Positions 1-64,000 are shown, counted from the stretch's first letter. The stretch is 64,000 nucleotides of DNA from an uncultured virus (IMG/VR IMGVR_UViG_3300025287_000001) (IMGVR_UViG_3300025287_000001); one strand, 5' to 3'. A program made the numbers and translations. Notes: generated from the sequence alone by a model not told the origin.

Positions 1-281
1 ACAACCTGCTCTCAAATCTTGAAGTCATGTCAGTTAGCGAACATGCTAGACATCATGGCCAAGAGATATCAAGGAAGTATGTTGACCTTAAGTGTCCTGA
101 GTGTGGTAAGGAGTTTATTAGAGAAAAGAATCAGACACATCTTCAAAAAGGGACAAGTTACACTGCTTGCTCTAGAAGTTGTTCCGGTAAATTCTCTAGC
201 AAAGTCAGGCTAAAGCGCTTATCAACCGCAGAAGTGGAAGCGGCTATATCGGGGAACATCGTAAGAGAATACGACAAGTAG
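1..281 (+). CDS. HNH homing endonuclease, C-terminal part (5' truncated by window edge)
   Basis: Frame open from the edge: NLLSNLEVMSVSEHARHH (end of an HNH motif) then CPECGKEF...CSRSC zinc ribbon; lies inside the intron. Confidence 0.75.
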   Translation, partial: NLLSNLEVMSVSEHARHHGQEISRKYVDLKCPECGKEFIREKNQTHLQKGTSYTACSRSCSGKFSSKVRLKRLSTAEVEAAISGNIVREYDK

Positions 282-415
282 TCTCACGACAATCCCGAGG
301 TAACTGACGACAATCAGGAACCGTAGAGGCCATACGCCGCTCACCTGAAATGGTGAAGAGATGGTCCAGCCAGCAAGCCTTTGATAAGGTGGTCATGGAA
401 ACATGATGCTGGATG
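1..415 (+). mobile_element. Group I intron (3' part) interrupting a tRNA anticodon loop; contains an HNH endonuclease ORF
   Basis: Q-like AATCCCGAGG (291-300), R-like CCGTAGAGGCCATA (321-334), S-like GAAGAGATGGTCC (355-367); P7 GGCCA/TGGTC, P8 TCACC/GGTGA, P9 CCAGCA/TGCTGG with a GAAA tetraloop hairpin; terminal G415 directly before a tRNA 3' half. Confidence 0.8.
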
Positions 416-454
416 CTAAACCGTGGGTCGTAGGTTCGAATCCTACAGGGTGCG
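416..454 (+). tRNA. 3' exon of intron-split tRNA, probably tRNA-Arg(UCU)
   Basis: CTAA-ACCGT-GGGTC-GTAGG-TTCGAAT-CCTAC-AGGGTGC-G gives positions 35-73; a 5' exon ending in U34 would give UCU; 5' exon lies outside the window. Confidence 0.7.
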
Positions 455-456
455 CT

Positions 457-593
457 TGCTGGTTAGTTTGGAGCTATAGGTTTCTAGAGCCTATACGTTA
501 CGAGGACAAAAAGGCGAGTGGATTAATTACCCGAGTGCCGAAAAACGCTGTCACTATAAGGCAGAGACGATGGTTCGAATCCATCACCAGCAG
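457..593 (+). tRNA. tRNA-like gene with 73-nt expanded D-loop; apparent anticodon TAT (Ile), non-canonical loop
   Basis: Acceptor TGCTGGT/ACCAGCA, D-stem GTTT/AAAC, anticodon stem CTGTC/GGCAG with loop ACTATAA, T-arm GATGG-TTCGAAT-CCATC. Confidence 0.6.
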
Positions 594-595
594 TT

Positions 596-748
596 GTGAG
601 CATGTACAAAGCATGGGATTTTAAGTCTATATCAGTAGACTTATGCCAAAACATGGCGATCACAAAAAGTACCAGATCATGATACCCAGTAAGCCTCGTA
701 GCATTGGATGCGACGGCAAGCTAAGGTGAAAGATGGTCACATGCTCGC
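596..748 (+). ncRNA. Putative structured non-coding RNA
   Basis: Ends pair (GTGAGCATGT/ACATGCTCGC), internal hairpin AAGTCTA/TAGACTT, no ORF, between tRNA-like gene and terminator. Confidence 0.4.
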
Positions 749-786
749 CTAGATATCAAGTTGGCTCCTCCTCTTCTCCGGGGGCC

Positions 787-825
787 GCCCCACAGAAGAA
801 TAAGGCCTTCTGTGGGGCTTTTTTA
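787..825 (+). terminator. Rho-independent terminator closing the RNA-gene cluster
   Basis: GCCCCACAGAAG/CTTCTGTGGGGC 12-bp stem followed by T-run. Confidence 0.8.
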
Positions 826-826
826 T

Positions 827-853
827 TTGACTTTATCTGAACGTGATTACATT
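827..853 (+). promoter_or_regulatory. Sigma70-like early promoter
   Basis: TTGACT-N15-TACATT with GTG before the -10; same consensus with -35 at 1610, 2051, 2885, 3586, 4216, 4756, 5453, 6100, 6738, 8360, 11393. Confidence 0.75.
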
Positions 854-880
854 AATAGTGTCACCAACTAAGAGGAGAAC

Positions 881-1567
881 ATGAAAGCCAAACAACTCTT
901 TTCTGAACTTCGCTCTATCATGATGAAAGAGGTCAATGATAGGGAGGATATCATTCTCTTGGCGAGGGGACGCAAGCAACTCTTCAGGCAAACCCCAGAA
1001 TATGACTACTACATGAAAGATGTGCCCGGCGTCTTTCTCGATGTCGAGGTGGGAACTGAAGACTGGGGCCTTTGCGAACTCGTCATCACCAACGAGAACG
1101 GTGTCCTTCACTACAACGTGAGGCTTGGAGGCGATGATAAATGGTCCACTAGCACAGAAGTCAAGGAGCTTCCTATTAACAGGATGTGCTTATGGGAGGA
1201 CTTCTGGGAGGTGGCGAAATTCTGGCTTATGGGACCAGAAGAGATCGAATCTTACAACCAAGAGGATATCACTCGCCTAGATCTAGACCTCAAGCATGTT
1301 GAGGATGATTACTGGGAACCATACCCTGGCGAACTTTGCTATGACTACGACCATGGCAAAAGGAAAAAGACATACTACTACTTTACTCATACCAAATTCC
1401 CTTATGAGTACAATAAGAAGTTCTCCCACTTTATGAACGTCTGCACTGCTATCTTTATGCATAACGAAGCAAGCTATGTCTACGAGGTGGATGATTACCA
1501 CCCTGCTTACGAGGCCAGATACAATACACACCCTGCTGACAAGGCTGTGCTTCACAGCGAGCAATGA
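881..1567 (+). CDS. Hypothetical protein (early cassette)
   Basis: 228 aa, GAGGAG RBS, promoter upstream, hairpin repeat downstream. Confidence 0.85.
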   Translation: MKAKQLFSELRSIMMKEVNDREDIILLARGRKQLFRQTPEYDYYMKDVPGVFLDVEVGTEDWGLCELVITNENGVLHYNVRLGGDDKWSTSTEVKELPINRMCLWEDFWEVAKFWLMGPEEIESYNQEDITRLDLDLKHVEDDYWEPYPGELCYDYDHGKRKKTYYYFTHTKFPYEYNKKFSHFMNVCTAIFMHNEASYVYEVDDYHPAYEARYNTHPADKAVLHSEQ

Positions 1568-1660
1568 CTTATGCCCCTTCGGGGGCCGCCCACCTTTTTA
1601 TATTTTTCCTTGTCTGCACCCGTATAGTGCCTACATTCATATTAACAGAGGAGGAGAGGT

Positions 1661-1834
1661 ATGAAGAACATACCGAAAGAAGCCAAAGATGCCTTTAGGG
1701 AGTACAGGAAACTTCAAGAACAGGAGCGTGAAGACTCCAGAAAGGCCGAGGTGAAAAGACAGGCAGAAATGAAGAGGTTGAAGAGGCTCTTCATGATTCA
1801 CATCAACAGAATGGAAGACGAGAGGTTCGAATGA
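1661..1834 (+). CDS. Small hypothetical protein (57 aa, MKNIPKEAK)
   Basis: GAGGAG RBS after promoter; below ORF-track cutoff, translated by hand. Confidence 0.75.
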   Translation: MKNIPKEAKDAFREYRKLQEQEREDSRKAEVKRQAEMKRLKRLFMIHINRMEDERFE

Positions 1835-2001
1835 ACATGTACGCAAAGAAAGTGGCAGATATCATCGCCGCGATCGAAGAGATCCAGGCAAGTGGCAACC
1901 CTATGACCAGAGAAGAAATCTTCTCTCATCTTCGGCTGCATTACAGGGCACTTATAACGCCAATCCAGGCAACCAACATCGCTCAACAGTACGGCAAATG
2001 A
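1831..2001 (+). CDS. Small hypothetical protein (56 aa, MNMYAKKV)
   Basis: ATGA overlap with previous ORF; ends just before hairpin repeat. Confidence 0.7.
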   Translation: MNMYAKKVADIIAAIEEIQASGNPMTREEIFSHLRLHYRALITPIQATNIAQQYGK

Positions 2002-2105
2002 TTTGAGCCCCTCCGGGGGCCGCCCGCCCCTCCAAGCCAACATTAATTCCTTGACTCTTACTGTACGTGATTAGTTTTATAGTGTCACAACACGAGGAGG
2101 AAAAT

Positions 2106-2834
2106 ATGTCAGACCGCGTAAAACTAATCGCAAAGCTCCCAGAAATGACGAATAAACAGCTTATGGCCGAACTAAGGTCATTCTGTAACAGTACCCATCC
2201 TCAAGATCACTTTATAGCAGACTACATCCGAAGCATCTTCTTGGAGAAGGATGACAAGGGCGAATACAAGAGAGGTCCCGAGGCTTTGGATATTGTGGCG
2301 TCCTACGAAAAAGTATGCCCCAGGGCAATCGCCAGATTAAACCTGTATGGCAGTGGGACTTTTACGCTGTCAGATAGAGGGTCTATCTCCACCAACAAAT
2401 CTGTGATAAGTAAAGAAACAGGTTTTTTCTTTGATTCTTTGGAGCACCTTTCCAAAGGTCTCTTGGCAATGGTGCAGTCAAAGTATTCAGACAACTGTTA
2501 CACAATCAAATATCAAAATCAGTTGAGGCTTTTGCTGTTTTATTGGGGGACCAACGAACAGGTCAAAAAGTATATGCCAAGTAAATACTGGCGCGATTGC
2601 GATATCGCTTTGACTGATGAGAATTTGACACAGATGGTTTATACCCGCTTTATCTCAAGCGATGGCAGAAGCTCTAACCTCTTCAGGGCTACAGAAGCGA
2701 GCGCTATAGCTTCTCATCATGACACAGATAACCCTGTAGAGCATAGAGAAAGGCATGCTGCCTACAACAATATAGCCAAGGAGACTAAGGGCAAGTTTCC
2801 ATACGTAAAGGTGCATGAATACGAGGTGCTCTAA
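2106..2834 (+). CDS. Hypothetical protein (early cassette)
   Basis: GAGGAGG RBS before ATG 2106 (MSDRVKL). Confidence 0.85.
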   Translation: MSDRVKLIAKLPEMTNKQLMAELRSFCNSTHPQDHFIADYIRSIFLEKDDKGEYKRGPEALDIVASYEKVCPRAIARLNLYGSGTFTLSDRGSISTNKSVISKETGFFFDSLEHLSKGLLAMVQSKYSDNCYTIKYQNQLRLLLFYWGTNEQVKKYMPSKYWRDCDIALTDENLTQMVYTRFISSDGRSSNLFRATEASAIASHHDTDNPVEHRERHAAYNNIAKETKGKFPYVKVHEYEVL

Positions 2835-2961
2835 CCCACGCCCCTTCGGGGGCCGCCCCACGCCAACCAACCAATATTAATTCCTTGACTCTCTTTGTAC
2901 GTGGTTACATTCATAAGTGAGGAAGGGAGAGTGACTCTCTTCATAGCAACAGGAGAATGAT

Positions 2962-3210
2962 GTGGCAGAAAGGAAACAAGTACCTATTGAAGATGCACCA
3001 GCTATTTTCTTTGACTTTGCTCCCCGCTATTATAACGGCATGTGGAGCACGATGTACCGCATCTCTTGCGGCACAATGTATTACGATGATCTTGACCATG
3101 TTCAAGATCAACTTCACGAGGCTGAAAAGCACGATCAAGGATACGATGAGGAGTGGTCAGAGACCCTCATCAGGGTGCAAGACGAACTGGACTCGCTTAA
3201 GCAAAAGTGA
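2962..3210 (+). CDS. Hypothetical protein
   Basis: 82 aa acidic ORF, AGGAG RBS. Confidence 0.7.
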   Translation: MAERKQVPIEDAPAIFFDFAPRYYNGMWSTMYRISCGTMYYDDLDHVQDQLHEAEKHDQGYDEEWSETLIRVQDELDSLKQK

Positions 3211-3257
3211 GCAAGTAATCCTTTTCCTCACAACAGAAAGAGACATAGGAAAATACT

Positions 3258-3533
3258 ATGGCGTGGACAATGCAAGAACATATGATCTCTTACATCAGGC
3301 CCTCAATCGAGAAATACGTGAGAGAGAACCCTGGTATGAGAGAGAGCCTTACAGAGATCTATGAGGAGAAGTACGAGAAAAAACCCATAGATGATAATGA
3401 CCTCTATCATGGTCTCTCTACCATCGCAGAAGAGAAGAGGACGACCACAAACGGAGCATGGGAGTTCTACCTTGATAGTTGGACGAGTATCCCCTGGTGC
3501 TCCGATGAGGAATTGCAGGCGTACTACGGCTAG
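3258..3533 (+). CDS. Hypothetical protein
   Basis: 91 aa, AGGA RBS, ends before hairpin repeat. Confidence 0.75.
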   Translation: MAWTMQEHMISYIRPSIEKYVRENPGMRESLTEIYEEKYEKKPIDDNDLYHGLSTIAEEKRTTTNGAWEFYLDSWTSIPWCSDEELQAYYG

Positions 3534-3659
3534 CATGAGCCCCTCCGGGGGCCGCGCCCCACTTGAAGAAACTCTAAATAATCCCTTGCCTGTGCCTTAT
3601 CCGTTACTATTATTAATACTGAGAGAGGGAGATGGCCTTCCTCTACAACAGGAGAGAAC

Positions 3660-3875
3660 ATGAGCTTGTTTGACGAACCCGGCGAAGCCGAGATGAAAGA
3701 GCTTTCGTGGAACAGTGTGCAACCAGCATACTGCTCCAAGTGCGGAGATGAGGTCACATTCAGGGCAGAGATTGATGCCGACTGGACTGGCGGCGAAGAT
3801 GGGTGCATTGCCTGTCCTAACTGTGGCGATGGCACAAAAATCATGAGCAAGGCTCGCTACTGGGGCTTGGTCTAA
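3660..3875 (+). CDS. Small zinc-ribbon protein
   Basis: CSKC and CPNC pairs; AGGAG RBS. Confidence 0.75.
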   Translation: MSLFDEPGEAEMKELSWNSVQPAYCSKCGDEVTFRAEIDADWTGGEDGCIACPNCGDGTKIMSKARYWGLV

Positions 3876-3896
3876 TAGAACATCAAAGGAGAGAAT

Positions 3897-4172
3897 ATGT
3901 CTGAACTTAAAAGAATCATGGTGGAAGGACGATGCGATGCTGAGTCCTACTCGGGTCGTGGCATGTACGGCAAGCAATGCGTGTCTGTGGCTGCTGAGTC
4001 GGTCACAGAAGCCCTCCAGAAGGTCCTTGCGGACATTGAGGAGGACACGGCTTACGATGACGAGAGAACGGCTGCTGAGGCCCTGGAGCTTGTGGCAGAG
4101 ATGCTCAACTACTCCAGTGAAACCCTCGGGATGGGCGTTGTCGTGTATTGGCCATGGCTTGAATGGGACTAG
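3897..4172 (+). CDS. Hypothetical protein
   Basis: 91 aa, AAGGAG RBS, YSGRGMYGKQC motif. Confidence 0.8.
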   Translation: MSELKRIMVEGRCDAESYSGRGMYGKQCVSVAAESVTEALQKVLADIEEDTAYDDERTAAEALELVAEMLNYSSETLGMGVVVYWPWLEWD

Positions 4173-4263
4173 CCTGAGCCCCTTCGGGGGCCGCCCGCCC
4201 CTTCAAAATAAATGCTTGACTTCCTGTGCGCGTGGTTACATTCAAAGTAACACAGGAGGAAGC

Positions 4264-4488
4264 ATGCGAAAACCACGAACAATTAAAGATATCAAGAACC
4301 ACCCAGCAGTCGAATCTTTCGAAGATGAAAGACACTATGATTGTGGTTATTGGGTCTATCTTGCAGAAGGCTGGCACAGTCCTGATATGGACTGCCAGAC
4401 CCTACACGAGTACACCGTTAAAGATCTTTGTGCCATGCTTGCTCGTGTTGTAAAGCAAGACAGCCAAGAACAAGAGAGGCGAGCATGA
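4264..4488 (+). CDS. Hypothetical protein (MRKPRTIKD)
   Basis: AGGAGG RBS before ATG 4264. Confidence 0.75.
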   Translation: MRKPRTIKDIKNHPAVESFEDERHYDCGYWVYLAEGWHSPDMDCQTLHEYTVKDLCAMLARVVKQDSQEQERRA

Positions 4489-4697
4489 CACACTGCGGTT
4501 ATGATATCATCAAAAGAAGGCAACTTAACGGCAACTACCGTGATAGGCACCTGATGGTTGTCCTTGGCGATAACGAGAATGGTGGTTATGTGACGTGGGT
4601 CTATGATACCACGAACAAGACGTACTCTGGAGGGCACTACTTCAGAGACAAGAAAGAAGCCTATGATGATTACAGAGTCAGGGGTCTGCTCTCATAG
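4485..4697 (+). CDS. Hypothetical protein (MTHCGYD)
   Basis: ATGA overlap; YVTW...GHYF motif; ends before hairpin repeat. Confidence 0.75.
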   Translation: MTHCGYDIIKRRQLNGNYRDRHLMVVLGDNENGGYVTWVYDTTNKTYSGGHYFRDKKEAYDDYRVRGLLS

Positions 4698-4830
4698 CTT
4701 GCGCCCCTTCGGGGGCCGCCCCGCGCTCCACCACAAACTTTCTTAAAATAATACCTTGTCTGCCCCTGTATGGTGGTTAATATTATAGTGTCGGGAGGGA
4801 ATGGCCTTCCCGCCAACTCTAGGAGAGAAA

Positions 4831-5391
4831 ATGCTTAAGACTATCGTCACTTCGGTCAAGAACAACGCCATCGCTTTCGCCTCCTCCTTCGAGATCAAGG
4901 AGCATAAGTACAAGTATTACATCTTGGAGGGTGGTCGCTTGCTGCGAGAAGCGGGCGGGACCAATGATTTTGGGGAGGTTGACCTCTACAATGGAGAGGT
5001 CTGCATCTTCACCGATGCCACTACCGGAGCGCGAATCGCAAAAATCCGGCGCATCTATAACCTTAATGTTATGGACGGCACGCGCAAGAGGCTCAACGGC
5101 GAAGACCGCAAGGCTTTCGCCAAGTGTCAAGTCGTGCTTCGCTTCCTCGAAAAGGTTAACCCTGAGAAGATGCACACCTTCTCGTGGATGGCCCTGACAA
5201 GGCATGTGATGGAAGCAACCGGGCTTTCTCGACAGGAGCTTGCAACCATCCACGGGGTCACGTATCAGACCATCGTGAATTGGGGTCAAGGGACGTGCAA
5301 ACCATGCTCTACCAACATCCACGAGCGCACTAACATCATGCGCGCCATCATCCAAGCAAAACACGATGATCTCATGATCACGCCTAGCTGA
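4831..5391 (+). CDS. Protein with C-terminal XRE-type helix-turn-helix
   Basis: GLSRQELATIHGVTYQTIVNWGQG; AGGAG RBS. Confidence 0.7.
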   Translation: MLKTIVTSVKNNAIAFASSFEIKEHKYKYYILEGGRLLREAGGTNDFGEVDLYNGEVCIFTDATTGARIAKIRRIYNLNVMDGTRKRLNGEDRKAFAKCQVVLRFLEKVNPEKMHTFSWMALTRHVMEATGLSRQELATIHGVTYQTIVNWGQGTCKPCSTNIHERTNIMRAIIQAKHDDLMITPS

Positions 5392-5519
5392 TACCAGGGG
5401 TGCCTTGCGCCCCTTCGGGGGCCGCCCGCCCCTCCAAGCCAACATTAATTCCTTGACTCTTACTGTACGTGCTTAACTTCTAATTGTAGCCGGAACGACA
5501 CAACCCAAGAGAGGAAGCC

Positions 5520-6044
5520 ATGAAAAAGAAAATCCAGAAAATCCTCGAAGGCAACACGCATCTTTATGTCGGGTATCACGCCGACAGAATCTTTCTGATC
5601 GTGAAGATTTGCTCTGCTCTCGACTTGACTGCCAAGCAGTGCAACTTGGTGGAGACTTATTTCAATCACGACCTCAAGCGGGTTCCCGAGGTCATGAATG
5701 TGGTCGGGTTGACGCAACAGGCGAGAGATAGGATCATAAAAGATATCTCCTCCATGTTCGAAAAGGATGAAACCATTGATGTTGGCCCCATCCAAGCCGA
5801 GATGAATAGAATCCTGTATGAGAACAGGAATGGTTACTTTGTCGAGATAGAGGACCTTGGCGAAGGTCTCGCAAATGTCGAGTACAGACGAGAGGCCTCC
5901 TACAACCATCCTGCTCACGACTGGTCAAGGACGTTCAAGGTCGATAAGGCCTCCCTGCTGCACAACGTGGGCAGCCTTCACAGGTACGTTACCGTTGATA
6001 GCCTCTTGGGGGCCATCAGAAAATCCATGGTCGTGTCTGCCTGA
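5520..6044 (+). CDS. Hypothetical protein
   Basis: 174 aa between promoter and hairpin repeat. Confidence 0.8.
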   Translation: MKKKIQKILEGNTHLYVGYHADRIFLIVKICSALDLTAKQCNLVETYFNHDLKRVPEVMNVVGLTQQARDRIIKDISSMFEKDETIDVGPIQAEMNRILYENRNGYFVEIEDLGEGLANVEYRREASYNHPAHDWSRTFKVDKASLLHNVGSLHRYVTVDSLLGAIRKSMVVSA

Positions 6045-6177
6045 CGCGCGCCCCTTCGGGGGCCGCCCCGCGCACCCCCGAAAAAGTTCAGATAAAACCT
6101 TGCCGCCCCATCTGAGGTGCATATATTATAACTAAGGCAGGGAGATGACCTTGCCGCAACATTCAAAGGAGGCCGTT

Positions 6178-6459
6178 ATGGGTCAGGTTCAAGACAAGCG
6201 CACCGAAGAACAAAAAGCAACCACCATCGGATTCGTGAACGCCACAGATTCCGCCCTCTCGGGGTGGGGCAACGCCTCGGGTGGCTTGAGTTACTACTGT
6301 ATCGCCTGCTCATCCCAGGAGCAGATCGAAGCGGTCAAGAGGTGGTTCGCGCAACGCGAAGATATGAAGAGGGTTGCTGAATCCCTGCGTCCTCGCCGCC
6401 GTGACGATTCCCACACGTCTATCATCCACTTCGAAGAGACGGCGGCAAGGCACTTCTAA
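6178..6459 (+). CDS. Hypothetical protein (MGQVQDK)
   Basis: AAGGAGG RBS; ATDSALSGWG motif. Confidence 0.8.
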   Translation: MGQVQDKRTEEQKATTIGFVNATDSALSGWGNASGGLSYYCIACSSQEQIEAVKRWFAQREDMKRVAESLRPRRRDDSHTSIIHFEETAARHF

Positions 6460-6800
6460 TATAGGTCTCTAAACAACACTCCAACCTAGATTAAGAGAGT
6501 TCTATGAACCAGTCTTAAAGAGCGTGCCTGTTGCGCTCTACAACACAAATACAACAGGTTTGGCAAGCATAGCCCAGATATAAGGCAACACCGAGGATAA
6601 GATGAGCCCTAATTCTCTATTGTATATTAGAGGACCACCCCATTAAGGGGAACCCACAACTCCCCTAGACATCTTCTAACAACAACTTTACAAAGGGGAG
6701 TTGTGGGGCGACCCCCGCTCCCGCCAACATTTTTTCCTTGCCGCTCCCCAAACCGTGCTTAATATTATAACTGAGACGACGCCAACACAAGGAGAAGGGC

Positions 6801-7094
6801 ATGTACGATACAGAGCAGATTTTAACCGTATGGGAAGATTCGATTTCGACTTACAGGGACTCAGGGTATACTGACGCCACCATAGCAATCGAAATTGTGC
6901 TTGCCCTAACCGAATACTTCAATCCAGACGAAGCCCCAGTCGAAAATCGCATGATGCTTGGCAACAGAGGGAAACACGTCCACAGAATCAGAGAGCTGTT
7001 CAAGTCCTTTGACCAAGAAGAAATTGAGCACATCTTGGAGAAGATTAACCCTGTCCTCGATAAGATCGAGCAACAGGAGGGTTTCCTGGCATGA
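6801..7094 (+). CDS. Hypothetical protein
   Basis: 97 aa, AAGGAG RBS after promoter. Confidence 0.8.
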   Translation: MYDTEQILTVWEDSISTYRDSGYTDATIAIEIVLALTEYFNPDEAPVENRMMLGNRGKHVHRIRELFKSFDQEEIEHILEKINPVLDKIEQQEGFLA

Positions 7095-7441
7095 TCGTGG
7101 AGGTCTACCGCAACTTGACAAAGGACTGCTACTCAGTAAGAGACAGGAGCGGTGTACTCTTTCATACTGAGAAGATAGTCCTCAAAAATGCAACGTTTGT
7201 TGTGAGAGAGAATGGTAGGCAAAGAGTCTTGGACACCGGACATAAGAATGTTCATGCCTTCGTCAAAGGGGAAATTGATAATTTAAAAAATATAAAAAAT
7301 AAAAATATAAAAAATAAGATCTACTACAATCCTCGGGATACTTCATACTTCTATGAAATTGTAGATGGTAAGAAGGTCCCAGTAGTCAAAGCCAAGCAAG
7401 TAACCCTCTCCAGTAAGGGAGTCTTTAAGCATGAAGTTTAA
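7091..7441 (+). CDS. Conserved phage hypothetical protein
   Basis: VYRNL...YSVR...GRQRVL...KNVHAFV motif that I recognise from phage hypothetical proteins. Confidence 0.8.
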   Translation: MIVEVYRNLTKDCYSVRDRSGVLFHTEKIVLKNATFVVRENGRQRVLDTGHKNVHAFVKGEIDNLKNIKNKNIKNKIYYNPRDTSYFYEIVDGKKVPVVKAKQVTLSSKGVFKHEV

Positions 7442-7970
7442 CTCTATTAAGCTGTCTCCTCTTTTCACGAAACACAAAGAAGCTGTACGCATTGCTTACG
7501 ATGCGATGCTTCAAGGGACTCCTGTCCTGAGTGTTTCAAACTTCGTAGACTACTTCGAGTTTAATGATCACCCCAAAGAAGCAGATCTTGTTAAGAGAGC
7601 TTTGTCTGATCCGAACACAACCAAATCATTGCTTCAGTTCAATGCTATTGTCTCGGAACCAAACTACGAGAAAGATCAACTCTTAATGATCAAACCAAGG
7701 TTTAATGAAACCTATCACGGCATCGCAAAAGCGACAGAAGCAGAACGTAGCTACGTTTCAATTAGAGAGATTTGCCATACTCCTTTGATGGTGATAAACA
7801 ACGAGCTTCTTTCTCTACCAAAGAAAGTTAATATGCTCATAAGTCTGTACAGTGAGGTCTCAGGCCAAAAGTATTCCCATTATAGGAATTATCTTGTCTG
7901 CGACATAACAACCAACGAGGTATACGTTGTTCCTGAAGTATACCTTTGTCCCTTCAAAAACAGGAAGTGA
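7431..7970 (+). CDS. Hypothetical protein
   Basis: 179 aa overlapping the upstream stop. Confidence 0.75.
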   Translation: MKFNSIKLSPLFTKHKEAVRIAYDAMLQGTPVLSVSNFVDYFEFNDHPKEADLVKRALSDPNTTKSLLQFNAIVSEPNYEKDQLLMIKPRFNETYHGIAKATEAERSYVSIREICHTPLMVINNELLSLPKKVNMLISLYSEVSGQKYSHYRNYLVCDITTNEVYVVPEVYLCPFKNRK

Positions 7971-7972
7971 TA

Positions 7973-8311
7973 ATGTCACAAAGCAATCGTAAGCGTAATA
8001 AAGCTTATGCAATTAGAGAAGTTATTAACAGCCTTGCGTTTACCTTCACAGAAGAAGACATTCAATCTTCTAGTGTTGTATGTAACGAAACTCTATGTGC
8101 CCTTCTAGGTCTTGTCCAGGCTTCGAAGATCTGCTCTATCCTCAGGCTCGATACCCTCGAAAAGGATACTGAAGAGTACCTTCAAGAGCAGAATCGTCTG
8201 GAGTACAAAGAGTATCAGCACTACATCCTCAATGAGGAGTTCGAGAAGCGGTGCAGTAACGGCATGAACTTCGTATTCTCTCCTGATATGCAGTTCAACA
8301 GAGGCGAGTGA
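7973..8311 (+). CDS. Hypothetical protein (MSQSNRK)
   Basis: Follows previous stop by 2 nt; ends before hairpin repeat. Confidence 0.75.
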   Translation: MSQSNRKRNKAYAIREVINSLAFTFTEEDIQSSSVVCNETLCALLGLVQASKICSILRLDTLEKDTEEYLQEQNRLEYKEYQHYILNEEFEKRCSNGMNFVFSPDMQFNRGE

Positions 8312-8442
8312 GCATGGCCCCTCCGGGGGCCGCCCACCCCTTAAGCCCGAAATAAACCCTTGCCACCTCGTCAGAGGTGCCTACATTATAGGTGTCGTCA
8401 CGGTGACGGCATTCCACTAACAGGTCAAAAAGAGATAACAAA

Positions 8443-9636
8443 ATGTCTACAATCCAAGAAACAGTTGAAACCATTAAGTGTATCGCAGCATCAGAGTTCA
8501 TCATGCCAGTCATGCTTCGAGGTCGTCATGGCATCGGCAAGACTCAAGTCTTCAAGCAGCTTGCAGAAGAGACAGGCAGGAAGTATTTCGCTGTCTACGG
8601 GGCTCAACTGACTGAGGGCGATCTCCTCGGAATCCCTAGCACTGTGAAGTTTAAAAACTTCGAAGGTGAGACCAAAGAGGCCACCAACTTCTGTCTCCCG
8701 CTGTGGCTTCTCAAGGCCGCTAACGAGCCTTCTGTGATCGTGTTCGAGGAGATCGACAGGGCAGAGCCTACTGTCCGCAAGGCGTTCATGCAGCTTGCTT
8801 GTGAGCGCGAGTTGTGGGATGTCAAGCTCCACCCCCAAACGGTGATCGGCGCTGCCATCAACGGCGGGCCAACAGGGCAACACTATGATGTTCTGGATAT
8901 GGACCCGGCTGAACAGGATCGCTGGGCTATCTTCGAGTTGACTCCTACCACTGAAGAGTGGGTCCAGTGGGCAAAAGATCAAGACTACCCGCCGGAGTTC
9001 ATCGCTTTCGTGAATGCAGAACGAAAGCACTTGGAGCACAAGTCTGAGTTTGACCCCAATGTGGTCTATCCCTCTCGTCGTTCCTGGGCTCGCTTCCTCC
9101 AGATCATCAAGACTGGTGGCTTGTACGATACTTACACCAAGAAGCGTGACAATAAGGAGAACTACTCCGAAGAGATGAAGAGAATTTACTTCCTCTCTCG
9201 AAGCATGCTCGGTGAGGCGTGTGCCATCAACCTGAAGAAGCACCTTGAAAGCTTGAAGGTCTATGAACCTCTCGATATCATCAAGCTCGGTGCCAAGATG
9301 CACAAAGAGGTTGAGGACCAAGGGAGGCTTGTCGATCTGGTTACGAACCTTATCAATGAGGATCACTACTCAGATAAGCTCTCTAGTCTGAAGACCAAAG
9401 AGATGAACAACCTTGCTGCCTTCGTCTTCGGCGGAAGTGGAGAGATTGCACAACAGATCTCGAAGCTCATCTCCAGAAAGTTTACGAAGCTCAACACCTC
9501 TCTCCTTATGAAGTGGCTGGAGACCAAGTACAACGGGCGCAAGGTGTCTGAGTACACTGCTGAATTGTCAACAGCAGCGGTTGACTTCGATACTGATTAT
9601 GATAAAGATGACAATAGCAAAGAGGAAGAAGAGTGA
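8443..9636 (+). CDS. MoxR-like AAA+ ATPase
   Basis: Walker A GRHGIGKT, Walker B VIVFEEIDRA, MDPAEQDRW, PSRRSW; next to VWA gene. Confidence 0.9.
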   Translation: MSTIQETVETIKCIAASEFIMPVMLRGRHGIGKTQVFKQLAEETGRKYFAVYGAQLTEGDLLGIPSTVKFKNFEGETKEATNFCLPLWLLKAANEPSVIVFEEIDRAEPTVRKAFMQLACERELWDVKLHPQTVIGAAINGGPTGQHYDVLDMDPAEQDRWAIFELTPTTEEWVQWAKDQDYPPEFIAFVNAERKHLEHKSEFDPNVVYPSRRSWARFLQIIKTGGLYDTYTKKRDNKENYSEEMKRIYFLSRSMLGEACAINLKKHLESLKVYEPLDIIKLGAKMHKEVEDQGRLVDLVTNLINEDHYSDKLSSLKTKEMNNLAAFVFGGSGEIAQQISKLISRKFTKLNTSLLMKWLETKYNGRKVSEYTAELSTAAVDFDTDYDKDDNSKEEEE

Positions 9637-11000
9637 ACGAAGATAAGAACGCACCCAAGCAAGAAGAGGATCTGCCACCATTGACAAGAGAGGATGTTTA
9701 CCTCACAATGGCAATGATCCAGCAGAGCGTCAAACAATGCGCTCCATTCTACTCATGGGCCATCTTGAACATGGTCCCACACGTAACAAGAGACTTGCCT
9801 ACAGCAGGCGTCTCGTACATTGATGGAAGGTTTCACATCTTCTACAATCCTGAGTTCATGTTTAAGTGCCTTGAAGACAAAGGCACAAATGGCGTTGCGG
9901 ATGTCGTAAGACATGAAGTTATGCACCTTATGCATGATCACTTGCATGATGACAGGATTCCCTCTCTCGCGAGGATTCCCGAGGAGGTCAAGGGTTGGGA
10001 TGGTTTCATCAGGGATGATGTTTCCGCAGATGTGGCAGCAAAGTCAAGACGCTCCAAGCAATACTTCAAGCTCTGGAACATTGCTTGCGACTTGGCAATC
10101 AACCACTACCTCCCGCACTTGCCCGAGTTCTGCTGCTTCCCCGGAAAGGGCGAGTTTGCAGACATGCCTCCTGCTGAGTCTGCCGAGTTCTATTGGAATC
10201 AACTTCTGAAGAAGTACCAACAGAAGATCGAGGAAGATAACGAGAGCTTTGCAGAGTGGCTTAAAGACATGGGTAGTATGGACTCTCATGGCCAAGGCGA
10301 GCAAGAGGGAGATGTTTACTCTCCTGACAGAAGCATGGCCGATGCTACCTTGAAAGATATCCTCTCTGACGCCAAGGCCAAGACCGAAGCTGATGCTAAC
10401 GGTTGGGGCAGCATGTCAGAGGCAGAGAGGAAGATGATCAATGACACGATCATGCCACAGATCAAGTGGAACGCAATCGTTAAAAGGTTCATTGGTTATA
10501 CGATCAGGATGAATAAGTCCACCTCTTGGCGCAAGGTCAACAAGAGGATGCCTGGACTGAAGCCGGGGCGAAAGAAGTCCTATGGTGCTCACATCATGAT
10601 CGCTGTTGATATGTCTGGCTCCGTGAGCGATGCTGACCTCGAAGCCTTCTCGGCTGAGATGAACAGCTTGGCAAAGAACACGCAGTTTACTGTGATGCCC
10701 TTCGATACTGAAGTTGTTGAGGATGCATCCTATGTGTGGAGAAAGGGCCAAAAGATGCAGATCGAGCGCGTTCGATGTGGCGGAACCTGTTTCCAATGCG
10801 TTACAGATTACGTCAATCAGAACAGGAAGAAAGAGAACATTGATGGTCTCATCATCCTCTCTGATCTCGAAGCGCCAAAGCCAGGACCGTGCAAGGTAAG
10901 GCGTATGTGGGTACAGACTCACAACGGTCACAATAACTTTAACCCATCAGAAGAGCTTGGGGAAGCATGGGTTAAGTTGGACAAACCAATCAAGAAGTAA
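9633..11000 (+). CDS. VWA-domain protein with N-terminal HEXXH metallopeptidase-like domain (DUF2201-like)
   Basis: HEVMH, WNIACDLAIN, MIDAS DMSGS, GGT, ILSD. Confidence 0.88.
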   Translation: MNEDKNAPKQEEDLPPLTREDVYLTMAMIQQSVKQCAPFYSWAILNMVPHVTRDLPTAGVSYIDGRFHIFYNPEFMFKCLEDKGTNGVADVVRHEVMHLMHDHLHDDRIPSLARIPEEVKGWDGFIRDDVSADVAAKSRRSKQYFKLWNIACDLAINHYLPHLPEFCCFPGKGEFADMPPAESAEFYWNQLLKKYQQKIEEDNESFAEWLKDMGSMDSHGQGEQEGDVYSPDRSMADATLKDILSDAKAKTEADANGWGSMSEAERKMINDTIMPQIKWNAIVKRFIGYTIRMNKSTSWRKVNKRMPGLKPGRKKSYGAHIMIAVDMSGSVSDADLEAFSAEMNSLAKNTQFTVMPFDTEVVEDASYVWRKGQKMQIERVRCGGTCFQCVTDYVNQNRKKENIDGLIILSDLEAPKPGPCKVRRMWVQTHNGHNNFNPSEELGEAWVKLDKPIKK

Positions 11001-11009
11001 GGAAGAACA

Positions 11010-11345
11010 TTGATTACAGACATCATGATTCAGTATGGCATTGCCTTCGAATACACTCCTTTCGAAGACATCCCTGTAGAGCTTCAGCCGTATGTCGAGG
11101 AGTACGGAGAAGAGTATAGAAGATTCTATGTCCTCTCTCTCGAAGAACCAAGTGCGATGTTCAGTCCTGATCGAGCCATCTCGATGGATAGGGTGCTGAA
11201 CAAACTCAGTTCCTTCAAGGCGAAGCAAGCAGTTTGTCGTATTGCTTTCGAAGAGTGGCTTGATGCTGCTGGTATCAAGGACAAGGAAGCCTTGTACGAG
11301 ATGTTCCACGAGCCAGACTTCCTTGTCTTCTACAACACATACTAA
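11010..11345 (+). CDS. Hypothetical protein
   Basis: 111 aa acidic ORF, last gene of the + strand block. Confidence 0.7.
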   Translation: MITDIMIQYGIAFEYTPFEDIPVELQPYVEEYGEEYRRFYVLSLEEPSAMFSPDRAISMDRVLNKLSSFKAKQAVCRIAFEEWLDAAGIKDKEALYEMFHEPDFLVFYNTY

Positions 11346-11468
11346 TCTAGCCCCTTCGGGGGCCGCCCCGCGACCGACAGCACTCCCCCCGGTTGACAGC
11401 AGAGGAACCGTGACTACATTTGATAACGAGGCAGACCGGGGGCAATACCAACGCTCTGTGCAGAACGC

Positions 11469-11969
11469 TCAGTTCAAATGTTCCGCCGATGATACCTTGA
11501 TAACAGTGCCATCTTCTATAGTGGCGTTAAAGGAATCAAAGCTTACCGCCTCATTCCCAAGCATATCATACCTCTCCAGCCCATAAGTATCAGGGTTATC
11601 GAGCAACTCGAATAGTGTTGCGAGAGCAAGGCCTTCGGGGAATGTTGCTTCAACAAGTTCTCTCCTCACAGGCCATGCTCTAACAAGGCCATCTTTATAC
11701 TTGATGTTAATAACATACTCTGTAACCTTCTCTGCGTGTATGTCCAAGTTGCCACCTGTCTTTTGCTTCTTGCCTTCGTAGGAGCGATTCTGAGGGCTTC
11801 CATACTCGAATGCAGCATCTGCATCGGGCGAGATGAAGAAGTTGCTCCTGAAGCCGCTCAGTGAGTCTACGACCTCAATAAGGGCGAGTCTCGTATGAAA
11901 CTTTAGCTCCTCAGAGAAACTTCTTTTGATTTCTTTTAGATTTTTGAGAAATAATTTGATGTTTTTCAT
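11469..11969 (-). CDS. Hypothetical protein, possible C-terminal beta-grasp-like domain
   Basis: 166 aa; weak resemblance of the C-terminal half to MoaD/ThiS pattern, no terminal GG. Confidence 0.65.
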   Translation of the reverse strand: MKNIKLFLKNLKEIKRSFSEELKFHTRLALIEVVDSLSGFRSNFFISPDADAAFEYGSPQNRSYEGKKQKTGGNLDIHAEKVTEYVINIKYKDGLVRAWPVRRELVEATFPEGLALATLFELLDNPDTYGLERYDMLGNEAVSFDSFNATIEDGTVIKVSSAEHLN

Positions 11970-12086
11970 TCTATTTTATCCTATTTTGTGATATTCCATA
12001 GAGACTCAACCGCTGAATCCCTTCAGATTTATATAATAAAATAAAATAGGATAAAGTACAACAGGATAAAATAGGATCTGGTTTCC

Positions 12087-12275
12087 CTAGATCATATCGC
12101 TGTAGAAAAAGTAAAGGCTCTTTGCGCCTGCATTCTGGAGGCGGGTCATTTGTCTCCAGATGAAAGAAGAATACAGGGAAGTGCTTGGCTTTGGTAAGAA
12201 ATACTTTGCCCTTGGAGAGAAGACATTTATGCCGCTTATGATCTCTAGATCGAATACTGTGTTGCTTCTTACCAT
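12087..12275 (-). CDS. Array microprotein, NTxFELE subfamily
   Basis: MVRSNTVFDLEI...YFFYSDMI. Confidence 0.7.
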   Translation of the reverse strand: MVRSNTVFDLEIISGINVFSPRAKYFLPKPSTSLYSSFIWRQMTRLQNAGAKSLYFFYSDMI

Positions 12276-12460
12276 TATATCACATCTTGGAAGAAGAAAG
12301 AGAAGAAGAAGTGACTTTCGCACATTGCTATCATGGTAGAGCGCACAGTACAGGCCCCTGAAATGGAAGCATAACCGTTGAAAAGCCCTACATGTCTTGC
12401 AAAAATGAGTTCCGAAGTTTGGATTATATCCAGCTCGAATATTGTGTTGCTTCTTACCAT
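12275..12460 (-). CDS. Array microprotein, NTxFELE subfamily
   Basis: MVRSNTIFELDI...FFFQDVI. Confidence 0.7.
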   Translation of the reverse strand: MVRSNTIFELDIIQTSELIFARHVGLFNGYASISGACTVRSTMIAMCESHFFFSFFFQDVI

Positions 12461-12645
12461 TATACAGTCTCTCGATAGAAGAAGAAGAGGGAGCAATAAT
12501 CATAGTCTATGTACTCTATAAAGTCTGGGGTCCTCCATCTGGAGTCTGTGTGTGCAGGTCCTTCGAAGAACTGCACAAACCTTATAAATGGTGTACTGTC
12601 ATTGACGATTACTTCCAGCTCGAATATTGTATTTGTCTTTACCAT
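12460..12645 (-). CDS. Array microprotein, NTxFELE subfamily
   Basis: MVKTNTIFELEV...FFFYRETV. Confidence 0.7.
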   Translation of the reverse strand: MVKTNTIFELEVIVNDSTPFIRFVQFFEGPAHTDSRWRTPDFIEYIDYDYCSLFFFYRETV

Positions 12646-12854
12646 TAGAGCACCTCAAAGTAGTACGAAATGAGAATCAGACCTCCTCCAGGCGTCAGGG
12701 CCTTTAGCGTTCTAAATCTTCTTGTCTCGAAGATATGATCTGCAAATCTGATATTAGTTTCCGTACAGTCTAGCAATATCTTCGAAACATCCATCCCTCT
12801 GTCTACGTTATAAGGGAAGATATTATGGAAGTATACGTTATTTCTGTGTATCAT
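12645..12854 (-). CDS. Array microprotein
   Basis: MIHRNN...SYYFEVL. Confidence 0.65.
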   Translation of the reverse strand: MIHRNNVYFHNIFPYNVDRGMDVSKILLDCTETNIRFADHIFETRRFRTLKALTPGGGLILISYYFEVL

Positions 12855-13102
12855 CAATGCCACCAATGGTAGTGTTGGATGAGGGTGATCATATCGAAGC
12901 CATCAGGCTTTATTATCATCTTTAATGTCTCCTTTCTGTTATGCCTGAACTCCTCGTAAAGCTTTCCTGGGCTATCGACATTACAGCAAGTTGATATGAG
13001 GCCTTTCATAACTCTAAAGGGCTTTACATAAGAATCCCTTCCGACTATAAAGTAACCTCTTGCGCCCGAGTTCGCGAATATGCCACCGTTAGAGCTTATC
13101 AT
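12854..13102 (-). CDS. Array microprotein, SNGG/WWH subfamily
   Basis: MISSNGG...QHYHWWH. Confidence 0.7.
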   Translation of the reverse strand: MISSNGGIFANSGARGYFIVGRDSYVKPFRVMKGLISTCCNVDSPGKLYEEFRHNRKETLKMIIKPDGFDMITLIQHYHWWH

Positions 13103-13302
13103 CAGAACAAATCCTGGTAAAAGAAGAAGAGAGCGAGAGTATTTTCAAGGCGGTTCTCTAGTAAAAAGTTCAAGCTTCTGATTGCATCAGCCTGCAATCT
13201 ACAGTCACCAGTACGAATCATGAAGTATTCGTGCCTTATGAAATGGGATGCTGCTTCACTTTTCAGCACTTCCAACTCGAACAATGTGTTTGTTTTTAAC
13301 AT
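13102..13302 (-). CDS. Array microprotein, NTxFELE subfamily
   Basis: MLKTNTLFELEV...FFFYQDLF. Confidence 0.7.
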   Translation of the reverse strand: MLKTNTLFELEVLKSEAASHFIRHEYFMIRTGDCRLQADAIRSLNFLLENRLENTLALFFFYQDLF

Positions 13303-13502
13303 CAGAATGAATCCCAATAGTAAAAGAAGAGCTGGAGGGCATTGTCGAGGTCGCCTTCTAGAAATAAGTCCAAGTTTGCAATTACACTAGAAACCAATCT
13401 ATAATCATCAGCATGCCTCATGAAACTTTGATGCCTTATGAATCGTAATGATGCCTGATTTTTCAGTATCTCTAATTCGAATACTGTATTTGTCTTTATC
13501 AT
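13302..13502 (-). CDS. Array microprotein, NTxFELE subfamily
   Basis: MIKTNTVFELEI...FFYYWDSF; close paralogue of neighbour. Confidence 0.7.
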   Translation of the reverse strand: MIKTNTVFELEILKNQASLRFIRHQSFMRHADDYRLVSSVIANLDLFLEGDLDNALQLFFYYWDSF

Positions 13503-13747
13503 TAATGCCACCAAAAGTAACGCTGTAGTATCGAGGTCAGGTCATAGCCCACCAAGACTGCTATGACCATCCTTCTCTCGGAGGAGCTGTCAAGAGGAGG
13601 TAGGTTAGATCGGCTCCTCCGATCATCCTTATATGCACAGGTGCATATAACAGATTCACGTCTTTCAGGTGGCACAGGGCGGGTAAACACATCCTCGAAC
13701 ATGTTAAGTGGGCTTATTAGATGCGAGCCACCATTATTGCTTATCAT
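13502..13747 (-). CDS. Array microprotein, SNGG/WWH subfamily
   Basis: MISNNGG...QRYFWWH. Confidence 0.7.
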   Translation of the reverse strand: MISNNGGSHLISPLNMFEDVFTRPVPPERRESVICTCAYKDDRRSRSNLPPLDSSSERRMVIAVLVGYDLTSILQRYFWWH

Positions 13748-13950
13748 TATAGCCACCAATAGTAGTATTGAAGGACGTGGTGAGCCTCTCCGTTAAGGGC
13801 AGAAGCGCGCACAATCCTTAAGGACTTTTTGGGATAATATGCGGTCTTGGTAATTTCTCCAAGCGTCTGGTATATGTTACGATATCCCAAGCTTTTCTGG
13901 AAAACGAGGCCTGTAAACTCGCAGACAAGAATATTGTTAAACGTATTCAT
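13747..13950 (-). CDS. Array microprotein
   Basis: MNTFNN...QYYYWWL. Confidence 0.7.
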   Translation of the reverse strand: MNTFNNILVCEFTGLVFQKSLGYRNIYQTLGEITKTAYYPKKSLRIVRASALNGEAHHVLQYYYWWL

Positions 13951-14156
13951 TATATCCACCAATGGTAGTAAGATATGATGTCTCTAGTATTCAAATCACT
14001 AATTCTAGAAAGCCTAACGTTTCTTCCGTGACTAAGCACCCCGCTGGTGTCCACTAACCCACTAAAGACTTCGGTGAAGAAGTTCCCGCCGTATTCAAAG
14101 AGGGGATTACTGTCCAAGGATAAGCGTGTTGATATATAAGTGTTCAGAGTATTCAT
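13950..14156 (-). CDS. Array microprotein
   Basis: MNTLNT...YYHWWI. Confidence 0.7.
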   Translation of the reverse strand: MNTLNTYISTRLSLDSNPLFEYGGNFFTEVFSGLVDTSGVLSHGRNVRLSRISDLNTRDIISYYHWWI

Positions 14157-14356
14157 TATAACCACCAGTAGTATTGGAGCATGTTAGCCATCGGTTGACT
14201 CATGAGATCTATCATCGTAAATGTTCCACTTTGGCGGGGAGTCTGGGAGGCCTTGGGCACGCGATCATTAGCCACGCAGATATAAACCTTCAAGAGCATG
14301 TTGTGCGAAGAAGAACAACCAATTCTATACGCAGAATGACTATTTGTTGTTATCAT
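14156..14356 (-). CDS. Array microprotein
   Basis: MITTNS...NMLQYYWWL. Confidence 0.7.
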   Translation of the reverse strand: MITTNSHSAYRIGCSSSHNMLLKVYICVANDRVPKASQTPRQSGTFTMIDLMSQPMANMLQYYWWL

Positions 14357-14556
14357 CGCAGCCACCAATGGTACTGGAACATGTTTGTTAAGTTATGCCC
14401 TATAAGACTTCTCATGGCGCGCCCTCTTCCCTGGTAGGTCCTTTGAGAGGTCTTGGGCTGGAAACTACCGAGGGCGCGGTTGGACATCATTAAGAACGTG
14501 TTGTGCGAGGAAGTCCAATCCAATATCCGCATGGAGTAACTGTTATTGTACATCAT
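14353..14556 (-). CDS. Array microprotein
   Basis: MMYNNS...NMFQYHWWLR; paralogue of neighbour (SSHN, PKxSQ). Confidence 0.7.
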   Translation of the reverse strand: MMYNNSYSMRILDWTSSHNTFLMMSNRALGSFQPKTSQRTYQGRGRAMRSLIGHNLTNMFQYHWWLR

Positions 14557-14650
14557 TTTTTATTCCTTATCTGAGGCCTTACATAGTTTTACCTAGCATA
14601 TAGGGAAACCCTTACTAAGTGCTTGAAATTATTGACCTTTATTTTTTGGC

Positions 14651-14842
14651 CTATTTTACGTATCTGATGATTGAAGGAGATGTGAAGTTGTCTCTGGTGT
14701 AAGAATAGAGGTAAAAAGGGTCGGATCTGAAGCCTCTGAGCTTATAATCACACAAGAATCGGTAACTTGTTGCCAAAACAATGCCCTTTATAGGAAATGA
14801 CTTCAGAGGGAAGAGGTTGTCATAAAGCTTGCAAATCACCAT
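14651..14842 (-). CDS. Small hypothetical protein within array
   Basis: 63 aa, AGGAG RBS. Confidence 0.5.
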   Translation of the reverse strand: MVICKLYDNLFPLKSFPIKGIVLATSYRFLCDYKLRGFRSDPFYLYSYTRDNFTSPSIIRYVK

Positions 14843-14931
14843 AATGCTTTCTCCTGTTGATTATAAGCGGTTAAGAGGGGGATATCCATAAATGCCTCCT
14901 TGCTCTATTTCCCTATACGCTAGGTAACAAT

Positions 14932-15135
14932 TCAAAGGGTAGAGCAAAGAACGAATCCTTGATTAAAGAACCTTGTCAGATAAAGGACTCTCCCTGGTAT
15001 GATTCTGGTTGAGAGGTGGCTTGTGTTCCGCTTCAGATAATAGTCCAGAGAATAGCATGTCTCCAGTAGAAGAACGGGTTCTCCCTGGAGCAGCCCATGG
15101 GATTTATAGAGTGCCGAACAATTCATTGTTATCAT
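14932..15135 (-). CDS. Array microprotein
   Basis: MITMNC start, ATGA overlap. Confidence 0.6.
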   Translation of the reverse strand: MITMNCSALYKSHGLLQGEPVLLLETCYSLDYYLKRNTSHLSTRIIPGRVLYLTRFFNQGFVLCSTL

Positions 15136-15341
15136 ACAACCTTCTTTATCACAAAGTGCCAATCGAAGTACAGGATATGATCATGGAGATTGCCATTACA
15201 GTTAAGCTCCTCAACCATCATCATTTGAATCCCTATAAGGTCTTTGTTCCCGTTCGAGTAGCAACTTTTGATGCAGGTCTTGATGTTTCTTTTTTCAGAA
15301 CCAATATAGTCAAAGACAAGATAATTCTTGAAGTCTATCAT
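15132..15341 (-). CDS. Array microprotein
   Basis: MIDFKN start, ATGA overlap. Confidence 0.6.
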   Translation of the reverse strand: MIDFKNYLVFDYIGSEKRNIKTCIKSCYSNGNKDLIGIQMMMVEELNCNGNLHDHILYFDWHFVIKKVV

Positions 15342-15544
15342 TGCCAATCTCCGCACCATCCCACGCTAAACATCTGTGAGTGGTAGTATGACAGCATCTC
15401 CCATAAAGCTATGCTGTCACGGGATGGTACGGGGATCATGCGCACCCTGGAGCTTCCTGACTTTGCATAGTGGCGAGGGGGATCGCAATCTATTGTTTGC
15501 TCTGGGATTATTATTAGTCCCATATAGGTGTTTATTGTATTCAT
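15338..15544 (-). CDS. Array microprotein
   Basis: MNTINT start. Confidence 0.6.
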   Translation of the reverse strand: MNTINTYMGLIIIPEQTIDCDPPRHYAKSGSSRVRMIPVPSRDSIALWEMLSYYHSQMFSVGWCGDWQ

Positions 15545-15548
15545 TAGC

Positions 15549-15782
15549 CTAAACCTTAACGACGTGGTACGCGATAAACGGCTTACTGAACATTATAGTA
15601 TCATAGAGAATGGGGCGAGTAAGGAAGTCCAAGTAGGCCTTCAGAGGGCTTGACACGCTTCTTCTGTCTGCCCCACCCGCTGCGTACTTGAGGTAAGCAG
15701 AAGGCACTACTTCAACTTTATAGCCTTTCGCAAGAGAAACATTACCATAATCCAAGATCAAAGATGTGTTAAAGTGTATCAT
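15549..15782 (-). CDS. Array microprotein
   Basis: MIHFNT start. Confidence 0.6.
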   Translation of the reverse strand: MIHFNTSLILDYGNVSLAKGYKVEVVPSAYLKYAAGGADRRSVSSPLKAYLDFLTRPILYDTIMFSKPFIAYHVVKV

Positions 15783-15973
15783 GGACCTACCTCATCGACG
15801 CCGAAAAAGCTTATATTAAAGAACCTTAACATGTCTCTCACGGAGTAATTCATAAGACCACAGAAAGGCGTTCTATGCACAACTTCAGTGCTCTCAGCAG
15901 CGTGGTAATAAGGGAAGTAGAACAAGGTGTATCCTGATATAGTATAAGAACTTACTGTGTTTAGTGTTATCAT
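15779..15973 (-). CDS. Array microprotein
   Basis: MITLNT...FPY...HRTP. Confidence 0.65.
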   Translation of the reverse strand: MITLNTVSSYTISGYTLFYFPYYHAAESTEVVHRTPFCGLMNYSVRDMLRFFNISFFGVDEVGP

Positions 15974-16167
15974 TGCTCTAACTCCACAATGGAGAATAGG
16001 TTCATACGGAAGTAAGCGAGAAGGCTAACAAGCCCTCCGGCACCTTGTGTATAAAGGAGAGGGCGGTGCCTCACCAAGTCTGGGCGGGGTTGGAACTGAT
16101 ACGGGAACTCAAGGCACAATCTGGCCGGCAATATGTGAAGAGCTGCTGTATTGTTGAGAGTCACCAT
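15970..16167 (-). CDS. Array microprotein
   Basis: MVTLNN...FPY...HRP; AGGAGG RBS. Confidence 0.65.
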   Translation of the reverse strand: MVTLNNTAALHILPARLCLEFPYQFQPRPDLVRHRPLLYTQGAGGLVSLLAYFRMNLFSIVELEQ

Positions 16168-16563
16168 ACGCCCTCCTAAGGGCTTCGAATTGTCTAGGTA
16201 GGCTACCCCCTTCGCCGGGGGCGTTCTGTTGATTCTGAGGCTTTCTAGGGGCCTTCTCGTTGATATTTGGGCGGGTCTGACCCCCCTCCAACAACCCCAA
16301 AAATAATCAACCTCGTTCACCGCCTTCCGGGGCTTATTGCACCACTTTTCAGCACTTTTCAACACTCGTCAGTGCTTATTGCACCACCTTCCGGGCTCCC
16401 TTGTAAGCTAGGCACCGGATCTGGCGGGTCAAGGGAAAGGGACAAAGAATATGAACGGACAAGGAGAAAAAAGAAACCCCGGATGGGATTGCTCATCTCT
16501 TCTTGTTGCTTATATATGATCTTCTTATTATTGGTTCTTATTATTGCTTCTCATAAAGAGAGC

Positions 16564-16779
16564 TTAATGCATAACAAGAATGGTATGAAGTTTCTTATCT
16601 GGGTACATGGTATATCCTATAGCTCTTGTTACACTTAATAATCCTTTGTATAGAGTTATAGAGTCTCTTTCCTTGTCTCCGTTTCCCAGTATCCATGTAT
16701 TATTATTTATTGTTGTCTGCGGTGGAAGAAGCCTTCTTGTTTCGTATTCGAGCAGCCATAGATTGTTCGTGATGATCAT
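16564..16779 (-). CDS. Array microprotein
   Basis: MIITNNLW start. Confidence 0.65.
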   Translation of the reverse strand: MIITNNLWLLEYETRRLLPPQTTINNNTWILGNGDKERDSITLYKGLLSVTRAIGYTMYPDKKLHTILVMH

Positions 16780-16958
16780 AGCACAAACTTGTTGGAGTAG
16801 AGGATAAGCTTCTTTGGGTAATACCCCATAAGCAAGTAGAGATGCTCAAAGGTGCATGCTCTTATAATGGATTTGGAGAATCCCGAGACTCCCAGGGCAA
16901 TATGAAGCACGGGGGATTCGACGTGGTTTCTTGTCCATATTGTATTTGCTCTTATCAT
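16776..16958 (-). CDS. Array microprotein, NTxW subfamily
   Basis: MIRANTIW. Confidence 0.7.
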   Translation of the reverse strand: MIRANTIWTRNHVESPVLHIALGVSGFSKSIIRACTFEHLYLLMGYYPKKLILYSNKFVL

Positions 16959-17162
16959 CTATCTGAAACTCCCTGCCAAGAGAGTTATGCGCCTTAGTTC
17001 GTAACTCTCTAAGTTGCTCAAAAGAAGGAAGAAGTTTAGTTCTTTACCTACGTTGCCCATATGACTGGACGTGGGATATGATAGCGGCAGCAATTGCCTG
17101 TGAGCATCTAATCTGTAAGCATCTGAATGGTCCATTGTCCATATCGTGTTTAGTATTATCAT
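16959..17162 (-). CDS. Array microprotein, NTxW subfamily
   Basis: MIILNTIW. Confidence 0.7.
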   Translation of the reverse strand: MIILNTIWTMDHSDAYRLDAHRQLLPLSYPTSSHMGNVGKELNFFLLLSNLESYELRRITLLAGSFR

Positions 17163-17342
17163 TTATCTGAACCCATTGAAGTATATGAGTAACCAGCGGG
17201 CTTCAACTCCAAACAAGATATACTGAATGTCAAAGGTTTCAAGTGCAATATTTCCCCTGGCGCGTTGCATGTTTTCACAATACCACGCCATGCCGTGTAC
17301 TCTTCCATACCTAATCGCCCATAATGTGTTTAGTGTATTCAT
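17163..17342 (-). CDS. Array microprotein, NTxW/RWLLIYF subfamily (59 aa)
   Basis: Hand translation MNTLNTLW...LETF...RWLLIYFNGFR. Confidence 0.7.
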   Translation of the reverse strand: MNTLNTLWAIRYGRVHGMAWYCENMQRARGNIALETFDIQYILFGVEARWLLIYFNGFR

Positions 17343-17521
17343 AATATATGATTGCTAGAGTAACACAGGAGTTGTTTTACGGGGTAGTTCGCAAGCATAT
17401 TAAGCCAGTAAAAGGTGCCTGTCTTTATACCGGGCCTAGCCAACTTCAAGCCCCTCTGGGCAGCGTGAAACGTGGAGATTTCGACTTGATCTCTTGACCA
17501 TAATGTGTTTGCTCTTATCAT
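17339..17521 (-). CDS. Array microprotein, NTxW subfamily
   Basis: MIRANTLW; paralogue of 16776-16958. Confidence 0.7.
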   Translation of the reverse strand: MIRANTLWSRDQVEISTFHAAQRGLKLARPGIKTGTFYWLNMLANYPVKQLLCYSSNHIL

Positions 17522-17695
17522 TTATCTGAATCTATTGAAGTATATGAGTAACCAGCGCAAACCACTATCTGTTAAAGCAAATTGAATTTTGAAGGTTTCG
17601 AGCTTCTCTTTGGAGTAGGACACGACTTCATAGTCTATCATTTGGAAGATGTCCAACTCCCTCCTTGCTGTCCAAGCTGTGTTTACTGTATTCAT
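17522..17695 (-). CDS. Array microprotein, NTxW/RWLLIYF subfamily (57 aa)
   Basis: Hand translation MNTVNTAW...LETF...RWLLIYFNRFR. Confidence 0.7.
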   Translation of the reverse strand: MNTVNTAWTARRELDIFQMIDYEVVSYSKEKLETFKIQFALTDSGLRWLLIYFNRFR

Positions 17696-17872
17696 CTATG
17701 AGTATGCCTCGAAAAACAATATGGTCCACTTTAGTTTATAACTCATCAAGAGAGATAAGTTACTTGAGGCGAGCGAGCGGCGCTTACGTGACGCCCTGTG
17801 ACTATCAGCATCTATTGCCTGTGAGAAAAGACATGAATGATCTTTCGCCCATATCGTATTATTTGTTATCAT
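17696..17872 (-). CDS. Array microprotein, NTxW subfamily (58 aa)
   Basis: Hand translation MITNNTIW...ILFFEAYS. Confidence 0.65.
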   Translation of the reverse strand: MITNNTIWAKDHSCLFSQAIDADSHRASRKRRSLASSNLSLLMSYKLKWTILFFEAYS

Positions 17873-18052
17873 TTATCTGAACCTATTGAAGTATATGAGT
17901 AACCAGCGGACATCTTTTCCTAGAAAGGTCTGAATAATTTCGAAGGTTTCAAGTTCAATAATTTCTTCGCTGTAATGTTGATATCTGTAATTCTCTATCA
18001 TGGAAGAGTGCACTTCTGGTTCTGTTGTCCAAAATATGTTTATTGTATTCAT
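17873..18052 (-). CDS. Array microprotein, NTxW/RWLLIYF subfamily (59 aa)
   Basis: Hand translation MNTINIFW...LETF...RWLLIYFNRFR. Confidence 0.7.
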   Translation of the reverse strand: MNTINIFWTTEPEVHSSMIENYRYQHYSEEIIELETFEIIQTFLGKDVRWLLIYFNRFR

Positions 18053-18231
18053 GTTACGATTCTATCGTAGTAGAGAACGTGCCATAGTACTTCAGGATTG
18101 ACCAAAGCGAAATACTCATTATAAGCTGTTGATTGCAAATTAGCCTTGGCGAATGGCCTGGATGAACTAATAGCTTTGCTTCCCACGACCGACCCCTGGT
18201 CTTTTGACCATATCGTGTTTAGTGTTATCAT
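18049..18231 (-). CDS. Array microprotein, NTxW subfamily
   Basis: MITLNTIW. Confidence 0.65.
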   Translation of the reverse strand: MITLNTIWSKDQGSVVGSKAISSSRPFAKANLQSTAYNEYFALVNPEVLWHVLYYDRIVT

Positions 18232-18256
18232 TTTTATTCCTTGTCTCGCGATGAAA

Positions 18257-18454
18257 CTAGATATACGGCTCGTATACAAAGCACCTTACTAACTGCCATT
18301 CCCCGTTTATTGCCATGAGGGTTTCGAGATTATAGTACGTTGTGTTCATAATCTCGAAGTCAGATAAAAGCAAGCCGTAGCAAGCCTCAAAGCGTATAGT
18401 GTTAAAGTTTTGCGAACAAGCCTGATCTGACCACAGAGTGTTTATTGTTATCAT
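18257..18454 (-). CDS. Array microprotein, NTxW subfamily
   Basis: MITINTLW. Confidence 0.65.
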   Translation of the reverse strand: MITINTLWSDQACSQNFNTIRFEACYGLLLSDFEIMNTTYYNLETLMAINGEWQLVRCFVYEPYI

Positions 18455-18634
18455 TTACGAATGCCTTTCGAGATAAATGAGTGTCCATCTTAAGAGAGGG
18501 CCACTGAGATGATTCATATAATAGAAAACTTTCCAATTTATAGAACCCTTTGAGTAAGGCTTATCGCGGCCCTTCATCACGTATGTAAAAGTGCGATTAT
18601 GACTCATTACCCACATTGTGTTTAGCGTGTTCAT
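18455..18634 (-). CDS. Array microprotein, NTxW subfamily (59 aa)
   Basis: Hand translation MNTLNTMW...LESF...RWTLIYL. Confidence 0.65.
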   Translation of the reverse strand: MNTLNTMWVMSHNRTFTYVMKGRDKPYSKGSINWKVFYYMNHLSGPLLRWTLIYLERHS

Positions 18635-18669
18635 TTATTTCTCTTTATCTACACTCATGAATAGGGTCG

Positions 18670-18879
18670 TCAATGCCACCAGTAGTAGTGCATGATCTGC
18701 ACCGAAAGCCCGTAACCAATCAGATCCCGAAGCGTACTACACACCTTTCTCTCTAGGCGACTGGGGGCTGTCTTAAACATACTATCGGGAAAGATTGCCC
18801 CGCGAAGCCCTACGAACCTCTCTTCTGCGTGTCGCGTGTTTATTATTACTGTGATTATCTCTGCGTTGCTGCTTATCAT
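18670..18879 (-). CDS. Array microprotein, WWH subfamily
   Basis: MISSNAE...LERK...IMHYYWWH. Confidence 0.7.
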   Translation of the reverse strand: MISSNAEIITVIINTRHAEERFVGLRGAIFPDSMFKTAPSRLERKVCSTLRDLIGYGLSVQIMHYYWWH

Positions 18880-19070
18880 ATATTCCTCGCATAAAAGAAT
18901 ACAATATCTACTGTTGCGCTAGAGAATTTGTGCATGTGCAACACTCTCAACAGATAAAATCTATCACCTCTAACGTCTTCCGTGTGGCCGATAACACACA
19001 AGCGATCATAAATCTTGTAAAAGGAATCCAAGTGAGTCCTAGCTGCCCATACTGTGTTCGATGTTATCAT
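18876..19070 (-). CDS. Array microprotein, NTxW subfamily
   Basis: MITSNTVW. Confidence 0.65.
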   Translation of the reverse strand: MITSNTVWAARTHLDSFYKIYDRLCVIGHTEDVRGDRFYLLRVLHMHKFSSATVDIVFFYARNI

Positions 19071-19107
19071 TTACTTCTCTTTGTCTGCATGAATAGAAGC
19101 GAAAGAC

Positions 19108-19323
19108 CTATCGCAATAAGTAAAGCATGATCCAGCAGATTCCATTATCTTCCGTATCGCCAAGATAAGCTTGTCCAGAAGGCAGCATCAAATTACAGAG
19201 GTTATACATAACGCTTCTCCTTCTTCCGCAATGACCAGCCCCAAAGGCAGCTTCTTTTAGTCTGTGGTAATAGAACCTTTCACTGCCTGATGCTAAGGTC
19301 CATATTGTATTCGTTGTATTCAT
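19108..19323 (-). CDS. Array microprotein, NTxW subfamily
   Basis: MNTTNTIW. Confidence 0.65.
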   Translation of the reverse strand: MNTTNTIWTLASGSERFYYHRLKEAAFGAGHCGRRRSVMYNLCNLMLPSGQAYLGDTEDNGICWIMLYLLR

Positions 19324-19333
19324 TGATTTCCTC

Positions 19334-19525
19334 TCAATGCCACCAATAATAAAACATAATATGGGCAGCAATACTACCTCCTGCTAGGCGATGCAGGAAT
19401 CCGTTAGTCTTCCTCTCCAGGCTGATAGGGGCTGAACTAAAGACATATCCCGGGAATGCTTTATAGATTATAGTTTCAGTAGAGAATTTTGAATTATGGA
19501 CTAACTCTGTGTTGCTGCTAATCAT
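19334..19525 (-). CDS. Array microprotein, WWH subfamily
   Basis: MISSNTE...LERK...IMFYYWWH. Confidence 0.7.
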   Translation of the reverse strand: MISSNTELVHNSKFSTETIIYKAFPGYVFSSAPISLERKTNGFLHRLAGGSIAAHIMFYYWWH

Positions 19526-19526
19526 A

Positions 19527-19718
19527 CTAACTCCACCAGTAGTAAAACATAATGCTTGAAGCGTAGTTCTTCCCAAAAAGAAACCTTAACCTCCTCAGGA
19601 CCGTTCTTTCTCTAGAAGGGCAAGCAGCCCTGGGTGCGCGCCCTGAGTAAATTTTGCGAATAACCCCAGGCTGCGTGAAGTTCGAAGATTGAATTATCCA
19701 TACGTTGCTGTTAATCAT
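19527..19718 (-). CDS. Array microprotein, WWH subfamily
   Basis: MINSNVW...IMFYYWWS. Confidence 0.7.
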   Translation of the reverse strand: MINSNVWIIQSSNFTQPGVIRKIYSGRAPRAACPSRERTVLRRLRFLFGKNYASSIMFYYWWS

Positions 19719-19909
19719 CAATGCCACCAGTAAAAGTGCGTAATGGTTCCGGCTAGCTGTAGGCCGGTGAGGTGAATCAACATATCGCAAGTATCCCTGC
19801 ACTCAACAACACTGCTCCTCACTAGCATGTGATCGGGCAAAACCTTAAGCACAATTTGCATTGACGAAAGCTTCCCCTCTTGAATTAACTCTATGTTGCT
19901 ATTAATCAT
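19718..19909 (-). CDS. Array microprotein, WWH subfamily
   Basis: MINSNIE...HFYWWH. Confidence 0.7.
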   Translation of the reverse strand: MINSNIELIQEGKLSSMQIVLKVLPDHMLVRSSVVECRDTCDMLIHLTGLQLAGTITHFYWWH

Positions 19910-20115
19910 ATGCCTTGAAGCCAATAAAAGAGAAATTGATTAGTTATTTTGCCACGCATTATAAACACGACCATTTCAAACTTTTCTGAAGAGAGCGACA
20001 GCAGCGATCTTTCATAGCAAGTACTTATGTCATGCCTTACTACATTTATATGGGCCACCCCATTCAGGGTATATGATTTGCTCAGGAACCCAAAGTTTAC
20101 GTTCGTTGTTATCAT
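19906..20115 (-). CDS. Array microprotein
   Basis: MITTNV...FYWLQGI. Confidence 0.65.
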   Translation of the reverse strand: MITTNVNFGFLSKSYTLNGVAHINVVRHDISTCYERSLLSLSSEKFEMVVFIMRGKITNQFLFYWLQGI

Positions 20116-20312
20116 TAATAGTCTCCAAGCCAGTAGATAGTAATTTGCCTTAAAGAGTAAGGCAGCAATTCTTCTATGACGATATTGACCTTAGGATTTC
20201 TCCATGCGAATATATTCCCATCAAAAGTACCAGTAAGTAGTTGTCGCCTTACCCAGACCATGCCCTTGAATCCGCTTACTAACTCTGAGCCTGTTGTGTT
20301 TAAAGATATCAA
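20115..20312 (-). CDS. Array microprotein
   Basis: MISLNT...IYWLGDY (TTG start). Confidence 0.6.
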   Translation of the reverse strand: MISLNTTGSELVSGFKGMVWVRRQLLTGTFDGNIFAWRNPKVNIVIEELLPYSLRQITIYWLGDY

Positions 20313-20321
20313 TGTCTTCCC

Positions 20322-20513
20322 TTATATGTTCTCTCTAAAGTAAATGATCTGATCGAACAGCCCAGAGGGCATTATACTTTCCAAATACCGAAACTTAAAG
20401 TCCAGTGCCGCATCCTCACAATTTAAGTGAAGCGAATACCTAGGTACTGCGTAATGAGGCTCGAAAGCACTATTAACGCACATTACGATTGCGTATGTGT
20501 TGGCTCTTGCCAT
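20322..20513 (-). CDS. Array microprotein
   Basis: MARANT...IIYFRENI. Confidence 0.6.
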   Translation of the reverse strand: MARANTYAIVMCVNSAFEPHYAVPRYSLHLNCEDAALDFKFRYLESIMPSGLFDQIIYFRENI

Positions 20514-20740
20514 TAGTGCCACCAATAGTAGTATTGAAGGATTTCGGCTAGTGTAAAGCCGCACAAAGTACTCATTAAGTGCTTTCTCTGACTGTGGGTG
20601 TCATAATTCCCTATCGTTTCGCAACAAGCAGTAGTGTTGAAGAAGGGATAGTTAAAAGGAAGGCTATTATTATCATAACTGATGAAAATAGGATTCAATA
20701 TCTTCGCCCCTAATACTATTCCGCCATTAGAGTTAATCAT
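20513..20740 (-). CDS. Array microprotein, SNGG/WWH subfamily
   Basis: MINSNGG...LQYYYWWH. Confidence 0.7.
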   Translation of the reverse strand: MINSNGGIVLGAKILNPIFISYDNNSLPFNYPFFNTTACCETIGNYDTHSQRKHLMSTLCGFTLAEILQYYYWWH

Positions 20741-20922
20741 CACACCCACCATCTATAGTATTGGAGCAATCCAAACAAGGCCCATGTCTCTAACTTCCCA
20801 AGAGTATCGTGTGAGTCTTTTTCATATTCTTCTACCGAAACTGCCAAGACACTTAGGGGAAGCTCCATGCCGTAAATGGAAAATCTTTTTAAAACTACAA
20901 GCGACACGTTTGAGTTAATCAC
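20740..20922 (-). CDS. Array microprotein
   Basis: MINSNV...LQYYRWWV (GTG start). Confidence 0.65.
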   Translation of the reverse strand: MINSNVSLVVLKRFSIYGMELPLSVLAVSVEEYEKDSHDTLGKLETWALFGLLQYYRWWV

Positions 20923-21116
20923 TATAACACCTCATACCAGTAAAAGAAGGCATCTGCCACCCCTATCATTATATTGTCTGCGAGGATGTAAAACCTATTT
21001 GTTGAGTATGACGCCCCTATCGCCATAACTCTGGTGTATGAATTTCTAACCCTAACATTCTCAAAAATATTAGGCTGGAGTATTTCTTCTTCGAAGAGTG
21101 TGTTCGACATTATCAT
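20922..21116 (-). CDS. Array microprotein, NTxFELE subfamily
   Basis: MIMSNTLFEEEI...FFYWYEVL. Confidence 0.65.
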   Translation of the reverse strand: MIMSNTLFEEEILQPNIFENVRVRNSYTRVMAIGASYSTNRFYILADNIMIGVADAFFYWYEVL

Positions 21117-21352
21117 TAGTGCCACCAGTAATAGTGCTGGAGTATTGTTGTCACTTTGCGTCCTTGAATATTGTTTAAGGTATCTTTTCTCGCGGAGCGT
21201 GTTGAGATACCTTTTCTCGTAGCAGCCCTGTGGAAAGGGGGGTTATTTACGATACCTGGGACCGCCAGGAGATCGGTCACGAATATGTACTTTTCACGCC
21301 ATGCGTGGCCATATACATGCGTGGTCAATATGCCGCCATTAGAACTAATCAT
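21116..21352 (-). CDS. Array microprotein, SNGG/WWH subfamily
   Basis: MISSNGG...LQHYYWWH. Confidence 0.7.
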   Translation of the reverse strand: MISSNGGILTTHVYGHAWREKYIFVTDLLAVPGIVNNPPFHRAATRKGISTRSARKDTLNNIQGRKVTTILQHYYWWH

Positions 21353-21369
21353 TTATTATCCTTTTCTCT

Positions 21370-21588
21370 TCAAATAAAGAAAGATATGTCGTAACGCAGC
21401 AACCATGCAAGGGCCTCTTCCTCCAGGGTCTCGGGGCATAACTCTGATCTGCAAAGCTCGTATGGTGCTGAGATGCGAATACCAAGGCGAAGGTGCCAGA
21501 TAGAATGGATAATTTGCTCACTCGAAAACTCAGAAACCCCGTGATCAGACCACTCTAGCGTATAAAACTCGATATTCGTAGTAATCAT
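21370..21588 (-). CDS. Array microprotein
   Basis: MITTNI start, GAGG RBS. Confidence 0.6.
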   Translation of the reverse strand: MITTNIEFYTLEWSDHGVSEFSSEQIIHSIWHLRLGIRISAPYELCRSELCPETLEEEALAWLLRYDISFFI

Positions 21589-21601
21589 TACCTGTCCTCT
21601 C

Positions 21602-21865
21602 TTAGTGCCACCAATGGTAAAACTGAATAACAAGGACACTTTCTTGCGACATTCCCCCCATCAGCCTTTCAGTTATATTGTACTTCTCTCTAACCATATA
21701 TCGGTACTCAAACCATCTAGGCTTCTCCACCCCTGTGATAAGCTCGGATTCCCATTTCTTATCTAGCACCCCTTTCTTAACGCATTCGAAGAGGGTTATC
21801 TTTATTTCACTACTGCATGTCTTCATGCCGTAAGACAGGAACGCTAAACTATTACTGGTGATCAT
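21602..21865 (-). CDS. Array microprotein, WWH subfamily
   Basis: MITSNS...QFYHWWH. Confidence 0.7.
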   Translation of the reverse strand: MITSNSLAFLSYGMKTCSSEIKITLFECVKKGVLDKKWESELITGVEKPRWFEYRYMVREKYNITERLMGGMSQESVLVIQFYHWWH

Positions 21866-21869
21866 TGTC

Positions 21870-22070
21870 TTACCCATAAAATTGAGAAGAATGGTAGATC
21901 AAAACATGACTGGAGAGGCCTCTGTGCAGCACCCTCAAGAAGAAAGAACAATCTCTCTTGGGCTCGTTGTCGTCTCGCATCAAGGCCCTGAGGTTGGATT
22001 CTGTATAGAGGCGAAGGCACCTATTAGGCTTTACGATGATGCTAGAAAAGTAGGTGTTGCAAGTAATCAT
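21870..22070 (-). CDS. Array microprotein
   Basis: MITCNT start, TGATG overlap. Confidence 0.65.
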   Translation of the reverse strand: MITCNTYFSSIIVKPNRCLRLYTESNLRALMRDDNEPKRDCSFFLRVLHRGLSSHVLIYHSSQFYG

Positions 22071-22258
22071 CAATGCCACCAATAGTAAAACTGGAGGATG
22101 TCGGCCATCTGGTAGGACATAACGATGCAGAGATCCTCTTTTCGTGTTCCGCGATGATAACCACTCCTGACTATTGTTTTTCGGAACAGTCTATCCATGC
22201 CTCTATAGACTTCGCCCTTGTCGAATACGATATCTATGCCACCATTAGAACTAATCAT
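22070..22258 (-). CDS. Array microprotein, SNGG/WWH subfamily
   Basis: MISSNGG...LQFYYWWH. Confidence 0.7.
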   Translation of the reverse strand: MISSNGGIDIVFDKGEVYRGMDRLFRKTIVRSGYHRGTRKEDLCIVMSYQMADILQFYYWWH

Positions 22259-22505
22259 CCCGAGGTCCTTCTGTCTTTGGGTTCGTAGAAGATATCAGAT
22301 AGGGCGGGGTTGATTCTTTTGGTGGACATAGCCACCTATAATAATCATCATCTCCATTGGAGAACATTTTGTCCCTCAAGTTGATGTAGTCCTCATCGGC
22401 ATCATCTCCTTCTGGTATTCTTTTATAATTCCCTGTCTTGATCCAAAAGTCTGCCTCCTTGTCGTTCATCATGACTGTAAGGCCGTTTACATCGTGACAC
22501 AGCAT
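22251..22505 (-). CDS. Hypothetical acidic protein with its own promoter
   Basis: 84 aa, AAGGA RBS, not an array-family member. Confidence 0.7.
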   Translation of the reverse strand: MLCHDVNGLTVMMNDKEADFWIKTGNYKRIPEGDDADEDYINLRDKMFSNGDDDYYRWLCPPKESTPPYLISSTNPKTEGPRDD

Positions 22506-22555
22506 TTGTTATCCTTTCTTGTGGTATTGCTAACGAGCGCACTGACTCAGGAATA

Positions 22556-22583
22556 AATCTAGGCGCGCACTGAGAAGAGTCAA
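22556..22583 (-). promoter_or_regulatory. Sigma70-like promoter (same consensus as early promoters)
   Basis: TTGACT-N16-TAGATT. Confidence 0.65.
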
Positions 22584-22587
22584 GGCC

Positions 22588-22845
22588 TCAGAATGGCCTC
22601 GGAGCTTGAAAGTTGTCAAAGGGGAGGATGCCGGGGCGTAGGAATATCCTGTACGGTGTCAGGCGCGCGAAATTGCGCCGTCTTGACATGCCCAAGCGAG
22701 ACAAGACGTATGTCATATTTCCACTGACGAACACATTCTTCCCCAGAGTTATAGTAACATAAGGAACAGTATCTCCAAACCCGGACGGCATAATCCTTCC
22801 CTCGTGTGGCTGGTAAACGTAGTATTTCTTTAAGACGACAATCAT
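22588..22845 (-). CDS. Small hypothetical protein within array
   Basis: MIVVLKK start, TAATG overlap. Confidence 0.55.
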   Translation of the reverse strand: MIVVLKKYYVYQPHEGRIMPSGFGDTVPYVTITLGKNVFVSGNMTYVLSRLGMSRRRNFARLTPYRIFLRPGILPFDNFQAPRPF

Positions 22846-23045
22846 TACTGACTCCATATCTTCGGTTGCATAGTGGAATACAAGGCAAGGTGAAATAAGT
22901 GATAGCGAAAGAGCCTCTTCTTGATATCCAGACTTGCCCTCCATAGCAGCCAAACCCTTTTATTGAAGGTGCTAATATGATATCTTTGCTCGTGACTCAA
23001 GGTGTGGTTAGAGAATTGAAATGGGTGTGTATTTGTTGTGTTCAT
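22845..23045 (-). CDS. Array microprotein
   Basis: MNTTNT...PKIWSQ. Confidence 0.6.
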   Translation of the reverse strand: MNTTNTHPFQFSNHTLSHEQRYHISTFNKRVWLLWRASLDIKKRLFRYHLFHLALYSTMQPKIWSQ

Positions 23046-23236
23046 TACATCCCCCACACTCTAGGAGTCATTAAGTAATATACCTGCGCCTTTACCCAAC
23101 TACGAGGGCGCATTCTCGCGACTCTGGTCGAGTAGTGAAGATCCACCCATACCATATCAACGTAGTACTGATAAAGCCTGTGGCTCTCTTTATAAAGATA
23201 TCTGGGCTCGAAGCAGGAACAGCTTGTAGTTATCAT
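23045..23236 (-). CDS. Array microprotein
   Basis: MITTSC...YLMTPRVWGM. Confidence 0.6.
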   Translation of the reverse strand: MITTSCSCFEPRYLYKESHRLYQYYVDMVWVDLHYSTRVARMRPRSWVKAQVYYLMTPRVWGM

Positions 23237-23613
23237 CGTATGCCCTTTTTCCAGGTAATGCTTCTCTGGGAAGTCTCTATGTCATGCGGCCTTTGGCCAA
23301 GCTTGCCGTATTTCCTCTGACCTATTGTTGTTCTTTCTTCTGTAAATTCCGGGTTTGCTAACATCATCCTTGTGAAGTGGGAGTGAGCAAAGGCATACTC
23401 GAGAAAGCCAATAAGTTCTCTTCTCTCGGGCAAGAATGAGGAAACAAAAGGATGCGAGTAGATTTCATTTTTGGCAACCATAAAGTCTAATAGGTACGAA
23501 CACTTGACTCCTTGACTATTAGGGATAACTCCATGACTGCCTTTGACCGAAAAATCTTCATTGTATGTCTTTCTTCCGTAACTTCGTGTCACATGCTTTA
23601 TTACTTTTATCAT
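23233..23613 (-). CDS. Hypothetical protein within array (MIKVIKH)
   Basis: 126 aa, ATGA overlap; start resembles 24386-24721. Confidence 0.55.
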   Translation of the reverse strand: MIKVIKHVTRSYGRKTYNEDFSVKGSHGVIPNSQGVKCSYLLDFMVAKNEIYSHPFVSSFLPERRELIGFLEYAFAHSHFTRMMLANPEFTEERTTIGQRKYGKLGQRPHDIETSQRSITWKKGIR

Positions 23614-23719
23614 ATCTGTTCCTGTTGTTCGCCCTGAGGCATTCTGAGGCCCTTGAATGCGACCTGCGGCTTGGTGGTCGCATTTGAGTCTCGAATGCCT
23701 CAGAGAGCCCTGTGTTGAC

Positions 23720-23938
23720 TCACGGCCACAAGACATAGTAAGTCAAAATATCATCTAATCGTCTCGCAGTAGTATAACAGGGAGGGAATCCTATAACCTT
23801 TTTATTGGTGGAGGACTTTCTTCTGCCGATATCTTCATCGCAGTAGTCCCACTCTTCACTCATCAAAAAATGAATACTCTTGACCCTTAATATTTTATCA
23901 AATCTCTCTACGCAGAACCTGTTGTTTAGAGATATCAT
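23720..23938 (-). CDS. Array microprotein
   Basis: MISLNNR...YYVLWP. Confidence 0.65.
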   Translation of the reverse strand: MISLNNRFCVERFDKILRVKSIHFLMSEEWDYCDEDIGRRKSSTNKKVIGFPPCYTTARRLDDILTYYVLWP

Positions 23939-24168
23939 TAGTACCACCAATAATAACGGTTGATAAGGGCCACAAACTTACTGCAAGATATATGAGGAAT
24001 TATCGACCTACCCCTCTTTTCCAGGCGACTCCTCTCTGAATATGATAATGTCCTCAGGGTAAAGCGAAATATATCTCTAGTTGTTACTTTATCCTCGCTA
24101 ATACAATAGAGTCCAGTCCTTTTGTGGTAGTGGCTTTGCACAAGAATATCATTATTCATCGTGATCAT
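23938..24168 (-). CDS. Array microprotein
   Basis: MITMNN...RYYWWY. Confidence 0.65.
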   Translation of the reverse strand: MITMNNDILVQSHYHKRTGLYCISEDKVTTRDIFRFTLRTLSYSERSRLEKRGRSIIPHISCSKFVALINRYYWWY

Positions 24169-24381
24169 CTATAGCCCCCATATTCTAGGGATCATGAGGA
24201 CATAAATATCTCCTTCGAAGTAATGGCATGTATTAGCCCTGCTCGGGCCGTGCGAAAATATGATGGGAGAAACTTTTACGCTATCAAATATCCTACTTGT
24301 GTAAAGTTCAAGCAGAGAAACAGAATCAGAATCCATGCTGGTTCTTGAGTTATCGAGAAACCCACAATTTGTTTTTATCAT
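24169..24381 (-). CDS. Array microprotein
   Basis: MIKTNC...VLMIPRIWGL. Confidence 0.65.
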   Translation of the reverse strand: MIKTNCGFLDNSRTSMDSDSVSLLELYTSRIFDSVKVSPIIFSHGPSRANTCHYFEGDIYVLMIPRIWGL

Positions 24382-24385
24382 CTTT

Positions 24386-24721
24386 TTACACCCATATCAA
24401 AGGCCCGTGATACGTGCCACCAGATCTTGAAAAAGAACCACTTAGTTGTGATAGTATGTAATGCTCGTTACTTCTAGATATTTCGCAATTGTCTTTTAAA
24501 ATCAGATGCTTAGGCCTTATTACCTTCTTCATAAAGCCCACCCTCAGGAACTCCTCAACATAGCCTTCACAATTAGGGATTGCCAAGAAGGCAACAGGAA
24601 AATTAACGGCATATCCCAAGCCGGGAACAAGGTCTGTTATAATGATACGCTCTGCTTGCCTATTGAATCTTCGTGTCGTTGTATTTATAAACTGGACTCT
24701 TCCCTTTAATACTTTTATCAT
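24386..24721 (-). CDS. Hypothetical protein within array (MIKVLKG)
   Basis: 111 aa, ATGA overlap. Confidence 0.55.
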   Translation of the reverse strand: MIKVLKGRVQFINTTTRRFNRQAERIIITDLVPGLGYAVNFPVAFLAIPNCEGYVEEFLRVGFMKKVIRPKHLILKDNCEISRSNEHYILSQLSGSFSRSGGTYHGPLIWV

Positions 24722-24945
24722 TTTGCAAGCCATAGATAGTCAATACTGGCGAGGTTGGCGATTTTATTCCATCGGGGCCAGCAGCTAAGATGCGCATCTG
24801 ACAGGAAAAAGTAACTAGAAGAGCCTTTCACGCTTTCTCGATACTCTAGCATGAAGAGAACATAGAGCCTCTCTCCCTGCATAACTTCAAAGCCAGTCCT
24901 GCTAGAATCGCTTACCATAAGTTCACTCCTTAATAGTTTAATCAT
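24718..24945 (-). CDS. Array microprotein
   Basis: MIKLLRS...YLWLAK. Confidence 0.55.
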   Translation of the reverse strand: MIKLLRSELMVSDSSRTGFEVMQGERLYVLFMLEYRESVKGSSSYFFLSDAHLSCWPRWNKIANLASIDYLWLAK

Positions 24946-24956
24946 ATATTATGTCC

Positions 24957-25187
24957 TTATATCCATAAGTTAAACATCTGGATAAGGTCGTAGATCCCAA
25001 AGTCTACGTAGCGCATTTCTAGTACTGCCACAATTCGTCGCTTAAAGCTTCCCTTATGATTATCCTTGGCATATATTAGCACTTCTCCATCTGATACCAT
25101 AAATTGATTAAGGAAGCAGGGCTCTTTATCATCACCCAAGTCTTCAAGATAGATCCGGTATGCAAGTCTGTTGTTAAGGCTTATCAT
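24957..25187 (-). CDS. Array microprotein
   Basis: MISLNNR...FNLWI. Confidence 0.65.
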   Translation of the reverse strand: MISLNNRLAYRIYLEDLGDDKEPCFLNQFMVSDGEVLIYAKDNHKGSFKRRIVAVLEMRYVDFGIYDLIQMFNLWI

Positions 25188-25375
25188 GGCCAACCTAACT
25201 CTTGATTACCGAGCAAGAAGAAGTAATCGGCACAACCAGAGTGATTGTGTATTGACATCTCTTTTACAAAGCAATGCAGTAAGTAAAACCTTTCTCTTTT
25301 GTAAGTAATTTGCTTGTACCCTTTACAAACTTCAAGGCTCTCGGGAGAGAATCCATAATTGTTAAGCGTTATCAT
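25184..25375 (-). CDS. Array microprotein
   Basis: MITLNN start, GGAGG RBS. Confidence 0.65.
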   Translation of the reverse strand: MITLNNYGFSPESLEVCKGYKQITYKRERFYLLHCFVKEMSIHNHSGCADYFFLLGNQELGWP

Positions 25376-25376
25376 G

Positions 25377-25613
25377 CTAGCCTCCCATGAAGGACTTTTC
25401 CTTGATTAAGACTGGGAATACTCTGGAGCCCAAGAAAGTGTAATAGCTTGCGATCTTATAGTATCGTCGCAATGTGTCTTTTGGGACATAGAGCCTCGTG
25501 CCCACTGTAGGATAGTCGCATCTTTTAACGATCCTGCTTTTGATCAGATCCCTAATAGTCCAGATATGTTCCGAAGAGTCATACGTAAACAAGCAACTTG
25601 AGCCGTGAATCAT
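25377..25613 (-). CDS. Array microprotein
   Basis: MIHGSS start, ATGA overlap. Confidence 0.55.
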   Translation of the reverse strand: MIHGSSCLFTYDSSEHIWTIRDLIKSRIVKRCDYPTVGTRLYVPKDTLRRYYKIASYYTFLGSRVFPVLIKEKSFMGG

Positions 25614-25816
25614 ATTCCCGTCCAGTGTACAAATTCTATAATCTCCAGGGTCTCACGAAATAAAGAACTGTTTAATCTCCTGTCTTTAATGAAAATGAGG
25701 CCCAGATCTATTTTGCACCTTTCTGTCCATAGGTTATACTGAAGGCATTCAACATGTGTACTGAGTATGCAATCATCCCCATCGTAAAATAGTATCTTTG
25801 TGTTTACTGTTATCAT
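25610..25816 (-). CDS. Array microprotein
   Basis: MITVNT start. Confidence 0.6.
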   Translation of the reverse strand: MITVNTKILFYDGDDCILSTHVECLQYNLWTERCKIDLGLIFIKDRRLNSSLFRETLEIIEFVHWTGI

Positions 25817-26004
25817 ATTCTTAACCAAGGAAGATACTCAAGCGATGTCGTAAAGTAGTAGTCCAGCATTTCCTCTGGCACTATAGCTCTTGAAGGTTCG
25901 AGGAGGAAACTCGCTTTTCTTTTACTAGAATTGAAAACTCGATTTTGTAATAGTTGATGTATCGGTAATTCTGTAACAAGAACATTGCAATTTATGATTA
26001 TCAT
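25813..26004 (-). CDS. Array microprotein
   Basis: MIIINC start. Confidence 0.6.
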   Translation of the reverse strand: MIIINCNVLVTELPIHQLLQNRVFNSSKRKASFLLEPSRAIVPEEMLDYYFTTSLEYLPWLRI

Positions 26005-26136
26005 AGCTGCGCCTTGAAATATTTTTCATTTTCTCTGATAGGGAGTTCGAAGCATACCTCCCCTGCATTCCACCGTATATTTGCATTCTTTAACTCATGC
26101 GCTATCATGGGTATTTTTTGGCCACACACCACCACT

Positions 26137-26352
26137 TTAGAGAAGCTCTTCGATGAATTTGAACGCACCTTTCGGGAGGCCTGCAAAACCCATAGAATAC
26201 GCGAGAAGATAGTCCGAAAACAATGTTACTGATACTTCGCGCCCCGGTCCCCAGAAATCAATAAGTCTCCAGTTTACAAGCCGGGGAGGATGTTCGCTCC
26301 AGTTATCAACAGAGCCAATCTCCCAGGCCCCTAGTGTCGATGTTAAAATCAC
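26137..26352 (-). CDS. Small hypothetical protein
   Basis: GTGA overlap with upstream ORF. Confidence 0.5.
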   Translation of the reverse strand: MILTSTLGAWEIGSVDNWSEHPPRLVNWRLIDFWGPGREVSVTLFSDYLLAYSMGFAGLPKGAFKFIEELL

Positions 26353-26573
26353 TTGGGCTTTCTATTATCTGTGGCCAGTAACCCCATCTCTTCATGCATC
26401 TTATCATCGAGCCAGGGGCTTGTTTTCGCGGCGATAAGGAAAGGCAAGGCTATAGAAGCAAGTGCGTAGTGCAGAACAACAAATGATATTGACAAATAGC
26501 CAATGCCCATGCCAAACCCGAATAAGAAGGCAGAGGTGCCAATAAAGCAATAGATCTTTGCGTTCCTAGACAT
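26349..26573 (-). CDS. Small membrane protein
   Basis: Two hydrophobic segments; GAGGT RBS. Confidence 0.65.
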   Translation of the reverse strand: MSRNAKIYCFIGTSAFLFGFGMGIGYLSISFVVLHYALASIALPFLIAAKTSPWLDDKMHEEMGLLATDNRKPK

Positions 26574-26574
26574 C

Positions 26575-26847
26575 TTAAAGGTACCTCGGCAACATAGAGT
26601 TGCTTGCTATAAGGCTTATGTTATTTTCGCTCGCTATAAGGTAGAGCTTTACGGAATCTGTGTGAAACTTTACCTCAGCGGGAGGGAATATAGTCATCTT
26701 ATCGCTATACGACTTGCTCTTCCCAGGGCTTTGAAGATAACGCTCTCCTTGAGTTATGATAGAGATGTATTTAAAGAACTTAAGACACGGCGGGCCGAAC
26801 TTATCTTCTTCAGGGCCGTAGTCATATGTGCTTATTGACTTTATCAC
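26575..26847 (-). CDS. Hypothetical protein
   Basis: Open frame, probable GTG start at 26847. Confidence 0.45.
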   Translation of the reverse strand: MIKSISTYDYGPEEDKFGPPCLKFFKYISIITQGERYLQSPGKSKSYSDKMTIFPPAEVKFHTDSVKLYLIASENNISLIASNSMLPRYL

Positions 26848-26862
26848 TTGACTTCCTATAAC

Positions 26863-26897
26863 CAAAAATGGGGGTAGGCTTATTGCCTACCCCCATT
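26863..26897 (-). terminator. Rho-independent terminator after 26913-27875
   Basis: AATGGGGGTAGGC/GCCTACCCCCATT stem then T-run on - strand. Confidence 0.8.
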
Positions 26898-26912
26898 CAT
26901 CAGCAAGCTAGA

Positions 26913-27875
26913 TCACTTGTTCTTGAGGTGCTCGATGTAGTCCTCGGCAGCTTTCTCGAACATACCCACATCAAGCTCGTCGATGTAATCAAACATCTTG
27001 GGAACAGGCTGCCCCTTTTGCTTGAGCAACATCTTGGCTCTCTTTGCCGCGTCAACCTTCAGTTTGAAGCGGTCGAGGTGTGAGATGCGCTTGGAGGCGG
27101 CGAGCAGGCAATCAATCGAGTAGTTGCCGTAGCAATCACTGAAGTTTGTTCGATCGCCAATGTAGTTTTTGATGTGCTCTTTCTCTGTGAAGAAAGTAGG
27201 CTCTCCGTACAGGTAGTAGAAGTAAGCCTCCTCTTCACCCCCTGGCAAGTGCTTGGCGAGCTTTTTGATGAGCTTCCAAGACTCTTTCTGATCGCTAGGG
27301 TCGAGTTTCTTCATGTCCACATCGCAACCATATTCCATCGCGAGGCGAGTATACTCTTTGCATGCCTTCACATGCATATCGTAGACTTTCTTTGGCATCC
27401 ACACATCATCTGCATAGAGGAAGTTCTTCAGAGTGTAGTTGTAATACATCTCTTCAGCCTTGTTGTCCCACATATCCGCAACTTGCTTACGGATATCATC
27501 GTGCAGATTCTCTGGAGCGAGGCCGACCATGAAGTCGCTCGTTTCCGTATCGAAGTCGTAGATGTGCTTCTTGTTGAGGATCACTTGATCATCGTACAAG
27601 AATGATGTGAAGATGTGGTTGTAGCCATCGAGGCTCGCCACTGAAGGCTTGATTGAACACAGGTACTGAAGAGGGCCGAAGGGGATCACACTCGACCATC
27701 CACAATAAAGGCGCTCGCCCATGCTGCGCTGGTCATATTCTTCGTCGCTGTGCTGCCATGGGAGGCGATAGTTCCCCTTGAAGGCTTCATCTTTGTAGAA
27801 GATGTTAGACTCAGTGGTCTTATCCTTGAAGAACTCTTTTGCTTTTTCGATAACGTTAAGAGGTTGGTTTGACAT
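26913..27875 (-). CDS. Hypothetical protein (320 aa) with own promoter and terminator
   Basis: Long ORF, AAGGA RBS. Confidence 0.85.
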   Translation of the reverse strand: MSNQPLNVIEKAKEFFKDKTTESNIFYKDEAFKGNYRLPWQHSDEEYDQRSMGERLYCGWSSVIPFGPLQYLCSIKPSVASLDGYNHIFTSFLYDDQVILNKKHIYDFDTETSDFMVGLAPENLHDDIRKQVADMWDNKAEEMYYNYTLKNFLYADDVWMPKKVYDMHVKACKEYTRLAMEYGCDVDMKKLDPSDQKESWKLIKKLAKHLPGGEEEAYFYYLYGEPTFFTEKEHIKNYIGDRTNFSDCYGNYSIDCLLAASKRISHLDRFKLKVDAAKRAKMLLKQKGQPVPKMFDYIDELDVGMFEKAAEDYIEHLKNK

Positions 27876-27960
27876 CTTATTCCTTGGTTGTTTTTGGTGC
27901 CCTTCTTCGCGGGCCAGTGGGTTGCTAGGTGCCAGCGGGTCATCCCCCGCTTCGTATATG

Positions 27961-27988
27961 AATGTAGGCGCGGCGTTCCGGGGGTCAA
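27961..27988 (-). promoter_or_regulatory. Sigma70-like promoter
   Basis: TTGACC-N16-TACATT. Confidence 0.7.
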
Positions 27989-27996
27989 GTGGGTTT

Positions 27997-28212
27997 TTAC
28001 AAAAAATAGTGCCAGTTTGACAGGCTCCAGATAGAAGTCAGGGTTACTGAATCCACAATATCCTGCCGTTCTATAAATTCCACTACAAATAGCCTCCTCT
28101 TTGACCATGCTTGTTCTGCCTGATAGCCACCGTACAATGCTGCATACGGCGTAAAAAATGGCTTCCCTTGGCAGATTTTATCTCTGATTATGGTGTTGTT
28201 TATCTTTACCAC
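27997..28212 (-). CDS. Array-family microprotein
   Basis: MVKINN...WHYFL. Confidence 0.55.
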   Translation of the reverse strand: MVKINNTIIRDKICQGKPFFTPYAALYGGYQAEQAWSKRRLFVVEFIERQDIVDSVTLTSIWSLSNWHYFL

Positions 28213-28251
28213 GTCTTCTCTTGTTTTACGCGGAGGGTGGACATTATAGTA

Positions 28252-28530
28252 TCATTCGATGCCGTCAAGCCCAACGAGCTTCAAGGGCCTCATTTCTTTA
28301 AAATCAACAATCTTAATACTTCCTGCTGCGCCACTTACCTTCTCACAATCCTCACAGTACTCATAATCATGTTCATCGCCATGGTGACAAACCCAGTAAA
28401 AATCACCTACATAGTTGTTGTGTATTACGTAATCACCCTTGCCGAAACATGAATAATAGTTTTTTTCATTCCTAGAAATAAGAATGATTTCATGTTCACA
28501 ACTATAACACTTCAATCTTACAATATTCAT
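28252..28530 (-). CDS. Small Cys-rich hypothetical protein
   Basis: CYSC and CEDC pairs. Confidence 0.6.
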   Translation of the reverse strand: MNIVRLKCYSCEHEIILISRNEKNYYSCFGKGDYVIHNNYVGDFYWVCHHGDEHDYEYCEDCEKVSGAAGSIKIVDFKEMRPLKLVGLDGIE

Positions 28531-28544
28531 ATTTTGCCCTATGC

Positions 28545-28793
28545 CTATATGAAGGGTAGGTATCTTGTAGTAGAGCTTATTATTGCATAATGCTCTTCAG
28601 AGATCCCATCGAGCATGTCAACAAAATAATACTGAAACATTATGAAGCCAGACCACATAGGCCTGTCTGCCTGCCTGAAGTAAGGGGTTGTTGACAAATA
28701 GGAAGAAAGTAAGTCTACCTCTGGTCCGTCCGCAGACGTAGTTACACCACAACCGATATCATAAGCTGCACAGGCATTGTTTATCTTTATCAT
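28545..28793 (-). CDS. Array-family microprotein
   Basis: MIKINNA...YLPFI. Confidence 0.6.
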   Translation of the reverse strand: MIKINNACAAYDIGCGVTTSADGPEVDLLSSYLSTTPYFRQADRPMWSGFIMFQYYFVDMLDGISEEHYAIISSTTRYLPFI

Positions 28794-28807
28794 GTCTTCT
28801 CTCGTGC

Positions 28808-29023
28808 CTACAGAAACGGAAAAGGGAAAGAGAGCGCCATAAGCATGAGGCTTCTATGTGCACTGCACCCAGGCCCATGCTCGTAACAAGCAAAGGAAAT
28901 GGCATCGCTTGAATAAACATCAGGGCACTCATACCCGCCAGAGTATTCAAACTCAAAGCGCGTCAGTTTTTGAGTTTGGGCATACACATGATGAATTAGG
29001 GTCGCGTTGTTGACGCTTATCAT
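28808..29023 (-). CDS. Array-family microprotein
   Basis: MISVNNA...FPFL. Confidence 0.55.
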   Translation of the reverse strand: MISVNNATLIHHVYAQTQKLTRFEFEYSGGYECPDVYSSDAISFACYEHGPGCSAHRSLMLMALSFPFPFL

Positions 29024-29765
29024 CTTCTTTGACCTTCGTGGAGGCTCGAAGGCTTAAGTCAACAAACTTGAATTTCGAGTCTTCGATCGTGTTAATGATA
29101 TGCTTGATCATCCTTCCTGCTACATGAACTGATGTCTCGCACTGAGTCATGCCCTTCATGGTAGAGGTGTCCAGAATAACCTTTGTGACGTGATTGTTAT
29201 AGCTATATTCTCTTGAGGTATAACTATAGTAAGAGTTTCGCAGATGTTTTTCGAAGCTCTCGTCATACTGCTCGCCTCTCTGAGTGATCCTACTTTTCCT
29301 TTCTTCCGGCTTGCAAGTCAAGAGGAAGATAGTAGTAAGAATATCTCTTTGCTTCTCCACCTCATAGAAGCACTTCTCAGCCGATGTAATGCACTCGTTT
29401 AGCCTTGATTGCCCGTAAAACTTATGGGCAACAGCGCCTCCCTGGTAGCAAGTTGTGGATGGCGTAAACCTATCACACAACCATATAGTGCCACCATCAC
29501 TACTGTGAATCATGTCAGAGTGATCTTCAAACTCTGAATAGTAATGCTGAAAGCAGTGCAGGAGGGACCTGGGATCATCTGTATATTCGAAGTCTGAGTT
29601 TTCCCTTGGGAAATGCTCGAAGTGAATGTCATCAATCTCTCTATCTTCGCTCGAAGTACTAATAAAGTACCTGTCTTTATGGTCAAAGAAATCTCTCACC
29701 ATATTGCCAATTGTTGACTTGCCAACTCCATCAGGTCCTTCGATCACAAATCTGAAGTTTCTCAT
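28953..29765 (-). CDS. tmk: Thymidylate kinase-like nucleoside monophosphate kinase
   Basis: FVIEGPDGVGKST P-loop, HFP, CDRF...STTCYQG. Confidence 0.75.
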   Translation of the reverse strand: MRNFRFVIEGPDGVGKSTIGNMVRDFFDHKDRYFISTSSEDREIDDIHFEHFPRENSDFEYTDDPRSLLHCFQHYYSEFEDHSDMIHSSDGGTIWLCDRFTPSTTCYQGGAVAHKFYGQSRLNECITSAEKCFYEVEKQRDILTTIFLLTCKPEERKSRITQRGEQYDESFEKHLRNSYYSYTSREYSYNNHVTKVILDTSTMKGMTQCETSVHVAGRMIKHIINTIEDSKFKFVDLSLRASTKVKEDDKRQQRDPNSSCVCPNSKTDAL

Positions 29766-30088
29766 TTTTTACGCCTTTCCATGAACTCTTTTTTAATTGC
29801 TTCGCGTCTTTCTTGCTCTTCAAGAAAGATCCTTCGGGCGCGATCCATGTGGAAACTAACGCCCCTTACTCTTTCATCAAGCTGCATCCCTCTGACATCT
29901 TCGCTTATGAAGTCAACAGCCTCCTGAAACTCTTCCATCCTCTCGATCACATGCTCAAGTCCAACGACGACCTTGCCGTCATTAGATCTTACTTGTTTTA
30001 ATAACTTTATCTCCTCCTTCATTTCTGCTTGCATGTCTCTCATGCGTCTGTTCCACGATTTGATCTTATCGCTTAATTTATCAGGCAT
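29762..30088 (-). CDS. Hypothetical coiled-coil protein
   Basis: 108 aa, charged and helical. Confidence 0.7.
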   Translation of the reverse strand: MPDKLSDKIKSWNRRMRDMQAEMKEEIKLLKQVRSNDGKVVVGLEHVIERMEEFQEAVDFISEDVRGMQLDERVRGVSFHMDRARRIFLEEQERREAIKKEFMERRKK

Positions 30089-30327
30089 TAGATCCTCGGA
30101 TACGAAATAGGGTTGTGGGTATAAATTACAAGTTCCATTATGGGGTTACGCCAAAGGTAATAGTCATCATAGCAATAAATGCCGCATGCAAGATTATCCG
30201 AACAGTATACCTGTCTAGATTGGGTGTTGGCGAAAACACGCCCGAAGTAATTGCGCATGAGGATATCGCCCTGATTATCTTCGCTGAGGATGTCTTCAAA
30301 CAAGGAATCACAAAAAACAATCATCAA
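30088..30327 (-). CDS. Array-family microprotein
   Basis: MIVFCD...YTHNPI; related to neighbour. Confidence 0.55.
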   Translation of the reverse strand: MMIVFCDSLFEDILSEDNQGDILMRNYFGRVFANTQSRQVYCSDNLACGIYCYDDYYLWRNPIMELVIYTHNPISYPRI

Positions 30328-30569
30328 AACCTTCCAGATAGTATTGGGCTATTGGTGAAGTGTAGCAAGCATTGCAAGTTAGTATCGAGCACCAAAAATT
30401 CTCCTCCCGACAAGACCCCGGAGAGCTTGGAGATAGGGCACACAGGCTGCCCTGCCCTTCTAAGGTTATTCTCTAGATACCAAAAGTGACGCACGATAAT
30501 AGTGTCCATACCGCTATAAGGCCACTCTTGAACGATCTCGGTGAACGTATAATCAGTTAATACTATCAA
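30324..30569 (-). CDS. Array-family microprotein
   Basis: MIVLTDY...FTNSPI. Confidence 0.55.
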   Translation of the reverse strand: MIVLTDYTFTEIVQEWPYSGMDTIIVRHFWYLENNLRRAGQPVCPISKLSGVLSGGEFLVLDTNLQCLLHFTNSPILSGRF

Positions 30570-30835
30570 AACCGAATCTCAGCAATGTAAGATCGACCTA
30601 TCTTTAAAGGTAGCCCGCCAATGGAGCGAACGTAGCGATAGAAGTTAAGTTCTGAAAAATTATTAACCCATAAATCATTTTCGCGAATAGAAATGCCTGA
30701 CCTATAAAATTTTACGCTATCATCTCTGTGCACCCTTCTCATCATTGTTTCTGATACTGAGTAGCAGCCGGTGACATCACCGATCATGTGGCCATAGACA
30801 GAATATTTTGATGCATAGTCTGTAATCAATATCAT
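30566..30835 (-). CDS. Array-family microprotein
   Basis: MILITDY start, ATGA overlap with kinase stop. Confidence 0.55.
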   Translation of the reverse strand: MILITDYASKYSVYGHMIGDVTGCYSVSETMMRRVHRDDSVKFYRSGISIRENDLWVNNFSELNFYRYVRSIGGLPLKIGRSYIAEIRF

Positions 30836-31383
30836 GGTAAATCTAGCATCCTCACAACAAGGTTGGCACAATCTTCAATGTCGCGGTTTATGGCCACAAA
30901 ATCAAAGCCTGAGTTAACAACAGCAGACTCCCTATTCAGTCTGTTGAGTCTGTATCCTATCTCTTCTTTTGTCCTGCCTTGAGCCTTCATGCGAACAATC
31001 ATCTCCTTGGTGGAGGGTGGCAACATAAGCAATGACCTTACCCTGGTGTTCGCAAATGTTTCTTTGATCGACCTCATGCCTTCGCCATCAACAATGACAA
31101 ACTTGAACTTATCAACATCATCTTGAAACGATGTCTTCGAGAGTCCGTAGTAGTTGTTGTTGTATTTGGTATACTCGAACATATCACCCGAGTTAACCTT
31201 GCTGATGAACGTAGCCTCGTCAACAAAGTGGTAATCTATACCGTCAGCTTCATCTTTTCTCATGGGCCTTGTAGTGTAAGAGACAAGCTCTACGCAATCA
31301 TCGCGAAGCTCTACTATCTTCGAAACAGTCGAAGATTTTCCTGCTGCGCCCGGCCCACATACAATAATAATGTCTGGCTTCAT
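30832..31383 (-). CDS. gmk: Guanylate kinase
   Basis: GPGAAGKSS, SYTTRPMRKDEADGIDYHFV, EY...YYG. Confidence 0.92.
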   Translation of the reverse strand: MKPDIIIVCGPGAAGKSSTVSKIVELRDDCVELVSYTTRPMRKDEADGIDYHFVDEATFISKVNSGDMFEYTKYNNNYYGLSKTSFQDDVDKFKFVIVDGEGMRSIKETFANTRVRSLLMLPPSTKEMIVRMKAQGRTKEEIGYRLNRLNRESAVVNSGFDFVAINRDIEDCANLVVRMLDLP

Positions 31384-31384
31384 A

Positions 31385-31600
31385 TTACCCTTCTCCCGTG
31401 TATATTATCTTTTGTGTAGGAACCTTGGTGATCCATTCGCAATCATCAATGATGGAGACAGTAAACTCGTCTTCAAGCTTTAGTACCTCGCCCACCTTCA
31501 TACTTCCTGGGATATAGTCACAGGCGCTTATAAACTCTTCTATTGCGAATTTGAAGATCTTTGCTTTCTCTTCATCATCGAAGACATATATTTTCTTCAT
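31385..31600 (-). CDS. Hypothetical protein
   Basis: 71 aa downstream of promoter 31631-31658. Confidence 0.7.
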   Translation of the reverse strand: MKKIYVFDDEEKAKIFKFAIEEFISACDYIPGSMKVGEVLKLEDEFTVSIIDDCEWITKVPTQKIIYTGEG

Positions 31601-31630
31601 TTCTTCTCTCGGTTGCTATTTCCAACTCTG

Positions 31631-31658
31631 AAGTTAACCACGCCTGAGCGCGAGTCAA
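31631..31658 (-). promoter_or_regulatory. Sigma70-like promoter
   Basis: TTGACT-N16 (with GTG)-TAACTT. Confidence 0.7.
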
Positions 31659-31661
31659 GCC

Positions 31662-31907
31662 CTAATATCCGTATGGGCCGCCCAAAAGTCCGCCAATTAT
31701 CGAGAAAAGATCAAAACCTGGTATGGAGAGTGCTCCGGTTAAATCTTCGGCACTGTCGTAGTGATTTCTACAACCCTTTATGATTCCTGGTCCTGCGGAG
31801 AAAATTTCGACCCTTGCCATGAACATATCACCAAAGGAAAGGGATTTTGTGAGTACATCATACTGGTCAGCAATGATAGAAAGTGAGATGTCTGTCGAGT
31901 TTATCAT
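31662..31907 (-). CDS. Array-family microprotein, PYS subfamily
   Basis: MINSTD...FDLFS...GGPYGY. Confidence 0.6.
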   Translation of the reverse strand: MINSTDISLSIIADQYDVLTKSLSFGDMFMARVEIFSAGPGIIKGCRNHYDSAEDLTGALSIPGFDLFSIIGGLLGGPYGY

Positions 31908-32155
31908 ATAGTATAAGGACTCCTCATCAAAACACAGGAAGAGAAAGAAAACAAAGACCACAAAGTAGGTTCGTTGAAGAGTTCTGCATACCCTCTTCTA
32001 TCTGATTCTACAAAGTAGTCCAGTAAGATAGGGCAATCATCTTCTCTGGTAAAGCCGTAAAAATTATCACGCATAAAACAACAGTTTTCATCAAGAGCGT
32101 CTGATATTATGAGCGAGTCTTTGTAGAACTCAGGACAGTCTACGGTTAATATCAT
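31904..32155 (-). CDS. Array-family microprotein, PYS subfamily
   Basis: MILTVD...LWSLFS...LMRSPYTI. Confidence 0.65.
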   Translation of the reverse strand: MILTVDCPEFYKDSLIISDALDENCCFMRDNFYGFTREDDCPILLDYFVESDRRGYAELFNEPTLWSLFSFSSCVLMRSPYTI

Positions 32156-32367
32156 GATGAGTAAGGATTCCTTAGTAGCGTCTGAGGGGCAAGGCAAAAG
32201 AGACTCCATAGGACTTTATCATAGAAGACTTCTTTCCCGATAAGGGTTGAATTATAATCTACAGCCAAAGTAATATCAGAGTATTCGAAGCCATAATAGT
32301 ATGCCATACGCACGGCACCATATACTTCTTCTCTAAGGAGGACTGAATAGTTTAGTGAGTTTATCAT
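32152..32367 (-). CDS. Array-family microprotein, PYS subfamily
   Basis: MINSLN...LWSLFC...LLRNPYSS. Confidence 0.65.
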   Translation of the reverse strand: MINSLNYSVLLREEVYGAVRMAYYYGFEYSDITLAVDYNSTLIGKEVFYDKVLWSLFCLAPQTLLRNPYSS

Positions 32368-32582
32368 GATGAGTACAGGCTCTTGGGCAGCGTGTCTGTT
32401 CCTCTAGAGAAGAGATCCCATATATCTTCGCTGATGAGGATTTGATCGAGGGCGGGTCCTTCTGCATGCAAACCAAACGGGCGAACTCTACTGATGCCAG
32501 CATGAACAGAATAAACATCCATGAGCCAGGAGTGCTTCCTTTCCCCAATATCGTACACTATTAATTTTGTGAATAAAATCAT
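32364..32582 (-). CDS. Array-family microprotein, PYS subfamily
   Basis: MILFT...DQIL...WDLFSRG...LPKSLYSS. Confidence 0.65.
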   Translation of the reverse strand: MILFTKLIVYDIGERKHSWLMDVYSVHAGISRVRPFGLHAEGPALDQILISEDIWDLFSRGTDTLPKSLYSS

Positions 32583-32803
32583 AACGAGTAGGGGTTCCTC
32601 ATCAAGGTATTACTGTAACAGCAAAAGAGTGGCCAAAGATCATCTTCGTTAAAAAGTTTGCAAATCTCTCCTCTTTCGTATTCGCCACAAAACCATATAT
32701 GTTCCCTGTCAGAATTGAAGGCTTGAAATTCTCTGTAAAACGGGTCTTCTGGCTGCTCGCGACCATCTCTGTCGCGCCATTCCGGGTGTATTATGATTAT
32801 CAT
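32579..32803 (-). CDS. Array-family microprotein, PYS subfamily
   Basis: LWPLFC...LMRNPYSL. Confidence 0.65.
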   Translation of the reverse strand: MIIIIHPEWRDRDGREQPEDPFYREFQAFNSDREHIWFCGEYERGEICKLFNEDDLWPLFCCYSNTLMRNPYSL

Positions 32804-33060
32804 ACGGAATACAATCCTTTTGGAAGTGCAGCGTAGCCACGGGAGAACAACCTCCAGGTATGAACTCCTGCGATGATTTGATCAATGTAAAACGTCTTTT
32901 CTAGGTGGAGAGTTACAATCTTTCTCTTGTGTTTAGTATAATCACTCCTCAGTGAAGGCTTATCCCTCGAATTGGGAAGAGTGGCAATGTTGCAAAAGTT
33001 AAATCCTCCTGGGAGGTCTTCGCTGAGTACGGCAATAGTTCGCTCAACAAATAAAATCAT
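32800..33060 (-). CDS. Array-family microprotein, PYS subfamily
   Basis: MILFV...DQII...WRLFSRG...LPKGLYSV. Confidence 0.65.
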   Translation of the reverse strand: MILFVERTIAVLSEDLPGGFNFCNIATLPNSRDKPSLRSDYTKHKRKIVTLHLEKTFYIDQIIAGVHTWRLFSRGYAALPKGLYSV

Positions 33061-33281
33061 GACGAATAAATACTTCTTGGCAGGCTTGCCTGACCTCTGG
33101 ACATGGCGCGCCAGAGGCTTTTGCTCGTTAGTATTTGATCAATACTAAGGCCTAGGTAAAGATACTTCCCCCTTAAACCATTATGATAGTTGTCTGCAAA
33201 ATTTAAGCAACCCCATATTTCTCTCTCAAAGAAGGGGCTACCGCTCATCGCATCCACGATTGACTCGGCAAACAGGATCAT
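33057..33281 (-). CDS. Array-family microprotein, PYS subfamily
   Basis: MILFA...DQIL...SRG...LPRSIYSS. Confidence 0.65.
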   Translation of the reverse strand: MILFAESIVDAMSGSPFFEREIWGCLNFADNYHNGLRGKYLYLGLSIDQILTSKSLWRAMSRGQASLPRSIYSS

Positions 33282-33284
33282 AAA

Positions 33285-33992
33285 TCAATACTCCAGAGGG
33301 TGTGGTTCGTTATCGACTTGCCTTCTCACTTCAGCGGGCACAAGCCAGTTATACCTCATAATCTTTTGCTGCTGCTCGAGAGTGCTGTCTTTCATCATCG
33401 CTTGAAGAAGCTCACTAAGGTAAGCCACATCATCAATACAATACTGAATCTGTTGATCAGACAACTCATCATCATCCCATGAACCTTCCCCGTAATCCTT
33501 GCTGATATCAACTTCAAGGTAGTCCTTTACCAGATCCTTAAGGCTATAGCTAGATCTGTTGGGGTCGATTATCTTCGCGATAATCTTTGTGCAAGCCAGC
33601 TTTGTCCTCACAGGGGAGAAGAGTCTTGCCATATCTGTGTGCCCCTCTTCCGTAGGAACAATCCCCCAATGCTTATAGATGAATCTATTATCAAACATAA
33701 CATGATGATAGACGATGTTCACATCTTGTTTGAGGATTTCGATGAGGTTCGCTGGTGGCTTCTTGTTTTTGTGCGTTCTTATGATGAAGACTTTATTGCT
33801 TGTGTAATCTATAAGAGTGGCAAGCTTGATATCTGTCGTATTGTAATCAAGTCCTCCTGTCTCAAGATCCAGTCCAAAAGCCTTGTTCTTTATCCCCTCA
33901 AGAATTTCGTCTCTTTGCTTTCTGGAGAGGTCTCCTTTGACGATTGTGGTATCAATCGGGATGAAGTCTTCTTCTGTATTCTCTTCGTTCAT
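33285..33992 (-). CDS. DEDDy 3'-5' exonuclease (RNase D / PolA proofreading-like)
   Basis: ExoI DLETGGLD, ExoII HHVMFD, YSLKDL, ExoIII YCIDDVAY. Confidence 0.88.
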   Translation of the reverse strand: MNEENTEEDFIPIDTTIVKGDLSRKQRDEILEGIKNKAFGLDLETGGLDYNTTDIKLATLIDYTSNKVFIIRTHKNKKPPANLIEILKQDVNIVYHHVMFDNRFIYKHWGIVPTEEGHTDMARLFSPVRTKLACTKIIAKIIDPNRSSYSLKDLVKDYLEVDISKDYGEGSWDDDELSDQQIQYCIDDVAYLSELLQAMMKDSTLEQQQKIMRYNWLVPAEVRRQVDNEPHPLEY

Positions 33993-34008
33993 ATCTCTTC
34001 CCTTATTG

Positions 34009-34524
34009 TCAGTTGCAGTCGCAATCGCACTGATCTAACTCCACGTAGTCTTCGCTTACGAGTTCATTATCGCAGTAGAGCTTAACGTGCAGTTTCTTGG
34101 TCGGGCCAATATGATCTTTGATCTCGGTCTCTACTATAAGAGTTTGCTTCAAGAGGTCAGCAAATTCTCGCTTCTTCTTTTCCTCTTCTTGCTTGATAAA
34201 CTCTTCTACTTCTTCCTTGGTGCTCAAAATAAACTCTCCTGTTGGACTGGTCTCGCCAAAGGCAACATACCAATCTTCTTCTTTTGCTCTCTTGATCATG
34301 GCATTGTAAAAGTTTCCGTCATATCTGAACATCAGATCCAGATCATTGACATCAAAGATAGCATAACATCTTGAAAACTCTGTTTCATGGCCATGGACGA
34401 GGCCCTCCTTGTAAGAAAGGGCCTCGTCCCAGGTATCAAACTCGTTATAGCCACCCCAGGGCTTTAAGGAGAGCTTCCCGCCGACCCAATGACAGTTAAG
34501 CACTGTAAATTTTTTCTTAGCCAT
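34009..34524 (-). CDS. Hypothetical protein
   Basis: MAKKKF start, 171 aa. Confidence 0.75.
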   Translation of the reverse strand: MAKKKFTVLNCHWVGGKLSLKPWGGYNEFDTWDEALSYKEGLVHGHETEFSRCYAIFDVNDLDLMFRYDGNFYNAMIKRAKEEDWYVAFGETSPTGEFILSTKEEVEEFIKQEEEKKKREFADLLKQTLIVETEIKDHIGPTKKLHVKLYCDNELVSEDYVELDQCDCDCN

Positions 34525-34525
34525 C

Positions 34526-35119
34526 TTACTTGCTTGCCCTATTATCTTTGATTGTAACTGTCGGCTTCTTACCACTAACAGGAGTTACCATATTCCCCTC
34601 GACCTTCACAGGATACGGGTAAGCCGTGACCTTTCCTTCAACATAGACAGGAGCTTCTTCGCCATTGACGACGCACCTTACCCATGTAGCAGTAGAGTTC
34701 TTGGAGGCGAAGACACCATTTGGCTCAGGCTGCTCTACGACCGCAGAAGCCATAGAGTGATCATGTGTCGTGCAGGCACTCTTCCACTCTGATTTGAGAG
34801 GGTTTGTCAAAGAAGTATCATAAGGGATAGGAAACCCGATTGAAGGACAGTGACCCTCCACCTCTGATGTATCGCCACGCCAAACGGTATGCGTGGCAAC
34901 CTTCTCATTTCTGGCCCTATAGAGTTGCTTTACGATATCTCTTTCGAGGCTATAGTCAAACCTGGGGACAGGCTGTGCCTTGTTGTAAACTTCTTGCTGC
35001 TGCTCAACCGTCATCTTGTCTTTCTGGTCTGCTGTTGTTTTCTCTGGCTTATACTCGACGCAAGAAGATAAAGCAAAGAGGGCTGCGATAAGTACGATGA
35101 GTGATGTTGTTTTTTTCAT
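34526..35119 (-). CDS. Putative lipoprotein
   Basis: Signal peptide with lipobox-like LSSC; EPNGVF...ATWV.C motif. Confidence 0.75.
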   Translation of the reverse strand: MKKTTSLIVLIAALFALSSCVEYKPEKTTADQKDKMTVEQQQEVYNKAQPVPRFDYSLERDIVKQLYRARNEKVATHTVWRGDTSEVEGHCPSIGFPIPYDTSLTNPLKSEWKSACTTHDHSMASAVVEQPEPNGVFASKNSTATWVRCVVNGEEAPVYVEGKVTAYPYPVKVEGNMVTPVSGKKPTVTIKDNRASK

Positions 35120-35155
35120 ATTATTCTCTTTTTTGTTGTTGGAGCTTTGTGTTGC

Positions 35156-35509
35156 TCAGTATTTGTACTTGGTGCTTTTGATTTTGTTCTGTTCGGCTTC
35201 GTATCTTCTTTCGAGAACTTCTCTTTGTTGCTTCAGACTCTCTTTCACCTTGGGGTCATCTGTCTTGTCAATCTCGGTATTGAGCTTGGCAATGTTAGAC
35301 TCCAGAACAAGAGAAGACTCTTTCCTTGCTTCTTGGTACTGGTGGCTGTGCACGTTAACATTGTGCTCATGCTCTGCCTGATGGGGAGCCCACCACAATT
35401 GAAATGCTGTGCTGCCAAAGAGGACAACCACAAAGAACGCGATTATTAACACAACAGACCCGCCAATGAGGGCCAGTGGCCTGTAGTCAATAGAGTTATT
35501 GTAACTCAT
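35156..35509 (-). CDS. Membrane-anchored coiled-coil protein
   Basis: N-terminal hydrophobic helix, charged tail. Confidence 0.75.
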   Translation of the reverse strand: MSYNNSIDYRPLALIGGSVVLIIAFFVVVLFGSTAFQLWWAPHQAEHEHNVNVHSHQYQEARKESSLVLESNIAKLNTEIDKTDDPKVKESLKQQREVLERRYEAEQNKIKSTKYKY

Positions 35510-35910
35510 ATTTCTTCCTTCACGAAGTCTCCTTCGTCGTTAGAGTAGTAAACGACATTGATGCCGTTCTGTTTTATAACGCTCATGCATATATTGCATG
35601 GTCTAGCGTTAGCTAACTGTCCATTCTTGAGCTTTCTACACACAACAATGTAATCTGCTTTCGAATCATTCTTTCTGCAAGCTCTCTGTTCTGCATGCTG
35701 AGAGAGAGGCAGGAAACAATGATCATACTTGTCATACATTGTTCTTATGTTATCTTTTTGAATGGCGTTATAACTTGTTGGTGATGTCTTCTCTTTGTTG
35801 TAACCAAAACAGAGAAGCTTGGAACCCCTGTAGAGACAAGCAATAAGCTTAAAGCTATTGTCTTCTTCAGGGTGGTTATCGAGTAATCTTATCGCCGTGA
35901 TAGGCGACAC
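35506..35910 (-). CDS. Cytidine/dCMP deaminase-family protein
   Basis: GYN, HAE and PCNIC zinc-binding motifs, VVYYS. Confidence 0.8.
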   Translation of the reverse strand: MSPITAIRLLDNHPEEDNSFKLIACLYRGSKLLCFGYNKEKTSPTSYNAIQKDNIRTMYDKYDHCFLPLSQHAEQRACRKNDSKADYIVVCRKLKNGQLANARPCNICMSVIKQNGINVVYYSNDEGDFVKEEI

Positions 35911-35940
35911 TTCTTACGAAGTGTCATGTGCCCTCCTACT

Positions 35941-36141
35941 CTAGAGATCTTTCCACTTGTTGTAGTTATCATCGAGCCCGAAAGCAGTAAAAAATACAGA
36001 TACGATAGTTGATACTATCAGGTAAATATCAACTCCCGCGTATCCAAAATACATAATTGGAATGAAGCATATACCCACCAAGGTAAAACAAATGATGGAC
36101 AGGACTACAGAAAAGGTGAGAATAAAAGCTAGTTTTCTCAT
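35941..36141 (-). CDS. Small membrane protein
   Basis: Two hydrophobic helices. Confidence 0.7.
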   Translation of the reverse strand: MRKLAFILTFSVVLSIICFTLVGICFIPIMYFGYAGVDIYLIVSTIVSVFFTAFGLDDNYNKWKDL

Positions 36142-36199
36142 TGATTGCTCTCTCTGTTTTTAGGGAAGGTCCAGAAGGGCTGTTGCCCTCGACAATCCA

Positions 36200-36227
36200 A
36201 TTGTAGGCACCGCAGGAGCGCCGTCAA
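36200..36227 (-). promoter_or_regulatory. Sigma70-like promoter
   Basis: TTGACG-N16 (with GTG)-TACAAT. Confidence 0.7.
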
Positions 36228-36390
36228 GGGCCTTGACTAAATTTCTCGGGGTCTGGCTTGGGCTTTTTCTTCTCGCGCCTCTCCCGGCGCTCTCGGGCCT
36301 CCTCATCGGCCACCCACTCGCGTTTCTTGTACCCCGCGAGATAACAGGCACCGCCAAGGAACAGGAGAATAATTGCGAATAGTGCGTAAT

Positions 36391-37350
36391 TCATTTGTTA
36401 TCCTTTTTGCCTTTCTCCAAGAAGTGGTTTCCGCCTCTTCTATAGATATCTTGGTCCGCCCTGGCAAAGGCGAGGGCCTCTTTATGGAATGGCGTAAAAT
36501 CGTGCCGAGATAAGTAGTGACGTGCGTGGCCTATGTCTTGAAGCCATGAGATATGATCCTTAAGAACTCTCTTTCTAGCCTCTTCGTGAGATGCTTCCTT
36601 GAACCTTCTAAGCATCTCAGCCATGTGACGTTCTACCTTGAGCCAGTTATCCTTCCAGGCAATAGAAAACTCTACATTCTGTCTGGCGAACGTGTGGATC
36701 TGCATTTCGATAAAATCCCACGGGTCAGGGTTTACCATAGCAGATTTGCGCATCTCTACAAGGGTCTGAAAAAGCCTCCAGCTACTATTTGTTCTCCTTC
36801 CTTCCTTGTCTGTAGAATCATGAATAAGGTTCTCGATAAGGTAGGCAAGCACCCCATGGTCTCGGCTTGGAGGAGTGTACTTCTTGATGCTTTCTTCTAT
36901 TCTGTAGTCAAAAAACCTATCTACCCATATCTCGAACGGAAATGATTTCTCTCTTATCTCGGGCATCACCATATAGATGTATGCCTCTGATGCAGTCGCT
37001 ACTTCATACTCGTTATCGCACATCTTCTTGTGCCACTTGCAAAAATTATTTTCATATTGATATTGCATTGTGGCAACGTGCAGTATTTCATGCAGCATGT
37101 GCAGATCGTGGATGGTATTGTTCTCGTACTCCCTCCACTGAACGCAGCCCATCCAGGCAAGGAAGTGGTGTCTCTCTATATCACCCGAAGGTTCGTAGAA
37201 TATAACCGGCCTCTTCTTTAGCTTGTTGAAGACATAAGCCAGGTAAGAATCAGGGTTTTTCACCTCATTTCTAAATTCTTCTGTCAGAAATATCCTCTCG
37301 AGAAGATCATCAAACTCTTTTTCTTCTGTTACGATTGTAAGATTTTTCAT
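36391..37350 (-). CDS. Hypothetical protein with HEXXH motif
   Basis: LHEILH followed by ENEYEVATASE-like acidic motif. Confidence 0.75.
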   Translation of the reverse strand: MKNLTIVTEEKEFDDLLERIFLTEEFRNEVKNPDSYLAYVFNKLKKRPVIFYEPSGDIERHHFLAWMGCVQWREYENNTIHDLHMLHEILHVATMQYQYENNFCKWHKKMCDNEYEVATASEAYIYMVMPEIREKSFPFEIWVDRFFDYRIEESIKKYTPPSRDHGVLAYLIENLIHDSTDKEGRRTNSSWRLFQTLVEMRKSAMVNPDPWDFIEMQIHTFARQNVEFSIAWKDNWLKVERHMAEMLRRFKEASHEEARKRVLKDHISWLQDIGHARHYLSRHDFTPFHKEALAFARADQDIYRRGGNHFLEKGKKDNK

Positions 37351-37363
37351 TTAGCTATGCCTA

Positions 37364-37846
37364 TTACTCGTCGTCATAATCCCAAGAGTCACCAGAAACA
37401 GGATCATACCTGTATCCATAAGGACCCCTCCGCACTTCTTTTTCGACTTCTTCTCTGAGTCTCCCATAAGGGCGACTTCTCTCTATCATCTCTCTATAAA
37501 ATTGTCTCTCGAAATCCTCTGTTATAGCATCTGCTACTTCGCGAGTTGTGGTATCTGCTACTTCGCGAGTGGGCTTCTCTCTTAACTCTCGAAGGCTCTC
37601 GGCACAAATCCTTTCGATTTTCTCTAGCTCATTGGAGGTCTTTCTTGTTTTGTCGGCGTGATCCCTTAGGGACTCCGAACTCACTTCGCCAATATTAACC
37701 TCATCATCGAAAAGGAACTGCCCATCATCGGTGATGCTGATGTTGTAACCACCCTCGATGGAGAAAGATACTCCATACTCACTCAAGGAAATGATATCGA
37801 GGCCTACTTCCCTAGACAATTGATTTGCTATCTTTGACAACTTCAT
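37364..37846 (-). CDS. Hypothetical protein
   Basis: MKLSKI start; internal TREVAD duplication. Confidence 0.75.
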   Translation of the reverse strand: MKLSKIANQLSREVGLDIISLSEYGVSFSIEGGYNISITDDGQFLFDDEVNIGEVSSESLRDHADKTRKTSNELEKIERICAESLRELREKPTREVADTTTREVADAITEDFERQFYREMIERSRPYGRLREEVEKEVRRGPYGYRYDPVSGDSWDYDDE

Positions 37847-38945
37847 TGTCTTCACCTTTGGTGTTCTGTGTTTGTTCTTGCTGTACCCTGGAAACTCTTT
37901 CTCTGGCCTCGATTAGATCGCCCAAGCCGTTGATAGCCTCTTTCAGCCCCTCAACTGTAACCCTTCTCTTGAACTCGTTGATATACACAACAGGCAATTC
38001 TCTGAGAAGATCTTTTGCCTCATCTGGGACTCCTTCGAGCATTGAAGCCAGGACCTCTTCATCCATCTCTTTGACTTCAATAATTTTGTCAAATCTATCT
38101 GGCCTCAACAATGCGAAGTTTAGCTTCTCCAAGTTGTTAACAGTGACAAAGATATTGGCGTTGGTTGCCCTTATCTCTTCCCATGTCTTGACAACACCCT
38201 TGGAGGCTTTACTGTGGTCCAAATCCTCTATGATAATTGCGCTGGGGCAGAATATCTTGAGTAGCTTGGGAAAATCAATGTCGCTCGCTGCTGCCTCTGG
38301 CGTTAACCTGAGGCTCATGCCCCCAAGGCCCGAGACCGCATGCCTTGCTGCATAACTCTTGCCTGTGCCTGATTCTCCGCAAAGCAACACGGCTCTGCTA
38401 AAGCTGTGCTGGTTGTACTTCTTCACGTAAGATATAAGATCTGTGGCAAGCTTACTGGTCTTGCTATCTGTCAAGTAATCTTCACGGAGAACGATGCCAT
38501 ACTTTGACTTGTAATCAATTAAGACGCTATGCCCAAGCTGTTCCCATAAGAACTTGCCAACAACCATGTTAAGCTCTTTATCAGTAACTTCGGGCTTTAC
38601 CCAAGGCCCCGATATCCAAGAGCTATAATAAGAATAGCACAATTCTATGCCATCTATGTTAAAGGTATATCTCATACAATCATCTGTTTCAATGAATGTG
38701 CAGTCCTTATGATGATCCTTGAGGCGATACGCGAAGATATAGTTTACCTCTCCTAGATCTCTCTTCTCGAAGCCTCTCGCGTCAAAGTCTCTATTGTTAA
38801 AGTCCTTGATATCTTTAACAATATCAGGAGTGCCCATGAAGCCTGCTGCTGCGGCTGCCCAAGGTCCTTTCTCGAAGGCAGCCGCAGCAGATGCGGCTGA
38901 TGCGACAATCTTAAGTCCAATTTTGGCCAAGTCAAGTTTACTCAT
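37812..38945 (-). CDS. AAA+ ATPase
   Basis: GESGTGKS, IIIEDLD, TVNN, LLRPDRFD. Confidence 0.88.
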   Translation of the reverse strand: MSKLDLAKIGLKIVASAASAAAAFEKGPWAAAAAGFMGTPDIVKDIKDFNNRDFDARGFEKRDLGEVNYIFAYRLKDHHKDCTFIETDDCMRYTFNIDGIELCYSYYSSWISGPWVKPEVTDKELNMVVGKFLWEQLGHSVLIDYKSKYGIVLREDYLTDSKTSKLATDLISYVKKYNQHSFSRAVLLCGESGTGKSYAARHAVSGLGGMSLRLTPEAAASDIDFPKLLKIFCPSAIIIEDLDHSKASKGVVKTWEEIRATNANIFVTVNNLEKLNFALLRPDRFDKIIEVKEMDEEVLASMLEGVPDEAKDLLRELPVVYINEFKRRVTVEGLKEAINGLGDLIEARERVSRVQQEQTQNTKGEDNEVVKDSKSIV

Positions 38946-39205
38946 TACCTTTCCACGTTTTTATAGAACACCATAAGGTTATTTCTTACATTCTTTACTG
39001 CTCTGTCGCCATAAAACCATATAGAGCAATTGCCAAGCTTGAGTAAATCATCATGATCAGACGGGCGATCCTCGTTAAAGAGGAATCGCCACATCTCCAG
39101 GGAAGTCTTATTCCACCCGTCAGTCCAGTCTGTCAAGAATAGTCCTGCGACAACACCAGTGGCTCCGCTTCTTTCATCTAGCTTGACTCTATCGAAGGCC
39201 TCCAT
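38945..39205 (-). CDS. Hypothetical protein
   Basis: 86 aa, TAATG overlap. Confidence 0.65.
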   Translation of the reverse strand: MEAFDRVKLDERSGATGVVAGLFLTDWTDGWNKTSLEMWRFLFNEDRPSDHDDLLKLGNCSIWFYGDRAVKNVRNNLMVFYKNVER

Positions 39206-39847
39206 CTACTTTCCTTTGATGTAGTTCTCTGTGAAACCTTCCTCTTGCTTCTTGAGTGCTCCCATTGGCGGAAGAACAATAAAAAACAAGATAATGATCG
39301 TAACAACTAGTGATACAAGCCCTCCAACGGCAGAAGCTGTGAGCACACCTTCAGGAGTGGTTAAATTGCTTGCCTTTGCGAAAGAACACACAGTAGCAAG
39401 CATCTGGGCAAAGGCATTAACGCCGAGCATCCCCCAGTATATCCTTTTAAAGTATGAAAGAGATGCCAAATCGACGATAAAGAGCTTGCCTACCTCTTTG
39501 AGGATGAAGTTGCTGAGGTATATGAGGAGACAGAGCGCAAGCCCTGTCCCGACAAGTTGCCAGGATGAATTAGGAAACTCTCTGGCTATATCTATCGCGG
39601 CGAACACGGAAAAGGCAGAGAAGAAGAGCACATGGTCTCTTAACTCTTCAACATAATCAATTCTAGAGAACATCTCTCTAAGGGTTTTAGAATCTTTGGG
39701 TATTGCTTCGTCTGTCATGTTTATTACTCTTGTGTTGTATTTTGGCACTGGTGCGGGTTGAGGATCTGGGTTTCTGGGCTTGCCGCTAGGATTAGGTTGA
39801 TGATTCTTCACTATTCTCTTATCCCTTGCATCGAGATAAGCTCCCAT
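39206..39847 (-). CDS. Multi-pass membrane protein
   Basis: About four hydrophobic segments. Confidence 0.75.
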   Translation of the reverse strand: MGAYLDARDKRIVKNHQPNPSGKPRNPDPQPAPVPKYNTRVINMTDEAIPKDSKTLREMFSRIDYVEELRDHVLFFSAFSVFAAIDIAREFPNSSWQLVGTGLALCLLIYLSNFILKEVGKLFIVDLASLSYFKRIYWGMLGVNAFAQMLATVCSFAKASNLTTPEGVLTASAVGGLVSLVVTIIILFFIVLPPMGALKKQEEGFTENYIKGK

Positions 39848-40026
39848 GGCCTATAATAGCCAATGGTGTATCCTGCGATAACACCCTGCGCGAAGAGAGC
39901 GAGTCTCATGATTGGGTAGGCATCGTAAAAGTTTGTGGATAGCAGCACAATAAGAGGTGCTGTAATTGATGCCCACGCAAGACCAAGGACAAGAAGGAAG
40001 GCATTTTCTTTGGTTCTGTTATTCAT
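39811..40026 (-). CDS. Small membrane protein
   Basis: Two hydrophobic segments. Confidence 0.6.
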   Translation of the reverse strand: MNNRTKENAFLLVLGLAWASITAPLIVLLSTNFYDAYPIMRLALFAQGVIAGYTIGYYRPWELISMQGIRE

Positions 40027-40589
40027 TTTTTACCTACTATTGTTATTTTGTCCTCTATTGCCGTCAGCTTGTAAAGCTTTCGCCCGCTAGACCTCGCCCG
40101 CCAATCCAATATCCATGAAGGTGTTGTCTCTCTGTGATCTACGAAAGTAACATCACCTTTGGCTTTAAACTCGAATGCTTTAGAGTGCCTACAGATCCAT
40201 ACAGGTACTTCATTTAGGACGGGGTATTTGAAGTAGTAAACAACCTTACTACGATCCCCAAAAATAGTACTTCTCTCTTCCAGGGCCTTGAATACCGGAT
40301 TGAAGAGATTGTCTCTTGCTTCGTAGTATTCATAGATATCTTTGTTGTTGTCGTAATACTTCAAGCTATAGCGATCGACAGGAACCAAGCCTATAACGAG
40401 ATTATCTTCATCAAAAGAGATCACCCAATAAAGCTCGGAAAAAATATTAAAGTTTTCCTTGTTTATGACGTTAAACCTGTATTGCGGCTCTAAGCTCTCG
40501 CTAAATTTCTTTGTTATTAACTCAACAAGTACAGGCGTGGCAGGTGTTGCGGCCTTGAGTAATTCAACTACTTCTTCTGTGGCCCTCAT
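40023..40589 (-). CDS. Hypothetical protein
   Basis: 188 aa, GAGGA RBS. Confidence 0.75.
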   Translation of the reverse strand: MRATEEVVELLKAATPATPVLVELITKKFSESLEPQYRFNVINKENFNIFSELYWVISFDEDNLVIGLVPVDRYSLKYYDNNKDIYEYYEARDNLFNPVFKALEERSTIFGDRSKVVYYFKYPVLNEVPVWICRHSKAFEFKAKGDVTFVDHRETTPSWILDWRARSSGRKLYKLTAIEDKITIVGKK

Positions 40590-40596
40590 TCTTTCC

Positions 40597-40944
40597 TCAG
40601 CAGTCTTGCATAACAGTAAAGAAGCACGGCTCTCCGGTCACTTCAATGATCTTGTCGAGAGGAAAGTCTTTAAACTTTTCTCGAAACTCTTTAGGCCAGT
40701 CTTTCTTCTCGACCCCTTTCTTGATGTTGTCAAGGGTCTCGGCAAGAGATTGTGTCGAGTCATCTTGAAGGCTCGCAACGTGAAGGCTAAGGACGTAAGA
40801 CTCGGCGTCTTCCTTGCCAGAATAATCAGCTTTCTGGAGGATGTCTTCCATGAAGGGGTGCTTTTGAATGAGCTTCTCTTTCTCATTTCCCCAATTGTTT
40901 TCGCAAAGAACGATACCAAACTCTAATTGAAGGTAGCACTGCAT
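40597..40944 (-). CDS. Hypothetical protein (MQCYLQ)
   Basis: AAGGA RBS, downstream of promoter 41009-41036. Confidence 0.7.
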   Translation of the reverse strand: MQCYLQLEFGIVLCENNWGNEKEKLIQKHPFMEDILQKADYSGKEDAESYVLSLHVASLQDDSTQSLAETLDNIKKGVEKKDWPKEFREKFKDFPLDKIIEVTGEPCFFTVMQDC

Positions 40945-41008
40945 TTTTCTTCCTTGTCTTTCGTTGTAGTTTTGCTTGCCAGGGCGCGATGCCCTCGACT
41001 CAGGCTTA

Positions 41009-41036
41009 ATCTTATGCACGCTGCAACACCAGTCAA
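41009..41036 (-). promoter_or_regulatory. Sigma70-like promoter flanked by a 14-bp inverted repeat
   Basis: TTGACT-N16 (with GTG)-TAAGAT; IR arms 40982-40995 and 41065-41078. Confidence 0.65.
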
Positions 41037-41062
41037 GGCGAAATGCGCGTTTTTGGTGCCGC

Positions 41063-42548
41063 TCAGGGCATCGCGCCCAAGATAGGGCGCAAAGAGGATA
41101 TATACCACAAGAAAGAGCCCGCCTCACGAGGGCTTAGTTCCCAAAGAGGCCTCAAGTCACGATCAGCGTATTGTATAGAGTAGTGATCGTAAAATTCTTG
41201 TATAAATATTCTGTTGTCACCGGGAGACTTATATGTCTCTCTCGCCACCCGTTCTTCCAGAGCGTATAAGCAATGTTCAAAGATGCTCGAATTTATTGTC
41301 ACCATAAAGCCCTGTCTCCACAAGCCATTAAGAATAAAAGATGGTTGCCACAGATATTTCCATAATATTGCGCGATTTGTTCCTCGACAGGCACCTTGGC
41401 AGGATATTGATACATGCTGACGCCAGTATGCTCTATTATGAGATCGTATCTCTTGTCTTTAGGGTCGCGCGCCACGGAGCTTCTGTAATGATTCTTAATT
41501 TTATATATTTCATCGTTTCCGCATACATTGTGATATAAAACAGAAAGAAAACTCACCATAGCATCATCTCGTATGTCAAGAGTCTGTAGTAAAAAGTTCC
41601 TTTAAAGATAAAACCGGAGAGGTCATTCTTGAACTCAGGACTACACTTGTTTCTTCGCCAACGCCATATTTCATCGTACCCGCCCGAAGCTATATCCCAT
41701 TCTCCCGTATACCTATTATCCTTATTATCTTCAGACAATTCTCTCGTAATGGTATTATGGAGTCTTTTATGAAGCCCTATCCTCGTTCTCACTATTCTTA
41801 TCACAGGAATCCTATGGGTATTTTTATAAGCTTACTCAGGTAAATTTTCTGCTACCCTCTCCAAAGAAAGCCTTGGTTGGCTGGCCCATCGCGCCTGCAT
41901 AGGTGAGGGGCGCACTCAAGCGAAAAGTTGTTAATTCTATTATCGTGATGATTGTAATTTATCTCAGCAGCCATTACGTCTGCAAGTCGCTGAAAAGGAA
42001 AACTCTCTAGAAACTGCATCCCTCTTAGATCAATCATTTTGCCTACTTTTTTAGCAGAAAAGGTTTTATGAAAAAGTACATTTGCTGAGAACAACCAAAA
42101 AGATGCACGTGCGAAGTTTTGATCCCTGCCGGGGCTGAGTTGCGCGAGTACATGTAAGAGATAGGATAATACCTACTATCATTCCTATCGTTGGCTATCG
42201 ACCATCGCACGACGTTAATCCAGTTGGTTTCTTTAAAAAAGGGCTGCACTGTGTGGATTATTATCGCTGCATTATACCCGATCATTATAGCAAATTGCAG
42301 AAGACAATATTTCGAATCGAAGCAGGAACTAGAGCCTCTCTGGTCATCCTCGGGTCAACCTGAAAAGAGTTCCGAACCCAGTAACCGAGGATAGCACTAA
42401 TCCTTATATCATCCAGATCCTTTGCTATCCTGAGTCGTATACTGTTCCAATGGCCTATCATGTTTTCACCATCCAGCTTCAGATTGTCCTCGCCTCGATC
42501 CGACAGGCAAGACCCCAGGACAAGTATACCAGTATCAGAGTATATCAT
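41063..42548 (-). other. Cluster of six small coupled ORFs resembling the array family (41063-41305, 41299-41559, 41553-41804, 41852-42037, 42043-42285, 42285-42548)
   Basis: MI/MV starts, 60-90 aa, overlapping or adjacent stop/start codons. Confidence 0.55.
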
Positions 42549-42967
42549 TATCCTGGCACCTTATAAGCTGTGCTAGCTGCCCTCAAGAACTCTCGCCTGC
42601 CCTTTACAGAAGACACATCAAGCTTATCAAACTCCCTGAAGACTCGAACAGCATTGTGATATCTATTCGTTTCTTTACTACTGGAGCCTGTTAGTAGTGA
42701 CTTGTTACACATCACGAGAAGTTGCTCTCTTAGATCCTCTCTTATGATACTCTTTAGTCTTAGGTAATATTCGAAATCAGTTTCAGGCTTCTCGTATGTT
42801 ACGACAATGCCGCCGCTGGCGTGGAAGTCGTAAGACTTTATAGAATCGCCAAGATCATCAAGAATTTTGTGGTATTCTTGCGTTGTTATTGTCATCTTAT
42901 CAGGGTAGTAATGCTCCCTTCTCACAACTTTATCTCGTGCCGGAAGTTCTTTCTTACTGTTCTTCAT
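42548..42967 (-). CDS. Hypothetical protein
   Basis: MKNSKK start; could extend to TTG 43003. Confidence 0.7.
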   Translation of the reverse strand: MKNSKKELPARDKVVRREHYYPDKMTITTQEYHKILDDLGDSIKSYDFHASGGIVVTYEKPETDFEYYLRLKSIIREDLREQLLVMCNKSLLTGSSSKETNRYHNAVRVFREFDKLDVSSVKGRREFLRAASTAYKVPG

Positions 42968-43790
42968 GTCGGCTTTTTCTCTGGCTTCTTTTCTTGTTGT
43001 CAAACTTTATCATGCTATAGAGGCCTGACAATGCCTCGGAGATCTCATCTAAATCGTCTTCTATCGGCATCCCTTCCTCTTCTGCATCTTCTAGCATTGA
43101 ATTTATGTTCTTCTCTGCTTCTTGTACTAAGAGCGTAAATCCCTGGTTTAGGACTGGCATGTGCTTATCGTAATCCTGTATGACTTTTCTAGGCTCTTCA
43201 ACAGCATCATTAATTTTACCAATGAGATCAGTCCATTTTTGCCTTCTTTCAGGGCCTTCGGGTGAGATATCGTTCTCTAAAACATACTCGACCTCTTCCT
43301 GAATAAAATCAAACTCCCTCAAGGCACGGTCAGCCATAACAAGGTCTGACAAAGCGTAGTTACCGATATTAACACCCCTGCTCCCGGTAAGCGCTCTGAA
43401 CAATTGGATATGTTCTAATATTTCTTTCTTGTTAGCAACTACTGCCCTCGGGTCTTTTTCTTGCGCCGCAAAGACAATAGGCTTGTGGTATTCGGTGTGG
43501 AATTTTTCGAAAGACTCTGCTCCACTCTTAAGCTTCTCTGCGGCTTCCAGCAAAGAACTTTGGATCACTCTAAAGTCTTCATAAGAAGATCTGTTAATGC
43601 TGGGTTCTTCTGAAGCAATCTGGTCCTCGGGCAAATCTGCCAAGCTTACTATCCACTTAACTGCGCCAGAATTGGCAATCTTGCCCAACATAGAGGCTGA
43701 TGTATAAAGCATGTTGTACACATCTTCCATGTTATCGTTAAAATTGCCAATATGATCATATGCTTCTTTTAGGAATCTTACCTTTATCAT
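42954..43790 (-). CDS. Hypothetical acidic helical protein, possibly virion-associated
   Basis: 278 aa, N-terminal FLKE. Confidence 0.75.
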   Translation of the reverse strand: MIKVRFLKEAYDHIGNFNDNMEDVYNMLYTSASMLGKIANSGAVKWIVSLADLPEDQIASEEPSINRSSYEDFRVIQSSLLEAAEKLKSGAESFEKFHTEYHKPIVFAAQEKDPRAVVANKKEILEHIQLFRALTGSRGVNIGNYALSDLVMADRALREFDFIQEEVEYVLENDISPEGPERRQKWTDLIGKINDAVEEPRKVIQDYDKHMPVLNQGFTLLVQEAEKNINSMLEDAEEEGMPIEDDLDEISEALSGLYSMIKFDNKKRSQRKSRHEEQ

Positions 43791-44716
43791 TCTTCATCTC
43801 GCATCATTGTTATGATAAACTTCTCGTAAATGGAATAGGAATTATCATAAGCTTTTTTGTATAGTTCTCTTAGTTCATCAAAGAAGCCCTTGTTGCGCAA
43901 GACCTTATAGGTAAGGTTCTCCACGCTCATTTCACCATCATCTTCCAGGCCTTCTTCTCTTTTCCTCTTGATGGTCTTTTTTAGTGGCTCGATAAGGGAA
44001 ACAACTTTCTTGTAGTTGCCTTCTTCGAAGATCCTCTTTATGTGAGAAGACTGCCTTTCGTATGCCTCGACCTTTTTTCTTATTGTATCTATGGGCATCG
44101 TGCTCTCAGGACTCGCTGTGGGCATTGTAATCCACTCGTTTTCCATAAGGCTATACTTACCCTCGGAAACCTCTGTAGCGTCTGAGAATTGGATATATAG
44201 CTCTAATTCGTGCCCATAGAAGAAGATATCGTGCTCTATATTCCATTCGAGCTTCTTTAAAGCAAAGTAATCTTCGAGCAAATCCTTTCTACTGGTATCG
44301 TTAACACTGACAACAAGGTGGATGTCAATATCTGACAACCTATGCCAGTAATACGAAGCATTGCTCCCGACCAAAGTAACATCTTCAAGGGAACCTTCTA
44401 TTTCCAGTTCCAAAAATAGTTCCTTAGCCAGCTTCAGCGAGCCCTCCAAGATGTCAGGTTTTAGTTGCTTTTCCCTCGTGAAGATAGCCGGATTAAGAGT
44501 TTCTTTTGGTTGGAGCATGGCTACTTCATCTTTTATTGATTCTCCGATTGGGCCAACAGGACCGAAACCAGGAGGGGCGCTCTTACCACGCTTCCAATCA
44601 ACTCTGTCTTCATCTCCAGACATAAGGTGTGGGTTCACCCCCTTGCCCAGGAGCTTCTTTTTGCCAGCTTCATACTCCTTGACATTAACATTTTCAAACA
44701 TGTCTTCGAACTTCAT
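43787..44716 (-). CDS. Nucleotidyltransferase (Pol beta superfamily)
   Basis: GSNASYYW...SDIDIH, ELELYIQ, ENLTYKVLR. Confidence 0.82.
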   Translation of the reverse strand: MKFEDMFENVNVKEYEAGKKKLLGKGVNPHLMSGDEDRVDWKRGKSAPPGFGPVGPIGESIKDEVAMLQPKETLNPAIFTREKQLKPDILEGSLKLAKELFLELEIEGSLEDVTLVGSNASYYWHRLSDIDIHLVVSVNDTSRKDLLEDYFALKKLEWNIEHDIFFYGHELELYIQFSDATEVSEGKYSLMENEWITMPTASPESTMPIDTIRKKVEAYERQSSHIKRIFEEGNYKKVVSLIEPLKKTIKRKREEGLEDDGEMSVENLTYKVLRNKGFFDELRELYKKAYDNSYSIYEKFIITMMRDEE

Positions 44717-44931
44717 AACTGCTGCCTCATGTATTTCCTTAGTATATCCTCAGCCCTCTTCAACTCTTCTAGATTTTCTTCAATAAGCTTCATCTCCAGG
44801 CTTCTGTAGTATTCGGGACTGCCACGCTGAAGGAGCACGTTCCAATCGTACTTATATACGGATTTGGCGAAAGAATGGAGCTTTTTCACGGCAACTTTCA
44901 CCACCTCTCTCGCAGATTTTATCGTAAGCAT
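44713..44931 (-). CDS. Hypothetical protein
   Basis: ATGA overlap with downstream gene; start uncertain. Confidence 0.5.
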   Translation of the reverse strand: MLTIKSAREVVKVAVKKLHSFAKSVYKYDWNVLLQRGSPEYYRSLEMKLIEENLEELKRAEDILRKYMRQQL

Positions 44932-45158
44932 AGAGTCCCTAACTTGAAAGGGTGAAAAGTTTCCCAATATGTATCAAACATGCTGGGGAATGGTGCTTCT
45001 TGGACTTCACAGGTAATTCTCAGCAGGTTCCTGAGTGTAGAGTTTGGCAATCCTGTCTTGAAGTATACTTCTGAAGTTTTTGGCTTAAAAATAGTTTCTC
45101 TTTGTCTATTTTTAAGCCCGATTATGGTGTTAGAGAAGTAATTATTGTGAGATATCAT
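44919..45158 (-). CDS. Array-family microprotein
   Basis: MISHNN...FHPF. Confidence 0.6.
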   Translation of the reverse strand: MISHNNYFSNTIIGLKNRQRETIFKPKTSEVYFKTGLPNSTLRNLLRITCEVQEAPFPSMFDTYWETFHPFKLGTLCLR

Positions 45159-45358
45159 ATCAGTCCTCTGTACACGACCAAGGGATAATTGTATATCAAT
45201 AGCACGGAAGATCCTACCTCAAAAACATGACTAAAATTCTGATAACGAACGGGCCATCGAGAGGTTTGTTTGATATTCGTATCGAAAAACTTTCTCGTTT
45301 TAATATAGTCATACTGCAAGACAGAATTAAACAATGCATTGCTGTTTGTTGTTATCAA
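45155..45358 (-). CDS. Array-family microprotein
   Basis: MITTNS...YPL...RGLI. Confidence 0.6.
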   Translation of the reverse strand: MITTNSNALFNSVLQYDYIKTRKFFDTNIKQTSRWPVRYQNFSHVFEVGSSVLLIYNYPLVVYRGLI

Positions 45359-45361
45359 AAC

Positions 45362-45895
45362 TCAACACTCTGGCTTATAGAATAAAACATACTGCTTGTC
45401 ATCATACATGCTGGTCAATTCCCCAATCTCGATGGTGCCGCTCGGGCATCGCTTGGACATAAACTTTTGCAGGGCAACAAGCTTTGTTTTCTCGTGCTTA
45501 TTTCGGGGCACTTTAAGCAAGTTTATGTTTGTTTTTGCAGCCATCTTCAGGCGGCCAACCATAATATCAATCTCGTGGCTGATATGTTTAGGTTCGTAAG
45601 AAAGACAATTCCATGAATCACTCTTCGGAGACGCCACGGCTTTGCTGTGGTAATTGCTGTCAATTATCTCTTTATGAGAAAGCGCCTCCTCAAGGAGCCT
45701 TCCTGTCTTGGTGGCAATCTCACCCAAGACCGTAAAGAATCCCTCCAAGACAGGAACAAAATCCTCGCTTCGAGGAGCGATAACTTTGGTGCCATCTTTC
45801 GATAACTGGAGTCTGCTTAGGATGACACCGAAGTTATTAATTGCGCGGTTATAATCAGATTGGAGTTGCCCAAATTCTTTTCTCAGGTCGTGCAT
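45362..45895 (-). CDS. Hypothetical protein
   Basis: 177 aa, AAGGA RBS. Confidence 0.7.
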   Translation of the reverse strand: MHDLRKEFGQLQSDYNRAINNFGVILSRLQLSKDGTKVIAPRSEDFVPVLEGFFTVLGEIATKTGRLLEEALSHKEIIDSNYHSKAVASPKSDSWNCLSYEPKHISHEIDIMVGRLKMAAKTNINLLKVPRNKHEKTKLVALQKFMSKRCPSGTIEIGELTSMYDDKQYVLFYKPEC

Positions 45896-45913
45896 ATCTT
45901 TTCCTTTTGTGTT

Positions 45914-46114
45914 TTATCGACAGTACGGGTTGAAAGCGTCAAACATTAGTCCGTATAGATTCAAGGCATAATAAATATTATCCCTTTCTGGACTGGTATA
46001 GCAAGCGCGAGAACATACACTAAACCGGCTGCTGGCTTTGATAAGACTTTTATACCGAAATAACGAATCTCCCTCCAGAGCCCTGTTTGTGGTTCGAGAT
46101 CTGCATCCTATCAT
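45914..46114 (-). CDS. Array-family microprotein
   Basis: MIGC...FDAFNPY. Confidence 0.55.
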   Translation of the reverse strand: MIGCRSRTTNRALEGDSLFRYKSLIKASSRFSVCSRACYTSPERDNIYYALNLYGLMFDAFNPYCR

Positions 46115-46308
46115 TTTATGCCCCTCGCCACTCTTAACGGATAGTAAACATCTACGAACAAATTGTACATATTGATAGACAAGTCAGCATAGAAATTGTG
46201 CCTAGTAGGCTGGATGTGTTGAAATTCGGCTCCGAATAAATCTCGCCTTCCGTAGGAACCCATGCAAAAAACATCTGCGTTGACAACAAAGCTATCAAGT
46301 ATTATCAT
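46111..46308 (-). CDS. Array-family microprotein
   Basis: MIILDS...LFVDVYYPL...RGIK. Confidence 0.6.
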   Translation of the reverse strand: MIILDSFVVNADVFCMGSYGRRDLFGAEFQHIQPTRHNFYADLSINMYNLFVDVYYPLRVARGIK

Positions 46309-46520
46309 CTCAAGCCCCTATAGGTGTTTAAAGGGTGATAGATATCAAAAAATAAATCAGCAACTTTGTTACCATTGATACGCTCAATAATATTATACCG
46401 ATAACATCTTAACATCCTGCTGTCAATCAAGTATAGTCCAATATATTTCCTGCGCTCTTCTCCATCACCGATGTGCTTAAATAACTGACAATATAAGCTA
46501 GAGTTATTCATTGTTATCAT
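46305..46520 (-). CDS. Array-family microprotein
   Basis: MITMNN...LFFDIYHPL...RGLR. Confidence 0.6.
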   Translation of the reverse strand: MITMNNSSLYCQLFKHIGDGEERRKYIGLYLIDSRMLRCYRYNIIERINGNKVADLFFDIYHPLNTYRGLR

Positions 46521-46791
46521 CATAAATCCTTTTTTGCATTTGGAATACAAGCGTCTCTATAACAGCATTTCTCATGCTGTTATAGATAGGAGGCTGTCCG
46601 TTCATGTACTTTAGGACAGTGCTTTTACCGACCTCAAGGAAGTAACCTAACTCTAGTGGCGTTGCTTCTGTTATTCTCATGTACTCTTTTATGAGATAAG
46701 CGAAGCTCTCGGCTCCGTAAAATCCCGCATCCGAATGTTTAAGCTTCTCGGAAATAGCCTTGAACGCTATATGTTCTTGTGCAGGTGTCAT
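46504..46791 (-). CDS. Helix-turn-helix protein
   Basis: TPLELGYFLEVGKSTVLKYMNG. Confidence 0.65.
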   Translation of the reverse strand: MTPAQEHIAFKAISEKLKHSDAGFYGAESFAYLIKEYMRITEATPLELGYFLEVGKSTVLKYMNGQPPIYNSMRNAVIETLVFQMQKRIYDDNNE

Positions 46792-46793
46792 AA

Positions 46794-48416
46794 CTAGACC
46801 TCAATTGGTTCAGTCTTGTGAGAGGTAACGCCGTAATGAAGGGTAGTGGAAATGCAGTCCTCTGTTGCGAACCTAACCCGAGCCAAGGCTTTAGGGTGAT
46901 CAATATTGCCAGAAGCGCAATTCGAATATTTATGAGCCAGGATGTTCATGAAGAGTTCCTTGATGAATATAAACGGCTCAATATCAAGAGCGATAATTAC
47001 ATCATCAGTCTCTCTATCATACAGGGCAAACGAAAGACTATTACCACTACTTATCCCGCGATGACCTCCGGTAATAACCTCTATCTTAACATCTTCTACC
47101 AGAAGACTAAGGCTAACAGTGCAGTTGTAGTGAAGTTTACACGGTGCCGTTGGGTGCGATTCCTCTTGCTTGTACCCAAATCCCTCATCCGAAAACCATT
47201 GATCACAATAGTCAATAAGTGCCTCGTGGGACGCCAAAAACGCTGGCGATTCTTCCCCTTCCCAAATGCAATCATCAGGAGCTACATTAATGCCGCCCCA
47301 AGAGAGTAGGGCATCTTTATGTGTTTCGTGAAAATCAAGCGACCTCCACTCATTAAAGAAATCCTCAATATTGCGTATCTCCGATGATGCCAAGATGTTA
47401 TAAAACATTTCGCCAAAACTTTCGGAGATAGAATCATCCCACTCCAAGTGGTGGTTTTGTCTGGTGTGGATGACAGTATCTGCACGCCTAGCCACTTGAT
47501 CCATATATTTCATCTTAAAGGATCTTCTATCTTTGATCTTCAGGCCAAGAGATTCTAGTTTATCAATCCCCTCGTCCGCCGTAGATAATAGATTGGGGTT
47601 AAGAGTGCGCTTGGAGAGCGTACTACGCCCGAGTTTCTTCTCAACCGCCAGGATATCTTCACCTGTTAGCTTTGCAGCAAGCTCGTCGTACCACTCGATT
47701 GTAGTCTCTTGGAGGTTTTTTAACTCCAAAAGAGAATCCTGATCCCTCAAGCTAAATCCACGAATGTTCAAAACCTCTAATGAACTATAATGGCTGATAG
47801 GCTCGCAAGGCAACTCATCTCTAGGGCCTGCAAAGGCAATGTCGAGATGCTTCAAGCTCAAACAATGTTTCGCCCTAAGAAACTTATCTATTGTGGCAGC
47901 ATCTACATTCGAGGTAGTAAGGGAAGACAGAGATGGATAAGATGTGGCCACCAGCCGCAAGCAATGTTCAATGCCGTCACACTGCTCTCCACCGTAGTCA
48001 TTGATTATGTATGCCGCCTTAACATTTGGGAAAGTTTTTTCGAGACACCCTTGTGTCACAAGATTTTCAAGCTCGTGTTCTGAGCCTTCTGGTTCCCGAT
48101 AAGACCACTCGAATTTAAGGCACGTTATATTCTCGTGCACTTCCTCGAAACCAAGGAACCTCTCCAAGTCATCCTTGTCTTTAATCACGATAGCGTTAGA
48201 AAGGAGGATAGCCTCTCTATCTTTTCCCATCTTGGACAAGAATTTGCAGTTCCTAGGGATATCTTCAGGCCACTTATTCAAGTGAGATTGAAGATACACC
48301 AACATCTCATCTGTAATCAGTTCTTTGTTTGCGAAAGCAATCTTCTTGCAGAGTGTTTGAAAGAGCTTCTCAGAGGGGGGATTCTGGAGGATGGACCTGA
48401 GATCACCAAAATTCAT
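46794..48416 (-). CDS. Protein with leucine-rich-repeat-like segment
   Basis: PSLSSLTTS, LSLKHLDIA, SSLEVLNIR, KNLQETTIE (LxxLxL pattern). Confidence 0.7.
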   Translation of the reverse strand: MNFGDLRSILQNPPSEKLFQTLCKKIAFANKELITDEMLVYLQSHLNKWPEDIPRNCKFLSKMGKDREAILLSNAIVIKDKDDLERFLGFEEVHENITCLKFEWSYREPEGSEHELENLVTQGCLEKTFPNVKAAYIINDYGGEQCDGIEHCLRLVATSYPSLSSLTTSNVDAATIDKFLRAKHCLSLKHLDIAFAGPRDELPCEPISHYSSLEVLNIRGFSLRDQDSLLELKNLQETTIEWYDELAAKLTGEDILAVEKKLGRSTLSKRTLNPNLLSTADEGIDKLESLGLKIKDRRSFKMKYMDQVARRADTVIHTRQNHHLEWDDSISESFGEMFYNILASSEIRNIEDFFNEWRSLDFHETHKDALLSWGGINVAPDDCIWEGEESPAFLASHEALIDYCDQWFSDEGFGYKQEESHPTAPCKLHYNCTVSLSLLVEDVKIEVITGGHRGISSGNSLSFALYDRETDDVIIALDIEPFIFIKELFMNILAHKYSNCASGNIDHPKALARVRFATEDCISTTLHYGVTSHKTEPIEV

Positions 48417-48419
48417 TGA

Positions 48420-48477
48420 CTGCGCCTATGTTTGAGATAAATTCGTTACCGGGCTCGGTTACAAACATAGGCGCAGC
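48420..48477. promoter_or_regulatory. Intergenic inverted repeat in the leader of the LRR-like gene
   Basis: CTGCGCCTATGTTTG ... CAAACATAGGCGCAG, 15-bp perfect arms. Confidence 0.6.
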
Positions 48478-48487
48478 TTGCAGGGGG

Positions 48488-48841
48488 TCAAGGCTTTTCT
48501 TTCTCGAAGACGGTGGCGAGCGCGGCGTCCCTGCGTCGCCTGTAGCGCCTCTCCAGGCCCTCTGACCTTATCAGGACCTCCCTTTCCTTGCGAAGGCGCT
48601 CTATGGCGCTCTCCTCGACCGGGAAGCACCATTTCTTTGGCATCCTAATGTTCTTGGCACCAGACTGGACCATGATATAATCAGGATCTTTATGTTCGCC
48701 TGCCACTCGCAAGACTTGCCCTTTCGTAAGTTGCCAGGAAATTGAAGAAGTACAGTGCTTCTTCAACTCTTCTTTTGTCTTGTGCCTGTAGGTTATCTGA
48801 ACCCACTCACCTACTCTGTAATTTGGTTTCCTATAACCCAA
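48488..48841 (-). CDS. Hypothetical basic protein
   Basis: 117 aa; YRVGEWVQI start suggests SH3/KOW-like fold. Confidence 0.6.
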   Translation of the reverse strand: MGYRKPNYRVGEWVQITYRHKTKEELKKHCTSSISWQLTKGQVLRVAGEHKDPDYIMVQSGAKNIRMPKKWCFPVEESAIERLRKEREVLIRSEGLERRYRRRRDAALATVFEKEKP

Positions 48842-49122
48842 TCTTCCTCCCCCAGCTCTTCTAGCTTTTCTTCATACAAACTCAGTATTGTATACTCTTC
48901 AGTGAGGTCTGTGAAAAGCTCTCTACAATCTTTAATCATCTTTTCTAGAATACTCTTTCTCTCTTCAACGGAACTCTCTGATAGTAGATCTTCTTGACCG
49001 CCTATGATGTTACTGACACAGATGTGGTAATCGTTATTGAAATCACTGAACATCTTTTCAATGTTTGACGAGTCGTACTCTTTTTTTCTTACTAAGGTAA
49101 TATCAGTTTTGTCGCTGTTCAC
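48811..49122 (-). CDS. Hypothetical acidic protein
   Basis: GTGA overlap with chaperonin stop. Confidence 0.65.
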   Translation of the reverse strand: MNSDKTDITLVRKKEYDSSNIEKMFSDFNNDYHICVSNIIGGQEDLLSESSVEERKSILEKMIKDCRELFTDLTEEYTILSLYEEKLEELGEEDWVIGNQITE

Positions 49123-50723
49123 TTGTCTTCCTTTGTGAAGTTTTCTAGAACCATGTAATTTGTGGAGATGAGAGTAGCCGCAGATGAGGTTGCGTTCATG
49201 ATAGCATTAACGAGAACCTTGGTCGGGTCTAAAATGCCCCTCTCCACAGAATCAACAACTTCGCCACTTACCATATCGAGGCCCTTGTTCCACTCGTCCA
49301 AGACTCCGGGCTGATACATTAACTTTTCTTCGAGACCACTGTTGGAGAGGATAACCTTCAATGGCTCTAAAAGAGAAGGAAGCACGACCTTATCAAGCAC
49401 CTTTACTTCATCAGGAGTTAAGTCATCCCTGTTGATCATTGAAGCAGCTTTGTAGAGAGAAGTACCGCCTCCTGGGGAGAACCCTTCTGCCGTTGCTGAC
49501 CTTACGGCCTCAAGAGCATCATCGGCCCTGTGTATCTTCTCTGTTACTTCTGCTGAGATTGCTCCTCCGATTTTGATTTTGACAACAGAGTCTGAGAGTC
49601 TGCCAATTCTTTTCGATAGAGTCTCAGCCTCTTTATCGTTCTCGGTCTCTGAAAGCTCTCCTTGAAGAAGCTTTTGATGCCTCTCCATAGTCTCTTCATC
49701 GTACTGACCTCCATAAAAAACTGTAAAGTTCTTTCTGCACTCGAAAGATTCCGACATACCTTGAATAGTCGCGAACTTTACAGGGCTATTGTTAAGCTTG
49801 GAGAATGTATTACCGATCTTATAATCCATAAACTTGGCTCCCGTAGAGACAGCAAGATCATTAAGTACCTTATCTCTTAGTTCTCCATACTCAGGGACCT
49901 TTACAGCGATACCTCTCATGTTGTTGACCTGAGCGTTATAAACAAGGGCAGCCAGCGCTTGATCTCTGATATCTGCACAAACAATAATGAAGGGCTTCGC
50001 TGCCTCTGTAGCATATGTTACGAGCCCCTCGATCTGGTCGATGGTAGAGATCTCTTCATTTGTCACGAAGATAAGAGGCTTTTCGTAATAAACTCTACCT
50101 CTCTCTGTATCTGTAACAAACTGGACCGAAGGATAGCCAGCATCAATCCTGTAACCATCAACAACTTCGTATTCAGTACGCTCGCAGCCTGAGCCATGAA
50201 TGGTGATTGCACCATGCAAGCCTGCTGCATCTACTGCATCAGCAATAAGCCCGCCAAGCTCTTCATCGTTGTTGGCAGATATTGTAGCAATTCTTTTGAT
50301 CTCCTCTCTTGTCGTAATAGGGGTAGACATCTTACGCAGGTTTTGAGTAACTTTGGAGGCGATACTATCCATGCTTCTCTGCACAGTGATAGACGGCATA
50401 CCAGAGGCCACCAAGCGAGAGCCGTTCCTGAATAATGCCTCTGCCACAACGGTTGTTGTTGTCGTGCCATCACCAGCCTTATCTCCCGTCGCCCTGCTGG
50501 ACTGCCTGATAATCTCTACTGCGCTATGCTCGATTGGGTCTTGAAGATTAAAGAACTGAACAACCGTGACGCCATCTTTCGTGGTATACGGCTGCTGTCC
50601 TTTTGTTTTGAGCAACACTGTTTGTCCATACGGCCCAAGAGTAGAGCCAACGCACTTTGATAGTTTAGAGGCACCTTCTAGTAGTTTCTTTCTGAGGGTC
50701 TCTTCGCTTTCATACGTTTTCAT
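49119..50723 (-). CDS. groEL: Chaperonin GroEL-like protein
   Basis: TLGPYG, TKDGVTV, AGDGTTT, ATISANND, PGGG, GILDPTKV. Confidence 0.95.
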   Translation of the reverse strand: MKTYESEETLRKKLLEGASKLSKCVGSTLGPYGQTVLLKTKGQQPYTTKDGVTVVQFFNLQDPIEHSAVEIIRQSSRATGDKAGDGTTTTTVVAEALFRNGSRLVASGMPSITVQRSMDSIASKVTQNLRKMSTPITTREEIKRIATISANNDEELGGLIADAVDAAGLHGAITIHGSGCERTEYEVVDGYRIDAGYPSVQFVTDTERGRVYYEKPLIFVTNEEISTIDQIEGLVTYATEAAKPFIIVCADIRDQALAALVYNAQVNNMRGIAVKVPEYGELRDKVLNDLAVSTGAKFMDYKIGNTFSKLNNSPVKFATIQGMSESFECRKNFTVFYGGQYDEETMERHQKLLQGELSETENDKEAETLSKRIGRLSDSVVKIKIGGAISAEVTEKIHRADDALEAVRSATAEGFSPGGGTSLYKAASMINRDDLTPDEVKVLDKVVLPSLLEPLKVILSNSGLEEKLMYQPGVLDEWNKGLDMVSGEVVDSVERGILDPTKVLVNAIMNATSSAATLISTNYMVLENFTKEDK

Positions 50724-53341
50724 TCTTCACCTTTTTCGCAATTGGTTGTGTATTTTGATACTGCCTCTCCATAGTTCTTGGCAGCATCATTAGCTAGTTT
50801 TACGTCCAGGGGGTCGAGTGTACCAGAGAACTTATAGAATGTTCTCTTAACGCCATCAAAAGCGGTGTTAATCTCGCTAAGAACATCAAGCGTTCCGGTC
50901 ATAGCCTCATTTGTATTAAAAACGTTATCCAGAATAGTTTCGAGGGCATCATGACCAGTTACCAAACTCCCGAGATAAGCCTCCCCGGATTTTGTCGTCA
51001 ATAGGCCACCCTCGCCCCCTAGTCTCTTATCAATACTGTCACTAGAGTCCTTCGACTCTTTGTTGATCAGGAGTATCTTACGGCCCCGGAGTCCCCTTGT
51101 CAACTCCTCAGATTGACTTTCTCCCGCATTCTGTTCAGCCCAGGAAATGAACTCCTCAGAAGAGTCGAAATACTGCCTCTTGGAATCCTCATTCTTTATG
51201 GATAAGATATCTCTGATAGAATCTTTTGTGAGTGATATTCTATAGAAATCAATCTTGAATACCGCATCTCCGTTTGTATCCTTGAGGCCAATGATATACT
51301 CTACCTCTTCAGATACAAAATCACTGGGCTTTCCCCTGAGCGATGATGTGGCTATATCCTTTCTGAAGCCCTTATCTATAAGCCTCCCAAGGCTGTTTGT
51401 AGGATCTTCTACATCAACATCTCTAGTGATTCCTGTATTCCTATATCCAACATATAATTCATCATCAAACTTTACGCCTTTCTTGCCATAGTTTGTCAAG
51501 CCAGTATCATAGAGAAGGGGGCCTCTATATTTTGAATAAGTCATCTCGCTGCCGTTGAATGCGAGGAAGGTCTTCTGCACCCTTTTCGCTAGAGATTTAT
51601 CTTTAACTTTCTTCACTAAAGAAGTGATATTACTTCTATACTTACTAAAATCTCCTTTGTAGGCCTGTTTCTCCAGGGCAATTATAAATGATTTTACAAA
51701 GGCCTCTATTTCTCTTGTTTGGTCCATAAGAAGATCCAGAGCAATCTTCTCAGCCTCGCCTTCTTCCAAGTCTGGCTTTTTTGCTTTTATTTCCTTTCCT
51801 GTTCTGGAGAGCCACGGCCAGAGGCCCTCTTGCTCTATAGCCATGAGAGATTTTAACTCCGGGGAGAAGATTGAGTTTCTTAACACGCTATTCAAGTCGA
51901 GATCGCCATAATCTCCCAAGAGGCCAGCATCAGAACACTCTCTTGTCACGTATCCTAGCAATGAAGCAAGTGTTTTGAAGTCAGGAGCTATACTTGTATC
52001 TTTTACCACGCTTCCCTTGCCCTTATACTCAGGAAAGTAAAGTGAGTATTTCTGACTATTGTCCTTAAGTTTGCTGATAGTAGCAACAAGTTTTATCGGC
52101 ATCCACCACAAGTGGGATACCTTGTCGTTTAACGAGGCTATCCTGGCCTGCTTATCTTCGACCTTGCTCACGAGCTTTTCGAGGTACTCGACTTCCTTTT
52201 CAGATAACGGGCCGCCACCAGCAAGGGCAAAGAGGTCATCAGTTATATCGCCAGTGCTTCCCATCTCTCCGCCAGAGACCTTACCCTCATCAGGGATAAC
52301 AGAGCGCTCTAGAGTCTCTTGATGTTTCTCGAAGAAAGAAATGAGACTTTTTTCAAGAGTCTTGACCTTCTCTGCTTCTTTTTTCCTTATAGCAGAAGAC
52401 TTTTCAGTGTTGGCGATAATAGACTCGCCTGCTTTCTTGATATTACTCATTAAAGTCTCGAAAGCATCATAATCATTGCCTCTTCCGCCAAGACCATCAA
52501 AGAACTTAATAGCTTCCTTATAAGAGTCTATAACCGCATCAGAATAAACCTCTGGCCTTTTCTGCATCGCCGCCACAGCGAGTTTACAATAACTTAACAG
52601 AGCAAGCCTATCCTCTTCTGGAATGACCATCTCTTTCCTGGCTCTTGCTTCCGCCGGGTTTGGCATCTCCAGCGTTCTCTCTTCATTCAGGGGCTCTAGC
52701 TTAGATTTGCCACCCCCAACATAGGAGCCTATGTTGACGATCTTACCTTTATTATCTCTTGAGAACAATTCTATCTTGTTAGAATCTTTAACCCTCTCTG
52801 CAACGATAAGCCCGAGGTCCAGGCCCAAGGACATTGTGTTACCTTCAAGCTTTGCTTCTTCTGAAGGAGTCAGGAGCTTTAAGGATATCTTCTTGGTGTC
52901 TGTCCTGACATCAATGATGGTGCCTGCCTCGTCAGATGCTTCAATCATCTGCCCGCCGGTAATAGCAGCGAACAGAGCCTCGAAGCCAAGACCAGCAATT
53001 TTGTTGTCCATGTCTGTGAGTGACTTTATCAGTATCATGAAGTTAATATATTGAATCCCGAACCTTGCCTGTTTCAAGCATCCAAAGTCTTCATCAAGCT
53101 CCCCTAGTTTATCGAGGACACCGCCACCAGGGCTCATAGAGTAAGGATCTGAGCCTGCTTGCATAAAGAGCCTGGAGAGGTCGCACAACCTCCTGATAGA
53201 TTCAGCCGGATCTTCACTATTTCCTACCAAATCCTTGACCAATATTCTCAACCTTGCCTCATCGCCCAAATTGGCAACAGCTTGGTCGATATCTGAAGAT
53301 GTTATGCTTATGTTCTTGAAGATATCTTGATAATCTGACAA
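50720..53341 (-). CDS. Large hypothetical protein with N-terminal restriction-endonuclease-like motif
   Basis: 873 aa; AGLGFEALFAAITGG...IIDV...ISLK. Confidence 0.75.
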   Translation of the reverse strand: MSDYQDIFKNISITSSDIDQAVANLGDEARLRILVKDLVGNSEDPAESIRRLCDLSRLFMQAGSDPYSMSPGGGVLDKLGELDEDFGCLKQARFGIQYINFMILIKSLTDMDNKIAGLGFEALFAAITGGQMIEASDEAGTIIDVRTDTKKISLKLLTPSEEAKLEGNTMSLGLDLGLIVAERVKDSNKIELFSRDNKGKIVNIGSYVGGGKSKLEPLNEERTLEMPNPAEARARKEMVIPEEDRLALLSYCKLAVAAMQKRPEVYSDAVIDSYKEAIKFFDGLGGRGNDYDAFETLMSNIKKAGESIIANTEKSSAIRKKEAEKVKTLEKSLISFFEKHQETLERSVIPDEGKVSGGEMGSTGDITDDLFALAGGGPLSEKEVEYLEKLVSKVEDKQARIASLNDKVSHLWWMPIKLVATISKLKDNSQKYSLYFPEYKGKGSVVKDTSIAPDFKTLASLLGYVTRECSDAGLLGDYGDLDLNSVLRNSIFSPELKSLMAIEQEGLWPWLSRTGKEIKAKKPDLEEGEAEKIALDLLMDQTREIEAFVKSFIIALEKQAYKGDFSKYRSNITSLVKKVKDKSLAKRVQKTFLAFNGSEMTYSKYRGPLLYDTGLTNYGKKGVKFDDELYVGYRNTGITRDVDVEDPTNSLGRLIDKGFRKDIATSSLRGKPSDFVSEEVEYIIGLKDTNGDAVFKIDFYRISLTKDSIRDILSIKNEDSKRQYFDSSEEFISWAEQNAGESQSEELTRGLRGRKILLINKESKDSSDSIDKRLGGEGGLLTTKSGEAYLGSLVTGHDALETILDNVFNTNEAMTGTLDVLSEINTAFDGVKRTFYKFSGTLDPLDVKLANDAAKNYGEAVSKYTTNCEKGEE

Positions 53342-53342
53342 T

Positions 53343-54641
53343 TTATTCTTCCTCTTGCTCTAAGGTTTGCGCATTTTCTATAATCTGCCTCGCGAGGTTG
53401 CTAGTAGCTTCCTTGGCATTCTTTGTGGCAGACGATGTGCCGCACGATGGAGCGTACTCTTTGCTGATGGAACCTTTGTTGCGCAAAAATTCATCCAAGA
53501 CTTCCACAATTGACATCGCGTTTTCCACAATGCATACAGCGTTTATGTAATTTGCCTGCCTTTCTTTCTCGGCAAGCTCAATCATCCTCTCCACAGGGGG
53601 AATAATGATTTCCTCCTCGAAAGACTTCACCTTGCCATTCTTCGAGCCAAAGAACACGTTCTCGGAGTGCCTGAATTGTGTATTGCTCGCATCTAGGAAT
53701 ATTATACTTCGTCTTCTCTGTGTTGTTTTGACAAAAGCGTAATATTCTTTACCTTTCTCTAACTTGGAGTAACCATTGTATATTTGGCCACTCTTGGCGA
53801 AGAACTCTAGAAAGTTCTTCAGGGAGAAGGTTCTTGATTTATAAAAGAGCCTGTCCCCCTCTTCGCCGCTATCCTTAAGAAGACCAACATAAGTTAAGTA
53901 CTTGCCGATGATCTGACTTTCATCGTCAGCATCTGCTTTCCTAACCGTAAGATTCTTGAGGAGTCCTCTTCTATCAAGAACATTATCGTCGCCCTCTTCA
54001 AAGTTATCAGACTCAAGCAATCTGAATGACTCTTTAAGACCGCTAGACTTGAGGATAAAGCCGGGTTCACCTTTCACGGGGTTGTATGTAACCCTGACAG
54101 GATTAATCCCAAAGAACCTTAGTAACTGAGCCTTGGAACCTTTAACCTCCGAGCCCTTCTTCACAGTCTTGAGACTGTAATAGTGCCCTCCTAGCTTGAA
54201 GTCAACAATTGTGTTGTTGCCGCCTAGCTTCTCGCCCCCAAAGTAATAAGAGAAGAACTTCTCCGCAAAGAAGCCTGCGCTAGACGGTGAAAAGCTATTG
54301 TTGATCTCGGACAAGATAAAAAGAGTACTTAACTTATCGAACGTAGGTATTGAATCATCTTCACTTATGCTCTTTGAGAAGTTGGCAAGGTTGGCGAAGA
54401 CTTGAGCTACTTCTTCTGGGCTGTTATTGTTGGCGAATACTGAAGCGAAAGAGGAATTGGAGCCTATGGTTCCATCGAATGTATTATCGTCTAGCTTCGA
54501 TGGAACCAGAAGTTTCCTTATCGCCTTCTTATCAAATGATGGCTTATCTGGCTTACTGCTCTTCTCCCTGGCTTCGGGTATGGTGCCTTCTAACAATGGC
54601 CTGTTATACCGCTCTAGAAACTCTTTCATGTTTTTCTTCAA
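53343..54641 (-). CDS. Hypothetical protein with restriction-endonuclease-like motif, related to neighbour
   Basis: AGFFAEKFFSYYFGG...IVDF...YSLK. Confidence 0.75.
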   Translation of the reverse strand: MKKNMKEFLERYNRPLLEGTIPEAREKSSKPDKPSFDKKAIRKLLVPSKLDDNTFDGTIGSNSSFASVFANNNSPEEVAQVFANLANFSKSISEDDSIPTFDKLSTLFILSEINNSFSPSSAGFFAEKFFSYYFGGEKLGGNNTIVDFKLGGHYYSLKTVKKGSEVKGSKAQLLRFFGINPVRVTYNPVKGEPGFILKSSGLKESFRLLESDNFEEGDDNVLDRRGLLKNLTVRKADADDESQIIGKYLTYVGLLKDSGEEGDRLFYKSRTFSLKNFLEFFAKSGQIYNGYSKLEKGKEYYAFVKTTQRRRSIIFLDASNTQFRHSENVFFGSKNGKVKSFEEEIIIPPVERMIELAEKERQANYINAVCIVENAMSIVEVLDEFLRNKGSISKEYAPSCGTSSATKNAKEATSNLARQIIENAQTLEQEEE

Positions 54642-55525
54642 CTTCTGACCTCGAATTTCTTAAATTCCTTCTTCATCTCTTCTGGGATGTCGAGACTGGC
54701 GCAGTCGATTTTCCTTCTGGTGAGGTGGAAATGAGAACAGATTCCACCATCTGACGTATCCTCCAATCCCTCGCTGCCATATGCGATAAGCGGGATATCG
54801 TGATATTCGCATACAGCACGCCATAATGCTCTCATGGCCTGCTTCTGAATGCAATAGAAATCTGTAAAGTCATCCAAGACTTGGCCGTGAACTTTTGCAT
54901 TCTTGACAATAGGCCTTTCACCAAATCCTTTCTTTTTGTACCAGTCTTGATACTTTGTGTAATATGCGTTTGATATTTCAACGCCTATGCTACGATTATT
55001 ATCATCTCTTATTCCTGTATGATATGCTTTATGCCTAGTGTCTATCAGTTGATAGATCGTGCCATCATTATCTATGCAGAAATGTACAGAAGTACCCTTT
55101 TTCTTCATCACAGCAGCACAAGACTTACTATTGAGACACACATCCCAGTGATTAACAAATAAGTCAATATCTCTCTGAGGTTTTCCCGACAGATCTGTAT
55201 ATGCCCCTTCTGCTGCCTGTAATCCTCCATCATGGAACCACAGAACTACTTTAGGCCAATCAATCTTCACCGCTTCACTGTTACAGATGATGAACTTATC
55301 CTCTTCCCTTTCCAGTTTTGTCTTCTCTAGTTCATATAGTCTTTTTGAATATATTCTTCTAAATGTCTTTGGCCCTACAAGTCCATCATCTTCAATTTTA
55401 AAGTTTCTTTGTTGTTCTTTTACGTTTTCTGTTAAGTCTTCAAAATTACTGGCGTTGAACCAAGTTGGAGTCCATCCATATTTTTCTGCTGACTTTCTGT
55501 TGTATGTCTCTGGCTTTAATCCCAT
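54638..55525 (-). CDS. N-acetylmuramoyl-L-alanine amidase (Amidase_2) with peptidoglycan-binding-like segment
   Basis: DDGLVGPKT, NHWD, SVHFCIDNDGTIYQ, AYHTG...NNRSIGVEI, SHFHL...KIDC. Confidence 0.9.
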   Translation of the reverse strand: MGLKPETYNRKSAEKYGWTPTWFNASNFEDLTENVKEQQRNFKIEDDGLVGPKTFRRIYSKRLYELEKTKLEREEDKFIICNSEAVKIDWPKVVLWFHDGGLQAAEGAYTDLSGKPQRDIDLFVNHWDVCLNSKSCAAVMKKKGTSVHFCIDNDGTIYQLIDTRHKAYHTGIRDDNNRSIGVEISNAYYTKYQDWYKKKGFGERPIVKNAKVHGQVLDDFTDFYCIQKQAMRALWRAVCEYHDIPLIAYGSEGLEDTSDGGICSHFHLTRRKIDCASLDIPEEMKKEFKKFEVRS

Positions 55526-55540
55526 TGCTTTCTCTTGTTA

Positions 55541-55585
55541 GCAAAAGAGGAGTCAAGCTTTGTTTGCTTGACTCCTCTTTGTGTT
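55541..55585. terminator. Terminator hairpin, possibly bidirectional
   Basis: AAAGAGGAGTCAAGC/GCTTGACTCCTCTTT stem between genes. Confidence 0.75.
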
Positions 55586-55602
55586 TTAGTTATTGCCCTG
55601 TC

Positions 55603-56220
55603 TTACTTCTTGGAGACCCTTCTTTTAGCTCTGCGCATTGTTCTCGCAAAGCTTTCCTTAAGCTCGTCCATTTCCCTCATCATATTCTGAACCTCTTCAT
55701 CCATACCCTCTTCATCGGGCATGTCGTCCATAGGCTCCTCTTCAGGCATATCCATAGGAGGCTCTTCGGCAGGCATGTCCATAGGAGGCTCTTCGGCAGG
55801 CATATCTTCGCCCTCAACATCCATAGAAACCCCAAACCTTTCGCTGACTGCATCTGAAAGGGCTGCAAGAACTTCTCGAACAGCAGCTTCCATGTCGCCA
55901 CCACCTTCCATAGGAGGCTCTTCAGCAGGCATGTCCATAGGAGGCTCTTCAGCAGGCATATCATCCATGGGCATTTCTTCTTCAGGCATATCATCCATGG
56001 GTGCCTCTTCATGCATTCCTTTCTTTTTATCGAAAGGATAATTATCAGGAGGCGCGCCTTCTTCCATCTTCTTAGGATCGCAACCCTCTTCCATCTTTTC
56101 ATCAGCCTCTTCCATCGGCTCTTTATCATCCGATTCGACAAGAGGCTTCATGTCGGCAAGTTGACGCCACCTTTTCTTTTCGCTACTCTCTAGCAGGACT
56201 TTCTTTCTCTTTTTCGCCAT
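55603..56220 (-). CDS. Acidic Met/Pro-rich repeat protein, possible prohead scaffold/core protein
   Basis: LLES...KRWRQLA...PLVES N-terminus, MDMPAEEPP repeats; AGGAG RBS. Confidence 0.75.
   Translation of the reverse strand: MAKKRKKVLLESSEKKRWRQLADMKPLVESDDKEPMEEADEKMEEGCDPKKMEEGAPPDNYPFDKKKGMHEEAPMDDMPEEEMPMDDMPAEEPPMDMPAEEPPMEGGGDMEAAVREVLAALSDAVSERFGVSMDVEGEDMPAEEPPMDMPAEEPPMDMPEEEPMDDMPDEEGMDEEVQNMMREMDELKESFARTMRRAKRRVSKK
55721..56011 (-). repeat. Two blocks of 27-30 bp coding tandem repeats (MDMPAEEPP)
   Basis: TCCATAGGAGGCTCTTC(G/A)GCAGGCAT units on + strand. Confidence 0.9.
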
Positions 56221-56236
56221 TTCTTAACTCCTAACG

Positions 56237-56746
56237 TTAGGCTTGTTCTTCTTCTTGTAAAAAAGCGTAGATTTCTTCCATATCTTCTTCGTCAAGCTCG
56301 ATATCTCCACGCTTTACTTTTTCGGTTATTTCGTCTTCATATTCATTAACGATATTTGACAGTCTCTTCTTCACGACTTTCGACTCTCTTTTGTATTCTT
56401 CGCACAATGATATGATACGATCATCATTTTCTATATATGCTTTGAAGACCAAAAGTATAAAATTACTTGGCAATATCCCATCTTTTACTAGTTCAACTTT
56501 CAAATCGTTATAAAGTTTTCTTGGGATTTCAGCCGTTAATCTCGTGCTTGTTGTCTTGGATATTCTTTTTCTATCAAAAACGTTCTTGGAGACATACTTG
56601 GCAGTCTTAAAGTACTTCTCTTTATCTCTTCTGCGCTGGAAGAGGGTGGGGACCTTGGATCTTGTCATGCCAGAGGCTTCTCTGGGCTTTAGCTCCGAGG
56701 TCTCCCCGTCTTCAGGTCTCCTCTTTTTCTTAACCCGTCGAACCAA
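56237..56746 (-). CDS. Hypothetical protein, possible ribbon-helix-helix DNA-binding domain
   Basis: RLTAEIPRKLYNDLKVELVKDGI pattern; start uncertain. Confidence 0.6.
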   Translation of the reverse strand: MVRRVKKKRRPEDGETSELKPREASGMTRSKVPTLFQRRRDKEKYFKTAKYVSKNVFDRKRISKTTSTRLTAEIPRKLYNDLKVELVKDGILPSNFILLVFKAYIENDDRIISLCEEYKRESKVVKKRLSNIVNEYEDEITEKVKRGDIELDEEDMEEIYAFLQEEEQA

Positions 56747-57212
56747 AACCCTTGTCTCCCCTATCTGTCTCCTTGCCGTACAGGTCCTCTAGTTTGCTAA
56801 CAACAGTAACTTCAGGAACCTCTACTGGCACCAAGACGGCCTGGGCTATCTTTTGGTTGTGCTCGATTTCAACAAAGTCAAGCCCATTATTGATCAAACC
56901 AATCTCGATAGCGCCAGTATAGCCGTGGTCAATGACTCCACCACAGACAAAAACATTTTGTTTATTCGAGAGCCCTGATCTATCTTTAAAGATTAAGGCA
57001 TATCCCTTGGGGACCTCTACAGTCAATTGCAAGTTGAACTTGTAATGATGCATGCCTGATGAGCTAACAGGAGCTAGTTCTATACTTTCCTCATCTGGGA
57101 GGTATGCGTAGAAGTCCAGCCCTGCGTCCCACTCGTGAGATCTGGTTGGCGTCTTTACGTCCTCTTCGAACTTGAAGACTTTGATGTCTTTGATTGTCTT
57201 GCGCTCTGTCAT
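56730..57212 (-). CDS. dut: dUTP diphosphatase
   Basis: DAGLD, RSGLS, GVIDHGYTG, KIAQ, RGDKGFGSTG. Confidence 0.95.
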   Translation of the reverse strand: MTERKTIKDIKVFKFEEDVKTPTRSHEWDAGLDFYAYLPDEESIELAPVSSSGMHHYKFNLQLTVEVPKGYALIFKDRSGLSNKQNVFVCGGVIDHGYTGAIEIGLINNGLDFVEIEHNQKIAQAVLVPVEVPEVTVVSKLEDLYGKETDRGDKGFGSTG

Positions 57213-57755
57213 TTATATTTCGCTTTTGTCTTCTGATGGTTCTGTTACTTCTTCAGGATTATAGGTGGTTATAAGATCATTCTCTTTCCTGAACTCCAAC
57301 CACTCTTCTTCTGTGCCCTCAGGATCGAGGACATTCATGTAAAGATGTCCTAATTCATAGACAAATACGCCATCGCACAACCCCTTTGGCTTGCACTTGT
57401 GCTCGTAATCAATCCAAACCTGCTTCGTTACCGTGTGTGTGATGCCCTGAACCTCTCTATCTCCAAAGTAAATAGGGGCACTAGTAAAGAGAATCTCTGC
57501 GCCCTTTGTTGCACGTCTCACCTCCCTTTTGGTTAGGTGCGCAGAGAACTTCTCTTTTACTTGATTCACTTTGTGAATCAAATCCTCTTTAGGAGGACAT
57601 TCAGGATTACAATAAATATCCATTCCCTCGACGCTTGTCAAGTAGAAAACAGGATATCCTTCTCTATCTCTTCTGACCATCTCTCCTTCCTCGTAATGAG
57701 GACCGCAAGAGACAATCATCGTGCAAAGTGCAATTAACAAAATAAGCTTTTTCAT
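57213..57755 (-). CDS. Putative lipoprotein
   Basis: Signal peptide with IVSC lipobox; YELGH resembles a degenerate HEXXH. Confidence 0.7.
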   Translation of the reverse strand: MKKLILLIALCTMIVSCGPHYEEGEMVRRDREGYPVFYLTSVEGMDIYCNPECPPKEDLIHKVNQVKEKFSAHLTKREVRRATKGAEILFTSAPIYFGDREVQGITHTVTKQVWIDYEHKCKPKGLCDGVFVYELGHLYMNVLDPEGTEEEWLEFRKENDLITTYNPEEVTEPSEDKSEI

Positions 57756-60700
57756 AGTTCTATCTCTTCTAGTCTTGGTTCGTACTTTTTGTCTCTGAAG
57801 CCATTAAAACTATGACCCCATTCAGGTTGATATCTCGGAGCAGCGACATAGAGGACGTGTTCTTTTACGTGATCTCTTTTCGGGTTATATCCCCAGAGGT
57901 TAACCTGTCTTGTTTCATATGATGAATCAATGACAGTTAGGACAAGGTAAGGTTTCCCTCCTCTTGTTTTCTTCTCCAAGGTGTCTGTGACGACAAACCA
58001 GCACTTCTCTCCGCTCTTCTTCTGTTCGGAGATGGGAGGGATTCCCATCTCATCCAGAACAGATACTACAACAGGTGAAACGATGAGGTCAACCGGATAA
58101 TTCCCGGTCAGCGCGATACGGTTGTTAATTTTCTCCAGACGGCTAAAATCACCCTCGAAATCACACTTTTCCACGACTTCGGCAAATCTCTTACAAACAT
58201 CATCGAATGTCTCTTTCTTCTTCTGCTTGGGCTTTTGGTTTATCGAGCACCAAAGGTGTTTATAGCCCGTGAATCTATCATCATTCTTGATGATGCTATC
58301 CAAAGCTTCAATGCGGCACAGGGTGTCTATTTTGGAAATGTCCAATCTCTGCCTATTGACTTCTTCTCTGTATAGCAAATCCTCGATACTGGTAAACGGT
58401 CTGTGCTTATCCAACTCTTCTACTGTAGCCTCCCCAAAACCTTTAATTGTTATGAAGGATTGGACAAGCTCCTTGTCTTCCCCGACCCCCCATGAACCAG
58501 TAGACTTATTCACATCAATAGGGCCAATTGTATACCCTAGCGATTTTGCAGTAGAGATAGCTTCCAGCTTCTTCTTCTCATTGGTCTTATCCTGGGCATC
58601 AAGATAGGCGGCAAGCCACTCTGCTTCAAAGTATGTTAATAGGTAAGCACACTGGTAAGATATAGAGGCATAAGCTACAGCATGCGATTTATTGAACCCG
58701 TAACCACTAAAGTAAATGAAGGTCTCCCACAACTCATTAGCCTGCAACTCTGTCATGCCTTTATTGACACAGCCAGTAATGAACTTTGTATAGATCTTTT
58801 TCTTTGTTGCCTCGACAGATGGATTCCCTTTCTTCGTTAGAATCTTTCTTAGCTTGTTACCTTCTTTAAGGGTAATGCCCTCCCCCAGTTCGTGCGCAAG
58901 CATAGCAATCTGCTCTTGGTACAAAAGGAAACCGTGTGTTTCTTCTGTATATTTCTTGTGGATGTCATTATAATAGAAGACATTATGAGGATTATCCTTT
59001 GCGTCCTTGTAATCAGCATCGACACCGGCGCTAAGAGGCCCTGGTCTCTGGATGGTCGTGATGGCCGTCAGATCCAAGATACTCTCTGGTTTCATTCTGG
59101 TGCAAAACTCTTGCGCACCTGCCTCTGTAAACTGGAATACCCCTGCCCACTTCCCTTCGTGGAAAACATTCTTATAGACTCTTTGATCATCAACATCAAT
59201 AGCGTCCATAGAAATGTTATCTTCGTACCACTCTTTTATTTGCTCGAAAGTGGGGTTCTTTATTCCCTTTCTATACTTTAGAATATTGTGGATACACTTT
59301 TCAATAATCTCAAGAGTAGTGAGACCCAGGATATCAAACTTGACAAACCCAAGCGGCTCCAAATGTCTTACCGTTTGCCCTTCTGACCATGGGGTTTGAG
59401 TAACTCCCTTCGACCTGATAAGAGGCATTTTACTCGTAAGATCATTCGAGATAACGACACCACCAGCGTGTCTCGATATCGAACGCACTTGACTGATTAG
59501 ATTTTTAGCTAGTTCGCTTATCTCAGGGTGTTGCCTACAGAACCTTTGATATGTGTTAGAGTACATTTCAATTTCTTCAAGAGTTGGTTCATAAGCCCCG
59601 GCTGTCATGCCCTTTGCTCTCTTCGCCGGACCTGTTGCCTCGTGAACCATCTTCTTGGTGACTTTATTGACCTCGGAGAACTCCAACCCTAGCCATCTAC
59701 CAACATCTTTAATTGTAGACTTTGGCTTTAGTCTTGTGTAGTTCGTAATAGGAACAACGCAAGTACTCCCCTTCTCATCTATCAAAGACTGTTTGAGTTC
59801 CAAGGGTCTGGAGAAGTCGAGGTCAATATCAGGCAAGGAAGAAGGATTTGGGTTTAACCACAAGATGCCATCAAGTTCTTTCTCTGTATTCTCCGGTATG
59901 TGTCTTATTTTATATCTTGCTTTGTCTTTGACCGTACCCAGTACCTTTTGGCCGTTAATCACATCCCCTCTACAGACGTGCTCTATGGCCTTGTAGCGTC
60001 CGTTAACTTTGAGCATAGACCCTGGTGTAGCCTTGATGGTTTCTCGGCTCCTGAGGGCCACAGAGATGACCTCAGTATCTATCTCGACTCCGCTTTCATG
60101 GACAGGGCCAAGATATTCAGGCTCATTAAGGAATCTAGAGAAGAGGAGGTCGTATTTAACCGGGTCAATTGTTGTGATCCCAAGCAGGTAGTCAACAACA
60201 GAGCCAACGCCAGAGCCCCTCCCAGGCCCCACAAAGTGATTTTGCCAAGCGAAATCTACAACCCACTTCATAGTCAGGAAGTATTCTTCGAAGCCCCTTT
60301 GCCTGATGATGCCAAGCTCGTGAGCGATCCTCTTCGCATACTTTTCAGGATCAGGAATCAGACCCTTCTTCATCTTCTCTGCGAAGCCCTTTCTGGTCTC
60401 TTCGTAAAGTTGCTGCTCTGGTGTCTTCCCCTTCTCTATAACAAAGTCGGGAAGTTTGATTTTGTTCTCAGGAAAGAAGTCTTCAATTCTATCGTGAGCA
60501 ATGTGATAGCTTGTTTCGATAGCTTGCTTTACTTCCTCGATATCATAACACTCTAAGACTCCAAGCTTAGTAGCATTTGTTTTAAAGTAATCAAATAGTT
60601 GATCACCGTTTCGAGGGTATAGATCATAACCGACTTCATCAACTGAATCAGGCAAGACTTTATCTTCATCACTCTTGCGTAAAAGATTCTTGTAAAGATA

Positions 60701-61507
60701 CCTTGTTTTCCAAAGCTCCGGTCTTGGATAGTGGTGATCACAGGTGGCGACAAGTGGGAACCCCATCTCTCTTGATAGTTCAATAACATAGAGATTAATA
60801 ATATGCTGCTCAATAATGTCATGAAATTGTATCTCTCCATAAAACTTATCTCCAAACATCTCCATGAAGTCTTTACATGTCTGCCTCATGGCTTCTTTAA
60901 CAGCAGTACCGCCCTTATGGCGATTCCTCCAAAAGTCTCCTGACAAGGGGCCGGAAAGACATGCACTCGTGACAATGATGCCTTCGCCATGTTCTCTTAA
61001 TAGTTTTTTGTCAATCCTTGGGAACCTGTAAAAATTCTCATCTCGATAAGACTTTGTAACAAGAGAGAAGATGTTGTTCAAACCCTTCTGGTTCTGGGCG
61101 AGGAGCGCCAAGTGATGCCTCCTGTTGACCGCTCTCTTGTAGTCTCTTTCCTCGTCTTCAAAGTTTAGAGTGGCTTCCTCATCATCATCCTTGTCATCCT
61201 TCTTCAATTCTTTGAATGCTTTATAATCTTCTCGCCACTTATCCAGATCGGGGTGGTAATACGCCTCTACGCCATATATCGTCTTGAAATCCTTGCCTTG
61301 CTTCTTCATCTCTTTGATGTGAAGCGCTTGGTATGAAAGGCCATTGCAGTTACCGTGGTTAGTAAAAGCAATAGCATCCATGCCGTTCTCATAGGCAAAA
61401 TCCATGTACTCAGAAGGGTATCCAATTGCGTCTAGCGGGGAACCTAAAACATCATGGCCGTGAAGGCTAACAAATTTAAGCTTTGACTTCTTTCTTTCAT
61501 CATTCAT
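57752..61507 (-). CDS. dnaE: DNA polymerase III alpha subunit
   Basis: PHP domain (LHGH, TNHGN), GPGRGSGVGS, PDIDLDF, HAGGVVI, KFDILGL, YGFNKSHA, C-terminal OB fold. Confidence 0.96.
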   Translation of the reverse strand: MNDERKKSKLKFVSLHGHDVLGSPLDAIGYPSEYMDFAYENGMDAIAFTNHGNCNGLSYQALHIKEMKKQGKDFKTIYGVEAYYHPDLDKWREDYKAFKELKKDDKDDDEEATLNFEDEERDYKRAVNRRHHLALLAQNQKGLNNIFSLVTKSYRDENFYRFPRIDKKLLREHGEGIIVTSACLSGPLSGDFWRNRHKGGTAVKEAMRQTCKDFMEMFGDKFYGEIQFHDIIEQHIINLYVIELSREMGFPLVATCDHHYPRPELWKTRYLYKNLLRKSDEDKVLPDSVDEVGYDLYPRNGDQLFDYFKTNATKLGVLECYDIEEVKQAIETSYHIAHDRIEDFFPENKIKLPDFVIEKGKTPEQQLYEETRKGFAEKMKKGLIPDPEKYAKRIAHELGIIRQRGFEEYFLTMKWVVDFAWQNHFVGPGRGSGVGSVVDYLLGITTIDPVKYDLLFSRFLNEPEYLGPVHESGVEIDTEVISVALRSRETIKATPGSMLKVNGRYKAIEHVCRGDVINGQKVLGTVKDKARYKIRHIPENTEKELDGILWLNPNPSSLPDIDLDFSRPLELKQSLIDEKGSTCVVPITNYTRLKPKSTIKDVGRWLGLEFSEVNKVTKKMVHEATGPAKRAKGMTAGAYEPTLEEIEMYSNTYQRFCRQHPEISELAKNLISQVRSISRHAGGVVISNDLTSKMPLIRSKGVTQTPWSEGQTVRHLEPLGFVKFDILGLTTLEIIEKCIHNILKYRKGIKNPTFEQIKEWYEDNISMDAIDVDDQRVYKNVFHEGKWAGVFQFTEAGAQEFCTRMKPESILDLTAITTIQRPGPLSAGVDADYKDAKDNPHNVFYYNDIHKKYTEETHGFLLYQEQIAMLAHELGEGITLKEGNKLRKILTKKGNPSVEATKKKIYTKFITGCVNKGMTELQANELWETFIYFSGYGFNKSHAVAYASISYQCAYLLTYFEAEWLAAYLDAQDKTNEKKKLEAISTAKSLGYTIGPIDVNKSTGSWGVGEDKELVQSFITIKGFGEATVEELDKHRPFTSIEDLLYREEVNRQRLDISKIDTLCRIEALDSIIKNDDRFTGYKHLWCSINQKPKQKKKETFDDVCKRFAEVVEKCDFEGDFSRLEKINNRIALTGNYPVDLIVSPVVVSVLDEMGIPPISEQKKSGEKCWFVVTDTLEKKTRGGKPYLVLTVIDSSYETRQVNLWGYNPKRDHVKEHVLYVAAPRYQPEWGHSFNGFRDKKYEPRLEEIEL

Positions 61508-62306
61508 ATCTGTATATCTCGTATGGATCTAGGTGCTCGAAAAAGCTATTATAATTCTTACTGAGTGCCAAGTTTCTCTTGGATGTTAAGTCAAGGTAAA
61601 ATGATGTATTCAGTACCTTCTTTTCCCCGCTTCGGATAAGGTTTCTAATCCAATTAAATGTTCCCCAGCCAACCTTTACTCTATCTTCGTATGTGTTATG
61701 ATCATTGAACCATATCAAGTGCTTTAGCCACAGTATAGTATCCAAAACTATCGGCAACCTGCATGATGCAAAGCTCTTCTTGTTTGTGTTCACGACCATG
61801 TTAAGAGAGTTCTGGAGTTCCAAGGGGTCATTCATGCCTTTTCTGGAAAGGCATTTGTGAGAATATAATGCCCCGAACGGCTCAAGATGAAACTTCGAGA
61901 TGGTCTGGTTCACGGTAAGGTTTGTTGTAGAAGAAGCGGCCATTATCATCCCTGATATGACCGCATTCGCCTCAGTCTCCCCAAACTTCTTCCTCTCCTC
62001 TGGAATAGCACATACACTGACCCAACATAGCTCTTCTTTAGGCAAAGAGTTGTGTTTCACTATTGCCGCAGGAACTATTTTCCTTATCTGCTCTGCTTGG
62101 TTTTCATCCTCGGCTATAATCCATACCTGATCAACGCCAGACATGGAAAATGAATGAAGATGAAAATCAATAAGACTGCACATACTATTAACAGGATATG
62201 CGGCATGAGGCATAAGGTGGTGATGCCATTCAAAATTGGTGTATGCTATAGCAAGTATTCCAATAGCGTATCCTGAGCTTCTTCTACTAGACTTTGCCCT
62301 CCCCAA
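61500..62306 (-). CDS. Hypothetical protein, weak resemblance to sugar-nucleotidyltransferase N-terminus
   Basis: MPHAAYPV...SLIDF...SGVDQVWII pattern. Confidence 0.5.
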   Translation of the reverse strand: MGRAKSSRRSSGYAIGILAIAYTNFEWHHHLMPHAAYPVNSMCSLIDFHLHSFSMSGVDQVWIIAEDENQAEQIRKIVPAAIVKHNSLPKEELCWVSVCAIPEERKKFGETEANAVISGMIMAASSTTNLTVNQTISKFHLEPFGALYSHKCLSRKGMNDPLELQNSLNMVVNTNKKSFASCRLPIVLDTILWLKHLIWFNDHNTYEDRVKVGWGTFNWIRNLIRSGEKKVLNTSFYLDLTSKRNLALSKNYNSFFEHLDPYEIYRYE

Positions 62307-62938
62307 ATCTCGACTCCTTCCGCAAACTTGATATTATCTTTATGCTCGAAGACTATCTTCTCGTGGGACAGTTTTATCCTCAAGCCTTTATTCTCTTCTC
62401 TCAACGCGAGAGCAATATCTGTCTCTGAGAGCTTATCATCATCGCAGTAGACAAATATAAAGTCATTAACCACATCAAGCTTGCAGCCACATATCTCATC
62501 CTTGGATGAGATAAACTGTACCGCATTAAATTTCCATGCGTAAAGATATCCCTTCTTGATGAAGTCGTAACTTAATGGATCTTTAAGGCATAAGCCATCT
62601 GCAATGTAGACTTTCCTGAAATCAATAGTCTCTTTGTTGGTAATAATTCTTTTGTTCTCGACATCCAGCTTTATGTGATCGTATATCTTCACCCTGCCTT
62701 CCGAGACCAAGCGCAGGTAAATCTCTGTCAGGTTCTTGGTCTCGGAAGGCTCGCTATCATCCTCGGAGAGTAATGGGTATAATATGCTCCTATCTTTGGT
62801 GCAGATGATAGTCAGGCCTTTCTTGAAAGCACTCTCCACGGAAGATGGTGTAATACCGATCACATACCTCTCTCTCCTCTTCGAGGCGAGCGGCCTTTCT
62901 CTTGATTCTTCTGGCGCGCCTGATGATACTTCGTGCAT
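62246..62938 (-). CDS. Hypothetical protein (true start probably further downstream)
   Basis: Long open frame filling the gap between neighbours. Confidence 0.6.
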   Translation of the reverse strand: MHEVSSGAPEESRERPLASKRRERYVIGITPSSVESAFKKGLTIICTKDRSILYPLLSEDDSEPSETKNLTEIYLRLVSEGRVKIYDHIKLDVENKRIITNKETIDFRKVYIADGLCLKDPLSYDFIKKGYLYAWKFNAVQFISSKDEICGCKLDVVNDFIFVYCDDDKLSETDIALALREENKGLRIKLSHEKIVFEHKDNIKFAEGVEIWGGQSLVEEAQDTLLEYLL

Positions 62939-63344
62939 ATTCGTAGCCTCTTTCTTTATTTATTCCTGGCTTTTTACATCGATAGCCTCTGTTGTAACCG
63001 CAGAGAGCAACCGTATAGCTTTTGCCTCTCGCATAATCATAATACCAAAAAGACAGATGCTTTGCGCCTTCAAATATTGATTTCTCGGGATCTAATAGGT
63101 CCTTGCAAGTATAGCCGCTTATAGACCACTTTGGCACCACTTGTGTTAGGCCGCAAGCACCTTTGTGGCTTTTAGACCTAACCTTCCAAGTAGACTCCTC
63201 ATAGATAAGGGAGAGAAGGATCTCCTCTTCTACTTTATGTTCCCTGGCCGCCTCTACAACTGTATCAATATTAGCGCAAGCCTTGTCTGCGTTAGCGTAT
63301 CCAAGGCTTAGTATCGCAAGGCACAGCAGGTTGGAACTTATCAT
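62790..63344 (-). CDS. Lytic transglycosylase (SLT domain)
   Basis: IYEES, SHKGACGLTQV, ALCGYNRG; N-terminal signal-like segment. Confidence 0.88.
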   Translation of the reverse strand: MISSNLLCLAILSLGYANADKACANIDTVVEAAREHKVEEEILLSLIYEESTWKVRSKSHKGACGLTQVVPKWSISGYTCKDLLDPEKSIFEGAKHLSFWYYDYARGKSYTVALCGYNRGYRCKKPGINKERGYEYARSIIRRARRIKRKAARLEEEREVCDRYYTIFRGECFQERPDYHLHQR

Positions 63345-64000
63345 TCTTCCCTCTTGAGCTTAAGCAACAATTCTCTCTTTCTACTTTTGCGAAGAGAAGA
63401 GGACTCGAGATTATGGGCCAACTTCTCTTCGTCTATGCTCGCGACTAGAATATCCATTTCACTACCGGAGAACTTCTTGGAACGGACATAGTGCTCCACA
63501 TAAGCCTCGTAGGTCATGGGAAATTCTCTTTTAAAGAAGTGGGAGATAATTTGCGCCATCTCTCTAATCTCTTGTTGAGCATGACCGTCATCTCTTAACT
63601 TAAGGAAGTGCATCAGGTTCTTGACATCAATCTTCCAACATGCAGTTGCATAAAAGTTAGGTCCAAGAGTAAGCCTCGCAAGCTCTTTTGTTAGTGGAGG
63701 CACGCTCTTGTCTTCGAGATCTTCTCCTGTGGCGGGATCAATCCTGGCCATCCTGCAATACCTTTTCCATTGAAGCTCGGCTCCTTCTTCAAGCTGGTCT
63801 CTGTACGCCTTTGCCAAGTGAATTGGAAGTGCGTCTCCCGAACCTTGCTTGTTCCAGTTATCATTGGTGGCCATACGCCCGATAGGAGGCACATAATAAT
63901 CCCCAGAAGGGTTGTCATACCTGAATGATTGATGGTTTTGAGAGGCCGTCCTGTGCCTTACAAGCTGTGCCCTCACAAATAGAGGCATCTTGAACTGAAA
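63341..64000 (-). CDS. thyX: Flavin-dependent thymidylate synthase (5' truncated by window edge)
   Basis: QLVRHRTASQNHQSFRY (RHRx7S), KELARLTL, NLMHFLKLR...HAQQEIR. Confidence 0.93.
   Translation of the reverse strand, partial: FQFKMPLFVRAQLVRHRTASQNHQSFRYDNPSGDYYVPPIGRMATNDNWNKQGSGDALPIHLAKAYRDQLEEGAELQWKRYCRMARIDPATGEDLEDKSVPPLTKELARLTLGPNFYATACWKIDVKNLMHFLKLRDDGHAQQEIREMAQIISHFFKREFPMTYEAYVEHYVRSKKFSGSEMDILVASIDEEKLAHNLESSSLRKSRKRELLLKLKREE

Follow-up and report, generated by a model that had tools for sequence, protein, structure and literature searches.

The window analysed here is a stretch of 64,000 nt from a marine phage genome of about 185 kb, and positions are counted from its first letter. 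One strand of it carries a long series of very small open reading frames (ORFs) lying head to tail. This raises the question of whether the ORFs are genes at all, how so many of them came to lie side by side, and what their products might do for the phage.

Layout of the array

Together with its outlying clusters the array holds about 85 small genes in about 19 kb, or roughly 10% of the genome. Its parts are:

12087..26004, minus strand: main array, in which 61 ORFs shorter than 100 aa (median about 65 aa) and a few longer ORFs follow one another head to tail, most of them coupled in translation (from tiling and junctions)
27997..29023, minus strand: outlying cluster of three small ORFs, two starting M-I-x-x-N-N (no Pfam match)
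30088..30835, minus strand: outlying cluster of three small ORFs of 78-89 aa with starts of the form M/L-I-x-x-x-D (no Pfam match)
31662..33281, minus strand: NPYS-type subfamily of seven coupled ORFs (71-86 aa) whose C-termini follow the pattern LW.LFS.....L.R.PYS (alignment A4, BLASTP)
41063..42548, minus strand: outlying cluster of six small ORFs of 61-87 aa (no Pfam match)
44919..45358, minus strand: outlying pair of small ORFs of 79 and 67 aa with N at residue 5 and RGL-type ends (from ORF reading)
45914..46520, minus strand: outlying cluster of three small ORFs of 65-71 aa, two ending (Y)(H/Y)PL...RG(I/L)(K/R) (from ORF reading)

To measure tiling, minus-strand ORFs of 40 aa or longer were joined into the best chain without overlaps over 12087-26004. 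This chain covers 96.5% of the region, compared with 32.6% (sd 4.2, max 44.4) in 100 dinucleotide-preserving shuffles, which places the real array at a z of about 15 above them; the corresponding plus-strand coverage is 42%. The initial annotation had counted about 60 small ORFs tiling 12.1-26.4 kb and about 25 more in clusters out to 46.5 kb. Both counts agree with ours (61, and about 24 reaching 46.5 kb), and the tiling itself stands, but the end at about 26.4 kb was slightly generous, as the family-like ORFs stop at 26004. The same strand carries replication and nucleotide-metabolism genes, found with PHROGs among 50 neighbouring proteins: DnaE, dUTPase, ThyX, kinases and GroEL.

Subfamilies and their duplication

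In addition to the NPYS type, three subfamilies were delimited:

12087-12645 and 13102-13502, minus strand: FFFY(Q/R/S)D-type, five members starting M-x-(K/R)-(T/S)-N-T-x-F-E-L-E (BLASTP, alignment)
12854..24168, minus strand: YYWWH-type, 16 scattered members (alignment A1), for example at 12854-13102, 13502-14556, 18670-18879, 19334-19909, 20513-20922, 21116-21352, 21602-21865, 22070-22258 and 23938-24168
16776..19323, minus strand: W8 or RWLLIYF-type, 12 members of 57-71 aa (alignment A2, BLASTP clusters)

The FFFY stretch (12087..13502) is interrupted by two ORFs of other types, 12645-12854 and 12854-13102. It also holds the most similar pair of paralogues in the window, 13102-13302 and 13302-13502, which are 51.5% identical (E 6e-22). 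Among the YYWWH members M1, N5 and both Trp residues are invariant, and mean column identity is 25%. In the W8 block, genes of an MNT type alternate with genes of an MI type, with one YYWWH-type gene inside (18670-18879), and this alternation points to a putative two-gene unit of duplication. BLASTP among the array ORFs gave clusters of 12, 8, 5, 3, 3, 2 and 2 members, with links within subfamilies only. These clusters and the alternating W8 units bear out the earlier suggestion of tandem duplication, within subfamilies.

That suggestion had been coupled to the idea of a single family with constant ends and a variable core, which is not upheld. When the profiles of four subfamilies were compared using hhalign, no relation was detected past the first 11 residues: A1 (YYWWH) against A2 (W8) gave a probability of 17% over 21 columns, A2 against alignment A5 gave 6%, confined to the first 11 residues, and A1 against A4 (NPYS) gave 0.3%.

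Within subfamilies the similarity of the cores is highest in the ORF frame. The values are 24.1 for W8 (18.1 in frame +1 and 17.7 in frame +2), 38 for FFFY (20 and 26) and 30 for NPYS (22 and 22), with a between-family background of about 19; most YYWWH cores give no alignment above background. The W8 and NPYS alignments display position-specific hydrophobic columns. Identity at the three codon positions is 0.46, 0.55 and 0.35 in protein-guided alignments, and 0.62, 0.66 and 0.58 in nucleotide-only alignments, where the effect is weak and the alignments are too gappy to be trusted.

Junctions, ribosome-binding sites and the constant ends

The 65 junctions in 12.0-26.4 kb comprise 17 four-base overlaps (ATGA), 20 one-base overlaps (TAATG or TGATG), seven directly adjacent pairs, three with a one-base gap and 18 others. 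Most are thus overlapping or adjacent, as had been claimed, and 47 of the 65 are tight when a gap of one base is included. Across the 61 array starts, the mean upstream pairing with the anti-Shine-Dalgarno sequence is -5.2 kcal/mol, compared with -4.8 kcal/mol for 24 large phage genes and -2.9 for 305 random internal sites (Mann-Whitney p = 5e-10). A typical unit has its ribosome-binding site within the last codons of the preceding gene, an ATG that overlaps or abuts the preceding stop, and an A-rich start region.

The start motif M-(I/V/N)-x-x-N, noted earlier for most of the ORFs, holds for the main array, where 51 of 61 ORFs have Asn at codon 5 (AAC in 34, AAT in 17) and the second codon encodes Ile in 41 ORFs and Asn in nine. 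It does not hold in the same way for the outlying clusters, where most ORFs start M-I but only about 8 of 24 have Asn5 (counted by eye). Codon usage in the motif is biased: Ile at codon 2 is written ATA in 27 of 41 cases, compared with 27% in large genes, and at codon 6, 20 of the 23 tabulated ACA or ACG codons are ACA, compared with 41% of Thr codons in large genes. In part, the M-I start is due to the ATGAT(A)A overlap of stop and start. At the other end, the aromatic character that had been reported is real; Phe, Trp and Tyr make up 30% of the last ten residues and 12% of the cores. The C-terminal motifs are subfamily-specific and overlap the Shine-Dalgarno site of the next gene. Because the last codons hold this site, the constant ends are in part translation signals. 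With both ends partly accounted for in this manner, the shared terminal signal that the initial annotation had offered as a peptide address becomes unneeded.

A more specific form of such addressing would make the small proteins capsid cargo, ejected with the DNA and directed by the M-I-x-x-N-T start. T4-type internal proteins carry an N-terminal capsid-targeting sequence, and the array resembles them in that small proteins with no other relation to one another share a brief, constant N-terminal motif at a locus that varies. The motif is indeed common to otherwise unrelated subfamilies, and in the FFFY subfamily it is directly followed by hydrophobic-x-Glu patterns, which may resemble a T4 prohead-protease site. 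However, this Glu-type pattern is absent from most subfamilies, and the motif is just 5-8 residues long and largely a matter of start-region nucleotides, given the ATGAT(A)A overlap and the ATA and ACA preferences. In the 64-kb window of the approximately 185-kb genome, the PHROGs scan of 50 proteins turned up neither a prohead protease nor head genes. About 85 distinct cargo species would also be unprecedented. The copy number is an order of magnitude higher than that of T4-type internal proteins. We regard capsid cargo as very unlikely.

Short constant ends, variable middles and many units at one locus would also suit precursors of ribosomally made, modified or cyclised peptides, similar to those of prochlorosins or cyanobactins, in which recognition ends surround a hypervariable core. 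The leaders of known precursors are, however, much longer than the conserved ends found here, and the cores of 40-50 residues are free of any Cys, Ser or Thr pattern. Neither a modifying enzyme nor a peptidase-transporter or cyclase was found among the 50 neighbours (PHROGs) or six large neighbours (Pfam), the sole nearby peptidase-like gene being a vWA/zincin protein at 9633-11000 on the opposite strand. We know of no phage context for such a precursor set, and this origin of the ends seems highly improbable.

Transcription signals and RNA structure

Two features bear on how the array is transcribed:

16168..16563, minus strand: gap of about 400 nt in the array without a family ORF
26866..26898, minus strand: strong intrinsic-terminator-like hairpin of 14 pairs (8 G-C) followed by a T run

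Within the gap lie two hairpins, one terminator-like (16490-16475) and one rich in G+C, as well as a duplicated 12-mer, and the gap probably splits the array into two transcription units. The hairpin at 26866..26898 separates a gene of 320 aa from the small ORFs leading up to the array.

The short and nucleotide-biased junctions could also suggest that the array is non-coding, consisting of tandemly repeated genes for RNAs (small RNAs, for instance) or of repeated sites in the DNA such as antisense promoters or binding sites, in which case the open frames would be incidental. In reverse complement, the W8-type start gives a promoter-like plus-strand sequence, TTGACC-16-TATCAT, at several junctions, and the region has 66 promoter-like sites compared with 39.6 (sd 6.5) in shuffles. 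In addition, the unit at 13502-13747 has a plus-strand folding energy of -74 kcal/mol. Against this, folding energies of 31 of the 61 units gave mean z-scores near zero on both strands (-0.12 minus, -0.20 plus), no lower than those of 30 control tiles from large genes. Rfam gave no match at the gathering score, nor at E up to 1 over 11-47 kb, and ARAGORN found no tRNA genes. One open frame crosses every unit, ribosome-binding sites precede the array ATGs, and similarity peaks in the ORF frame. A non-coding array is largely refuted by these three observations, and we consider it exceedingly improbable.

Taken with the coupling and the lack of an RNA signal in these searches, the tiling, the ribosome-binding sites and the frame-specific similarity therefore lead us to read the ORFs as real coupled genes. 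They behave as genes, and it is likely that they are translated and arose by tandem duplication.

Database matches and variation between samples

Membership in a curated family was taken as a profile match at E of 0.01 or better. None of 66 array ORFs matches PHROGs v4 at this threshold, and in Pfam-A the only match of the 66 is sub-threshold (CHASE3, 16.3 bits against a cut-off of 28). The 24 outlying ORFs gave no match in Pfam, and the 16 YYWWH members none in NCBIfam. The small proteins, reported at the outset as an unrecognised family, thus match no characterised family in these collections. A search of 1.84 billion representative proteins returned no relatives of the array beyond the phage itself, the NPYS profile likewise returned only its own phage, and no orthologues were found outside the phage. 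Megablast of the array against 50,697 phage records gave no match.

Reads of four marine metagenome runs placed on 9601-29600 display three single-base differences in these 20 kb, with neither indels nor joints. The window is also matched without any difference by four JGI loci. The term hypervariable, as first applied to the array, is therefore apt between paralogues but not between samples.

Properties of the cores

The 59 array cores tested for amphipathic helix periodicity gave a z of -0.3; in the same test, 60 segments taken from large proteins of the phage scored +6.0 and 60 random stop-free ORFs scored +1.2. Their amino-acid composition lies 31% of the distance from the random-codon expectation toward the phage's real proteins, and the codon-position bias of the array ORFs is weaker than that of large genes. 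Structure prediction had been suggested earlier as a way to look for one shared fold; the AlphaFold2 models of the YYWWH and W8 profiles had pLDDT values of 51 and 65, respectively, and a pTM of about 0.3, and the ESM Atlas model of one array member has a pLDDT of 0.49. By these measures and models the array cores look unlike folded proteins.

It can be asked whether the units are translated while their amino-acid sequence is of little import. The frames would then stay open since a premature stop uncouples the chain and silences downstream genes by polarity, and the products would be unfolded and disposable. The near-random cores, the many YYWWH cores that cannot be aligned above background, the aromatic enrichment of the C-termini and the tight translational coupling all fit this explanation. 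Aromatic or hydrophobic C-termini can serve as protease degrons, and the products might act as sacrificial decoy substrates whose tails load host quality-control proteases; alternatively, the units might be proto-genes drifting between occasional recruitments. However, the frame-specific conservation in three subfamilies and the hydrophobic columns of W8 and NPYS indicate some selection at the protein level. Deletion of dispensable units would also be expected, but the samples examined carry an identical array. Disposable products are in our view unlikely. A related and quite improbable proposal is a standing library of about 85 chained, near-random micro-proteins, in which selection acts on frames and expression signals and not on folds. 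Such a pool of unfolded polypeptides with aromatic tails could saturate or mislead host quality control or defence and double as a nursery for new phage genes.

Possible role of the small proteins

The best explanation, which as a whole statement we hold tentatively and at a little below an even chance, is that the array consists of several tandemly amplified and anciently diverged microprotein families, expressed from coupled long messages as a repertoire directed at the host or its defences. Very small proteins (57-90 aa) would be made from long polycistronic messages through termination-reinitiation coupling. The products may be early or middle intracellular factors, and may form a repertoire of small binders or inhibitors of host proteins or defence systems; taken separately, this binder or host-takeover role is possible, if doubtful. 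The initial annotation had likewise put forward anti-defence proteins, decoys or host-protein binders as candidate roles. The repertoire could have grown by repeated duplication, by analogy with the multigene families and "genomic accordions" known from large DNA viruses. Specificity would reside in the variable core, and the conserved ends would mainly be expression signals together with a short hydrophobic or aromatic tail.

Comparison with other viral gene arrays

The MGF families of ASFV and gene amplification in poxviruses are examples of lineage-specific tandem amplification followed by divergence, and are thought to serve host range or counter-defence. The array may follow a similar outline of amplification and subsequent divergence. 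It differs in that the host belongs to another domain, the units are far smaller and form a translationally coupled operon, and there is no sequence relation.

Bacillus phage SPO1 (gp37-60) and the early regions of T4 and T5 have host-takeover modules of small early genes that are mostly non-paralogous. The array resembles these modules in its dense operons, its many small orphan genes with their own ribosome-binding sites and its location beside replication genes. In contrast to them, most of its units belong to repeat families with shared start and end motifs.

A close likeness in layout is to the jumbo phages G and 121Q, for which tandem arrays of more than 30 similar small genes have been mentioned (Hua et al., 2017, PMC5646251). 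A separate account gives about 35 copies for a zinc-ribbon expansion in phage G (Iyer et al., 2021, PMC7824862). As far as these brief descriptions go, a large phage genome is in each case partly filled by head-to-tail duplication of a small gene, in tens of copies on one strand. The present locus likewise has 61 consecutive small genes on one strand, with BLASTP clusters of 12, 8 and 5 paralogues. For G and 121Q the accounts speak of very similar copies or of a zinc-ribbon fold that can be recognised, whereas the copies of the array are at most 51% identical. They also fall into several subfamilies without detectable mutual relation and without a PHROG or Pfam match, and number about 85 in about 185 kb. 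No sequence relation to the G or 121Q families was found in PHROGs or by megablast in the 50,697 phage records. The array is an extreme case of the small-gene arrays of other large phages, and the kind itself is known. Published descriptions of arrays of small paralogues in large phages are scarce, a search of a paper library having found one sentence in PMC5646251 and one on zinc ribbons in PMC7824862.

If the products are functional binders, they would represent a large untapped set of micro-proteins that target the host or its defence. If they are unfolded, a virus would be able to hold tens of genes open for reasons other than a fold, which bears on the origin of new genes and on how safely a conventional protein can be deduced from an ORF that has a ribosome-binding site. 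What makes the array notable is that its expression signals are intact while its cores fail simple tests of protein-likeness, and that the phage is widespread in marine samples. The stretch is contained wholly or partly in 17 runs from 14 studies; in ten of these runs at least half of the words sampled from it are present, and placement on the sequence confirmed four runs.

Organization of the Array

Minus-strand ORFs of 40 aa or longer, joined into the best chain, cover 96.5% of the array region, 12087-26004, compared with 32.6% (sd 4.2, max 44.4) in 100 dinucleotide-preserving shuffles and 42% on the plus strand. The chain contains 61 ORFs shorter than 100 aa (44-91, mostly 57-85), together with a few that are longer. 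Its 65 junctions include 17 four-base overlaps, 20 one-base overlaps, seven adjacent pairs and three with a one-base gap. Alignment at the ATG reveals the conserved nucleotides ATGAT(A)A-----AA(C/T)A(C)A and a G-rich patch at -11 to -9. Asparagine is encoded by codon 5 in 51 of the 61 ORFs, and Phe, Trp and Tyr account for 30% of the ten C-terminal residues vs. 12% of the cores. The initial annotation, which described a tiled array of small ORFs with coupled junctions, a start motif and aromatic ends, is therefore accurate. About 24 further small ORFs lie in six clusters at 27997-46520; most start with M-I, and by eye only about eight have Asn5.

Terminator-like structures are found at two places:

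26898-26866, minus strand: strong terminator-like hairpin preceding the array
16168-16563, minus strand: array interruption of about 400 nt with a weaker terminator-like hairpin (16490-16475) and a G+C-rich hairpin (about 16206-16221)

It is thus likely that the array consists of two or more long operons. The interruption also carries G+C-rich repeats and a duplicated GGTGCAATAAGC with flanking CCGGAAGG. It may have a regulatory role or encode a small RNA; no Rfam match was found within it.

Two longer minus-strand ORFs within the array, 23233-23613 (126 aa) and 24386-24721 (111 aa), both start with MIKV(I/L)K and have no match in Pfam or PHROG. An acidic 84-aa ORF at 22251-22505 (minus strand) is devoid of the family start and end motifs and, compared with its neighbors, resembles a conventional protein more closely. 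Immediately 3' of the last array ORF, and before a 166-aa gene (11469-11969), there is a 15-nt tandem repeat in 2.5 copies (12036-12073), ATAAAATAAAACAGG.

Evidence for Translation

Three results favor translation of the small ORFs: the tiling, the predicted anti-Shine-Dalgarno pairing and the frame-specific similarity. The mean pairing energy 5' of the 61 starts is -5.2 kcal/mol, compared with -4.8 for 24 large genes and -2.9 for 305 random internal sites (p = 5e-10), calculated with a generic consensus tail that may differ from that of the host. Purine-rich ribosome-binding sites are used by the large genes of the phage themselves. For the frame test, seven codons at the start and nine at the end were trimmed, and Smith-Waterman scores among members of one subfamily were calculated in three frames. 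The subfamilies are named by their motifs, and the ORF frame scored 24.1 vs. 18.1 and 17.7 for W8, 38 vs. 20 and 26 for FFFY, 30 vs. 22 and 22 for NPYS, and 21 vs. 18 and 19 for YYWWH; the background between families is about 19. The identities at codon positions 1, 2, and 3 are 0.46, 0.55, and 0.35 in protein-guided alignments, which by construction favor positions 1 and 2. Nucleotide-only pairwise alignments were over-gapped (39 of 180 indels being multiples of three) and are uninformative on codon position.

An array of structured RNAs was first suspected from long hairpins seen by eye in the unit 13502-13747. ARAGORN, however, found no tRNA, and Rfam gave nothing at the gathering score nor at E-values up to 1. 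The mean MFE z-score of 31 of the 61 units is -0.12 on the minus and -0.20 on the plus strand, while 30 control tiles from large genes gave -0.45 and -0.65; the units thus fold no more strongly than the controls. With z-scores around zero and no tRNA or Rfam match, and given the tiling, the predicted ribosome-binding site pairing and the similarity in the ORF frame, an array of non-coding repeats is less likely than one of translated genes.

At several W8-type junctions (16931-18454, plus strand) the reverse complement of the start, ATGATA...TGG(T/A)CAA, reads as a sigma-70-like TTGACC/TTGTCC-16-TATCAT, at two sites with an extended -10 TG. These plus-strand sites are probably a by-product of the start codons and less probably a source of antisense transcription.

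The Constant Ends

Each subfamily has its own C-terminal motif, (I/L)xQxYYWWH, RWLLIYFNRFR, LFFFYQDLF or L.R.PYS, and these motifs coincide exactly with the position of the ribosome-binding site of the next gene. The M-I start is largely the sequence ATGAT(A)A, which contains the TGA of the four-base overlaps. Ile at position 2 is encoded by ATA in 27 of 41 cases compared with 27% of the Ile codons in large genes, while at codon 6 ACA is the commonest, constituting 20 of the 23 listed ACA/ACG codons vs. 41% of the Thr codons in large genes. In large part, the "constant ends" therefore represent signals for expression. The aromatic C-terminal stretch is longer than a Shine-Dalgarno site requires. 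Tandem in-frame stops occur after 28 of 61 array ORFs compared with five of 24 large genes, and they amount to no more than a modest by-product of the sequence ATGAT at the start.

Relationships between the Small Genes

By BLASTP (E ≤ 1e-3), the small ORFs fall into clusters with 12, 8, 5, 3, 3, 2, and 2 members, and the remainder are singletons. Mean column identity is 25-42% in the alignments of A1 (16 YYWWH members), A2 (12 W8 members), A4 (seven NPYS members), and A5 (seven FFFY-like members). Profile-profile comparison between the subfamilies showed no relation past the first 11 residues, which lends no support to the proposal of a single family with constant ends and a variable core. The tandem duplication that was also proposed is visible in the W8 block, where MNT-type and MI-type genes (named by their N-terminal residues) alternate and the MNT genes are mutual best matches, indicating that units of two genes were duplicated.

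The genes had also been called hypervariable. This holds between paralogues, the closest pair being 51.5% identical, but not within the population. Four marine runs, each from a different study, yielded contigs that all match 9601-29600 at 99% identity or more; they differ at three single bases and contain neither indels nor joints. Four JGI loci match the window without any difference. Three differences over 20 kb in four runs give no power for pN/pS. Rare protein variants display single-residue changes or in-frame deletions of 1 and 9 codons, evidence that is anecdotal since its source is called genes.

Properties of the Putative Products

The products are largely not protein-like. The amino acid composition of the cores lies 31% of the way from stop-free random codons toward the large proteins of the phage (shift correlation 0.68). 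Residue shuffling leaves the best local helical hydrophobic moment of 59 cores unchanged (z = -0.3), while 60 segments of 55 aa from large proteins gave z = +6.0 and 60 random stop-free ORFs z = +1.2. No member has a transmembrane-like segment, and net charges range from -8 to +9. AlphaFold2 with shallow paralogue alignments predicted only two C-terminal helices for YYWWH (pLDDT 51, pTM 0.29) and three helices for W8 (pLDDT 65, pTM 0.32). In the ESM Atlas, one FFFY member is modelled with a pLDDT of 0.49, and its look-alikes (≤0.76) are at noise level. Taken together with the periodicity test, these predictions, weak by themselves since the alignments are shallow, argue against conventional compact domains.

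The main rival explanation is that the ORFs are translated but the products have no function as proteins: polarity in a coupled chain would hold the frames open, and the products would be disposable, perhaps decoys. The random-like cores favor this explanation, while conservation specific to the ORF frame, together with the array's stability, speaks against it. The best-supported reading is that of tandemly amplified, old and strongly diverged families of small genes with translationally coupled expression. Their products might act on host targets as a repertoire of small early proteins; that they are capsid cargo, or that the units are RiPP precursors, is less likely. Arrays of this kind have already been described briefly for phages G and 121Q (PMC5646251, PMC7824862).

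Database Searches with the Array Proteins

None of 66 array ORFs matched PHROG, Pfam gave one sub-threshold match among the 66 and none among 24 outlying ORFs, and no match to NCBIfam was found for the 16 YYWWH members. When 1.84 billion representative proteins were searched in full by HMMER with the YYWWH profile, there were 17 matches: 15 are the phage's own members or near-identical variants, and two are unrelated, translated tandem repeats. A word-indexed search of 5.8 billion proteins with the YYWWH and NPYS profiles and the 320-aa neighbor (a larger gene next to the array) gave the same picture.

The search profile A3 had no match in IMG/VR or the GTDB genomes, and in the JGI metagenomes it found only this phage (three copies on a 630,638-bp contig and an identical 29.5-kb contig). 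No IMG/VR loci were related to the 320-aa neighbor or to the vWA protein listed below. No diverged relative was identified, and pattern searches of IMG/VR gave only spurious matches. The junction pattern matched 15 loci, all by chance, while a two-unit start pattern, too loose for this database, gave at least 119 single chance matches in AT-rich contigs; among the matches listed, the few multi-match loci were low-complexity repeats.

Genome and Distribution

The window covers 64 kb of the large genome of a tailed phage, in which dUTPase, flavin-dependent thymidylate synthase, guanylate kinase, thymidylate kinase and exonuclease are identified by PHROG profiles, as well as:

57752-61507, minus strand: DnaE-type polymerase
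49119-50723, minus strand: GroEL chaperonin (phrog_5725, E 1e-115)
8443-9636, plus strand: MoxR-type AAA+ ATPase
9633-11000, plus strand: vWA/zincin-like protein

The last two genes overlap by 4 nt, and the pair (8443-11000) converges on the array end. The GenBank names of the matches suggest that the PHROG label "HNH endonuclease" on the vWA family (phrog_1314) is an annotation error. No co-chaperonin was named by PHROGs in a scan of 50 proteins of the window, and a connection between GroEL and the odd small proteins of the array is speculation.

A close relative is absent from 50,697 GenBank phage records, and megablast with 12000-26500 gave no match in these. Three proteins of the window (DnaE, vWA and GroEL) were compared with GenBank phages by tblastn, and the best identities were just 22-35%. 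The highest protein identity is 29% for DnaE and 25% for the vWA protein; GroEL reaches 35%, in Flavobacterium phages. The stretch is found whole or in part in 17 runs from 14 studies, all labelled marine metagenome, and at least half of its sampled words are present in 10 of them; two of the runs may be where this DNA comes from, and none of the runs listed is an RNA run. The marine megaphage (656 kb) of PMC9723777 is a different phage with no bearing on the array.

The 630,638-bp JGI contig contains the same 20 kb three times, with spacings of 185,127 and 185,083 bp. This contig is thus not a megaphage but a concatemer, 3.4-fold, of an approximately 185-kb genome. The two spacings between the copies (L135, L136, and L137) differ by 44 bp. 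Within a 205-aa ORF (55603-56220), tandem repeats of 27-30 nt in up to 3.6 copies (55732-56011, minus strand) imply a repetitive peptide segment.
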